Shown: one piece after another, positions 1-64,000 of the stretch | Numbering within the stretch: position 1 is the stretch's first letter | Layout of the letters: each line of letters opens with the position of its first letter | Assembly: GCF_964204645.1 (NCBI RefSeq) | Contig: NC_134031.1 | Location: forward strand, 11,596,088-11,660,087 | DNA length: 64,000 nt | Source: Tubulanus polymorphus | Taxonomy: Eukaryota > Animalia > Nemertea | Direction of reading: 5' to 3' | Notes under the pieces: generated by a model | What the model saw: only the letters and a program-made list of their open reading frames with translations | What the model was told of the DNA's origin: nothing | Databases searched by the model: none | Position numbers and translations under genes: made by a program

Positions 1-2580
1 CACTTAAGATTTGCGGTGATATGTGACAACATGAACACACTGAGAAACTAGTGGAAAATTCTATTCTCACGCTATAGTTTGGGGTATAGTTGTATTTTGA
101 GTGACTCAGTTAAGCTCTGAAGATAGTCTAACCACTAAAAATCGAGATTGGAAAAATCGAAATTAGTTTACAAATTGTCATTGGTTATGGAGTTTTACGA
201 TGAATCGAAATTTCCTTCTTTTTATGGCGATATTAGTTAAATGAAGAATTCGATTTCAACAAATGCAGCTATTTTCAAGCATGTCAGCATTCATATTTTG
301 ATTTAATTTTTAGATTAGAAGCGTAATCATAAATTCAGGCTAACCTCTCATTATTGAAATGGTGGTTTATTTTCAACGGGGGTCTGGATGTCTTTGCATC
401 ATAAATTAAGATGTGCATTTTGGAGTCTTCGAACCTCCCATGATTTTATATTAATTTCGCTGAATCGTTGATTTAAAAAAATAAAATATGCTGTATCTAT
501 AATGGATTTATGTGGATCTATCAATGCATTCTAAAGACATCTTCCGAACTGAGGCCGAATTTGATAGAAATAAGAAATTTCGTATAGTATTCAAGATTTC
601 ATTTGGATAACGGTAACGGCCTTTGGTGATCTTCACCGTGGGGTCATGAAGGAAGAAATACCGTAATAGAACTCCTAATATGATAACATGTGTTGAGATG
701 AAACCGCAACGTTTTGACTGTTGACTAACAGCCATCATCAGGTGGAATGTAGACATTCCAGTGATTTGAGCTTTAAGTCAGATGGCAGTCACTGAAAATC
801 CGAACGTTGTTGTGGTTTAATTTTGATAATTAAATGTCATCGTATAAAATTTTATTGCGGAATTTCTTCATTTATCGGATTAGTGTTCTATTCGACTACT
901 TCGGGTCATGTAGTCGTTTAGATTATTTACTTGTCGCCACGGAAGGTATATGCAACCGTGTCAGTCGCTACGGGAGAGATTCTCTGTATATCGGCATCTT
1001 AAATCGGCACCTTTGTTAGTCCTAGCCTGCATTCACTTCCAATTTAACGTATTGGTAACGTTATTCTTACTATGAATGCACTTCTGTCGTAGAATATGGT
1101 GCCACTGATATAAAAGTAGTTTTTATTTTACGATAATTTGAGAAAATGAGTTATATTGGAAAAAAACTGATAAAGTACCTTAAAATTCAGCGATTCATTG
1201 GCATTTTATTTCATTGGCATCTTCAAATAGAGTTTTGAGGTGCTAAGTTAAATACTATTATAAGGTTATTATTTTTGGTGGTCAGTGCAGTTTGTTTATT
1301 CGTTCATCAATCACTGTCTAGTTAGCCAGTGTAATTCACCTGTTGACTGATAGCTGCTGCTGGGCTTTTGATAACCTATACAAACAATTTACTCAACAAA
1401 GTGGGAAAGCATGTGAAACTGAAATTTCAGCCTTGCATTCTTTTACTTAGACCAGAAGAGTTATTTTTTATCAAATTGGAATTATAATAACTGATTTCAA
1501 AACTACGTGAACACTCAACTGAATTCATTTCAGTATTTATTCAATCAATAATGATAATTGTTAGGCTCATTCTCACTAGCATACGCTCAGTAAGTAATGG
1601 GTATTAGATTATAATATAATGCACTATTATTTTGATCTTATATTAGAAGTTGTAATATCATTTCAACCAAACTGTATAACTATGAAATGAAATTTCGGTT
1701 AAGGTATATCAATTCTAACAAGCGATAAAAAGGTTCAATATTCATAAACGAACAAGCAGAGAACAGCGTGACAAAGTGAACATCACATGGATTACTTAAA
1801 ATTGATTGTATCGAAATAAACAATAATTGTAGGTTAATTGTAGGTTAATTCTAAGTATTTTAGATACATTTTTTGGGAAAATTTGTTGTAGTCTTTCATC
1901 CAAGTAAAGAGATCTAAAGACATAATCCATTTCATGAACATATGATTTTATTTGTATTTTCGTCTCTCATATATCCTTGAGGACAAATTCATTTCTACAG
2001 AATCAAAGATTTATGACAGTATGAATGCACCAGCATGTTTTATAATCGCAAATATAAAACAAAAATCATAAAATTCCAAATTAGATCTGGCACAACACTT
2101 GTTTTAACGGATTTAATCCATAATGATGTTATATAAATCAATAGTTTTCCTATTGGTTATTCCCATTTTGTTGAGCGTGATATAATTTAGGGGATTCTTA
2201 GCAACTCAGAAACTAGGATTTCTATTGACAGAACTGTATTCAAATCATACAGAGTTCTGTATACAAAGCATATGGGGTTTAACAGTACCTTTGACCCTGT
2301 CACGTATCACTGCAAATCTTTAACAGATTACCGTGCCATCTCAAAATGGTCATTTTTCACTAGTTGACTTTTAGAAACGATGTGTTTTGAGAGTAGCTAT
2401 TGTTGTAGGAGTTACTATCACTAAGTCGCTGTTTACAATCGGTTGGTTACAGTCACATCTACTGCCAGTGTGCACTATCAAAATGCTAGCACACTAGCAC
2501 ATCAGATGTTTTACAACAGTCACTTTTCAGCAGTAGACTCTTTCAAACAGCTTCTATGGAAAACCAACTGAATTGAAAGG
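1..2580 (+). mobile_element. Partial copy of a long-TIR non-autonomous DNA transposon (same family as 16673-19951)
   Basis: Colinear with about 17100-19800. Most of the left TIR lies outside the window. The right TIR starts at about 2298 (tgtcacgtatcactgcaaatc) and is truncated at about 2580. Confidence 0.8.
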
Positions 2581-3319
2581 TAGACTATTTCGGCGTCAGT
2601 TTATTTGTTATTTGTGATAACATCCAGCAGTCAAATGATTTCATTTCAATCGTTGCCTCAACTTACAATCGTCACGATTTTTTAAATATTTTTCTGTCAT
2701 ATCTGAAACTCGGTTCCCCAGGGCGAATCCCTATTAAAGCCGTAAGACCACATCGAAGTACCGATGACGTAAGCCGAAAGCCGTTACCGCTCTCCGCAAA
2801 ATAGATTCGTTACCGTAATCCAACTGAATTTTTATAGAATATATGTAACGAAATTTATCAATGAATCGGTCAAATGAAACATTTTCTTTAGAATATGTAA
2901 AATGTGCATGGATTCAGCGTAAATTCAAATCAGCGAAATTAATATAATAATCAACGATTCAGTGATCCAGCGAAGTTCGAACACCCCCAAAACAATGCAC
3001 ATCTGACTCCAATTCTATATAAATTGTCATCCGATTCTAGAAACGTTTTCGTATCAATCATGGCAATTGCGCAATTATAAGGCTTTCACTTAAACTTCTT
3101 TTAAACCCTTAATTTGGAATGTGTACGATGTACATTCCTAACTGTTCAAGTCATTCCTCAATGATAGGAGACGTTTGACTGAAACACTTTTGGATTCCTC
3201 GTTAGTCGAAACTACAAATCAACCGACTGATATCGGACCAACAATAACTTCAAAAACTGATCAAGTTAACTGACTGATCTTAATCTTAGATTAGTGTATA
3301 CTGCAAATATAATGCAGTA

Positions 3320-3420
3320 AACCGACCTAGGTTACAATATTGTAGCCTCGGTCAGTGTATGCAGATAAATCCGCGCGAGTCAACCGACCTAGGTTACAAT
3401 ATTGTAGCCTCGGTCAGTGT
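3320..3420. repeat. Two direct 39-bp repeats with an internal palindrome
   Basis: aaccgacctaggttacaatattgtagcctcggtcagtgt at 3320-3358 and 3382-3420. Confidence 0.9.
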
Positions 3421-3580
3421 TCCACTGATGAATCATACATTTGCCTCAACCTAGTCTGCCAGGTTACTTATTGCTTTGTCTTTATCATGGCCCAATCATA
3501 ACGGTATTTCTTTTTTCAGCTTTACAACTGATTCCACGAATTTAATAATTCCATTTTCGAATAATAATGTGTTTAGAAAT

Positions 3581-3900
3581 ATTTCCTGAACAAGCACACC
3601 GAGAAATTAAGGTTATGCAAGAATTAGCTGGTGAAATTGCTAATATTAAGATAAGATTTTCTAGAATAACCATGTTAGAAAAAGAATTAACTGATGCAAA
3701 TGAAGAATTAAAACAATTAGAATTAAACAAAGATCTTCAAGCAATTGATGAAGCTGATTATGAAAGCAGAAAGTCATCTTTAGAAAAGAAATTGATGATT
3801 TAAAATATAACAAAGAATTACTGGAAAAAGAAAGAGATATATTATTGAAATCATATGATCTTAATCATATTGAAAAATTAAAAGTTATTTTTAAAGAATT
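3581..3900 (+). pseudogene. Internal fragment of the 524-aa coiled-coil/membrane viral gene
   Basis: FPEQAHREIKVMQELAGEIANIKIRFSRITMLEKEL matches about 7803-8120 and the 31918-33492 ORF. Confidence 0.85.
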
Positions 3901-4057
3901 AAAATATAAAAGTATTTTTCATTTTTTACTCACTCGCCCCTTCAACCTTTAAACTGAACCCCTATTATCCCTATTACTCTTAAAATATACATATATATGA
4001 ATAACATATAGATGAATAACTTCTAAAATCAATTTTGATGAAAAATTTAGTATTAAA

Positions 4058-4756
4058 ATGGAAGCAAATAAGAAGTACTACTGTCCAACATGTAAAATCA
4101 ATATAGATAAATCCCAAAAAGCAAGAAACAATAAAACTAGAACACATTTAGAAAATAAATTAAAGTTAAAATATAAAGATGATATATTAGAAACTAAATT
4201 AGATGAATTAAAGAATGAAAAAGAAACATACAAATGTGATACATGTAATCAATCATTCAGTGATAAAAGATATTATAAAGAACATTTAAAATCTAAAAGT
4301 CATATTAGAAATATGAATAATGATATTTTAGGTGAAGATTATTTTGAAAATGACAATGATAAGAAACAGCAGACAATAAAAAGAATAAAAAATAAATTAA
4401 ACAATAAAAGACCATACTTTGAAGATGTAAGAAGTTATATTAATTCATTAGATAATAAAAAAGAAATAGAGATAACCGAAACATTTAAAAGTGATATTGG
4501 TCCAGCAGGTATCGAGTTTAAATTTCATAAAGGTAAAACATTAGAAGAAAATAAAAAACATTTAGAAAATATGAAAAATATTATAAAAATAATTACAGAT
4601 GTTGAATACCCTAAAATTAGCATATCAGTTAAAGTAAAGTTTATAAAATCTGAAAATAAACCAATATATAATATAAATTCCCATTCACATCATATTATTT
4701 CAAAACAACATAAAGATGAAAAATTAGATAAATGTAATAATTCTTTTACTAAATAA
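4058..4756 (+). pseudogene. C2H2 zinc-finger protein, probably the truncated N-terminus of the viral pPolB
   Basis: Two C2H2-like fingers (CPTC...H; CDTC...HLKSKSH). The segment KISISVKVKFIK...INSHSHHII resembles the Polinton PolB N-terminal region. The ORF ends at a junction with sequence that normally precedes the MASAV gene (compare 34956-34976). Confidence 0.55.
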
Positions 4757-5176
4757 ATGGCTTCAGCAGTTATAACTATAATAGGGTCAGCAATAGTTAA
4801 CGCTTTAAGATTTACTGGTGGTGGTTATTTATTTAAGCATATTGATAAAAATGGATCATTATCAGAACAAAAAGGCATAACTTAGCATTAGAAAAACAAA
4901 GCAGCAGAAGAATATAGAGAAAAGAGACAAAACTATATGGATTACATCAATAAAGAATTATATGATCAGAAGATTTCTCATAGAGATTTTCAATCAGTTG
5001 ATGATGCAATGAGTTTATATAACGCGGTAACCAATAAAGAAAAATTACATCTATACGAACCTAAATTATCAGATTATTATACCCCCCCAAGTAAAGAACA
5101 ACAGAAATATGAAATAATATGGATTTTAGGCGGAACTGTTATTGTTATATTTGTAGCATATAAATCTACTAATTAA
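4757..5176 (+). pseudogene. Small conserved Polinton-like virus protein (MASAV..., hydrophobic N-terminus, C-terminal TM), frameshifted
   Basis: MASAVITIIGSAIVNALRFTGGGYLF, then a 1-nt frameshift at about 4873 (EQKRHNLALEK), continuing into ORF 4937-5176. Confidence 0.7.
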
Positions 5177-5200
5177 TTATATATTATTTTCGCTAAATAA

Positions 5201-5662
5201 ATGGATGATAAAATTGATAATATTGATATTATTCCTCATGATATAAATAAAACTAAATTAAAAATATACTTAGAAAAACAAATATTAGAATTTGAAAGTG
5301 ACTTAAAGATAAAAAAGAAAAAATATTTAAAAAGTGAAATTATATATTATTTTATTATTAGTAGTTCAGTTACAATAAGTTCTGTAATAACATTTCTAGC
5401 TATATTCAGTCCATTAACTCCTTTAGCTATCTCAATTGGGGTGCTAGGGTTTTGTTCAAGTGTTTTAACTGGTATAAGTTCAAAATTAAATATAAAAAGA
5501 AATAAAGAAAAAATTGAATCTAATAAAAAAGAAACGAATAAATTAAAATATACATTAGATTATATAATAAATTTAAATGGTAATATAACAGTTGACGAAC
5601 AAGATAAATTATTAAAAGAATTAATAAATTATTATTTTTTTAATTATATAAATGGTAGATAG
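5201..5662 (+). CDS. Viral two-transmembrane / coiled-coil protein of unknown function
   Basis: Intact 153-aa ORF with two adjacent hydrophobic helices and a TAAATG start. Confidence 0.7.
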   Translation: MDDKIDNIDIIPHDINKTKLKIYLEKQILEFESDLKIKKKKYLKSEIIYYFIISSSVTISSVITFLAIFSPLTPLAISIGVLGFCSSVLTGISSKLNIKRNKEKIESNKKETNKLKYTLDYIINLNGNITVDEQDKLLKELINYYFFNYINGR

Positions 5663-6870
5663 TTTTCCAAAAGCTTTTCAATAAAATAAATCAATTAATT
5701 ATAATATTCCTGCAATAGATTTTAATAAAAATATTACATATAGAAATGAAGTTTTAAATTCATTAATTAATTTAGATATTTATGTTACTGAAAGTAATAA
5801 TTTTAATGTAAAGATGGAAAATATATTCAATGTTTACGTAATTAATTTTAAAAATTTAAATGAGGCAAAACAATGGTTATTAAAATCCAATATGAAATAT
5901 TGGCAGAACCAATTAAATTTTGCAGTTTATTGTGCAACAACAGGGCGTGGTATAAGTTGGAATGATCATTTAAATAAACCAAGTTTTGATGTTATCACTT
6001 TTTAGATTTCATACTTATTTTCAAATAAAATTAATATTAGATGAATTAGAATGCCCTTTACCAGGTTCAAAATATTTTAATGAACTAAATGATAATATTA
6101 ATTTTTCTAAGTTTTATAAAATATGTAAGGAATTTAATATTAATTCAAATAATGATTTTAGAGCAAAAATTGGTACAATGGGTGGATAAGGAATATTATA
6201 TACTGAAGAATTTGGAAAAATAATGACAAATACAGATATAAGAACACTAAATTGGAATGAATTACCAAAATATTATAATAATATACAACAACAAAATAAT
6301 AATGGTTGGATTAATTTCATTTTAGAAAATAGTGAAGGTTTTACTAAATCAGGTATACAAAGAATAAATCAATCTACTAGAACTTATTTAATTTGTATTC
6401 TAGGTGCGCAAGTTGAAACAAGATCACCAATAGTTGGAAATGATAACACTTCATTTGATGTGCAGAAACAATTCAAAGTATTATTTGAAGATTCCATTCA
6501 TAATGATAAAAATAGATCGATTCCAGAAAACATAGTTAGGTACCAAAATTATCTAGATAAATCACATATTAGATTAAATTATTGTATAGGCCCTAATCTA
6601 TTAATTATTTCTAATGATGTAGTATTAAAAATGGGAAATATAATTGGTCATAATAAATTAATTAAGACTGCAACAATAAAAAATTCATTTGGATTGAATG
6701 GTATAAATAAAAAGATAATTACTGCTCCAAAATTAATGGAAGGTGAAAACATTAAAAAAAACATATTCAATCAACAGAAACTAAAACTAAGAATATTAAA
6801 TTAAATCATGATTCTAAAATAAAAGATTACAATACTACAGAAAATATAAAAACTGATATCATTCAACATG
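5652..6870 (+). pseudogene. Conserved Polinton-like virus hypothetical gene (MVDSFPK... WQNQLNFA), broken
   Basis: Fragments 5814-6005, 5986-6189 and 6223-6804 align to 33510-34935 (-). Confidence 0.8.
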
Positions 6871-6888
6871 ATATTTTTTATTATATAA

Positions 6889-8409
6889 ATGGAAGAAGAT
6901 ATTCCAATGGATACTTTTGGTGACCCCCGGTATAAGTGATGAACCACAACCTGAATTTAATGAAACTAATATTGATAATAATGATGGATCAGCAAATAAT
7001 ACTAATTTAGGTGAAGATGATGATTATGATGGAATTAATGCCGAAGTACGTGAAAAATTAAATAAATATTTAGAAGCTCCTAAAAGTGTTAGAATTACAA
7101 CTATAACAGAAAGAAAAGAATTAATGAATCTACTAGAAAAACAACAAGAAGAATATCCTGATAAACCCATGGAATTATATAAAATGAAAACTAGAGTAAC
7201 AGATACAATTGTTAACGAATTATTACCAAAAGATGTAATAGATAAAGTTGATTCAGAAGAAATTGTAATGCAAATTTTAAAAGATGACCCATTTTTCATG
7301 AATAATTTAGAATTTAAAAATGATTCATGATATTATAATCTTGAATTAAATAGGAAAACTGTAACAATTCAATTATCTAGAATGGGACAAGAAAATATGT
7401 GTGAACCTGGAATGCGAGCAAGATCTACAATTGGACGTTCAAAAGGTGGTTTAGAATTTCTCAGAATTATATGGAATGTACTCAATAGAATAAATGAAAA
7501 AAAACCAATTCCGAATATTGATATTAACAATTATTCACCATTTAAAAATCCAAATCCAATGCAGATCGATTAGATAGATAAAGATCTTCAACACCAGAAA
7601 CATCGAGAAGAGATATTCAACAAATTGATAATTATTCAAGTCAATTACCATTAGTATTAGAAAAACAAATTGATAGATTAAGTGATACAGAAGAACTGAT
7701 GAATAGTATGTTAGATACATCTGGTACTGAAACTGGAATAAATCGAATACAATCTTTACTAGAAAAAGGATTACTTGATTTAACTGATGATGAATTAAAA
7801 GCATTTCCTGAACAAGCACGTAGAGAAATTAAGGGTATGCAAGAATCAGCTGGTGAAATTGCTAATATTATGATAAGATTTTCTAAAATAACTATGTTAG
7901 AAAAAGAATTAACTAATGCAAATGAAGAATTAAAACAATTAGAATTAAATAAAAATCCTCAAGTAATTGATGAAGTTGATAATGAATGCAGAAAGTTAGC
8001 TTTAGAAAAAGAAATAGATGATTTAAAATATAACAAAGAATTTCAGGAAAAAGAAAGAGATATATTATTGAAATCATATGATCTTAATCATATTAAAAAA
8101 TTGAAAGTTATCTTTAAAGATTTAATAATAAAACCAAATTCTGAAATATCATTAAAAAATAGAATAAAATTATTATTTAAGTTTGAAGGTATAACAATTC
8201 TTTCAATTCTAACAGCTGTAACTATGGTATTCACAACAATAGGTTTAGCAATATCAAATTCATTGAAATCTACACCTACTCCCAATAAACCGGATAAACC
8301 ACCAAATGATAATAATTCTATACAAGATAAAGTTAAGGATGGTTTAAAAAAATTAGCAAAATATTTATGGGAACTATCTAAAAATCTTCTGCAGCTTTAC
8401 CTATTATAA
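6889..8409 (+). pseudogene. Broken copy of the 524-aa coiled-coil/membrane viral gene
   Basis: Starts MEEDIP at 6889 and its fragments align to 31918-33492. It is truncated at about 8402, where it joins the zinc-finger gene; the MCP gene is deleted. Confidence 0.85.
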
Positions 8410-9170
8410 TATATCTGATAATAGTATAATAGATAATTTAATAAATAATGTTAATACAATTGAAACTAATGATACCATAGATAATATAACAGGTAATGTA
8501 ATTAATAATGTTAACCCAATTGAAACTAATTATAATGATATATAACAGATAATGAAATAATTGATGATTCTAAAAAACATTGTAACATTTGTAATTTAGA
8601 TATTTCTAAAAGTAATTTTTCTAAACATAAAAAATCTCAAGGGCATATAGAAAATGAAAGGGTGTTAGAAGAACATGAAAAGAAATTAGAAGAAATAGAA
8701 AGAAATAAAACGTGTCAATATTGTAATAAGAAAATTGAACCTGTTGATGAAAATACTCATTATAAATCAAAATTTTATCTAATTAATGTTTATAAATGGC
8801 GAGTATGATACCATTGTTAAATAACCCAAAGAAATTTATCAAATATTTTAATCCTAAAACTAAACAATATTATTTATTCTATAAGCTGTTATTTGATAAA
8901 TTATTAGTCTATGCAGAAGATAATCCTGAACAAATATATAAATGATTATATTCGAGAAAAATAGATCTAAGTTATCTAATAAAAAATTTTGGATATCATT
9001 TTGATTTTTATGATTTTGATGAATACTTTGAAAAATTAAGAAAAGAAGCTAATATACCTACTAATTATCGTTTAAAGATGACTCGACTAGAATTAATAAA
9101 TCTACCTAAGAATTATGGTGAATTAGATATAAACAGAGATGATTTTATGAATGTATTAGAAACAAAATAA
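8410..9170 (+). pseudogene. 3' part of a viral multi-C2H2 zinc-finger gene
   Basis: HCNICNLDISKSNFSKHKKSQGH and CQYCNKK...; colinear with 15720-16423. Confidence 0.75.
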
Positions 9171-9183
9171 GAATAATTATTTT

Positions 9184-9485
9184 AAAACTATTTATATATC
9201 TATATACTAGACGTACGTAAGAATCTTGGTAAGAATCCAAGAATCCAAGAATCAAAGAAATCCTACTTTATTACTCGTACGTCTAGTACATAGATATATA
9301 AATTAGTTTTCATAAAAAAAATAAAAAACATAAATTATTTATCTTAGTATAGAAATAGTTATAATATAATCTATTTTTATTTTTTATTAAGAGAAAACAT
9401 ATAATTTATGCATAGATATAAAAAAACAGTTTCAGAATAATTATTCTAAATATAAATTATAAATTATATATATATATACAGGGGT

Positions 9486-9581
<96 letters not shown>

Positions 9582-9785
9582 ACCCCTGTATAAAGATAAA
9601 TTATAAACATAAATTATAAAGATAGTTTTAATATATAATTTATTCATTATTATATATTTCATTTAATAATTTATATATCTATGTACTAGTACGAGTAAGA
9701 ATCCAAGAATTCTTACTTTCTTACTTGCTTGGCAAGATGCTTGGTTTCTTACTCGTACGTCTAGTACATAGATGTATAAATAGTT
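9184..9785. repeat. Two long hairpins plus a (TA)n tract between convergent viral gene arms
   Basis: Inverted arms tatatatctatRtactag(acg)tacg / cgtacgtctagtacatagatRtataaa at 9184-9310 and about 9669-9781; (TA)n at about 9490-9577. Confidence 0.9.
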
Positions 9786-9805
9786 TCTATAATATTTTTT
9801 AAATT

Positions 9806-10430
9806 TTATCTTAAAAATTTATATTCATAGGGAAATTCTAGTCTCAGAAATAATTTTGAACCTTTATTATTCTTTAATTTATTCATATATTCATCATGTA
9901 ATTCAATTTGGTTAGCTAAGGTATAATTTGATTTTCTTCCAATGATTGTTGCATAGATTTTCTATCTTTGTTATAAAATAAAACTAAAAATCTCATATTC
10001 TCCCTAAAATCTTTAACAACTGAATTATACTTTTGATTTAAAACCCATGTTGTTATCCCAAAATGTCTCCCAGAGAAAGCTAGATAGCATAACTCACTTT
10101 CTCTCACTTTTGAATCATGTAAATTTGCACAATCATCTATAATGAATAATGTATTTGAACCTTTATAAATATCAATTGCTATTTTAATACAATTATCTAA
10201 ATTTTCTTTTACTGTTTTAGGATCTAATGTAATAACCTTTTTTATCTTAACTATGTCCCTATTATATGTTTTATTCATTTCATAAGTGGGACAGAATAAT
10301 ATTATATTATCAAAATGATTCTTATAAATAGTTTCTAACAAATCTAATATGAAATGTGTTTTACCACAGTTGGTTACCCCAGTAACTAACATATTGTGCA
10401 GTTCAAATATAAATAGATCATATTATTCAT
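9806..10430 (-). pseudogene. A32/FtsK-like DNA packaging ATPase with premature stop
   Basis: Walker A GVTNCGKT, Walker B LFIIDD and a GRH motif; stop at 9916. Confidence 0.85.
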
Positions 10431-11485
10431 CTATTCTTTTAATTTTACTAGATAAAATCCATTCATTAAATTTATCATCATACCCTTTATATTTCACCAA
10501 AGAATACTTTTTTCCTTTAAGAGTTTTTGTTTTCAGTACTTTTTCTATTTTGTATTCTATTTCATCTGGGTTTGGAACAAGTGATAATTCTTGTTCATAG
10601 AAATAACCTAATATTTCTTCATCTTTTAAATCTTCTAATTTATAAACAAAAGGTTTAGTTAATATTATCTTTTTAATCTTGAATATTTCTTCAGTAAAAT
10701 TAGGGGTATAACCTTTATAAAAGGTTTTTCTATATTTAGATATTCTAACATGTTGCCCTGTTTTAAATTTAGGTTCTCCAAAATCATGTGTAACAAATGC
10801 TCCATATAAATTATTCCAAACTATTTCTAAATTATCTTCTTTTCTAGCTTGTATAGGTTTCATATTTATAGAACTATGTTTAGAATTATTATAACCTTTC
10901 ACTAAATCATCTAACATATTTATAGACTCATCGATATACTTATATGTTTCATTAGCAGTAAAATATTTCCACATTCTAGTTTTCAATGTTTTATCAAATC
11001 TTTCTATAATAGATGCTTTTTTATCTGAATATGTTGAAAAATACTCTACATCGTTATCAGATAATAGTTTTTAAAAATGTTTATTATAAAATTCCTTACC
11101 TTCATCAAATTGTATCTTACCTGGAATAGCTTCTTTAAATATATTCTTAAAAGCATTTGTAACTTCTATACCAGTTTAATTTTTGATTGGAATTGACCAT
11201 GCGTATCTACTGAATATATCTATAACATTTAAGTTCTTCATATCAATTAAATCAGCTTGCCATTGTTGATCAATATATGAAACCATTACTTTTCTTGTTA
11301 AATAATTTTATCCATTTTCTTATGGATTTGATATGTTGGTTGATTTTGTAACCATGATTTTAATTCACTATATTTTATATTTTCATTATCAGATTTAATT
11401 TTACCCCATAATTCCGAAACACTAGAATATGATACTTCACTCTCTGGGTTATATATAAATCTCTTAAATATTGTTCTTTTTTCAT
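10423..11485 (-). pseudogene. Polinton rve integrase with chromodomain, 5' half disrupted
   Basis: Near-identical to the intact copy at 28779-29882; stops and a deletion upstream of 10986. Confidence 0.9.
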
Positions 11486-11491
11486 CTTATT

Positions 11492-11851
11492 TTAATCCAT
11501 TAATAATAATTTAGATTTAGTTTCAATGATTTTTTCATTTGACTTATTTTCTGGTATAATAGGTTTATCATCGGAATCATTTTTGTTATTAAATTTAGAT
11601 TTATATATTACACCGGAGAATATAATTACTGTGATTAAACCAAAAGTAATATATAATTCATTATTACTTCAAGCATTAGAAGAATTAGATGGAATATCAT
11701 TCGAATCAATATCAGATAATTTCTGTGATTCATTTATATCAGTTAATTTCTTTTTCTTAGCTCTTTTTAACTCAGAAGATCTTTTTCCTAACTCCCTTGC
11801 CCATTTGATTTGTTTCTCAGATCTACGCTCCTTCTTAACATCATCACTCAT
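11492..11851 (-). pseudogene. Small basic/TM viral protein (MSDDV...), broken
   Basis: Homolog of 28374-28772. Confidence 0.8.
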
Positions 11852-11861
11852 TTATTTTAGT

Positions 11862-12419
11862 TTATTTTTGTTCTGATTCGATATTATCTGATTTACTTTT
11901 GTCTTTATATTCTATAGGTTTAATGTTAGAAAATGTTATAATTCCAGTAGAAATCAATGTCATTATTCCACCTAATTGAAATGAAGCGTATCCAACCCAT
12001 TTTTGTAATTCAGTCATAACTAAGTAGTCATTTTTTAAATCAACATATAATTTATTTTCATCATCAATTGGTATAATCCGTTTACATAATTTTGAATAAC
12101 ATTTGACAATACCATCAGAAATAGAATAATTTTTTCTAGCTAATCTTGACTCTTCATAAATCTTAAAATATTTTATTACTTTATCTGGTTTCATAGAGTC
12201 TATTTCTTGGAAACTTAAAATTTTCCCCAAGAAATCCTTAGATTTCCCTCCGGCAATTAGTAATTCAAGATGGTGCTTACAATATAGGTAGTATTCATAA
12301 TCAATATTACAATCAGTATTATTTTCCATTTTGGTTGGAATATCTTTATTATCACTAATGCCCAAATCATCTAAGTTTTTTTAAATATCAATACTATTCT
12401 TATTAGATTTCTTTGACAT
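11862..12419 (-). pseudogene. Viral hypothetical protein with C-terminal TM (MSKKS...)
   Basis: Homolog of 27781-28381; 5' frameshift, 167-aa ORF remains. Confidence 0.8.
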
Positions 12420-12665
12420 TTATATTAGAGAAAAAAGCGAAAAAAATATTATAAGTATTATAGAATGATACTAGTATCTCTTTAGGTTAATACTAAATTG
12501 ACTAGGTTAGTAAAAGTTAAAGAATTGTTATTCAAACCTATTCAAAATCTATTTAATCTAGTGTTAAAAAGAATTGCAAAAGAAAATATTAAATATTAAA
12601 ATAGAAATAATGGCTAGTTAAAGATGTGTCATTTTTATTAAATTTTATTTGAATTATATTATTCT

Positions 12666-13664
12666 TTAACCGCTAAATAAAGATTCAATATATTGTTCAT
12701 TATTTGAATCATTATTCCATTGATCAATAAATTTCTTTGCCTTTGTTAACTGTTCTAAATATAACTGTAAATCTAGTTTGTCATGTTTACTCATATTTTC
12801 CTTCTTTTCAATAGGTCTTAAATTCTTCCAATTCCAAATTTATTTCTTGTTGTATTCATCATTCATGCCAAATTTAGAAATAGGCAACACATGATCAAAA
12901 TGCAAATTATTGCCATAATTATTTTTATTCATTTTATCATCGAATTGATATATAATCCATGATTTAAGAAATTTATCTGAACAATCCAATAAATGTGCTA
13001 GTGCAACTGAATGGTTTTCTTTACTGAATAATTTTGATACTTCAGATCTCAAACATTTTTTCATTTTAAAATTAAAATCTGTTCGACATCTTTCTTTATG
13101 ATAATTATTAATATGTTCTCGATTATCCTTTGCCCATTCTCTCATATATTCTGTTATATAATCTGGATGATTTTCTCTCCATTGTTTATTATAAGCTTTG
13201 AATTTTTCAATGTTATCCATACAATATTCTGTTGAATAATCTGGATTATTTTTATGAACTTTTTTACAATTTTGTTTATTACAAGTTTTGCAATAATAAC
13301 TTTTACCATCTTTAGAATTTTTATCTTTATTAAATTCTGCTAATGATTCATTCAATTCACATTTTGAACATGTCTTCTGATATATATTAACAACACCATT
13401 ATTGTTTATATTTCTAATATGACTTTTAGATTTTAAATGTTCTGTATAATATCTTTTATCACTGAATGATTGATTACATATATCACATTTGTATGTTTCT
13501 TTTTCATTCTTTAATTCATCTAATTTAGTTTCTAATATATCATCTTTATATTTGAACTTTAATTTATTTTCTAAATGTGTTCTAGTTTTATTGTGTCTTG
13601 CTTTTTGGGATTTATCTATATTGATTTTACATGTTGGAGAGTAGTACTTCTTATTTGCTTCCAT
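12666..13664 (-). pseudogene. In-frame fusion of the zinc-finger (PolB N-terminal) gene to the HNH endonuclease
   Basis: About the first 86 aa match 4058-4320 and the rest matches HNH 26864-27532 (CSKC...CKTC, HFDHVLP). The frame breaks at 12840. Confidence 0.8.
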
Positions 13665-13796
13665 TTTAATATCAAGTTTTTTATTAAAATTGATTTTAGA
13701 AGTTATTCATTTATATGTTATTCACATATATGAATATTTTAAGAGTAATAGGGATAATAGGGGTTCAGGTTAAAGGTTGAAGGGGCGAGTGAGTAA

Positions 13797-14077
13797 AAAT
13801 CTACACCAAGTCCCAATAAACCGGATAAACCCCCAAATGATAATAATTCAATACAAGGTAAATTTAAAGATGGTTTGAAGAAATTAGCAAAATATTTATG
13901 AGAACTATCTAAAAAATCTGCTGCAGCTTTACCCGGATTTATTGCATCAATTGTTGGTTTTATATTAAAATCTGCAGGAAGTATTATTAACTTTGCTTTT
14001 GAACATATTATTTTATTTTTAATAACAGTTGTAAGTGCTATTATTTTTGGGTTAGTGAATATGATAAAAAATAAATA
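13797..14077 (+). pseudogene. C-terminal fragment of the 524-aa membrane gene
   Basis: PNKPDKPP...SAAALPGFIASIVGFILKSAG, with one internal TGA. Confidence 0.8.
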
Positions 14078-14098
14078 ATTAATTTTTTTGTTAAATAA

Positions 14099-15305
14099 AT
14101 GAGTGGGAGTTACATAAATCCTTCTAAGAATTCAAGAATATCTAATGCTATTAAAGCAGAGAGATCACATCATATAATTACTCATAATCCTTCTAATATT
14201 GATCCTGATGAAACTTTATATGTTAGAATTCCTCGATTAACACAAAATACTTTTTATGTTCCAAATAGTATTTATTTATCAGCTGATATAAAAGTAACTG
14301 GTCATGATAATAATTATGTTGTAGATAATGTTGGGAGATATTTGATTGAAAAATTAACTATAAAGATTGGTCCGGAAACAGTTTTCTAATTAGATGATTA
14401 TAATTTATTTATGCATTACAAAGATTCATGGTTAACAAAAGAAAATAATATGATATTTCAAGGCATCCAATCAGAAAATCAAAATAAATTAAGATCTGAA
14501 GCTAATAATGCAGTAGTAACTAATGCTACAGATAATTTGATAAAAAGGATTTATGGAAGCAAATATAAAATTCCATTAGACTTTGAATTGATAAATAATA
14601 ATGCGCCTTTATATAAATACGCAGTTCAAGAAGATATTATATTCGAAATAACATTTGCTCCTGTTAATGAAGTAGTATTATCAAGTGTAATAAAAGATAT
14701 GGGTTATAAATGATCGAATATATGTTTAGAATATGATACAGTAACTGATGAAAATATTGCTAGCACAATTCAAACTCAATATGATCAAGGATTTTCATTA
14801 TTATATGATTATATTGATAAATTTAAAATTGTAACTATTAATGCAAGTGATGAAATAATTAATGAGAATATCAACTTCCCAAGAAGATCTATTAAAGGTA
14901 TATTAATATTTTTTACCATTGCTACGTATTCAAATGGCACAATACAGGTTGATAATTATTGAAGGTATAGCAAATAAAATATTTTGTCAATGAATGAGAA
15001 TGATTGATCAATGGCCAGAAATTAAAAAACATTTTATGAATGAAAGGGTAAAATCATCTGAAAATTGTAATATTAATCAAATTGATTATTATACCGGCAA
15101 TAAATATGCATTATGGTTAGATTTTAGAACAACCGAGGATAATTTATTACATGGTTCTGGTAGAAAACTACAGAACACTAAAGATGGAATACAATTATTC
15201 ATGACAAAGAAAAAAGGAAGCTTAAATTTCAAAATGGATATTTATATTATATCTGACGCGCAATTAAATATCATAAATTCTCACTTGAATAGTGTCATGT
15301 ATTAA
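14099..15305 (+). pseudogene. Probable major capsid protein (adintovirus hexon-like), broken
   Basis: About 410 aa when the fragments are joined. Motifs ITHNPSNIDPDETLYVRIPRL, NICLEYDTVT and YALWLDFRT..D..LHGSGR are recognised as the Polinton/adintovirus MCP type. Confidence 0.7.
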
Positions 15306-15337
15306 AATTTTAGTTTTAATAAAAAATTCTATAATAA

Positions 15338-16423
15338 ATGGAAGGAGGAATATATGAAATACAAATTCCAAGTGAAATGATATCAGATATATATTAAATA
15401 ATACCTTATGATGAATAAAGTAAGTATTTTGGAGAATACTTTAATCAATTCAAATATAGAATAAGTAAAATATAAAAGAATATTGAACCTAAAAAAGAAG
15501 ATAATATTGAATCTAAAATAGAAGATAAGAATATTGAAACTAAAATAGAAGATAATGTTATACCTTCTACATCGAATAATGATAAGATTGAACCTGATAT
15601 CAAAACCAAAAAGACAAATGAAAAATATTGTGACGTATGTAAGAAATATATATCATATAAAAATTGGGCATCACATAAGAAATCAAAGAAACATGTAGAA
15701 AAAGAAAAGAACAATAATATCATAGATAATGTTAATACAATTGAAACTAATGATACCATAGATAATATAACAGATAATGTTGATACAATCGAAACTTATG
15801 ATAATGAAACAATTGATGATTCTAAAAACATTGTAATGTTTCTAATTTAGATATTTCTAAAAGTAATTTTTCTAAGCATAAAAAATCTCAGGGACATATA
15901 GAAAATGAAAGGGAGGTAGAAGAACATGAAAAGAAACTAGAAGAAATAGAAAGAAATAAAACCGGTCCATATTGTAATAAGAAATTTGAACCTGTTGATG
16001 AAAATACTCATTATAAATCAAAATTACATCTAATTAATGTTCATAAAAATGTGAGTATGATACCATTGTTAAATAACCAAATGAAATATATCAAATATTT
16101 TGATCCTAAAACTAAACGATATTATATATTCTATGTTGTTATTTGATAAATTATTAGCTTATGCAGAAGATAATCCTAAACAAATATATAAATTATTATA
16201 TTCGAGAAAAATAGATTTAAGTTATCTAACAAAAAATTTTGGATATCATTTTGATTTCTATTTTGATGAATACTTTGAAAAATTAAGAGAAGAAGGTAAG
16301 ATACATACTAATTATCGTAATCTGATGGTTCAACTAAAATTAATAAATATACCTAAGCATTATTATGAATTAGATATAAACAAAGATGATTTTATAAACT
16401 TACTAGAAACAAAATTAGAATAA
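15338..16423 (+). pseudogene. Viral multi-C2H2 zinc-finger gene, frameshifted
   Basis: Starts MEGG; contains CDVCKKYISYKNWASHKKSKKH and two further degenerate fingers. Confidence 0.75.
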
Positions 16424-16425
16424 TT

Positions 16426-16530
16426 AATATATCTATGTACTAGACGTATGTAAGAATCCAAGAAAGAAAGAATCCAAGAATTCTTACTTTCTTACTCGTA
16501 CCTCTAGTACTTAGATATATAAATTAGTTT
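16426..16530. repeat. Viral hairpin repeat unit
   Basis: Same arm sequence as 9184-9310, directly after the zinc-finger gene stop. Confidence 0.85.
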
Positions 16531-16672
16531 TTATAAAAATTAAAAATGTAAATTATTAATCTAAGTATAGAAATAATTATAATATAATCTATTTTTTATT
16601 TCTATTAAGTGAAAACATATAATTATCTCACATAATATATTTTTAATTATTACAAATCTATTTATTTATATA

Positions 16673-19951
<3,279 letters not shown>

Positions 19952-20550
19952 TATGTACCAGACGTACGAGTAAGAAAGTAAGGATCCAAGAATCCAAGAA
20001 TTCTTACTTTCTTACTCGTACGTCTAGTACATACATATATAAATTAGTTTTTATAAAAATTAGAAATATAAATTATTAATTGAAGTATAGAAATGGTTAT
20101 ATTATAATCTATTTTTATTTTTATTAGGAGAAAACATATAATTTATTCATTTTTATATATTTCATTTTATAATTTAAATTTGTAATTATCATAAACTGTT
20201 TATATATCTATGTACTAGACGTACGTAAGAATCTTGGTAAGAATTCTTACGTACGTCTAGTACATAGATATATAAATAGTTTTAGAATAATTATCCTAAA
20301 TATAAATTATATATATATATATTTATACCCCTGTGCAAACTTGAATTATAAACATAGTTTTAATATATAATTTATTCATTATTATATATTTCATTTAATA
20401 ATTTATATTTATAATTTTTATAGAATAAGGTATTTATATATCTATGAACGAGAGGTACGAGTAAGAAACCAAGAATTCTTACTTTCTTACGTTCTTGGCA
20501 AGAATCTTGGTTTCTTACTCGTACGTCTAGTACTTAGATATATAAATAGT
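19952..20550. repeat. Three viral hairpin repeat units
   Basis: Hairpins at about 19952-20050, 20199-20276 (perfect 34-bp arms, 10-nt loop) and about 20431-20550. Confidence 0.9.
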
Positions 20551-20612
20551 TATTTTAAAAAAAGGGAGGTTTTAAATATTAAGGTATCTAATACGTAAAT
20601 GTTTAAAATACC

Positions 20613-21210
20613 TTATTTTATAAATTTATATTCATAGGGAAATTGAAGCCTAAGTAATAATTTTGAACCTTTATTGCTTTTTAATTTATTCATATATTCA
20701 TCATGTAAGTCAGTAGGTATAATTTGATTTTCTTCCAATGATTGTTGCATAGATTTTCTATCTTTATTGTAGAATAAAACTAAAAATCTTATATTCTCCC
20801 TAAAATCTTTAACAATCGAATTATATTTTTGATTTAAAACCCATGTTGTTATCCCAAAATGTCTCGCACAGAAAGCTAAATAGCATAACTCACTCTCTCT
20901 AATTTTTGAATCATGTAGATTTGCACAATCATCTATAATGAATAATGTATTTGATCCTTTATAAACATCAATTGCTATTTTTATACAATTATCTAAATTT
21001 ACTTTTACTGTTTTAGGATTTAATATGATAAACTTTTTTATCTTAACTATATCTCTATTATATGTTTTATTCATTTCATAAGTGGGGAAGAATATTATTA
21101 TTAAAATGATTCTTATAAATAGTTTCTAACAAATCTAATATGAAATGTGTTTTACCACAGTTGGTTACTCCAGTAACTAACATATTATGCGGTTCAAAGA
21201 TAAATAAATC
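20613..21210 (-). pseudogene. Packaging ATPase, frameshifted
   Basis: GVTNCGKT near 21150-21175; LFIIDD in ORF 20613-21074. Confidence 0.85.
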
Positions 21211-22177
21211 TTTTTGTTTCCAATGCCTTTTCTGTTTTGTATTCTATTTCATCTGGATTTGGTACAAGTGATAATTCTTGTTCATAGAAATAACCTAATA
21301 TTTCTTCATTTTTTAAATCTTCTAATTTATATACAAAAGGTTTAGTTAATATTATTTTTTTAATTTTAAATATTTCTTCAGTAAAATCTGGTGTATAACC
21401 TTTATAAAATGTTTTTCGATATTTAGATACTCTAACATGTTGTCCAATTTTAAATTTAGGTTCACCAAAATCATGCGTAACAAACGCTCCATATGAATTA
21501 TTCCAAACAACTTCTGAATTATCTTCTTTTATAGCTTGTATAAGTTTCATATTTATAGAACTATGTTTAGAATTATTATAACCTTTAACTAAACACATCG
21601 ATATATTTATATGTTTCATAAGCAGTAAAGTATTTCCACATTCTAGTTTTCAATGTTTTATTAAATCTTTCTATAATAGATGCTTTTTTATCTGAGTGTT
21701 TTGAAAAATACTCTACATCGTTTTCAGATAATAGTTTTTAAAAATGTTTATTATAGAATTCCTTACCTTCATCGAATTGTATCTTACCTGGAATAGCTTC
21801 TTTAAATATTGATTTAAAAGCATTTGTAACTTCTATACCTGTTTTATTTTTGATTGGAATACTCCATGCGTATCTACTGAATATATCTATAACATTTAAT
21901 ATCCAGAAATATCCTTTGTTGAATTCTTCATGTCAATCAAATCTGCTTGCCATTGTTGATCAATATATGAAACCATAATTTTTCGCGTTAAATAGTTTTT
22001 ATCCATTTTCTTGTGGATTCGATATGTGGGTTGGTTTTGTAACCATAATCTTAATTCACTATATTTTATATTTTCTTTATCAGATTTAATTTTATCCCAT
22101 GATTCTGAAATACTAGAATATGATACTTAACTCTCTGGGTTATAATATAAAACTCTTAAATATTGTTCTTTTTTCAT
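21194..22177 (-). pseudogene. rve integrase, broken, chromodomain largely deleted
   Basis: Colinear with 28779-29882; deletion at about 21212. Confidence 0.88.
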
Positions 22178-22183
22178 CTTATT

Positions 22184-22550
22184 TTAATCCATTAATAATA
22201 ATCTTGGATCATTTTCAATGACTTTATCAATTGACTTATTCTCTGGTATAATAGGTTTATCATTATCATCATTATTGTTAATAAATTTGAATTTAGATTT
22301 ATATATTACACCAGAGAATATGATTACTGTGATTAACCCAATTTTGATATATAAGTAATTATTTCTTCCAGTATTAGAAGAATTAGATGGATGATCATTC
22401 GAATTAATAACAGATAATTTCTGTGACTCATTGATAACAGTTAATTTTCTTTTTCTTTGCTCTTTTTAATTCTGCAGATCTTTTACCTAATTCCCTTGCC
22501 CATTTAATTTGTTTCTCAGATCTAGGCTTCTTCTTAATATCATCACTCAT
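22184..22550 (-). pseudogene. Small basic/TM viral protein copy
   Basis: Homolog of 28374-28772. Confidence 0.75.
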
Positions 22551-23097
22551 TTATTTTAGTTAATTTTTGTTCTGATTCGATATCTTCTGATTTATTTTTA
22601 TCTTTATATTCTATCGGTTTGATATTAGAAAATGTTATAACTCCAGTAGAAATCAATGTCATTATTCCGCCTAATTAAAATTAAGCGTATCCAACCCATT
22701 TCTGTAATTCTGTCATAACTAAATAATCATTTTTTAAATCGCTATACAATTTATTTTCATCATCAATTGGTATAATCCGGTTACATAATCTAGAGTAACA
22801 TTTAACTATTCCATCACTGATAGAGTCATTTATTCTAGCTAATCTTCTTCATATATTTTGAAATGTTTGATTACTTTTTATGGTTTCATATTATCTAATT
22901 CTTGAAATGTTTTTGCCAATAAACTCTTTAGATTTGCCACCAGCAATCAATAGTTCTTGATGATGCTTACACGTCAAATAGTATTCATAATCAATATTAT
23001 TTTCCATTTTGGTTGGAATATCCTTATTATCACTAATGCCCAAATCATCTAAGGTTTTTTCCATATCAATACTATTCTTATTAGATTTCTTTGACAT
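22543..23097 (-). pseudogene. MSKKS hypothetical viral gene, broken
   Basis: Homolog of 27781-28381. Confidence 0.75.
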
Positions 23098-23367
23098 TTA
23101 TATTAGAGAAAAAAGCGAAAAAAAATATTATACTTATTCTTCAAATGATACTAATAACTCATTAGGTTAATACTAGTAAGTAATAGGGAATATCTTGTTT
23201 CAGATCAAAGGTCGAACGGTCGAGCTCATTAAAAAACAAAACATTAAAAGTAATTTAAAACTGTAATATATTTTCATAACCGTGTGCATTTTATATTAAA
23301 ACTAAATATTTATTCTAAGATATCAATAATTTAAAAAGCATATTGTATTAAATCAATTGGTCGCTCC

Positions 23368-23535
23368 ACTGAAGAAATAGAAAAGGTTAGTTTGAACCCA
23401 TTTGATGATAAAAGATATATTTTAGATGATGGAATTCATACAGTCGCGTATGGTTGCAATTTAGAAGAATACTTAAAATTTAAAAGAGAAGAAGAGAAAG
23501 AAAAGGAAATAATGAACAGGATTATTACATGTTAA
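23368..23535 (+). pseudogene. Extreme C-terminal remnant of protein-primed family B DNA polymerase
   Basis: Not in the ORF track. Translates as TEEIEKVSLNPFDDKRYILDDGIHTVAYGC..., the characteristic Polinton pPolB terminal motif (K.xLxPFDDKRY...GI.T..YG). Confidence 0.8.
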
Positions 23536-23564
23536 TCAAATTTTATTAAAAATATGTATCATAA

Positions 23565-24331
23565 ATGGAAAGTACACAATCACAAACTATCAATATTACA
23601 AATAGTGTTGTAAATATTTATCATAAGAAATGTTCAAAATGTGAATTGAATAAACAATCATCAGAATATTACAAAGATAAAACCCAGAAAGATGGTAAGC
23701 AACGTTATTGTAGAACTTGAGTTAAAGAAATGAATAAGCAATAACGAGCAAATAATCCAGATTATCAAAAGGAATGGCGAAATGATAACCCAGAATATTT
23801 AAGAGATTGGAAAAAAGATAATAGAGAACATTATAATGAGTATCAAAATAATTACCAAAAAGAAAGATATAAAACGGATCTTAATTTTAAATTGAAACAA
23901 TGTTTAAGTTCTAGATTAACAAAATTATTCAGTAAAGAACGCATTCAGCCGCACTATCTAATTTATTGGGGTGTTCAGATGAATTTCTCAAATAATGGAT
24001 AATATATCAATTCGACGATAAAATGAATGAAAAAAACTATGGTGAATACTTTCATATTGATCATGTGTTACCAATATCTAAATTTAACATGAATGATGAA
24101 TACAATTTGAAGTTAATATGGAGCTGGAAAAACTTAAGACCTTTAGAAAAAGTTGAAAATATTAGGAAAGGTAACAAACTAGAAATGAAATTATATTTAG
24201 ATCAACTGGATAAAGCAAAGACATTTGTTGAATTATGGAACTCAATACATAATGAAAAATACGTTGAATATAAACGTATAGAAAACCGGAAACTCTCGAT
24301 GTATGTCAAACTGCCTATGCAATTTTACTAA
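23565..24331 (+). pseudogene. HNH endonuclease, broken
   Basis: MESTQ...CSKC..., internal stops, then HIDHVLPISKF...WKNLRPLEKVEN. Confidence 0.8.
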
Positions 24332-25483
24332 CATCTGTGTCGCATGTTATAAATTCAGTTGAATGGGGAGTAGTACTTCATTTGAATATTGATCGAACGT
24401 GCTCTTTCTGTTGAAAAGAATTAATTAATTTCATCATAAAAGAACACCTGTTGCTCAGACAGACAATGTTTGGCTGGTGAATAACTGGCAGTTATAAGCG
24501 CGCAGTGCATAAGCATAGGAACGCATAGGATTTCTCTCTAGAAACACAATTAGGAGTTTACAGTTCTAAATGTAAGTACTGTTTTTGTTGTTATTTAGAC
24601 GCCGGGAAACGTTAAACATGTTTAAGTGTATTAATCTATATTTGACAACTACAACTTCAAGTTAGTTTTATTCTACGCTAGATATTTATCTTTTAGATAA
24701 CAAAATGCTACGCGTAACAAGAAGACCATTGCTATTTGAGTCATGAAAGTGAATATGGAAGGATGTGAAATCAGAAATTACGGATATTTCAACTCATGAG
24801 ACAGTAGCAGTTTAGCCATACTGTATAGACTTTCAATGCATTACGTTTGCTGGAATTTCAATTGCGTCATTCGGTCGTTGTTAATGGTTATAGTGACAGC
24901 TGTGCATTCCGCACAAAAGCCCGGGTTTGGAATGTTGAAATCGATACTGACTGTAGAACAAGATATATGTGTTTATGAAATAGTTATTCCACCAGGCGTT
25001 TCGTTGAATTGATTTTCAGTTTGAGGATTTATTATCGAGAATCCAAAATGACTTATCTGATATTTTAAATCCCAAGAATTAAAAATTGCATATCTTTAAC
25101 TAGCCATTATTTCTATTTTAATTTTTTTCAAAATCTAATATTTCTTTTTAAAAGAGAATACTTTATATTTTGATAAGATTTGAATAAAAATTACATAACT
25201 TCAACTAGCTAGTCTATTTAGTATTAACCTAAAGAGTTACTAGAGTAATAGGGAATATCTTATATATTCAAATAATAATAATATTCAACTGAAATACACA
25301 CGGTTATGAAAATATATTATAGTTTTAAATTACTTTTAATATTTGTTATTAATGAACTCGACCATTTAACCTTTAACCTGAAACAAGATATTCCCTATTA
25401 CTCTTAAAATATTCATATATATATGAATAAAATATAAATGAATAACTTCTAAAATCAATTTTAATAAAAAATCTAGTATTAAA

Positions 25484-25735
25484 ATGGAAGCAAATAAGTA
25501 CTACTGCCCAACATGTAATTTCAATATAGATAAATCCCAAAAAGCAACACACAATAAAACTAAAACACATTTAGAGAATAAATTGAAATTAGAATATTTA
25601 CAGTTATATTCAGAACAGTTAACAAAGGCAAAGAAATTTATTGAATTATGGAATAATGATCCAAATAATGAACAATACGTTGAGGAATTCGATATCAAGG
25701 ATCCGATGTTTATACTAGAACATGATTCTATTTGA
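25484..25735 (+). pseudogene. Second in-frame zinc-finger::HNH-tail deletion fusion
   Basis: MEANKYYCPTC...HLENKLKL joined to LQLYSEQLTKAKKFIELWNNDPNNEQYVE. Confidence 0.75.
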
Positions 25736-26389
25736 ACCTATATACATTCCATGTACAGAGCTATGGAATAAATCTATAAATTCACAGCTGTTACAGCTGT
25801 TACTATGACGCCGAGACATTATGACTCATTATTACAAACGTGCAGAGAACACTCTAGAACCGGAACCAGATGACGTGGCAAGAAATGAACAGGCGCTGTA
25901 ACATTATGCTCAGGAAACGAAATTAGGAGTTTATAGTTTACAATTCTAAATCTAAATGTAAGTACTGTTTGTTGTAGTTATTAGGGCTATTAAATATGAA
26001 ACCTTTAGATATATTCAAGTGCATTTAGTATATCTTTTAGATGGCTAGAGTTGCCGCTAATATCTTTTAGATTAATAAAACGCCATACGCATCAAGAAGT
26101 GACAGAGAAACTCAAGATTCTCTTTCTGACTGAGGAATCAACAGCATTGGATATCAAACCAATAGAATCGCCAAAAGATCAACGAAGAAACTATATAAGA
26201 ATTTCAAAAACATTAAGACTCCAATGATTAAGTTTAACATTTGTTGTTGTTGTTAAATATTTACCAGCAATTGAAAAAATGTTTGTAATTATAAATTGTA
26301 TTTATAGAAATCAAATGATGTATTGGAAGAAACGGCCGAACAACTTGTATAATGTATTGTGTAAATCTGCTCGGTGAATTTTTATGTTC

Positions 26390-26710
26390 GGTCGTTTCTA
26401 TTCAGAATGAATATATAATTAGGATTAGCGCATGCGCATTAAGCAAAACCGGCCATAAATGGCCGCATGTGACTGACACATGTAACGCATGTGACGCAGA
26501 CATGAACGCGTTTGAATTTCCTATGTTCAGTTGTTTCTATTTTACAGAATGAATATATAATTATGATTAGCGCATGCGTATTAAGCAAAAGCGGACATCA
26601 ATGGCCGCATGTGACGCATGTAACGCATGTGTTGTTTCTATTTTACAGAATTTATAGAATGAATATATAATTATGATTAACGCATGCGCATTGATCCAAA
26701 CCGGGCCTGA
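26390..26710. repeat. Three imperfect tandem units (about 110-140 bp) containing GCGCATGCGC-like palindromes
   Basis: agaatgaatatataattaKgattaRcgcatgcgYatt at about 26404, 26546 and 26656. Confidence 0.85.
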
Positions 26711-26863
26711 ATGCGCGGTTTTGCCCAGTGGTATTATTTAGATATCGAGGAATCGAAAAAACTTATCAAAAGCAGCGAGGAATGAAAAAGGATGACGTTG
26801 GTCGAAGAAATGGAAGAGGATTCTAAAATATTAACCAATTTAGTAAAAAAATACGTATAATAA

Positions 26864-27532
26864 ATGGAACCAGAACAACCACAAACTATCAATATTACAA
26901 ATAACACTGGTGTTATAAATATATATTACAAGAAGTGTTCTAAATGTGAATTAGATAAAGTAGCTTTAACGGAATTTAGTAAACGTAAGATTAGCAAAGA
27001 TGGTTTTCAATATTGCTGTAAAACTTGTTTTAAACTATATACCAAACAATACCGAGAAGATAATATAGAACATTATAATTATTATATGGCAGAATATATG
27101 AGAGAAAGATATCAAACAGATCTTAATTTTAGATTAAAACAATCCTTTAGATCTAGATTAACACAATTATTCAACAAAGAAACACATTCAGAAACACTAT
27201 CTAATCTATTGGGTTGTTCAGATGAATTTCTCAAATCATGGATTATATTTCAATTCGATGATAAAATGAATATAGATAATTATGGGGATTATTACCATAT
27301 TGATCACGTGTTACCAATATCTAAATTTAACATGAATGATGAATACAATAAAAAACTTATTTGGGGTTGGAAGAATTTAAGACCTTTAGAAAAGAAAGAA
27401 AATCAAATCAAATCTAATAAACTAGATTTACAGTTATATTTGGATCAATTAGATAAAGCAAAGAAATTCATTGAATTATGGAACAATGATCCAAATAATG
27501 AACAATATGTTGAGTCTTTAATGAGTGGTTGA
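26864..27532 (+). CDS. HNH-type endonuclease with N-terminal Zn ribbon (large-DNA-virus type)
   Basis: Intact 222 aa with CSKC...CKTC and YHIDHVLPISKF...WKNLRPLEKKENQIKSNK. Confidence 0.8.
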   Translation: MEPEQPQTINITNNTGVINIYYKKCSKCELDKVALTEFSKRKISKDGFQYCCKTCFKLYTKQYREDNIEHYNYYMAEYMRERYQTDLNFRLKQSFRSRLTQLFNKETHSETLSNLLGCSDEFLKSWIIFQFDDKMNIDNYGDYYHIDHVLPISKFNMNDEYNKKLIWGWKNLRPLEKKENQIKSNKLDLQLYLDQLDKAKKFIELWNNDPNNEQYVESLMSG

Positions 27533-27780
27533 AGAATAATAGATTTTAAATAAAAAATATTAAAAAAACAATAACTTCAACTAGCTAGTGAATTCTATTA
27601 TATTTTTAATATTTTCTTTTCAAAAAAAGAATACTTTATATCACAAATAAAAAATACTAAAAAAACAATAACTAATACTAAAATTCTTTACTTTTAACTA
27701 AGCTAGTATTAATCTAAAGAGATACTGGTATCATTTTATAATACTTATAATATTTTTCTTATTAAATTTCTCTAATATAA

Positions 27781-28381
27781 ATGTCAAAGAAATCGAGTAA
27801 GAATAGTATTGATATTGAAAAGACATTAGATGATTTGGGCATTAGTGATAATAAGGATATTCCGGCCAAAATTGAAAATAATATTCAAGTTAATTGTAAT
27901 ATAGATTATGAATACTATTTATATTGTAAACACCATCTTGAACTATTGATTGCTAGCGGGAAGTGTAAACAATTTTTAACTAAGACTATTACTTTTCAAG
28001 AATTAGATGCTATGAAACCCGATAAAGTAATAAAATATTTATGAAGAAGCTAGATTAGCTAGAATAAACGACTCTATAAGTGATGGTATTGTCAAATGTT
28101 ATTCAAAATTATGTAACCAGTTAATACCAATTAATGATGAAAATAAATTATATAGTGATTTAAAAAATGATTACTTAGTTATGACTGAATTACAAAAATG
28201 GGTTGGTTATGCTTCATTTCAATTAGGATCCGTTATGACATTAATTTCTACTGGTGTCATAACATTTTCGAACATCAAGCCTATGGAATATAAATCAGGT
28301 AAGAACGAAACAGATGTACTAAAACCAAACGGTGAAACAGAAAATGAATCAGAGCAAAAATTAACTATAATAAATGAGTGA
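27781..28381 (+). pseudogene. MSKKS hypothetical viral gene with a small frameshifting deletion
   Basis: ORFs 27781-28044 and 28181-28381 align to 11862-12365. Confidence 0.8.
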
Positions 28382-28772
28382 TAGCGTTAAGAAAAAGGCT
28401 AGATCCGAGAAACAAATTAAATGGGCAAGAGAATTAGGTAAAAGATCTTCAGAATTAAAAAAAGCTAAGAAAAAGAAATTAACTGATATAAATGAATCAC
28501 AGAAATTATCTGATATTGATTCAAATAATACTCCATCTGATTCTTCTAATGCTGGAAGTAATAATTACTTATATATTACAATTGGATTAGTAACAGTTAT
28601 TATATTATCTGGTGTAATATATAAATATAAGTATGAATCTGATGATAAAGATGATGCCAATGATGATCGGAAACTTAGTTATCCGTGTACAGACAATAAA
28701 CCTATCATACCAGAAAATAAGTCAAATCATAAAACCATTGAAACTAAATCTAAATTATTATTAATGGATTAA
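28374..28772 (+). CDS. Small viral protein with basic N-terminus and single TM
   Basis: Intact 132 aa; KKKARSEKQIKWARELGKRS and LYITIGLVTVIILSGVIY. Confidence 0.75.
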   Translation: MSDSVKKKARSEKQIKWARELGKRSSELKKAKKKKLTDINESQKLSDIDSNNTPSDSSNAGSNNYLYITIGLVTVIILSGVIYKYKYESDDKDDANDDRKLSYPCTDNKPIIPENKSNHKTIETKSKLLLMD

Positions 28773-28778
28773 AATAAG

Positions 28779-29882
28779 ATGGAAAAAGAACAATATTTAA
28801 GAGATTTATATTACAACCCAGAGAGTGAAGTATCATATTCTAACGTTTCAGAATTATGGGATAAAATTAAATCTGATAAAGAAAATGGTAATATAAAATA
28901 TAGTGAATTAAAATCATGGTTACAAAATCAACCAACATATCAAATCCACAAGAAAATGGATAAAAGTTATTTAACAAGAAAAGTTATGGTTTCATATATT
29001 GATCAACAATGGCAAGCAGATTTAATTGACGTGAAGAACTTAGAAGAATACAACAAAGGATATTTCTGGATATTAAATGTTATAGATATATTCAGTAGAT
29101 ACGCATGGTCAATTCCAATCAAAAATAAAACTGGAATAGAAGTGACAAATGCTTTTAAATTTATATTTAAAGAAGCTATTCCAGATAAGATACAATTTGA
29201 TGAAGGTAAGGAATTTTATAACAAACATTTAAAAAAACTATTATCTGATAACGATGTAGATTATTTTTCAACACATTCAGATAAAAAAGCATCTATTATA
29301 GAAAGATTTAATAAAACATTGAAAACTAGAATGTGGAAATATTTTACTGCTAATGAAACATATAAATATATCGATGAGTCTATAAATACATTAGATGATT
29401 TAGTGAAAGGTTATGATAATTCTAAACATAGTTCTATAAATATGAAACCTATACAAGCTAGAAAAGAAGATAATTCGGAAATAGTTTGGAATAATTTATA
29501 TGGAGCATTTGTTACACATGATTTTGGAGAACCTAAATTCAAAATTGGACAACATGTAAGAATATCTAAATATAGAAAAACATTTTATAAAGGTTATACC
29601 CCAAATTTTACAGAAGAAATATTTAAAATTAAAAAGATAATATTAACTAAACCATTTGTTTATAAATTAGAAGATATAAAAGATGAAGAAATATTAGGTT
29701 ATTTCTATGAACAAGAATTATCACTTGTACCAAATCCAGATGAAATAGAATACAAAATAGAAAAAGTATTGAAAACAAAAACTCTTAAAGGAAAAAAGTA
29801 TTGTTTGGTGAAATATAAAGGGTATGATGATAAATTTAATGAATGGATTTTATCTAGTAAAATTAAAAGAATAAATGAATAA
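28779..29882 (+). CDS. Polinton-type retroviral-like (rve) integrase with C-terminal chromodomain
   Basis: Intact 367 aa. DDE motifs WQADL / QFDEGKEF / IIERFNKTLK; chromodomain YKIEKVLK...LVKYKGYDDKFNEWI. Confidence 0.93.
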   Translation: MEKEQYLRDLYYNPESEVSYSNVSELWDKIKSDKENGNIKYSELKSWLQNQPTYQIHKKMDKSYLTRKVMVSYIDQQWQADLIDVKNLEEYNKGYFWILNVIDIFSRYAWSIPIKNKTGIEVTNAFKFIFKEAIPDKIQFDEGKEFYNKHLKKLLSDNDVDYFSTHSDKKASIIERFNKTLKTRMWKYFTANETYKYIDESINTLDDLVKGYDNSKHSSINMKPIQARKEDNSEIVWNNLYGAFVTHDFGEPKFKIGQHVRISKYRKTFYKGYTPNFTEEIFKIKKIILTKPFVYKLEDIKDEEILGYFYEQELSLVPNPDEIEYKIEKVLKTKTLKGKKYCLVKYKGYDDKFNEWILSSKIKRINE

Positions 29883-30485
29883 AGATTTATTTATATTTGA
29901 ACCGCATAATATGTTAATAACTGGGGTACCAACTGTGGTAAAACACATTTCATATTAGACTTGTTAGAAACTATCTATAAGAATCATTTTGATTATATAA
30001 TATTATTTTGTCCTACTTATGAAATGAATATAACATATAATAGAGATATAGTTAAGATGAAAAAGTTTATTATATTAGATCCTAAAATAGTAAAAGAAAA
30101 TTTAGATAATTGTATAAAAATAGCAATTGATACTTATAAAGGATCAAATACGTTATTCATTGTAGATGATTGCGCAAATTTACATGATTCAAAAGTTAGA
30201 GAAAGTGAGTTATGTTATTTCGCTTTCTCTGGAAGACATTTCGGGATAACAACATGGGTTTTAAATCAAAAATATAATTAAATTGTTAAAGACTTTAGAG
30301 AAAACATTAGATTTCTAGTTTTATTCTACAATAAAGATAGAAAATCTATGCAACAATCATTGGAAGAAAATCAAATTATACCTACTGAATTACATGATGA
30401 ATATATGAATAAATTAAAGAATAATAAAGGTTCAAAATTATTACTGAGATTACAATTTCCATATGGATATAAATTTATAAAATAA
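29875..30485 (+). pseudogene. Packaging ATPase with frameshift in Walker A and stop at 30279
   Basis: ggggtaccaactgtggt here versus ggggtaaccaactgtggt in the 10.4-kb copy; LFIVDD and GRH motifs. Confidence 0.85.
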
Positions 30486-30654
30486 CTATTTATATATCTA
30501 TGTATTAGATACCCTATTAGATACCCTAATACCTGATACCCTATTAGATACCCTAATACCTGATACCTGATTTCATGTGTATCGATGTATGGAATATGTT
30601 TATATACTTTACCTCCTTCCATTTATTATATAAATTTTTATTAAAGTTAAAATT

Positions 30655-31897
30655 TTAATACATAACACTATTTAATTCAGAATTTACAATATTTAATTGC
30701 GCGTCAGATATAATATAAATGTGCATTTTGAAATTTAGACTTCCTTTTTTCTTTGTCATGAATAATTTTATTCCATCTTTAGTGTTTTGTAATATTTTCC
30801 AGAACCATGTAATGAATTATCCTCTGTTGTTCTAAAATCTAACCATAATGCATATTTATTACCGGTATAATAATCAATTTGATTAATATTACAATCTTCA
30901 GATGATTTTATTTTTTCATTCATAAAATGTTTTCTAATTTCTGGCCATTGATCAATCATTCTCATTCCTTGACAAAATATTTTATTTGCTATTCCTTCGA
31001 TAGTTATTTCTACGTTTGTTATTTCAGGATTATAATATTATCAACCTGTATTGCACCATTAGAATATGTTGCAATGGTAAAAAATATTAATATACCTTTA
31101 ATAGATCTTCTTGGGAAGTTAATATTCTCATTAATTATTTCATCATTTGCATTAATAGTTACAGTTTTAAATTTATCAATATAATCATATAATAATGAAA
31201 ATCCTTGATTGTATTTAGTTTGAATTATACTTGAAATATTTTCATCAGTTACTGTATCATATTCTAAACATATATTCGATAATTTATAACTCATATCTTT
31301 AACAACGCTAGATAATACAATTTCAATTACAGGAGCAAATGTTATCTCGAATATAACGTCTTCTTGAATTGCGTATTTATATAAAGGTGCATTGTTATTT
31401 ATCAATTCAAAGTCTAATGGAGTTTTATATTTGCTTCCATAAATCTTTTTTATCAAATTATCTACAGCATTAGTTACTACTGCATTATTGGCTTCTGATC
31501 TTAATTTATTTTGGTTTTCTGATTGGATTCCTTGAAATATCATATTTCTATTTTCTTTAGTTAATCATAAATCTTTATAATGCATAAATAAATTATAATC
31601 ATCTAATGAGAAAACTGTTTCTGGACCAATCTTTATAGTTAATTTTTTAATCAAATATCTTCCAACATTATCAACAACATGATTATTATTATTACCGGTT
31701 ACTTTTATATCGGCAGATAAATAAATACTATTTGGAACATAAAAAGTATTTTGTGTTAATCTCGGGATTCTAACATATAAAGTTTCATCGGGATTAATAT
31801 TTGAAGGATTATGTGTAATTATATGATGTGATCTTTCTGCTTTAATAGCATTAGATATTCTATGATTCTTAGAAGGATTGATATAACTCCCACTCAT
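30655..31897 (-). pseudogene. Probable major capsid protein, broken
   Basis: ORFs 31565-31897, 31019-31543 and 30768-30965 are homologous to 14099-15305. Confidence 0.7.
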
Positions 31898-31917
31898 TTA
31901 TTTAACAAAAAAATTAA

Positions 31918-33492
31918 TTATTTATTTTTGATCATGTTTACTAAACCAAAAATAATAGCACTTACAACTGTAATTAAAAATAAAATAATATGTTCAGCAG
32001 CAAAGTTAATAATGTTTCCTGCAGATTTCAATATAAAACCAACAATTGATGCGATAACTCCAGGCAATGCTGCAGCAGATTTCTTTGATAGTTCCCATAA
32101 ATATTTTGCTAATTTCTTTAAACCATCTTTAACTTTATCTTGTATTGAATTATTATCTGGGGGTTTATCTGGTTTTTTAGGAGTAGGAGTAGATTTTAAT
32201 GAATTTGATATAGCTAAACCAATTGTTGTAAATAACATAGTTACAGCTGTTAGAATTGAAAGAATTGTTATTCCTTCTAACTTAAATAATAATCTTATTC
32301 TATCTTTCAATGATAGTTTAGAATCTGATTTTATTATTAAATCTTTAAAAATAACTTTTAATTTTTTAATATGATTAAGATCATATGATTTTAATAATAT
32401 ATCTCTTTCTTCTTTTTGTAATTTTATGTTATATTCTAAATCATCTATTTCTTTTTCTAAAGCTAACTTTCTGCTTGCATAATCAGGTTCATCTCTATTT
32501 AATTCTAATTGTTCTAATTTTTCATTTGCAATAGCTAATTCTTTTTCTAACATGGCTATTTTAGAAAATCTCATATTAATATTAGCATTTACATCAGCTG
32601 ATTCTTGAATACCTTTAATTTCTCTACGTGTTTGTTCGGGAAATGCTTCTAATTCTTCATCAGTTAATTTAAGAAGTCCTTTTTCTAGTAAAGATTGTAT
32701 TCGATTTATTCCATTTTCAGCACCGGGTGTATCTAAAACACTATTCATCTCTTCTTCAAATGAATGAATTGTATCTAACATGCTATCAAAATGTTTTACT
32801 AATTGTAATTGACTTGAATCATTATCAATTTGTTGAGTGTCTCTTCTCGATGTTTCTGGTGTTGAAGATCTTAATCTATCTAATTGATCTCTATTCTCTT
32901 CCATTTCTGGATCAAAATCAGTAGGATTTAAATTTGGATTTTTAAATGGTGAATATTTGTTTATATCAATTTTAGGAATTGGTTTTTCTTTATTTATTCT
33001 ATCGAGTGCATTCCATATAATTCTGAGAAATTCTGTGCCACCTTTTGAATGTTCAATTGTAGATCTTGCTAACATTACAGGTTCATAGATATTTTCTTGA
33101 CCCATTCTAGATAATTGAATTGATACATTTTTGTTATTTAATTCAACATTATAATACCATGCATCATTTTTAAATTCTAAATTATTCATGAAAAATGGGT
33201 CATCTTTTAAAATTTGTTCTACAACACCTTCTGAACCAATTTCATCTATTACATCTTTTGGCAATATTTCGTTTACAACTACACCTGTTATTTTAATTTT
33301 AATTTCATTTAAATTTTCACGTAATTCGGAATTAATTACATCATAATCATCATCTTCACCTAAATTAGTATTATATGCTGATTCATTACCATCATTAAAA
33401 CTTGTTTCACTAAAATCAGGTTGTTGTTCATCAGTTATACCGGGGGTGTCATCAAAAGGATCCAATGGAATATCTTCTCCACCTTCTGCCAT
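31918..33492 (-). CDS. 524-aa viral acidic/coiled-coil protein with C-terminal hydrophobic and amphipathic helices
   Basis: Intact ORF upstream of the MCP gene; GITILSILTAVTMLFTTIGLAI and ALPGVIASIVGFILKSAGNIINFAAEHIILFLI. Confidence 0.8.
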   Translation of the reverse strand: MAEGGEDIPLDPFDDTPGITDEQQPDFSETSFNDGNESAYNTNLGEDDDYDVINSELRENLNEIKIKITGVVVNEILPKDVIDEIGSEGVVEQILKDDPFFMNNLEFKNDAWYYNVELNNKNVSIQLSRMGQENIYEPVMLARSTIEHSKGGTEFLRIIWNALDRINKEKPIPKIDINKYSPFKNPNLNPTDFDPEMEENRDQLDRLRSSTPETSRRDTQQIDNDSSQLQLVKHFDSMLDTIHSFEEEMNSVLDTPGAENGINRIQSLLEKGLLKLTDEELEAFPEQTRREIKGIQESADVNANINMRFSKIAMLEKELAIANEKLEQLELNRDEPDYASRKLALEKEIDDLEYNIKLQKEERDILLKSYDLNHIKKLKVIFKDLIIKSDSKLSLKDRIRLLFKLEGITILSILTAVTMLFTTIGLAISNSLKSTPTPKKPDKPPDNNSIQDKVKDGLKKLAKYLWELSKKSAAALPGVIASIVGFILKSAGNIINFAAEHIILFLITVVSAIIFGLVNMIKNK

Positions 33493-33509
33493 TTACATTA
33501 TAAAAAAAA

Positions 33510-34935
33510 TTAAAATTTAAAATATAATATTCCTCCGATTACAATTCCTATACAAGTTATAGCTAATTTAGCATTTTCATGGGATTTATTATCATCATTT
33601 AGTTTAATTATATCATGTTGAATAATATCAGTTCTAATATTTTCTGATGTATTGTAATCTTTTATTTTAGAATCATTATTTAATTTAATATTATTAGTTT
33701 TAGTTTCAGTTGATTGAATATGTTTTTTATTTTTTTCACCTTCCATTAATTTTGGAGCAGTAATAATCTTTTTATTTATATCATTCAATCCAAATGAATT
33801 ATTTATTGTTGCAGTTTTAATTAGATTGTTATAACCAATTATATTTCCCATCTTTAATACTAAATCATTGGAAATAATAAATAGATTAGGGCCTATACAA
33901 TAATTTAATCTAATATGTGATTTATCTAAATAATTTTGATATCTTGCAATGTTTTCCGGAATCGATCTATTTTTATCATTATGAATGGAATCTTCAAATA
34001 ATACTTTGAATTGTTTTTGTGTATCAAATGATGTATTCAAATTTCCAATTATTGGGGATCTTGTTTCAACTTGTGCACCTAAAATACATATCAAATAAGT
34101 TCTAATAGATTGATTTATTGTATTCCATGCTTTGTATTCTGAATTCTTTGTATTCCAGCTTTAGTAAAACCTTCACTATTTTCTAAAATGTAATTAACCC
34201 AAACATCATTATTTTGTTGTTGTTTGATATAAATATAATATTTTGGTATTTCATTCCATTTAAACGTTTTTGAGTTTGTATTTTTTATTTCTTTTCTATA
34301 TTCTTTAGTATAAGGGACATAAAAACCTCCGATTGGAAATGATGAATTATTCATTGCATCCATAGCTTTCTCTACTTTAGATAAATCTCCCCCTGTAATT
34401 GTTCCCATCTTTGATCTAAAATCAGAATTATTTATATCTATATCAAATTCATTACATATTTTATAATACTTTGATAAATTAACGTTATTATCTAATTCTT
34501 TAAAATATCTAGACCCTGGTAAAGGACACTCTAATTCATTTAATATTAATCTTATTTGAAAGTATGTATGCAATCTAAAGAGTGATAATATTAATGGTAA
34601 ACTTGGTTTATTTAAATGATCATTCCAACATATGCCGCACCCTGTTGTTGCGCAATAAAAGCAAAATTTAATTGGTTTTGCCAGAATTGCATATTTGATT
34701 TTAACATCCATAATTTTGCTTTACTTAATTCTTTTTCAAAATTAATTTCATAAACATTGAATATATTTTCCATCTTTACATGAAAATTATTACTTTCAGT
34801 AACATGAATATATAAATCAATTAATGAATTTAATACTTCATTTCTATATGAAATATCTTTATTAAAATCTATTGCTGGAATATTATATTTAATTGATTTA
34901 TTATATTGGAAAGCTTTTGGAAAACTATCTACCAT
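33510..34935 (-). pseudogene. Conserved viral hypothetical gene (MVDSFPK...), frameshifted, C-terminal TM
   Basis: Three consecutive ORFs homologous to 5652-6870. Confidence 0.8.
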
Positions 34936-34982
34936 ATATATAATATAGCAGAAGCCATTTATTTAGTAAAATAATTACGCAT

Positions 34983-35188
34983 TTATACGGGAGGAATATA
35001 TCTTTTTGTTTTTCTAAATAATCAATAGTTAAATTAGATTAATTTACTGCTAATGTTAACTTTAAAATATCATTTATATCAAATCTATCAACATTAACAC
35101 TTCCCATTTTGAATACTTTTTTTAATACCATTAAATAACCAACAGTTCCAACTGATAGTAATGCTCCATTATATAATCCAGTTATTAT
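34983..35188 (-). pseudogene. Remnant of a small hydrophobic viral gene
   Basis: ITGLYNGALLSVGTVGYLMVLKKVFK...DILKLTLAVN*SNLTIDYLEKQK. It is followed by an MASAI start (34958) that is deleted into the MVDSF gene. Confidence 0.55.
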
Positions 35189-36313
35189 CACAAATCAGTT
35201 AATGCTGCACGCTGCAGTACAGCCCATTCGATGTGTTGTTATTCCAGGGAGATTAATGTTAAATTTTTTCTACTATGAATTATGATTTGTTTAAAAGACC
35301 AGTGCCAATATGAAAGGTCAACATGTGCTGAAGAGAACTGTGAAATAAAATTTCGGATTGGCCCACTACTTTTCCCGTAATTTGCTAATTACTTTACCTA
35401 TAAATCCGAATAGAATCGACTAAATCCACGCCCACCACTAAAAACTTACATATATGAATATTAACATGGCTTACTATAGGTTAGTATCTAACTGAAAAGT
35501 ATATGGTTATAGCTTGGGTCTGTCTATTTGGTCTGCTAGGTCAACTTTTACGATTTTTGGGTACCAAAAACCGACTGACCTATATCATGTATACACATTT
35601 TTGTAAAATGGAGTAACTACTTGAAGATGACCATATACTCTGCTATTAGGTTGATATGTTAGCCATCGTTTTCCGTTATATGTTTATTCATATCATTAAT
35701 GGTGGGCGTAGATTTTAGGTTTCAGATAAAGATTTGTGACGTATGCTAAAAATAGTACAGCAGTGTAACACTGCTAGGAAGGATGACGTCAATCACTATA
35801 CACATAGAGCTTGCTGTACACATGTGATGCGTATAGTTCAGACAGAATAAAAGTTCACAAGACAATTATATTTGTTGTATTACCTACAACTTTAAATTTG
35901 ATACAACTACTACGCATTAAAGGAATTATTTACAGTATCTTGCATAAGTAAATTAATAATATATGAGATTTCTTAGAAATTATAATCGCTATGATTGAAC
36001 GGCAATGAGATACAGGAATGGATTTTGTTTACGAATTTTATCCTTCTACAGACCTTTAGAATATTTTCACTTAATAATATTGATGTAACTATTTGTATTT
36101 GTCCAAAATATTTGTTATATCCTGTAAACAAAACTCCATTCAAAATATAAAACTCCGAAATTAAAAACCAGGGAAAATTGAAACTGTTGCGAGTTGGTCG
36201 GCAACAGCTTTTTGGCGGGAAATACAACTAACATAAACCACAAACAAATGTGTTTTTAGATTTAATGTTCTCTGACTTAGGCTTTGCGTTAAAAACATGG
36301 TACATGCTCGATC

Positions 36314-39300
36314 ATGGATTACTGTAATTTTGTCAAAGTTTTAGCAGCTAGAGTGACAAAAGACAAACATTTTCTCCATTCACGTGAGTCAAAACCTCGT
36401 CATAACTCGCATTTGACAGCCGGTGAAAGATACAATCTATATAACAATATCACGAAAGATTTACGAAATTTGAAATTCAAGGATTCTAATACTTTTGCGA
36501 GAGAAATAAAACGGATCGAACTTGTGCTCAAGGACAGACAGTACTGGCTTCATAAAAATCAAAACGGTGAAAAAGAAGAATTTTTACAGTATTTCTCTCA
36601 TGAATGCTGGGTCAAGCTTCCGCAAAATATAAAGGAATCCCATACTCTTAAGGGATGTATTACTTGCAAGTCTCGTGACGGTCATATTAGTTGTCTCCAT
36701 GTCAGCAAAAAAGACAAAGGACTATCATCTGCTTCCACTGTGTGTAGAGAGGTTCTCAAAGAAATTACCAATGCGAAACCGCCCCGTAACAAACAGAAAA
36801 CGGCCGCAAGAAAGGCTGCAAAAAGAATCATCGAATCAGTAAAGCCCATTTTTGAGAAATCGTATGAAGAGCCAATTGAAGATGCTATCAAGGTAATTTC
36901 ATTTCTTCAATATTTCAATATTTAATTGTTTATATCCATTTTACAGAGTTATATATACCGTAAACAAAACCATCTAACAAATTGTTGTCTATTGCATTGC
37001 ATCCTGATAGGTCTATATGCCTGGGCTGGTGCAACGCCTATTTCGTTAGTAAAAAAAATACGCACCCGAATTTCAGAATTGCTGCAATAATGTTTATTAT
37101 ACAGCACGTTAATCCTATTATCAACCGCAGTCGCTTTAGTTCAAGTAGACTCCCGAGTGCTAATAGTTTTCACTTAAAAGCTACATCTTTCTTTTTAACT
37201 TATTTCCGGCGGGAAAGTCCATTTTGTTCACTATGGGCTGATAAAATGAAATTTATACACTCTACAGCGCTCACTTCTAAATAATCGGGCAATGCATTGC
37301 AAAGTTTGGAGTTCTGCATACATGTATAATCTTAATTGCAACACTTCTCGATATCACAGAAGAGTTAATGTATTGAAACTGTTCGGTTCTATTACAGCTT
37401 ATCACGATGAGACGATATGAATTGAAAGATATGTATCGGATTTATAATCTTCAATTTCAAACTGTATGTTAATCAATATTCGAATTCCATTTATTGACAG
37501 GCGGTTTATCAGAAATCAAACTCCACTAATGAAACAATGAAAAACGCTAGAAGGAGAATACGTGACCAGTTAATTAAAGATGACGACAATCGATTATTAG
37601 CAATCGGAGATTCTTTCGCTCACCATGACCGTCGTGTTAAGGCAACATATTTTGAGAAAATGTCCACTGCAGCAAATCGTGTTGCTCAAAGTATAATCTC
37701 CGAGGAAAGCGGTACTCAAGCAAAAAAGAATCCGGTTGGTTGTCTCGACGCCTACAATTTTGAAAGAACAGATTTTCTGTCTGAAATACGTACATTGGAG
37801 GAAAATACACATATAAACTGGTCGGAGATGGCAAGAAAATATAATGTTACTGGAAACGATGGTAAAATAAGTAAAAAGGGGGGTCAGATCTTAAAGGAAT
37901 ATGCGAAATTGCAAGGAATAAATGTCGACAAATTCAATACTAATGTCGTGATATCAGGAAGAGATATCCCAAAGCGTGTGAGACGCTGCAAAAAGCGTCT
38001 TTATGGTCACATCACCTTACCATGTGAGCGCAGCGCAAAGGAACTATCAAACGAAATAAAAGGAAAAATTGAAAGTGGGGAAATCAATCTGGGTGAACTT
38101 GTAGCACCGAAGGAATTCGAAAAAGAAATAATCAATTCGAATGGAGAACTCGAAGTACAGAAAGTAATTGTGTATGGTCGAAAAAGGGCGCTAGAAAATA
38201 TTCGACAGGATGCACTAGACCGTCACGAGAAATTAGGAATTCTGCGGGACTTTGACGAAAATATGTCTAACCAAGAATTGAAATCATATCTAAGTACAAT
38301 CGGTGAATCTCGAAGCGCAAATTGCTGTGTCGATTCTCTTCGTCACTGTGTTCGCGATTTCCATCGGACCCGACACATGAAACTTTGGCATGACCACAGT
38401 AGTATTGCTGGACATTCACATTTCATGGTTATGATTCAGTTTATATATGATCGCGCTGTTTATTTGACGGATGAAGAATATCGTATTAAATATCCAAAAA
38501 GAAGATCTATCAATATCCAAAAAGTCGTCGAAATACCCGAGATATATATAATCGGCCGATCTGGAGCTAGCGAGGCAGACCAATTGATATATATGGATAC
38601 AAGATTAGAAGACTTGAAATCTCTTGGGTTACCTGTTATATCGAGTCAAGGTACACCGTATTATGACGTGATGCGATATTTTAGTGGTGATGGACCGGCA
38701 CGCGCATTCGAAGCTGGAAATAATTCCGGCGGTCACTATCAGTGCCACTGTGGCGCGAATGCCAATTTACATGAAAATCTCGCGCACTGTTTCAGTAAAT
38801 GTCATCGATCAATTGCGGAAAAACAAAACATTGTTACAAAAGGAATTATGTGGAAGAAATATGCTAACAAAATAGAACCCTTTAGCAACTTAAAGGTCGA
38901 TGACATCAGAGGAGAACTTTTAGCCCGTAAAATTGATATTTCGGAGCTTAAATTGAAAGCCGACTTACAGCAAGCACTATCCGAAGAACTTTCCGGCGTA
39001 AAGCGAGTCCCAAGTGTCCTGTTCAATTCACCAACTGCTTCCCTGGATGATTTGAATTCCAATAATTACGAAATCGTCGAAATCGAAACTCTACATGATA
39101 TCGCAAATATGTCCAAGTTAATCATGGAAGAACTACCGGAACATATAGAAAACCAGGAAATCAAACGAAAAATGAAATGTCTCCACGACCAGTTATTAGC
39201 AGGAAAGACACAGATTAAAGGGAGTGATGCCCGATTACAACTTGTACGATTGTGCAATCACTGTGAAAGATGGGAAAAAGAAGGGTTGATATCAACAGAT

Positions 39301-40474
39301 ATTTTAAGAGTTGTATCTTCACTTGCAGAAATCAGTGATATAGCCTACAGCCCGGAAAGTGAACGTTCGCAAAAGCTCATCCTTCGATTATATAATCTGA
39401 CATTCGAGTTCGGATTTCTTTGTGAAAAAGTAATCGGTATCCCGTCAACAAAAAAGACAACAAAACGTCGCTTCTATGGATCATATTTCCATTCGATTAC
39501 CGCTCATATGGCTGATGTCTTCCGTTTGATTCCGCTAAGTTCCCTATTAGCTGAAAATGAAGAAAGGACATTTGGAGACTGCAAGCGTATTTCTGCTACA
39601 ACGGGCCTAAAAAGACCCGGTTACGTTATCGGTAATATTTTTCTTCGCCATCAAGCTGAGCGACAGAATTGCTATAAACGAGATACGCTAGCTATTCAGG
39701 TGTCACGAATCAGCAAGGAGACCAAAGTTCTCTCTTCATTCGGAAAAAATACAATTATTACGTGGGATATGCTGTGTAAGAGACGATCTCTAGTTCAAGC
39801 ACATTTTCGACGGATTTCTGATTATTTGGTACTCGGTGAAAACACATGGTGGAAAGTATGCGACAAAGGAATAGAGTGGATGGATGGAAACGATGAAAAC
39901 AACCAGCGAATCTCTCCAAGGCTATTTCATTTTCGGTCATCCTCAAGAAAGGAGTGTGAGTTACATGTCAGAAAATGCTGGGATGATTGTCTGGACTTGT
40001 TGTGTAAACAGAAAATACGTCTCCCAATGATCAAAGTTAAGATGTCTGATGACGAAATCGTAGAAACTGACTTGATTAACGATATGCCTTGCTGTGAGTA
40101 TTGCCGTTTCCCCATAATCTTATATTTCAATGTATCCAATATCAATACGCTTATTTACTTTTCAGCACAAAATCCGAATGAAGACGTAGAATTTAACTGC
40201 ATTACGGAGGTATCTGACATCTCGTCACCTGATATCTCGTTTCTACGTCACCAAGAATCCGAAACAGTTGAGAGAAATGAAGAAATATGTGTACAAATTA
40301 AGGCAATAACCGGTGAGCTTATTAGTGAAAATGAAAAAGTCCTATTCAATATATTTATATTCGATTGGATTGCTAATTGCTGTGTTGCTATTTTAGGAGA
40401 CGAAACCTTACTGATGGAGCCGAGAGAAATTAGTTTGATGACATCGCCACCAAATATAGTTAATTCTGACCTAG
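36314..40474 (+). CDS. Intron-containing RAG1/Transib-like DDE transposase (3' end unresolved)
   Basis: Exons 36314-36892, 37501-40093, 40166-40312 and 40397-40474 with phase-consistent GT-AG introns. Motifs WHDHS, FSGDGP, YQCHCG, ETLHD, YFHSITAH and AENEE. Confidence 0.7.
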
Positions 40475-42414
40475 GTAGATTGCTTAATTGAATGCCGAAG
40501 ATCAAAACGTATTGGCCAAATATTGAGACGGCATTTTAACCGGTTGCTCTAAAAATCCAATCGTTTACGATCAATATCATTAGGGGGTAAATAACTAAAA
40601 TCGTGACCATTGTTCTCACACGACAACAAGCCAGGTATTTAATTTTAAGCGAACCAGGCCCGAAGAAAATACTTCGCGGTTGCGCAGCTAGAATGTTTTT
40701 AAAGGTTTGGTCGAAAAATATGTGTTTTACAAAAAGCTACTTTATTCACCATATTTTCACAGAGTTTGGGTCCATGGAAAATATACCCCCAAAATAGAAT
40801 AGTAGTATGGTCTTCACGCCGTGAACAACACTGAGATTTGTTAATGCGTTACATTTCATAAATGCTCATAATTTCCGCTAAACAGAAATCCCATATTTTC
40901 AATAGAACCAGTTTTTGTTCGATTTTTCAAAATTTGACTGAAATTATTCCTCTTTTAATACGTCTGGAACTTGCGATTATGATAAGAATATCAAGATAGT
41001 GAAATACGTATTTTTAGTCACAAGATCATAATATCACTTTGATGTTGGATGCTGACATGAACATCAGCTGACATATTCACACCACAGGATATACTATACA
41101 GGTTGTAAAACTGACAAAATTTGCAAAGGCTTTAGAATAAAATATGTTTCTACGGCGGAGCTCTCAGCATTTTAGAGTACACGGTCTCAGATACGGCATA
41201 GGTCAAACTTGAGCGTTGTTTACAGTGCACCATGTGGCCTACGGGAAGGTCTCTCCGCTCTGCTGCTATTTAGATTTTCGTGTGTGGTTTCAGCTGGCTA
41301 CAATGCTATTCTTATCCCTTGTGGCAATCGGCGGGAAATGCTAACATCTGGAACGAGTATCTACCATAAACGATACATGTATAAGCACAGTCCGCCAGTC
41401 CTCAGTTTTATATTTGGCCTCATGTGATCTTTTGTTGAAGAATGAATGAAATACAATTTTGTGGTCTAAAAACGCCCGTGTCATTTACTTTAAATCATAG
41501 AACAAGTAAAGTTCTGCAAACTCATAAACCGAAAAGATCTTTCTTTTCAGTTTATGAGTTTTTTATATTCATCAACGCCTATAGAAATAAAAAGTAAATT
41601 CATTTTAGAAGATTAAGGACATGTGCATATTCCAAAAAAAAATTATGAAACAATAAAACGCACACTCATTTTTCAACTCAGATATATATTTTTATCGATA
41701 ACAGGTAGGCCTAATACGTAATCCCCCGGTTAATGTCCTCAGGTAAAATTCCCGGACAAAAAACCGTCCAAATTTGATTTCACAGCAAAAGTCAATAAGA
41801 TACTTATGTATATATATTCTTATATGTATGTATATTCTTATGTTATGAAAAACTTTAATAGTTTTCAAAAATTTCAAATTTGCCGTGGTGTTTCACAATG
41901 TTCACCTTGGATAATCTGGGCCTTTTACCAAGCTACGTGCATAAAAATGACATTATTTTAAACCTAATGCCTACTGTCTCATGATCATATCATAGAATGT
42001 TACATTGCGACTTAAGATTATTAGGTCATATATGAAGGCCCGAGGTGACGTTAAATCCACAAATATCTCGAGTACCCCGGCCCTGGGTTAATCTATGAAA
42101 TGGGTGCCATGTTAGTAAATCGTGCCGTTTTCTCGAAAATTGTCTTCGTTTTGCGACTCATTTTATTTGTGGAAGAATTGATGAAAGTTGATCTAGCCCA
42201 CGAGTAACGTTTCAGTGCTCGTAGATCTAGCGAACTAACATGATCTTTGAAATCATCGATTTTGAAATAGAGATTGCTAACATTCAACAGCAGGCCCGCG
42301 CCAGGTTATACCGGAACGTATTTTATACGCTAAAACAGGTGGGGGTCATTGGGGGCCAGTGAAACAATTTTAGCTATAATGAATAGTGAAACGATTTTGT
42401 GACAAGATTTATAT

Positions 42415-43154
42415 CGGTTTAGCGGTAAAAAGCCCCTAGGTAAAAATCCCCAATTCTTCGAAGTAGGTACGTAAAAATCCCCCTCCTTTCGAATGCAGTC
42501 TAAGTAGATACAATCTTTAGGTTAATCAATTCATATTATTGATACATACATCCAATTTATTCATATTATTCTGTGGAACACCATAAGGATATCATGAGCA
42601 TACAAACTATAGTTTAAACTATTTGAATTAAAACACTACAAATTAACAGTTCATTGATACTCAATTAGTACTTAAAGTGATCGCATAACTGAATGAAAAG
42701 GTTCATCGCACATTTCAAATACACTAGCTTAAATCTAAAATAGTTCAAATTAAATTACACTAGCTTAAATCTAAAATAGTTCAAATTAAAAGTACATTAT
42801 TTCTAATAATTCATGGCATCGCACAGCTGAAATATACCACAAGTTAACAAGAGTTCACAGTTCAAAATATTCCAGTTCGAATTTTAAGATATTACAAATA
42901 AAAAGTTCATTATTCTTATTTATTCTAACAATTATTTATTTTATTCTAAGAATGTTCTTAAGAATTTATCGCAACAAAAGATTTCATTGCACAGTTTAAA
43001 CATATTTCACTCTCATTGCAAACGAACAAAATTGGAGAAACATCTTGCTTTGAAATGTCCTTGAAATTCAACAAGTGGGGATTTTTACCTACTTTGAATA
43101 TTTGTGGATTTTTACCTAGGGGATTTTTACCCAGGAGATTTTTACCTACAACCG
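42415..43154. mobile_element. MITE with repetitive TIRs (Mutator-like)
   Basis: cggtt...ggtaaaaatcccc repeats on the left and ggggatttttacc...aaccg on the right; flanks atttatat / atttatca; internal 34-bp tandem duplication at 42721-42790. Confidence 0.65.
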
Positions 43155-43160
43155 ATTTAT

Positions 43161-43396
43161 CAAGGGCGGATCCAGGGTCCTCTCTCGAGGGTGTTCCAAA
43201 TTAAGAGCACTCAATAGGCCGAACTCAAAACTGAGAAGAAAGGGACATTTTGCCATGTGAATGAAGTTTAATATTTCACTAATATGACACAAAGTAACTT
43301 TTATACTAAACTTGTAATAGATTGAGGGATAGTCCAGGAGCATGGACAAAGCTCGACGGTGTTCCGAAACCCCCGATACCCCCTGGATCCGCCTGC
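43161..43396. mobile_element. Small MITE (hAT-like ends)
   Basis: ggcggatccaggg ... ccctggatccgcc inverted ends; no clear TSD. Confidence 0.55.
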
Positions 43397-44826
43397 CTAA
43401 TGCAATATCGATTGATAATAGTGAGAGGCACTGGTGCACGTGAATATATGATATAACATCAGCGTGATTTCGTGAATTTTGTGGTACATGTGAATCGTGA
43501 ATTTCTCGACGAGCAGCAAATCGATCGAGGTGGGAATTCGAAAGTCATTTAGTCGGAATGGTTTTTATTGATATTTGCCTTTCTGAGGTTTTGAATGCCT
43601 TGAAGATGGGTTAATTTTATCCAATGAAAAATTTAGCAAGTTTCACATCAAACAACTACATCAAAACACCGAGTAAATTGCACATTAACCATAAAAAAAG
43701 AATTCATTGAGTGACTATGAGAATTATAGGCCTTTGGCATTAATCAATTTTGCCTATTGAGAACACGTGAACTCATTACATGATACGTCAAATTTAAGAA
43801 GATTTTACTGTTGAATTGAATGCGCCATTTGCTAAATTACACATCATTAATAGAAAAAATTATGAAAAGTTATAAAGTAGATGCACAGTTTCTTCAATTA
43901 ATACGTCAAATTTAGGAACATTTTAAACTTAAAATGCAAATATAATTAAATCAAAGTAGAGCCATTATTTGTTATAAAATGTTTAAATTGTTATTAAAAT
44001 ATTTTACCAAGTTTGTTCTCTGGAGTTATTATGATGTGAAATTAACTACATTACCAAGTGAGTAATGATAGACTGGGGACATTTTTTCCGGGGACAATTT
44101 TTCCCGGGGACATTTTGACCATATACCGAATAATGCGGACGCAACGTGCACAGCACGATTTTCAGCTCGTTACGGGGCCTATATAGCAAAACAATCAAGT
44201 TTATGAAATATTATACATGTACTTTCTTAATTTGTCTTTTTTATTTTATGAATAATCATGACATGTTATACACATAGATTTGATCTGCGAAACGATCTCT
44301 TCAGATAAAGGCCTATATTAGAATAATATCTAAGATTATTTTCATGTTTCTCTTTATCATTTATGGCAGTTAAACCTGGTTGCTCTGGTCTGAGGAAGCT
44401 TCTCACCTATTATTTGTTATAAAATCAACAAGCATTAGGCCTATGTTTGCTGAGATACTTAATGGCGACCTGATTATAGGCTACTCAAAGTTTGTTTTCT
44501 TGGCAATCTGGCATTATCCGTTGCCAGAGGCCTCAAACCTGTCACATGAATCTACGAGCATTTATGTCATTGAGATGATTGCTCGTGGCATGAATCCTTT
44601 CTAGAAAATATTATCTAAAGCTTGCAAATCGACTCTGTATATGAAGGATTCACATATCACATTTGCACAATATCACGTATCATTTATTCTTTAAAGGTAT
44701 GAATCATTCCACTTATTAGCCTACATTCAGACTAATTAAGATCTCACTTTAACTCAATCTACAACGTAGGATTTGAAATTCTGATTTTGGATTTGAAATT
44801 ATTTTCTAAATTTCGACCTGAGTATA

Positions 44827-45836
44827 TGAAAGGCTGAATCCAAGAACATGTTAACTTAGTAAATTTTATGATACAAAATTCTATTGTGGAATTTCTTCAT
44901 TTATCTACAGTTAACGGATTAGAGTATTTTATTCGACTTCGTCGGGTCCTGTAGTCGTTTAGGTTGAAAATTATTCACTTTTCGGCACGGAAGCGATATA
45001 CAACCGTGTTGGTAGCTATGATAGGGATTCCCTGTATATCTGCACCTTAAATCGGTACCTTTGTTGGTTCTAGCCCGCATTCGCATCGGAATTCAAGTAT
45101 TGGTAACGTTATTACTCTGAATGCACTTCTGTCGTCGAATATGGTGCCACATATTAGTAGTTATTATTATACGACAATTTGTGAAAAAGAGTTTAGTTGG
45201 AAAAAACTGATAATTATCTTAAATGATCATTGGTTCATCGATTCAGCGAAGTTCAAACACCGTACATTTTGGCGTATTATTTTATTATTTTTCACATCCT
45301 CAAAGAGTATCTACAATATCTTCAGATCTTAACTGAGTCACTTTAAATAGAACTATACAGCGTGAGTAGAGTTTCTCAGTACGTTTATATTGTCACGTAT
45401 CACTGCAAATCTGAAGCATATATGTTGCTACAGTGTATTTATAACAGGGAATCTGGCAAGCGATCTCAAAATGGTCACTTTTCAATAGCTGACTTTTAGA
45501 AACATAGGTTTTGGAGCAGCCGTTATAGTAGGAGTTACTATCACAAAGTCACTGTTTACAGGCGAGTGGTTTTACAGTCACCTCTACTGCTTGTGTGCAC
45601 TATCGCAACCAGATGTTTTCATGGTCACTTTTCAATAGTAGACTATTCCAAACAGCCACTTTAGAAAACCAACCGAATTGAAAGGAATACAATTTCAGAG
45701 TGACTGTTTTGAAATGTATACTACTGGAAAAGTAGCCGATATAGTTAATTGCTTATTGTTCTCAAGTGACTACTAAGTAAAAGTAGACGTTTGGGCTCAA
45801 AAGTGCGATAGACATGTTCTTGGATTCAGCCTTTCA
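44827..45836. mobile_element. Deleted and rearranged 1-kb derivative of the long-TIR element
   Basis: TATA|TGAAAGGCTGAATCC...GGATTCAGCCTTTCA|TATA; interior matches about 17910-18520 and the reverse complement of 16673-17230. Confidence 0.85.
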
Positions 45837-46622
45837 TATATGTTGCTTCTCTTCCCCAGCATTTGAATTGATTTAAACACAATTTTCGCTAATTTTTGGA
45901 TGTTTTCAAGATTCGGTCAGGAAAATACTTTATTGAAAATTAATAGAATAATGAAAAAATTGCGTTTTCCCTGTTATCCTCCCATAATCCGTGCCCTCAA
46001 AAAGGCCTTAAGGATCATTCCGCCGGGTTTCTCCTAATGATCGAATAAAACAAGATCTAGCCATTAACTCAGTATCTAGGCCCCTAGTGATAAAGAATGC
46101 CTGCCCGCTTCTGGCGTTTATCTCACATGATACGTTTTAGGCATAGCGCCTATGAATATACGGGTACATGATTGGTTGCGCACTACGCGATTGCATTGGA
46201 ACTCCCACTCCACTCATTCCGCTCATTCCACGAGCCGTTTCGCGTCCGCGTAAGTAAGGTTTTCAAAAGAAAACCTTACTTACTTAGAGTCTCGATTTGA
46301 TTTTTCACACGAAGGCCAATTCAGGTGAAAACAACATTGTTTTATCATAAATTTGATCTAGATACCGGGTATTCGATTTGGATGATTGATTGTCTGTATC
46401 ATGCCTTGTGTTCAATTTTGAAATATTTTACCATTTCAGTAAAATTTTTGGGATTAAGGCGTGTGGTTATACTGAAGTTGATCTACAACATTAAGGAGAT
46501 GGATTGTGGTAGCAGTGAAATAAGTTTGACGATATGTGAGTTGAAAATATAATCATTATTTAGTCTAGCCTAGGCCTATTGTGCCATCTCGGGTGAGTTG
46601 CTCAGTCAAAAGTTGGCTAGAG

Positions 46623-46644
46623 CATGGACGTATATACGTCCATG
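46623..46644. repeat. Perfect 22-bp palindrome with near-duplicated 7-bp flanks
   Basis: gctagag|catggacgtatatacgtccatg|gttagag. Confidence 0.7.
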
Positions 46645-47917
46645 GTTAGAGTAACCATAATGGATAGTTGACTTGTATCCGCCGGTTATCTTTAACCAAC
46701 TTTTTCAAGAGCCTATAGACCTAGTCCAGTCCTCTCTTGGGAGGCGCTCGTCAAATCGTTTTAAATGGAGGCTACGCGCGTAGTGGTTGATTGAGTTTTC
46801 CCTAGGTGATAGATTGGTTGGATGTTAAAAATGCCCATATAATTCCGACGGTACAAATTTATGACAATAAATATTAAAAGATAAAAAGTACCAGTACGTA
46901 ATCGCAAACTTAGACAATAAATATAGGAAGTTAATGAAATCTTTAAAATATGTGATATATGATATGATCAAGCGCTTAATAACGGGATTTAAGAAAAGAA
47001 TATTTAAATTTCCTCTGCCGTCCCGAGGTTAATCCCTAAGTGAATATTATCCGACACCTGAAATTGAAAATAAGTTATTTTTAATTGTTCGATATAGTGT
47101 TTAGGCCGTACCCTCCTTTATTCGCCTTCATAGGCCTGCAGCTTGTAGGCCTTTTATTAAGAGCAGCTACATCCAATGAATTTCAAGTTGGCTTTGGAAT
47201 TCTTTTTCGTCAGCTTTTCTCATTTAGACCAGGCCCTAATCGCTTTTGGAAAGCAATCGATCAAATCGGGGTGCATCTAGCAGGGGATCTTTAGAGAAAA
47301 AAGTGCAACAATTTGCACTCACGGATCACCGTACTGTACCGTTATGTACGTCACGGCCACCGTAGAAGCGGTGTGTGGAGTATCCGCTTTAATAGGCCCT
47401 ATTTTAAGATCCTTCGATTGAATTTCTGCTAGAGCCTGCTGAGTAACACGGCTACACGTGTTTTACCCCAGTGGTACCAGTTTCACATATCTAAAGTGTC
47501 ACTTCAAGGGCTCGTAACATTATTAGGCCTAGCTAGCCGATTCATTTTGTTGTCCGACCGGCCTCCTCCGAGTCCACAAACAAAGTACGGTAAAAACAGA
47601 GCCACATCGAAAAAGTTAAAAGTAAGGACAAAACATATGGTTTTATTATTATTGTAGACGATTAGAGACTAGAGTGATCACTAATGTTTATGAGACCCAT
47701 GCTCCTCGATTGGGTTGTCTCCCGGCCGCAGACCCTCCGATTGGTCTGCCTAACACCGTCCAAGACCTGGGCAGACAGGTTGCTGCTCGGCACTATTAGT
47801 CTATATCTAGCTATTATACAGGCCTAGGCCTATGAAAAATAGTAGGATAAATAGCAAATGAATATGAATTTAGGGCCTATTTATTTTTGAGATCAAAATT
47901 TGTCCTATAGGCTAAGA

Positions 47918-48546
47918 GGTAAAAGTGCAGATCCGCACCTCTCTTAAAATGGTTCAATCAATTACATTAAATATCACTGATTCAGACCCAAAATGTCATC
48001 AGCAATTCAGTACACTGGTTTATTTTATGGTATCTTCACTAGAAAGTACATTTTTAGCCTGTATTTTGTCTCGAGATCGTCACGATTTTTGAACCGGACG
48101 CCATATTGGATGGGTCAATCTAAAGTGAAGATTTGTTTAGAATATTGCTGAAACAATGTTTCATGACCCATTCATTTTGAGGAAGAAAATATAAATTTCT
48201 TGTCTATTTCAACGATGATATCTTGAAATTTGGTTAGCATTAATAACCCCAGTGACAGTTGACAAAAATTTGATTAGTTTTATGTAGGCCTACTGATTAC
48301 CCTCACATCGTTTCAGTTATAACTTAAGACAAATCTTAACTTTAGATTTCCTAATCCAATAAGGCATCCTACTGAAAGATCGTCACGATTCTGGGATAAA
48401 AACCGGGCCAAAAATCTGCTTTCTAGAAGAGATATCATAAAATAAATAACTGCATTGGATTCTGTGAGACATTCTGAAGTTAGAACAGTGATTTGTAATT
48501 CAGTAGATTGCGTCAATCACGAGAGGTGCGAATCTGCACTTTTACC
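47918..48546. mobile_element. MITE with 26-bp TIRs and 8-bp TSD (Merlin-like)
   Basis: ggtaaaagtgcagatccgcacctctc / gagaggtgcgaatctgcacttttacc; TSD ggctaaga / agctaaga. Confidence 0.75.
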
Positions 48547-48846
48547 AGCTAAGACACTTTGTGCCTGTGGTGCTGAACTACATTTTGTATAGGTGAACTG
48601 TAGAACAGCAGTAACAGTGCTGAGATTATTAGCCCTTTTATAGATTATAAATAATTATAACTAGATAGATTATGATTTATTTTGAAACAATTTATTTAAC
48701 CTTTTTTTTTATTTGAATGAGGTGTACAATTCAATTATTGTGATAAAAACTTCACGTGCAATATGTAAATATGTATATAAATTATACAGTAGTTATTCGT
48801 TTCTGAAATAATAATTTTCTATATTATTCAATACAAGACTTATCAC

Positions 48847-49405
48847 TGTCGTGGGGGGTGGCTTCTGGACGAAGTAGGATCCACTTTCTTGAGGCCAGGT
48901 TTATAAATCTTATTCTTAATGAAGTGGCGAGTGTCGGGGTGTCTTTAGACACATAGATGGGGGCAAGATACTACGCCAGGACGAGGAGATCGTGCAGGGA
49001 GGCACTCGATATGATGTTACACCGTGAGGACCTGAGGAAAAGATGCGCCGGAGCTCGGGTGACTGTGAGGTTCCGACATCGAGTCAAGGGCCCTGACTCG
49101 ATAGACCTCATGGCGGACACCTGTCCTGTCTGGTCCGTGTAATTAGGTCAATAGCTAAGACTTACCCCTGACACTCGCTTCCTCCTCTCCTATTCCTTTT
49201 TTACGAACTATAACTTTTTGTCTCTGAAGCTGTCCATCCCTTCGGCGGAAACTTTCTGAGGATTTCCCCTTTGTAGTTCCACTCCCCGGGACTACAGGAC
49301 CAAGGCGGACCCTGTAGCCACGCTTATTGAAGAGACCTGAAGATCACGACACCTATCGGTCGCTACCAGAGGATGACACTAAATCGCGGACGCGTACCGG
49401 CTACA
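48847..49405 (+). repeat. LTR copy in inverted orientation relative to the element
   Basis: 559 bp TGTCG...CTACA; reverse complement of 54562-55120. Confidence 0.92.
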
Positions 49406-49477
49406 AATTTCATTGCGTTAGTCTTCATGACTTCAACTGAAAGGAAAGAAAACAGGCCAGAGATTAGAACAACAGTC

Positions 49478-52400
49478 TCAGTCCCAACCCATGCGTTTGG
49501 GTGGGCGAATAGGACGCCCAGTTCTCGTTTGGTACGGTTGACAGTTGAGATTTGGATCGTCGCTAGGTGAAACATCGTTGCCTCGAGAAAAGACATCATT
49601 AGTTACGAGATACTCTTTTAATCGGTCACTATGGACGCATTTCTCCTTCCCGGAGGGAAGCCTGACACGAAAAATTACATCGTTAAAATTCTCAAGTATG
49701 GTACATGGCCCAGACCATAAGCATGATAGCTTTTTCGTTCTACCCGGCATTGTGGAAGGGGTATACAGCCAGACTCTAGAATCTATCGCAAATATGTGTG
49801 GTTTAGATTTGACATTGTATTGTGTTTTGTTTCTTTCAGCTCGCTTATGAGTTTGTATGCGGACCTCGTGAAAAGACTCTGATAACCGGTGCTTCATTTC
49901 AATAACGTATTGACTGCTGAGGACTGGAATTTCGCAGCGAGGACCACCTGTGATAACGTCAATGGGTAGGTCAATTTCGCGACCCAACATCAATCGGTTT
50001 GGGCTAAACCCAGTTGCATCGTGTATCGTCGCCCTGTACGCCATGGTGACGTATGGTAAGTGTTGGTCCCAGTCCATCTGGTTTTCTTCAACCTTAATAG
50101 ACAGACACATTAACAATGTTCGGTTATAACGTTCGATCATTCCATTCGATTGGGGACGAAATGCGGTACTTCTGGTTTTATGGATTTGAAGGAGTTCACA
50201 CACTTCCGCCATCAATTTGGACTGGAAGTTTCGACCTTGGTCCGAATGTATGATTCTGGGGACGCCAAATCGAGTAATAAACTCGTCTACGAGTATCCGG
50301 GCGCAAGTTACTGCTTCTTGGTTCGGAATTGCGTATGCTTCGATCCACTTCGTAAAATAGTCACCAATAACTAATATATAGATGTTTCCATCATATGTTT
50401 CAGGTAATGGACCCAATATATCCATCGATACTCTCTCCATAGGTTGGCCTACCAGATAGTTGTTCATGGGTGCTTTTAATCTACTGGAGGACTTCTTTGA
50501 AGCGCACTTATCACACCCTCTACAGAAACACTTTACGTCATCACCGATACCGTGCCAAAAAAAACGATCGTGAACTAAAAAGAGGGTCTTTTTGACACCA
50601 AAGTGACCTCCGACTGCGGATGAATGAATATGGTCGAGGACTTGCTTCCTAAACTTTTCAGGTAAGATTAATAGAGTTGAGTCCGGGTAACCTTCTCTTC
50701 TCTTTATAATGTGTAAGAGCCCCTCAATCATTTTCAGATCATTCCAGTGGGTCCAATAAAATTTGCAGGCAACACCTTGTGAGGAAACTTGATGCCATCC
50801 GGGGCGTTCATCATCTCGGATGTGAGCAAGGACCCATTTCAAGTCTCTTTCTTTCCCCTGTTCTAGTTTCATATTCTCGAGTGACCACTCTGACGACGGT
50901 AAGAACTCGCTGTAGGAATACGGCTTGTCGTTGTGAATTGTCATTTTCTTAACTGCTCGTTTCCTCACAGATATTGGTGTTTGTTTTTCAGAACAGATTC
51001 CTTCAATCCTCTCGCACTGACGACAGGGCATGCGCGATAGAGCATCAGCGTTACCATGGCTTCGACCCGGTCGGTGTACGATGTCGAACTGGTATGCACT
51101 CAGTAGAGATATCCAGCGAGCTACTTGGCCTTCTGGTTCTTTAAACGACATCAGCCACCTCAAGGATGAATGGTCAGTCCGGATTGTGAATTTCTTGTCG
51201 GCAAGGTAATATTTGAACTGTTTTACAAAGGCGACGACAGCTAAAAGCTCCCTGCGGGTCACGCAATAATTCCTCTCGGCTTTCGTTAAACAACGGCTAG
51301 CACAGGCGATAATTCTCTCCTTTCCCTCTTGAACTTGACTGACGACACCTCCAATTGCGAATGCTGACGCATCAGTGTCCAGGATAAACGGTAACCTTGG
51401 ATCGGGAAATGCCAGAACTGGTGAGTGAGTCAAAATTGACTTCAGCTCACGGAAAGCTTCTTCGCATTGGGCATCCCATCTGAATTCCCTCCCCTTTTCC
51501 GTCAGCCGATGAAGAGGTTTTGCAGTTTCAGCGAACCCTTGGCAAAACGACCGATAGTATGATGCTAAACCAAGGAAAGATCGAGTCTCTGTGACGTTTT
51601 TAGGAGTGGGCCAATTCTGGATTATTTCGATTTTGCTTTCTGAACATGATATACCATCAGCGGAGATATGGTGTCCAAGAAAATTGACTGACGTTCTAAA
51701 CAGCTCACATTTCTTAGGTTTTAGTTTTAGGCCAGCCTGTCGCAGACGGTTGAAGACAGTACGTAGGTTGGTCATCATCCCAAGGAAACTACCAGCATGA
51801 ACAATAACGTCGTCCAGGTAAACCAGAGCAATTTCTGGGATAAGACTTCTGAATACCTTTTCCATTAGCCTTTGAAACGTGGCACCACTATTCTTCAAGC
51901 CCATGGGCATCTTACGGAATTGGTATAGGCCTTTCCCGCCCACAACAAAAGCTGTCTTTTCCTTAGAGTTTTCGTGTACCTTCACCTGCCAGTATCCCGA
52001 TGCTAGATCAAGGGTGCTGAGGTACTTCACGTCAGCCAGTGATCTGATAGTGTCGTTGATAATAGGTAAAGGATAACTATCTGCCTTGGTTACAGCATTA
52101 ACATCACGATAATCTAAACACAGTCGAATAGTGTTATCCGGCTTACGAACCACGACAATACTGCTGCACCACGGACTATCAGATTCTTCAATCACGCGTG
52201 CTTTCAGCATGTCATCGACTAACTTATTGACTTCTTCTTGTGTTGCTAGGGGCAACCGCCGAAAGCGTTGTTTTGTCGGAACAGCGTTACCTACGTCGAT
52301 GACGTGTGAAGTCTCTGAGGCCTCTCCAAGATCTAAATTAGAGGAGGCGAAAACGTCCGAAAATTCAGATAGTAGTTGTTTCACATCGTGACATTCATCA

Positions 52401-53314
52401 GTGGACAGACCTTCGCAACTCCGGTGGTACAAATCTTGTAGAAATTCAGGTAATTGGTCGTTTGAATTCGACGTTTTCGATGTACTAGTTTCAGTATATA
52501 TTTTAGAAATTTGTCCGATTACCCCTAGGGGTGTCCCTTTATGAATGATCTTCGGATGCGAGCTAAGGTTCACCATACGAACAGGAATATGACTACTATT
52601 TATATTAACGACCTCTTTAGCGACGAGTACTTCTGGCCCTAGCCTCCAGTTGTTGCTAGATTCTATTAAACCCCATTGTCCAGGTGGTAACGCCGTCTTT
52701 ACATGACCCGATACCACAACTTCAGAATTCGGAGGTAAGACTAATTTCTCATAGTTACGAACGTAGGTAGAGTTCTGTTCGAGATGGCCCGTCGGATTAG
52801 AAAAAGCTTGATTCCCCCGGCATGTCACAGTGCCGGTACCCGGGTGGATATGGCAGTCATATGCGACAAGAAAATCCATTCCTAGAATAGCATCATCTGT
52901 GATGTCAGCGACTATCACGTCCCACATTATGTTAGAAGAAAAGAGACCCAACGGAACTCTAGCTGTCCCTGCGACATCCAGGGAGCTATTATCAGCAGTA
53001 TATAAATTATACTTTGTGTCCCTCAAGGTGAGTTTCTTCTTTTCGCTGATTTCAGAAAATAATTTCTTACTCCACACTGTGAAGTGTGCGCCCGTATCTA
53101 CTAAATACTTCGTGTCACGGCCGAGAATTCTTGCAGACAGATGTATAGATTCAGGTAAAGCATTCTCATATGAAAGAACCTTGATCTTTCCTGGCTGATT
53201 AAATTTGATAGGTAGGTGAGGATGTGTCTGTCCGGGTGTTACCCCTTCCCTCTCAGGAGTAACGGTATCTAGTTTCCCTGCTTCTTTGTGTAACTCGGCT
53301 TGGATTGTTCCCAT
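49478..53314 (-). CDS. pol: Gypsy Pol polyprotein (protease, RT, RNase H, integrase), expressed by -1 frameshift
   Basis: LVDTGA, YLDD, DTDAS, HHCC zinc finger, and SMDILG / HSDQG / IERYN. Slippery GGGAAAC-TAG at 53269-53278. Confidence 0.96.
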   Translation of the reverse strand: MGTIQAELHKEAGKLDTVTPEREGVTPGQTHPHLPIKFNQPGKIKVLSYENALPESIHLSARILGRDTKYLVDTGAHFTVWSKKLFSEISEKKKLTLRDTKYNLYTADNSSLDVAGTARVPLGLFSSNIMWDVIVADITDDAILGMDFLVAYDCHIHPGTGTVTCRGNQAFSNPTGHLEQNSTYVRNYEKLVLPPNSEVVVSGHVKTALPPGQWGLIESSNNWRLGPEVLVAKEVVNINSSHIPVRMVNLSSHPKIIHKGTPLGVIGQISKIYTETSTSKTSNSNDQLPEFLQDLYHRSCEGLSTDECHDVKQLLSEFSDVFASSNLDLGEASETSHVIDVGNAVPTKQRFRRLPLATQEEVNKLVDDMLKARVIEESDSPWCSSIVVVRKPDNTIRLCLDYRDVNAVTKADSYPLPIINDTIRSLADVKYLSTLDLASGYWQVKVHENSKEKTAFVVGGKGLYQFRKMPMGLKNSGATFQRLMEKVFRSLIPEIALVYLDDVIVHAGSFLGMMTNLRTVFNRLRQAGLKLKPKKCELFRTSVNFLGHHISADGISCSESKIEIIQNWPTPKNVTETRSFLGLASYYRSFCQGFAETAKPLHRLTEKGREFRWDAQCEEAFRELKSILTHSPVLAFPDPRLPFILDTDASAFAIGGVVSQVQEGKERIIACASRCLTKAERNYCVTRRELLAVVAFVKQFKYYLADKKFTIRTDHSSLRWLMSFKEPEGQVARWISLLSAYQFDIVHRPGRSHGNADALSRMPCRQCERIEGICSEKQTPISVRKRAVKKMTIHNDKPYSYSEFLPSSEWSLENMKLEQGKERDLKWVLAHIRDDERPGWHQVSSQGVACKFYWTHWNDLKMIEGLLHIIKRREGYPDSTLLILPEKFRKQVLDHIHSSAVGGHFGVKKTLFLVHDRFFWHGIGDDVKCFCRGCDKCASKKSSSRLKAPMNNYLVGQPMERVSMDILGPLPETYDGNIYILVIGDYFTKWIEAYAIPNQEAVTCARILVDEFITRFGVPRIIHSDQGRNFQSKLMAEVCELLQIHKTRSTAFRPQSNGMIERYNRTLLMCLSIKVEENQMDWDQHLPYVTMAYRATIHDATGFSPNRLMLGREIDLPIDVITGGPRCEIPVLSSQYVIEMKHRLSESFHEVRIQTHKRAERNKTQYNVKSKPHIFAIDSRVWLYTPSTMPGRTKKLSCLWSGPCTILENFNDVIFRVRLPSGKEKCVHSDRLKEYLVTNDVFSRGNDVSPSDDPNLNCQPYQTRTGRPIRPPKRMGWD

Positions 53315-54318
53315 GGTCTATTGGGAGATTGTCTTCGACCTCCGAGGTGGGGACAATTGACTCGGATGTGGCCCTGTTGGTCGCAGTTAAAACATCTTCG
53401 ATTTTCTGCAGAGGTTGGGTTCTGAGTTTTAATAGCCCGGACGTCAGCGGCCAACCGGGTAACAGCATCCGTCAGTTGTTGGATAGCCCTGGAATCATCA
53501 GAGTTCGCGACAGGCGTGGAGGTGACCGCGTTTATTTGCGACCTGACGTTCTCATGGTGTCGATTATTTTCCATCGCGTGTATGCTCTCTAATTCGAGCG
53601 CATAATTTACCAGTGCATCATATGAGCATGTATCCTTCTGATACATCAGAACCCGAGTCTCGACTTCTGGAAGGGCCTCGATAAAATGGTTCCGACAGAG
53701 GCGTTCCCTCTGTTTTGGGGTCAAGTCCGGATAGGCTAATCTTCCCATAGAAATGATCGTCTGACCAAGTTCCCTCAGCGACTCGCCTCGTTTACGTCGA
53801 CGAGATCGTAATTCTGCAAGATGAATTTCTGCTCTATGGCTTGGTCCGAATCTACTCTCCAGAGCTGCACATAATTGAAAATAATTAGTTATTTTATCCC
53901 CCATCAGATTGCAAGCTAATTGTCTGGCAGCACCACGTAGATGAGAAAACAGCATATCAGCTTTAGTTGGCGAGTCCCATCCATTCAGACGAGACACTGT
54001 CTCGAACGTTAAAAAGTAATCATTCCACGGTTCATCACCATTGTAACACTCAGGTTTTATTTTGCAGGTCAAAATACGGGACACTTGACCCGAAACATCA
54101 GTGTGGGAAGATCGAGACCTGTTCACTTCAACAGGTCGAGGAAACTCATCAACGACTGGAGCATCAGCGGGTCTAGGGGCCCCGGCATCAGGATAGTCTC
54201 CAGAACTTCGGTTTACGAGCTCAGCAGGCAACAAAGCTCTGTCTCCTAGGACCAAACTCTCGGAGCTACGACTCCGCGTCACACTTCGAGACATCCCTCG
54301 AGTTTCACGACGACTCAT
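53269..54318 (-). CDS. gag: Gypsy Gag with CCHC zinc knuckle
   Basis: Intact 349 aa; KPECYNGDEPW and CFNCDQQGHIRVNC. Confidence 0.93.
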   Translation of the reverse strand: MSRRETRGMSRSVTRSRSSESLVLGDRALLPAELVNRSSGDYPDAGAPRPADAPVVDEFPRPVEVNRSRSSHTDVSGQVSRILTCKIKPECYNGDEPWNDYFLTFETVSRLNGWDSPTKADMLFSHLRGAARQLACNLMGDKITNYFQLCAALESRFGPSHRAEIHLAELRSRRRKRGESLRELGQTIISMGRLAYPDLTPKQRERLCRNHFIEALPEVETRVLMYQKDTCSYDALVNYALELESIHAMENNRHHENVRSQINAVTSTPVANSDDSRAIQQLTDAVTRLAADVRAIKTQNPTSAENRRCFNCDQQGHIRVNCPHLGGRRQSPNRPWEQSKPSYTKKQGN

Positions 54319-54540
54319 AATTGCGTTAATAGTATTTCTGGACTATACGAAAACCTATCGTATTAGATAAGAGAAACTAGAGTCATTTCACGCGTCACGC
54401 AATTTGTATGTATTTTAGTATAACTAACTAATGCGCCTAATGTTTAAGTGTTATTATATATGGTAATCACTGTCATGGGAAGGGTAAGAGAACCAAAAAA
54501 AAATAGTGAATTAAAAAAAAAAAGTCTCTGAAAGCAATCC

Positions 54541-54558
54541 ATCCCACCGCTGCCACCA
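54541..54558 (-). promoter_or_regulatory. Primer-binding site (tRNA-Leu type)
   Basis: TGGTGGCAGCGGTGGGAT, 3 nt downstream of the 5' LTR; complementary to a tRNA-Leu 3' end (ATCCCACCGCTGCCA-CCA). Confidence 0.85.
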
Positions 54559-54561
54559 ATT

Positions 54562-55120
54562 TGTAGCCGGTACGCGTCCGCGATTTAGTGTCATCCTCTG
54601 GTAGCGACCGATAGGTGTCGTGATCTTCAGGTCTCTTCAATAAGCGTGGCTACAGGGTCCGCCTTGGTCCTGTAGTCCCGGGGAGTGGAACTACAAAGGG
54701 GAAATCCTCAGAAAGTTTCCGCCGAAGGGATGGACAGCTTCAGAGACAAAAAGTTATAGTTCGTAAAAAAGGAATAGGAGAGGAGGAAGCGAGTGTCAGG
54801 GGTAAGTCTTAGCTATTGACCTAATTACACGGACCAGACAGGACAGGTGTCCGCCATGAGGTCTATCGAGTCAGGGCCCTTGACTCGATGTCGGAACCTC
54901 ACAGTCACCCGAGCTCCGGCGCATCTTTTCCTCAGGTCCTCACGGTGTAACATCATATCGAGTGCCTCCCTGCACGATCTCCTCGTCCTGGCGTAGTATC
55001 TTGCCCCCATCTATGTGTCTAAAGACACCCCGACACTCGCCACTTCATTAAGAATAAGATTTATAAACCTGGCCTCAAGAAAGTGGATCCTACTTCGTCC
55101 AGAAGCCACCCCCCACGACA
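54562..55120 (-). repeat. 5' LTR
   Basis: 559 bp TG...CA, followed by the PBS. Confidence 0.93.
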
Positions 55121-56913
55121 GTGATAAGTCTTGTATTGAATAATATAGAAAATTATTATTTCAGAAACGAATAACTACTGTATAATTTATATACATATTT
55201 ACATATTGCACGTGAAGTTTTTATCACAATAATTGAATTGTACACCTCATTCAAATAAAAAAAAAGGTTAAATAAATTGTTTCAAAATAAATCATAATCT
55301 ATCTAGTTATAATTATTTATAATCTATAAAAGGGCTAGTGCAAGGATCTCTCCTTCCTTGCAAAAATCCACGATATGTGACTCAATGGTCGCTAAATTTA
55401 GGCCCACGAAGACCCAAAATAATGCTCATGGCATAAAAGTAAAAAGGTAAAAGGAAAAAGCCGCCAGGTTGACTATTCCCGATGGATTAAAAATAGGTAC
55501 ATATCGTCGAGTTGACTAACGTCAGAGCCCGGCCTGACCTGGGTTGCCCCAGGCCAGGAGAGCGCGTGTTATTGTTTACCTCAAATCAATGTGGGTCGAG
55601 ACGAGAGTGACGTTTGCGCGCGCTGACCCATTTTTATAGATTCCGCGCAGTGTGACGTCACCGTGCATGGAGGATGACGTCACACAGCACAAAAAACATG
55701 GCCGCCGCGCAAAAGCTCCGAGTTTAAAAGTTTAGACGACTGTACAAATAGTAAATCGGGATCTTACATAGTAAAATAAGGTGAGAGCGAAAAGTGATCA
55801 ACCTAAAGTTTTGATTGTTAAAAGCTGAAATTAATTATACTACTATATGCAGAGAAAATGAGGTGCACAGAATGTGAAATGAAAGGGGCGAGCTAATTAT
55901 CGGAAGCGGAAAAACAAACTATACATTAACGACAACATTTTAAACTATTTAACAGGAATTTCCGCTACAAGTGGTTCTGTTTGCGTATGCCTTGCTTGTG
56001 GTATCATAAAGGTAAAAGTCTTTCACGCCACTTTTCGACAAGGTCAATTGGACACTACTTAGACATTTTCCATGCCCTGTAGCTTATTCATGGTGTGTGT
56101 CATTTGAAATTCATGATGGACTTCATGATGGTATACTTCGGATAGGACTTTGTTTTGTCACACAGGTGTTTTATCAGTCAATTTTCATACACAATTGGTC
56201 AGTCATCACAGCATTGGATATTATATTTGTCAGATTGTCAAGCATTTCACCAAGTGAACATAAGTCCACGGACCCCAGTTTATCATCCCTTAGCCAAGCA
56301 ACCGCATCATGAAAGTTAATTTATATTCTGTTACTGTGAAAATAAGTACATCATGTATTTTGACGTGAGAGAGGTCGACTATCCAATTCTCATAAATGAT
56401 TGCATAGAACAGTGACCTCGGATCATAGGTGACATCTGATTACCCCTCAGAGTATATGTGAACCTGGTTAAAACTGGTTTTGATGATCTAGAGCGGAGTG
56501 GAATCTCATTGCATGGCTTGATATCAGAAAGTTTGTCACAAGAAACAGTATCAAATGAAAATAATATAGAAATATATCTGAAAAGTCAGAATGAAAATTG
56601 TTTATCACAATCTTGCAAATATAAATTTCAGATGGATTGGAGTCACTAATAATTGAAAACGTTTCACAGCAAGGAGGTGAAATAGGTGTCGGTCTCTTTG
56701 AAGGTAGGGGTACGATAAACTGAAGTGTAATTTATAGGATCTTATGAACCCTTTAAGTTAATTAATTAGGGCTAAAAAGATACCTTGTTTCTCATCACTA
56801 CCCATGTCTCAATTTTTATGTAAACAATTATAGGCTAAATGATAACGAAATTGCCCAGGATTGTAGAGTGACCTGAAAATTCAATAGTATAGATAAAATC
56901 TGAACTGCATGAA

Positions 56914-57747
56914 TGGCTGGTGTCGACAAGCCACTCAATGCCTACCGATGCAACTGGGTTTATCGCCGAATAGCGGCCTACAAGAGGCCGCCAGTTGCTG
57001 CTCTATCGGTTCGACATAAATCGGCTTGCGACGGCAACCCGACGCCTACAGACTCGTCGCAAACCGTATCCGGCTAGTTGCTCATGTTCTACTCCAGCCT
57101 ATGGCAGGCGGGCAGTTGCTTTCGATCGCAACCGACATAAGCTCATTTACGACGCGATGGAACTGAGCGCATGAATTCCAGCCAATCAGAGACCGAATAT
57201 GTACAGTGCAAATTTTGACTGCTAGTTAGCGTTGTATTGTATGTGAAATATACGCACGGAGTGAAGGATAAATGACTAATTTACGGCTAATTCGAGCAAC
57301 CTTTTTCGATAAGTCAGGTCTCGGGTCATTATACTTAAGTTTCTTCTGGTTAAGAAATCGCTGAACGATCAATTTTGACAGCATTTGCCCTTTAAGTAAT
57401 TTCAAAGGCAAACCAAACCTTCAGCACGGCAAATGACTGGACCGGCGATCTAGAAATGAAATTGGTAGAATTACCGTGTGGGCGGCCATCTTTATATGAT
57501 GTCGCTAGCACATTGTATTCAAAACAAAATCAGAAAGATAAGATCTTAAAGAAATAGCTTTTCAACTAGAAACATATTTCCCTATAATTCAAAATAATAT
57601 AAATTTATTCTTTAAATGTTTATCGCGTGACCATCTGAGCCATCAGTTGCTGCGAATCGGAGCGCAGTCGACATAAGCTGGGCTGCGATTGCTGGTGCTC
57701 TCAGTCGAGTCGATAGGTGTCGCGTTGCTTGTCGACATAAGTCAGCC
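56914..57747. mobile_element. MITE with imperfect TIRs and internal gtcgacataa-type repeats
   Basis: ggctg...tgtcgacaagc on the left versus gcttgtcgaca...cagcc on the right. Confidence 0.5.
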
Positions 57748-59982
57748 TTTACCTTAATGTTTTATATTCAATAAGTATTTCATGTTTTCTGAGAGCAAGC
57801 TTGTGATTGTCTTATAACAAACTTATTTTTTCTTAAAGATAATAGAAATAGTAATAAAAAACAAGGTATCTAGTTTTTTGGCCCAAATGATCAATGTTGA
57901 TAAAAAACAATTTTCATTTTTTAATGAGTTCTAATTGAAATTTAAATATGAGTTGCAGTTCATTGCAGTAATGAGGAAAATTGCAAATGTTGTGTTATAA
58001 AATCATTTTTAGAAGATATGGGATCACTGCTAGTTGAAGAAAATTCACACAATCGTTCCTTGTATGATGAAGATATAGACCAAATGAACGTAGGTTTACC
58101 CGAAAAGAAATAAGCATTTGTAAAATCAACGAAACATATGGACATCTAAAGCAAAATCATTCATTTAACACATGTGTTTTTTCAGAATCGAACGAGTTTG
58201 ATTTGAGTACAACCCTGAACGCTATAACTAGTGTCATCAAAGGTAAATAGGCTTAATAGAATTAAATTTTCAGGGAATTCCTTTATAGATCAATTTTTAG
58301 CCCACTTTGAACATATGTCCTACCCAGCCATGGGCAGCGGAACCGGGGCATTTGGGGCCTTATTGGCCGGACCAATATTTACTATTTAGTTCCGCACATT
58401 AAAAATGACTTAAGTTTAAAAAACATTACTCCTTTGAGTTTAATCCCCGCCCTGATAACCTCTCCACAAGCTGAATAAGAAGATGCATTTATTTAAGGCT
58501 TCATAACTTAAAACTTAAATTTTGCCAGAACACAGGTCCCTATCCCTACACTGAATTTTGTAAGGGAAACGGAAATTCTACTTCTAAAATAGCTATACTT
58601 CTGTAAATACTCTACTATTTCGTAGGGATTTTCAAAATAAAAAACTACCATTGATTTTATGGATAGTTTTTATTTGTGGAAAGGGCCATTTTCTCGTCGA
58701 ATTAAAGCAAATTATCTTGTAATCGAGGGGCACACCGCCCACCTATCCCACTGGTGGCCATGGGATAAGCCGTTTCCAACTGCTAAGCTTTCAGCCTCAA
58801 AAAATATTTCCACTGTTTCCTTTGGTTGGACCAAATTATATAAGCTTCAGCCGCCCCTGTCAGCAGGCTGATTGCATTTACATTTACGAGGACATTTCAT
58901 TGGGTTGTTTCGATACCTGGTATATACATGTTTGTACTCTAGACACATCTAATACTGAAACTAGCCCGGTCACAATCAAGATGTCCGGTGAAGGCCATTT
59001 TTGTTAGCCAAAATCAGCACTTCGTGCAAATTATGATGTTTTCAAGGGAAATTTTGAAGACCCCTCAATCATTTATCTTGATCTGTCATATATATTTGTA
59101 TCCCTCAGAGCCCATCATATGGTGGCTGATTCGGGCCACATTAAGAAAAAAATATAACACTCATAAAAAATATGAAAACCAGTCTTGTTTTAACGCCACG
59201 TTAAAACCAGTTTTTAGCCCACTTAGCCCAGTCCTAGGCAGGCTATTTCGTCTGCTGTTCGCATCTCTATGGATTGTCTTTATATTAGGTTTATACATGT
59301 ATTTGAAGTTTTTGAGGGGAAATTTTGAAGAATAATTTTAATTAATTTTTTAGCATTTCAAGCCAACTCCCAAGTGGCCATGTTTTCCCAGGCCCCCTAG
59401 TTATTAAATGATATCAAAAATGTATTTTGTGAAAATCTTTTGCCTTACAGTTGATGGAAATGAAGTGCTTGAATCCCCTGTTGCTATGGATTGCGTTATC
59501 AAACCAGTGGAGCCTAGAAAATGTATTAAAAAAGGTATGGTATTGGAGGAGGTATCATGATAAAGAAAGATTCAGAAAGAAGTTACTATCATAAATTGAA
59601 AGGGATCATAGTGGAAGGGGATCACATTTATGGCCTGACCCCTATAATACTATTCAAACAGGCACCTACTTATGGGTTCAAAAAATGAAATTATACTTAC
59701 CAGAATGAGAGGACTGGTAGTCCCAATAGCGAAAGTTGGGAGGGGTACACGGTCCTACAAGTCTGCTCCTTGTAAAAATACAATGTGGTGCCCTGGAGCA
59801 TTTCAGTCAAGGGATAGGCTAAAGTAAGTAGTAGAAGGGGATATAGCTATTGCTTAGTGCACACACTTCGTTCCACTAATCATACACTTGATTGCAGGAG
59901 GAGATGCAATGAGTTTAATGATGTTTAAGTTTGTTACCCCAATGAATACTAAATCTGATACATGTATTGCAATCATTTGTAG

Positions 59983-62900
59983 GTTCATCAAATCCCAAAC
60001 CAAACGTTCTGCTGAAAAAAATAGCAGCAAGGCAAATAGCACGTGCTTTAATGCCGTGCTGTAAAAAGAACCATTGCAACAGCTTCCTTTTGAGAGAAGA
60101 TATTTTGCAAATTCGCTGAAGCGTTTGGTCAAGATCGTGGCGAGAACGTCACCAGTTTATAAAGGATTCATTGGGCAGTACAAAAAGCTATACAGTGAAA
60201 GGTGTGAGTGTGTGTCAGAAGGCTTGGTTGATGGCTCACGGTTTTCATGCTGTGACACTGAGCAATGTTCTCTCCGGTAAAAGCCGTGTCAGGGTGGGTG
60301 CACGTTCTAAAACAGCTGTCAACATCGAAGCATCGGCTTGGTTAGAAAAATACCTGACCGAAAATGCTGAGCATGCACCCCACAAAGCTGAAGCATGGCT
60401 TCCATCCGCTACTCGGAAGGTTGACGTCTGGAAATTTTACCGCAAACAAAGAGATCACCATAACCTGCCATACCTAAAGCGGACGTCGTTCTATCAGTTA
60501 TGGAAAGAATCTTTCCCAAATGTTAAAATCCGGAAGGTATGCGAGGAAGATATTTACTTTCTATTTAAATCACTTAAGTTACTTATATCCAAACAATTTT
60601 TTTATTGAAGTGCAACTCATTTCACTCATTTGGAAATTGGTAATTGTTGATGAATTCTATATATTTTCAAGGGAAATGCCTTCACAAAATGCACAACTTG
60701 CGTCATTCTAAATCGTAAGATGCAAGCAACAACTGATCCAGCGATGAAAGAGCGTATTAAAAGCTTGAGGCAAACTCATTATGACCAGATAACGTATGTA
60801 CTTATAAAATGATGCATTTCAGGCCCATTGCCAGCCCTGTCTTTGGGGGGGGGGGGGGTGGGTTTGAATTTTAAGGAAAGTTTAACTCATATGTGATAAA
60901 TATGCCACCCAAGGCATGTAAAGCTACCCCAGAAAATCATTAAAACAATAGATACAACAAGGAGCAACTTTCAATACTTCTGTCCCTAAAAAACTGCCTC
61001 GATTTAAGTAAGTTCGACTCCTATTTGAGCGAGCACTTACAAAAATGAGTCATGCTCCAGTTTTTGTCAGGCTGACATCAGAGTGGAACTTCATGAATAA
61101 GCGAACCCTGAACCCCCTAAATACGGGCATGCATTTCTGTTATGTCTAAGATTATTGGCAACTAGATATTTTTCCACAATTGGCCAACAGTTCAAGACCA
61201 AAACCATTCTTATGGTGGCTGTGTGTTAAGAAGGAAAGTAGGCTTTTGCAAGGCACTGTCATAAGATATACATAAACACTTCCCTTGAATTTTAGTAATT
61301 GATGCTCCATACAGATTTTTTTGGGATTCAGTGATATAACCGCTTGACATCGATATTCATATCTCCTAACACAGCTGATTATTAAAGTATGCAATTGGAT
61401 TTTATTTAGAATGGATAGACAGGCATATACGGTAAGGAGGAATCGAGCTAAAGCTAACCCACTACGCTATACATCATTAATCATCGATGGTATGGATCAG
61501 AAGAAAACGTACATTCCTCATTTAACTGGTTCAGTTCCTAAGGTTAGTTTGAAGCCGATGTTGATTAAAGCAATAATCTTTCCATACGAAAATACATACT
61601 CTTTTAATGGTTAACACTATTTGCAGGAATTTAGCTCTAATGAGTTGTTAAAAACACAAGTGACTGGTGTCATATGTCATGCTATGCAGCGTAGGTATTG
61701 CTACTTAGATGTCTTACAGTATCCGCACGATTCTAACATGGTAATGAATGTGTTATTGAAGACTTTGTGGAAGGAGTCAGTGGTAAGTATTGAGTCTTAA
61801 GCTTTTTCTCAATCTGTTCATCCTTTGAAAGAATCCAGTTGTTTTGGAAAAAGTTCTATGACGCTTCAATTGATTTTGCTGATATTTGGTTTATACATGT
61901 GGCTAGACATATCTGCTGCCCAAAAACTGGCCGGATCAGTATCATGATGGCCAACGAGCAGCCATTGTTGTTCTGAAGTTTCCCACGAAAGGTCTTAATA
62001 GGCTTTAATCAATTATCTTGATGTGTCTTCCTTGCCTACCCTTGTACGTATATGGTACGCTTTTGATGTTTTAGTCCTACGTACCTTGACATTGTTGAGG
62101 CAAGTTTCACGAAGGACCATCATTGAAAAATTTAATGATTTGATTATGGAACCTATGCATATTTTGTAACGATAATGAGTTACAAAGTTATGGTTGATGA
62201 AATATCATCATGGTGAGATTCAAGGTCAGCAATATCTTTTTCATAGCTCTTTTTCATAGCTAGCGGGATTTGAATATTAAATGTGGTCAGAAGTTGTCAA
62301 GCATTTTAGTTCTATATTCAAAGGATCCCTGGATGCCTAATTTATAATTTAGCAAACAACATATCCCCTATTTTAGCTAATTTACTATAAGTAGGTTTCA
62401 AAAAAGTGTTGATAAAGCGTTATATATGTTTATTTTCAGAATGGTCATTTACCGCCAATTCTTTATCTTCAAGCGGATAATACATGTCGAGAAAACAAAA
62501 ATCGCTATCTATTAGCCTTTTTGGAACTTTTTGTACGACTTGGAATATGCCATGAGGTAAGACATGACTATTTCGTAAATGAATATCACTCGTTCCAGAT
62601 TCAAAAGATTGATATGGAATTAATTTTGCCTTGCCTTTCTTCACCTCCCTACTGTCATGATTCTATTTTGCAGACAAATCTATCATTTCTATCTGTCGGT
62701 CACACACACGAGGATGTTGATCAAATGTTTTCGGTAATCGCAGGAACTTTACGAAAGGAGGAAGCTTTAACCCTTGACGCGATGCTGCAGAAATTAATCG
62801 GTGGTCAATTTTTGAATGGTCTTTTTTATATAAGGGCGTGGCTTGAGCCCCATATTAGAAATATATCTGGGCATTCAAAGATAAGAAATTTTTGCTTCCG

Positions 62901-63420
62901 CAAAATAGAGGATGGCTGCAGTTTATTTTATAGAAAGTCAAGTTCGGGCACATGGCGTGTATTGAGAGGTGGACTATTGAATTCAATACCTGTCGGTCGG
63001 CCAGAAATTTTGATTCAATGTTATGATGACTTTTTATCAAGCAAATATCTTACTAATCTAAACAAATGGAAAAACTTTTTGGACGATAATACGGTGAACT
63101 GGTGGACAAGATACATTGACACCATAAAAAGACTACAACATGACAAGAAATTTTTGGAGAACCATTCAATGGCAGATGCATACTGGTTTCTGCCTCGTTT
63201 TAAGAAATATCAGTTGTCGGATCTGATTGATGCAGTGCCAGAAACTCCTGCTAACCTGCTTCAACAAGTTGCAGGAACAGATAATCCAGTGGTATGTTTT
63301 ATTTCTATTTTTGAATTATTTTTGTTGAAGTTTCAGTGAGATGCTGCTTTAGCAAAAATCTGCTTTAATATGAAAGGACTATTGTTTAATCTTATATTTT
63401 CTTTACAGATAACTGTGTGA
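59983..63420 (+). pseudogene. Multi-exon Sola-like (DUF7869-type) transposase with one in-frame TGA
   Basis: Exons 59983-60536, 60672-60793, 61410-61542, 61627-61782, 62440-62556, 62674-63291 and 63409-63420 (phase-consistent GT-AG). Motifs LIIDGMDQ, LYLQADNTCRENKN and FLSVGHTHEDVDQMFS; TGA at 60117. Possible upstream exons back to about 55850. Confidence 0.75.
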
Positions 63421-64000
63421 ATTCATTGAATGCCTGAAGTTAGCCTCTAGCCACCTGGATCTGCTCTGACTTTTTTACCCTCTATTGCGCGGCTATGGAG
63501 TTCGCTTTTCAAATGAAATTGAATAATAATGGTATTACCATTATTATTCAATTCCAGGTAATGATTGTTATACCACCTTATATGTGCGTTTCTAAGCGAT
63601 TTACAAGAATGATACTCGAATGTTAAAAACAATGAATACAAAACGATTTTTTAGATATTAATTTGAATAATATTGGGTAAATGGATACGTTTTAAGCACT
63701 AAATTTAAAAGTATCATTGATAGTATGTAAATATAGATGTAATATTTTAAGTTTGATGGAGGCGATTTAATTCTTCAAAGAATAGTTTACAAGTCAATTC
63801 ATTTCGAAATATGCAGAAAATATCGTCAACATATCTCACGTACAACATTGGTTTGTAATAAGTTTTAAAAATTACAAAATCATTCATTCCGTGGTTTGTT
63901 TTCATACGTATCTACCAGTCTCTTTTGGTAATTTATGGTTGGAACATGTAAATTTACATAGTTTAAAATCTCACTAAGTTTTAAAAAATCCCCGAGGTAG

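Follow-up and report, generated by a model that had tools for sequence, protein, structure and literature searches.

Nested Polinton copies and their genes

The window, a 64,000-nucleotide stretch of the Tubulanus polymorphus genome, contains between 3.5 and 35.2 kb a series of decayed Maverick/Polinton copies, which are nested, truncated and frameshifted and have a GC content of 20-28%. The Polinton-like character proposed in the first-pass annotation was borne out by three features of Maverick/Polinton elements (Polintoviricetes): an rve integrase with a chromodomain at 28779-29882 (PF00665, E = 8.5e-9), an A32-type packaging ATPase (PF04665, E = 8e-11), and a double-jelly-roll capsid protein recognized through an intact homologue, both capsid genes and every ATPase copy in the window being broken. 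The features are listed below.

3923..4324, plus strand: left inverted repeat arm, 96% complementary to 13398-13799; holds the start of the zinc-finger ORF
13398..13799, minus strand: right inverted repeat arm of the same copy
4058..4756, plus strand: zinc-finger ORF starting at TAAAATG; C2H2 matches below cut-off
13664 (minus) and 25484 (plus): stubs with the zinc-finger ORF start
4754..4759, plus strand: TAAATG of gene A, small, hydrophobic and broken; stub paralog at 34956-34961 (minus)
5198..5203, plus strand: TAAATG of gene B (ORF 5201-5662), with a hydrophobic stretch
5649..5654, plus strand: TAAATG of gene C, broken here, about 440 aa with a hydrophobic C-terminus in relatives
34935, minus strand: gene C paralog, with TATATG
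6886..6891, plus strand: TAAATG of gene D, broken copy
31918..33495, minus strand: gene D, open 524-aa copy; TAAATG at 33490-33495
9177..9770, no strand: palindromic repeat junction between converging gene arms, with self-inverted matches
16423-16674 and 19952-20563: junctions related to the preceding one
14096..15305, plus strand: major capsid protein gene, broken; TAAATG at 14096-14101
30655..31900, minus strand: second copy of the major capsid protein gene, broken; TAAATG at 31895-31900
15335..15340, plus strand: TAAATG of gene E, broken; truncated paralog with TAAATG at 30620-30625 (minus)
26861..27532, plus strand: HNH/endonuclease VII-like gene (phrog_1035, E = 6e-15); TAAATG at 26861-26866; paralog with TAAATG at 23562-23567
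27778..27783, plus strand: TAAATG of gene F; paralogs at 12417-12422 and 23095-23100 (both minus)
28371..28772, plus strand: gene G; TAAATG at 28371-28376; paralogs at 11849-11854 and 22548-22553 (both minus)
28779..29882, plus strand: intact rve-chromo integrase (PF00665 and PF00385), starting at TAAGATG; broken copies start at 11485 and 22177 (both minus)
29872..30485, plus strand: A32-type packaging ATPase (PF04665), broken; TAAATG at 29872-29877; copies at 10430 (minus), with TAGATG, and near 21213 (minus)
23368..23463, plus strand: C-terminal scrap of a Polinton PolB (tblastn with the PolB of L005 and L025, E = 1e-8 and 1e-6)
34988..35188, minus strand: small gene whose start is missing in the window, 82% identical to L001:1733, which starts at TAAATG

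The inverted arms are 402 nt long and 96% identical, and no target-site duplication is visible by eye at their ends. Long hairpins occur at the corresponding junction in three related contigs (L002, L003 and L010). Read depth hints at many copies, the ratios varying widely among runs and not representing copy numbers.

The first part of the capsid gene at 14096..15305 is 71-75% identical to its closest intact homologues. The structural model of one intact homologue (P0121, pLDDT 70.5) matches capsids of iridovirus, PBCV-1 and virophages with E-values down to 7e-13; at 9-10% identity, the capsids of Sputnik and mavirus match this fold no better than NCLDV capsids do. Gene E follows the capsid gene in L002 and L003 as well, with the same N-terminal MEG. 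For gene C, the structure prediction was unusable (pLDDT 32.5), and no match was found in the Atlas. The first-pass assignment of the ORF at 4058 to PolB was not confirmed, as the ORF showed only weak zinc-finger similarity to a full PolB, none of it significant; the C-terminal scrap at 23368-23463 is the sole PolB remnant recognized in the window. The PolB fragment of L005 matches phrog_1907 (E = 0.007), and no Pfam PolB family gave a match. The Polinton lineage is represented by a capsid protein, a packaging ATPase, an integrase and a PolB remnant, and two relatives also have a deoxynucleoside kinase. An adenain-type maturation protease is usual, though not universal, in Maverick/Polinton elements; none was detected by Pfam among the proteins of the window or of L001, neither of which is a complete element.

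The TAAATG start context

All 19 starts that the first-pass annotation had placed within TAAATG were found there, as were the deviating paralogs at 10430 and 34935. They belong to 10 gene types. For eight of these, tblastn locates an intact homologue in related contigs; the type starting at 4757 matches from just inside the gene, and the starts at 15338 and 30622 have no N-terminal match. The proposed enrichment of TAA before ATG proved strong: TAA precedes 70 of the 1232 ATGs in 3900-35200 (5.7%, or 4.2% without the 19 starts), versus the starts of 10 of 12 gene types, and the probability of at least 10 out of 12 is 1e-12 at the background rate and 3e-7 at a rate of 15%.

The motif is lineage-wide and rare in other Polintons. 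In 16 related capsid-bearing contigs, which are not mutually independent, TAAATG occurs at 56 of 65 ORF starts (at least 100 aa), versus 31 of 964 starts in 97 other Polinton-integrase loci, which include host flanking ORFs, and 4 of 318 after removal of one redundant source. The decayed capsid fragments L018 and L021-L024 were excluded from the clade count. The capsids of the TAAATG contigs form one clade in a quick tree (SH-aLRT 99), and two capsid relatives outside it, L015 and L016, have TAAATG at none of seven starts; the integrase tree places L026 neither inside nor outside the clade. Capsids within the clade are only 52-57% identical among elements, and many members have intact genes. 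Retention of the motif at unrelated genes over such divergence points to prolonged selection in the lineage, rather than in the window copies. We conclude that Polintons are likely split by promoter type, the majority having ordinary start contexts and one clade carrying what appear to be nucleocytovirus-type late promoters.

The suggestion that the expected early genes, integrase and PolB, lack the motif did not hold. The window integrase does start at TAAGATG, with TAAAAT a few nucleotides upstream, and the ORF at 4058 at TAAAATG, as described; however, TAAATG is the start of the integrase in L003 and L001 and of the full PolB in L026.

A translational role or an artefact of composition, namely stop-start coupling, an insulating in-frame stop or simple AT-richness, is an explanation that these data largely refute and that is scarcely credible. 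The low GC content of the window element would favour it, but the motif is kept at 21 of 23 starts in six contigs of 32-44% GC (L026 included) and occurs at only 1 of 38 starts in five low-GC control Polintons. As had been noticed earlier, the TAA is rarely the stop of the upstream gene: it ends a long upstream frame at one of the 19 window starts (4757) and at 3 of 63 starts in relatives. An insulating stop does not explain the choice of triplet, since the codon before ATG is TAA in 56 cases, TAG in none and TGA in one, compared with 44, 7 and 8 among true stops. A Kozak-like context is likewise opposed by position -3, which is T in 49 of 54 clade genes, the reverse of the purine (109 of 137 genes) in the control Polintons.

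The upstream element and the identity of the polymerase

A second element accompanies the motif. T occupies position -12 relative to ATG (-10 when numbering begins with the first A as +1) in 74 of 82 starts versus 61 of 147 non-start TAAATG occurrences (p = 6e-14), and it is the majority base in 22 of 24 gene families. Vaccinia late promoters are described as TAAATG with a T ten nucleotides upstream (PMC11980589), the published count for this T being ambiguous by one base; the TAAA, numbered -1 to +3, is read directly by the polymerase (PMC12917281). The clade starts show two features of poxvirus late promoters, a TAAAT(G) that runs into the start codon and a T approximately 10 nt upstream. 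Furthermore, in 9 of 11 divergent gene pairs the motif is present on both strands, seven of these pairs being spaced by only 19-34 nt.

Transcription in the nucleus by the host RNA polymerase II, with the motif acting as a TATA-like core promoter, an upstream poly(A) signal or a translation context, is unlikely. It would agree with the presence of an integrase and the location of the element in nuclear DNA, as well as with the sequence at the starts themselves, since 29 of 68 non-redundant starts have the form AATAAATG, which contains AATAAA, and 23 of 68 the form TATAAATG; neither form is seen in the other 16. Yet TATA-like matches lie at -5 to -7 (36 of 44) and not some 25-30 nt before the start site (PMC5294985). 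A poly(A) signal is contradicted by the divergent pairs, where head-to-head genes have no upstream 3' end and yet both strands of spacers of 19-34 nt bear the motif, and AATAAA is not avoided within genes (162 occurrences versus 173). As explanations of the motif, a Kozak context, coupling of stop and start codons, an upstream poly(A) signal and simple AT-richness were all rejected.

Yeast virus-like elements have an initiator, TAAAN, that resembles that of poxviruses and is served by a polymerase they encode themselves (PMC6211774). An enzyme encoded by the element itself or by a sister cytoplasmic linear element, as in pGKL, would suit the absence of any family match for genes C, D and E. 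We consider this quite improbable. RNA polymerase families had no match among the 23+35+16 proteins scanned, from sources that include no complete element; the products of genes C and D terminate in hydrophobic segments; and the closest long contigs, of 11.5 kb (L001) and 16.9 kb (known by length alone), leave little room.

Upstream consensuses in other systems include ATNTGA of pGKL, the entomopoxvirus early motif and the baculovirus-type DTAAG. Among 63 upstream regions, ATNTGA was found in two, a further point against a pGKL-like polymerase, the entomopoxvirus motif in one, and DTAAG in 11, a count for which no null was computed; none of the three is a general element. The coding strands are depleted in TTTTTNT (11 occurrences versus 29.8 expected; 0 of 300 shuffles), and A-runs are mildly depleted too (ratio about 0.8). 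A role of TTTTTNT as a 3' terminator was rejected, the motif following only 5 of 33 stop codons.

That the promoters merely preserve an earlier reliance on a helper, in a lineage that is now a nuclear transposon or extinct and has no present-day helper, is very improbable. The nested, truncated and frameshifted state of the window copies and the loss of the motif in two paralogs would accord with it, whereas unrelated genes keep the motif across elements whose capsids are 52-57% identical, with many genes intact.

Candidate helpers and related systems

The motif, its upstream element, the restriction to one lineage and the use of both strands in very short divergent spacers are observed features of these elements. 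A motif that is lineage-wide, rare elsewhere, anti-Kozak and accompanied by T at -10 fits a nucleocytovirus-type RNA polymerase, and since almost every gene starts at a poxvirus-late-type TAAATG, it is likely that a co-infecting large DNA virus supplies the RNA polymerase. Judging from sequence, we therefore regard the elements as probably a helper-transcribed, virophage-like endogenous Polinton lineage, the helper being a co-infecting cytoplasmic large DNA virus. As expected of a virophage lifestyle of the mavirus or Gezel-14T type, the genes are preceded by a promoter motif that a large DNA virus also uses, a property that does not pin down a specific helper. No published description of a Polinton lineage with TAAATG starts was found.

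TAAATG with the T-rich element ten bases upstream would likely serve as promoter for the helper polymerase, which may start at the first A of TAAAT; slippage would then add a 5' poly(A) head, as in vaccinia. The resulting mRNAs would have no templated leader, and the T at -3, contrary to a Kozak context, would follow from this. While no helper is present, integrated copies may stay silent; infection by one would switch on their expression, in a mavirus-like manner, after which the element's own PolB would replicate it and packaging would follow, again as in mavirus.

A helper of the poxvirus type is possible, at somewhat under even chances, and another nucleocytovirus, for example an iridovirus-like one, is a more tentative candidate. 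The divergent-spacer pattern matched 71 IMG/VR loci, and the best blind viral match, with the top TAAATG fraction (8 of 11, two sites being forced by the pattern), was a poxvirus by Pfam. In this one poxvirus sample T occupies -12 in only 4 of 8 cases, and TTTTTNT is not avoided (9 versus 10.7), so that its avoidance in the present lineage is not what one would expect of poxvirus late genes. An iridovirus-like giant virus bin has T at -12 in 6 of 8 cases and TAAATG at 6 of 18 ORFs (two forced), and three other giant-virus capsid genes have an upstream T-run, two of them with TAAAT directly before ATG; the signature is thus not exclusive to poxviruses. Of the first-pass proposal that a poxvirus or related NCLDV transcribes this Polinton, the nucleocytovirus-type promoter features stand, while attribution to a poxvirus in particular is possible but less secure, given the similar starts of the iridovirus-like virus. 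No helper virus was detected in the host. Nor is a helper indicated by the viral loci that the kinase and endonuclease genes retrieved, 82 in all: they are only 28-40% identical, and TAAATG stands at 62 of their 1167 starts. No match came from IMG/VR for the window integrase or its close alignment, for the capsid alignment or for a PolB fragment; capsid scans of GTDB and a phage collection gave none either.

A close functional parallel is described for mavirus and the EMALEs of Cafeteria, likewise integrating small dsDNA viruses with an rve integrase, PolB and a helper-type late motif, where the promoter motif predicts the reactivating helper (PMC10945749). They differ in their protist host, virophage capsid class and CroV motif TCTA (PMC5294985); reactivation and defence have been demonstrated there (PMC10945749) and are hypothetical for the present lineage. 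Among animal viruses, AHEV_PLV1/2, CBEV_PLV1 and Ca_PLV1 are poxvirus-linked Polinton-like viruses with an A32 ATPase and a divergent double-jelly-roll capsid. Unlike the present elements, they are linked to poxviruses by co-purification in occlusion bodies and encode a cysteine protease, an rve integrase not being reported in their description, by which alone they were compared (PMC11296320). The main text of that report has no mention of promoter, motif, TAAAT or transcription, and the two TAAATG occurrences in its supplement lie within repeat tables.

Vaccinia late and intermediate promoters share the TAAAT(G) fused to the start, the T approximately 10 nt upstream and the AT-rich core (PMC11980589, PMC12917281, PMC5294985), but here almost all genes bear the motif, integrase and PolB included in some members, and TTTTTNT is avoided on coding strands, as it is not in the sampled poxvirus genes. 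Yeast pGKL1/2, linear elements related to Polintons, likewise use a TAAAN initiator and have 5' poly(A) leaders, but bring an RNA polymerase and a capping enzyme of their own (PMC6211774). Neither gene was found here, and the present lineage, in contrast to them, has a capsid and an integrase. Canonical animal Maverick/Polinton elements have the same inverted repeats, rve-chromo integrase, PolB, ATPase and capsid, and are mostly defective copies (PMC8097293). The present clade differs in its distinct capsid of about 415 aa without a Pfam match and in the lack of a protease gene in the window or L001; the other Polinton loci sampled, for their part, have a purine-rich -3 context and almost no TAAATG.

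For vertebrate Mavericks, virions have not been seen and dependence on large DNA viruses has merely been proposed; a virophage-like immunity, possibly against iridoviruses, has been put forward as a hypothesis (PMC8097293). The promoter split bears on how animal Polintons are transcribed and activated. The TAAATG start context provides a one-line sequence test for helper dependence, applicable to any genome, and the promoter type predicts the kind of virus to seek in these hosts. By analogy with mavirus, it is conceivable, if rather doubtful, that these animal Polintons are a widespread lineage of true integrated virophages of an undescribed invertebrate poxvirus-like virus, and that their many genomic copies form an infection-triggered antiviral reservoir. 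If true, this would extend the mavirus defence model to animals, with the promoters predicting the helper.

The element nest and its surroundings

The interval 3.5-35.2 kb of the window holds at least four copies of one element, nested, rearranged and decayed, and has a GC content of 20-30% except in inserted repeats. It encodes an intact rve-chromo integrase, A32-type ATPases, an endonuclease VII-like gene and two capsid genes, both broken, and it carries inverted arms of 402 nt and a remnant of DNA polymerase B (PolB):

23368-23463, C-terminal scrap of PolB

The ORF at 4058, proposed in the first-pass annotation as the putative PolB, was not confirmed. A fragment of a broken capsid gene identified 26 homologues of 343-420 aa, and one of them, modelled at pLDDT 70.5, has structural matches among double-jelly-roll capsids; the capsid profile retrieved 2418 representatives (E<=0.001). 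The only integrase homologues with eukaryote names were nemertean (55%) and spider (46%), which makes an animal host probable.

LTR and DNA transposons occur in the same eukaryotic host DNA. An inverted-repeat DNA transposon has inserted into the Polinton nest at 16667-19957, and copies related to it lie near 1-2600 and 44850-45840. At 48630-55337 is an LTR retrotransposon whose gag-like and pol reading frames, on the minus strand, are open; its 780-nt LTR-like repeats were reported as 100% complementary inverted arms, an orientation unusual for LTRs. Long palindromes are found where converging gene arms meet, both in the window (9177-9770, 16423-16674, 19952-20563) and in related metagenome loci (L002:3030-3220, L003:3675-3865, L010:3108-3290), those of the three relatives folding at about -50 kcal/mol over 180-190 nt, a value obtained without a shuffle control. 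They could represent a 3'-end signal, an origin or a resolution site. Summed read depth at 26500-35200 relative to the flank is about 500x in run X1, 50-100x in X2 and X3 and 15-30x in X5; it suggests many further element copies in the genome, with no reliable copy number, and the differences between runs may reflect an artefact, copy-number variation or extrachromosomal amplification.

TAAATG starts and their upstream element

All 19 gene starts cited in the first-pass annotation were found at TAAATG, and the two deviating paralogs are as described there. The motif begins 10 of 12 gene types, compared with 70 of 1232 ATGs in the region (P=1e-12; 3e-7 with a generous 15% null), which bears out the expected enrichment over background. 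As also noted earlier, the TAA is usually not the stop of the upstream gene, since it closes a long upstream frame at 1 of 19 starts in the window (3 of 63 in relatives). A role as an insulating stop is unlikely, because the triplet before ATG is TAA, TAG or TGA in 56, 0 and 1 cases, versus 44, 7 and 8 for true stops. In divergent gene pairs the motif is present on both strands in nine of 11, seven of them within 19-34 nt (two of the seven being near-duplicates of others), and thus an origin from a poly(A) signal or a stop-start overlap is excluded at those sites.

Alignment of 68 non-redundant upstream regions revealed T at a frequency of 0.90 twelve bases before the start codon (ATG-12) and A at 0.68 at -18. 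This T precedes 74 of 82 starts versus 61 of 147 non-start TAAATG in the same DNA (p=6e-14); it is the majority base in 22 of 24 gene families and occurs at 17 of 19 window starts. Vaccinia late promoters, in the available text of PMC11980589, have TAAAT followed by G across the start codon and a conserved T ten nucleotides upstream; ATG-12 corresponds to this position -10, because the numbering in the accessible part of PMC12917281 places TAAA at -1 to +3. Slippage is given as the source of the 5' poly(A) leader (PMC6211774, in part). Judged from sequence, TAAATG with its upstream element looks like a promoter.

Distribution in relatives and other Polintons

Among the 24 metagenome loci found by capsid alignment, TAAATG is present at 56 of 65 starts (ORFs >=100 aa in 16 loci; the five decayed fragments L018 and L021-L024 excluded). 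Of the nine starts that deviate, three lie inside ORFs that are broken or cut, and five have TAAA(T) close by, no more than a few bases off. Members of 32-44% GC, counting L026, keep the motif at 21 of 23 starts. A quick tree groups the TAAATG capsids as a single clade (SH-aLRT 99) and leaves L015 outside it, and L015 and L016 have the motif at 0 of 7 starts.

The motif is rare in other Polintons, as the first-pass reading required: in 97 of the 98 control loci found by distant integrase alignment it occurs at 31 of 964 starts, falling to 4 of 318 after removal of one redundant source, and at 1 of 38 in five low-GC loci, all counts including host flanking ORFs. At base -3, 49 of 54 genes of the clade have T, whereas 109 of 137 in the controls have a purine. 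The 98th locus, L026 (IMG/VR, 9 kb), has TAAATG at 7 of 7 starts, and this second Polinton may have gained the motif independently. Its integrase has an N-terminal extension of about 150 aa, protease-like by eye. On L039, a PLV-like contig, TAAAATG or a close variant begins the majority of ORFs, with TAAA directly before ATG or one base off, resembling an intermediate-type initiator. TAAATG starts are a real, lineage-wide feature.

The proposal that integrase and PolB lack the motif as early genes fails: TAAATG begins the integrase in L003 and L001 and the full PolB of L026 (1253 aa, with an endonuclease VII insert), and in the window a TAAA remains no more than a few bases from the start of the integrase and zinc-finger genes. 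A motif on practically every gene is more in keeping with a virophage that uses one class of helper promoter than with an autonomous cascade. Deoxynucleoside kinase genes, to our knowledge unusual cargo for a Polinton, were observed in two relatives (L001:10340-10981, L006:2895-3377), and no RNA polymerase family match was detected in the scanned proteins of the element and its relatives; both fit transcription by a helper.

Candidate helpers and the proposed mechanism

The pattern derived from divergent spacers matched 71 IMG/VR loci. In support of the suggested poxvirus helper, the highest TAAATG fraction belongs to a poxvirus (8 of 11, two sites forced by the pattern), assigned by Pox_G9-A16, Pox_E10 and NPH-II; against it, non-poxvirus giant-virus-like contigs rank next (5/7, 6/15 and 4/10, two forced each). 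Raised TAAATG was observed in the non-poxvirus contigs G001 (L212, L279, L280), L232 and L247. The capsid of G001, one of the next-ranked, resembles that of iridoviruses (Singapore grouper iridovirus, E 5e-123), and its gene is preceded by a T-run and starts at TATAAAAATG. Over 20 kb, 6 of 18 ORFs of G001 start at TAAATG; T at -12 accompanies 6 of 8 such starts, compared with 4 of 8 for the sampled poxvirus. In three further giant-virus bins, T-runs also precede the capsid gene, and in two of these TAAAT stands immediately before its ATG. In 82 other viral loci the motif occurs at 62 of 1167 starts. Among the viruses sampled here, poxviruses are thus those that most typically have TAAAT joined to the start codon, but the architecture extends to other viruses, as the starts in G001 and the three bins show.

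Promoters shared with a helper are established, in the text available, for protist virophages and one PLV (PMC10945749; 10.1101/2022.07.28.501842; 10.1101/2025.10.09.676808) and for a transpoviron (PMC11788076); virophage-like immunity has been put forward as a hypothesis for animal Mavericks (PMC8097293), and egoviruses are described as protist relatives of poxviruses (10.1101/2024.03.23.586382). The accessible account of iridovirus promoters gives no TAAATG late rule (PMC5294985). Insect poxvirus-associated PLVs are known, but the available part of PMC11296320 contains no analysis of their promoters. The Polinton promoter and helper literature covered, largely open-access papers and the main texts of preprints, yielded no report of this motif in Polintons.

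Anatomy, motif, upstream element and lineage restriction are the observed part of the mechanism. A cytoplasmic nucleocytovirus polymerase would start inside TAAAT and add an A head to the transcript, and silent integrated copies would become expressed during infection. A defence role of the element is speculation. We consider it probable that the element, itself assigned to the Polinton/Maverick group, uses the motif the way virophages use their promoters.

TTTTTNT is the poxvirus early terminator. Its avoidance, noticed in clade loci L001-L020 and the intact window ORFs, amounts to 11 occurrences versus 29.8 expected on the coding strands of 36 non-redundant genes (0 of 300 shuffles), with TTTTT-V-T at 10 versus 21.8 and TTTTT-V-V at 33 versus 38. 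Control Polintons show no depletion (94 versus 97); low-GC controls have 27 versus 40. The avoidance could be a second hint in the direction of poxviruses, but TTTTTNT is not enriched after stop codons, A-runs are mildly depleted as well, and the poxvirus sample lacks the depletion. The clade genes avoid TTTTTNT although they look 'late', and the pattern may hold a clue to termination by the helper polymerase.
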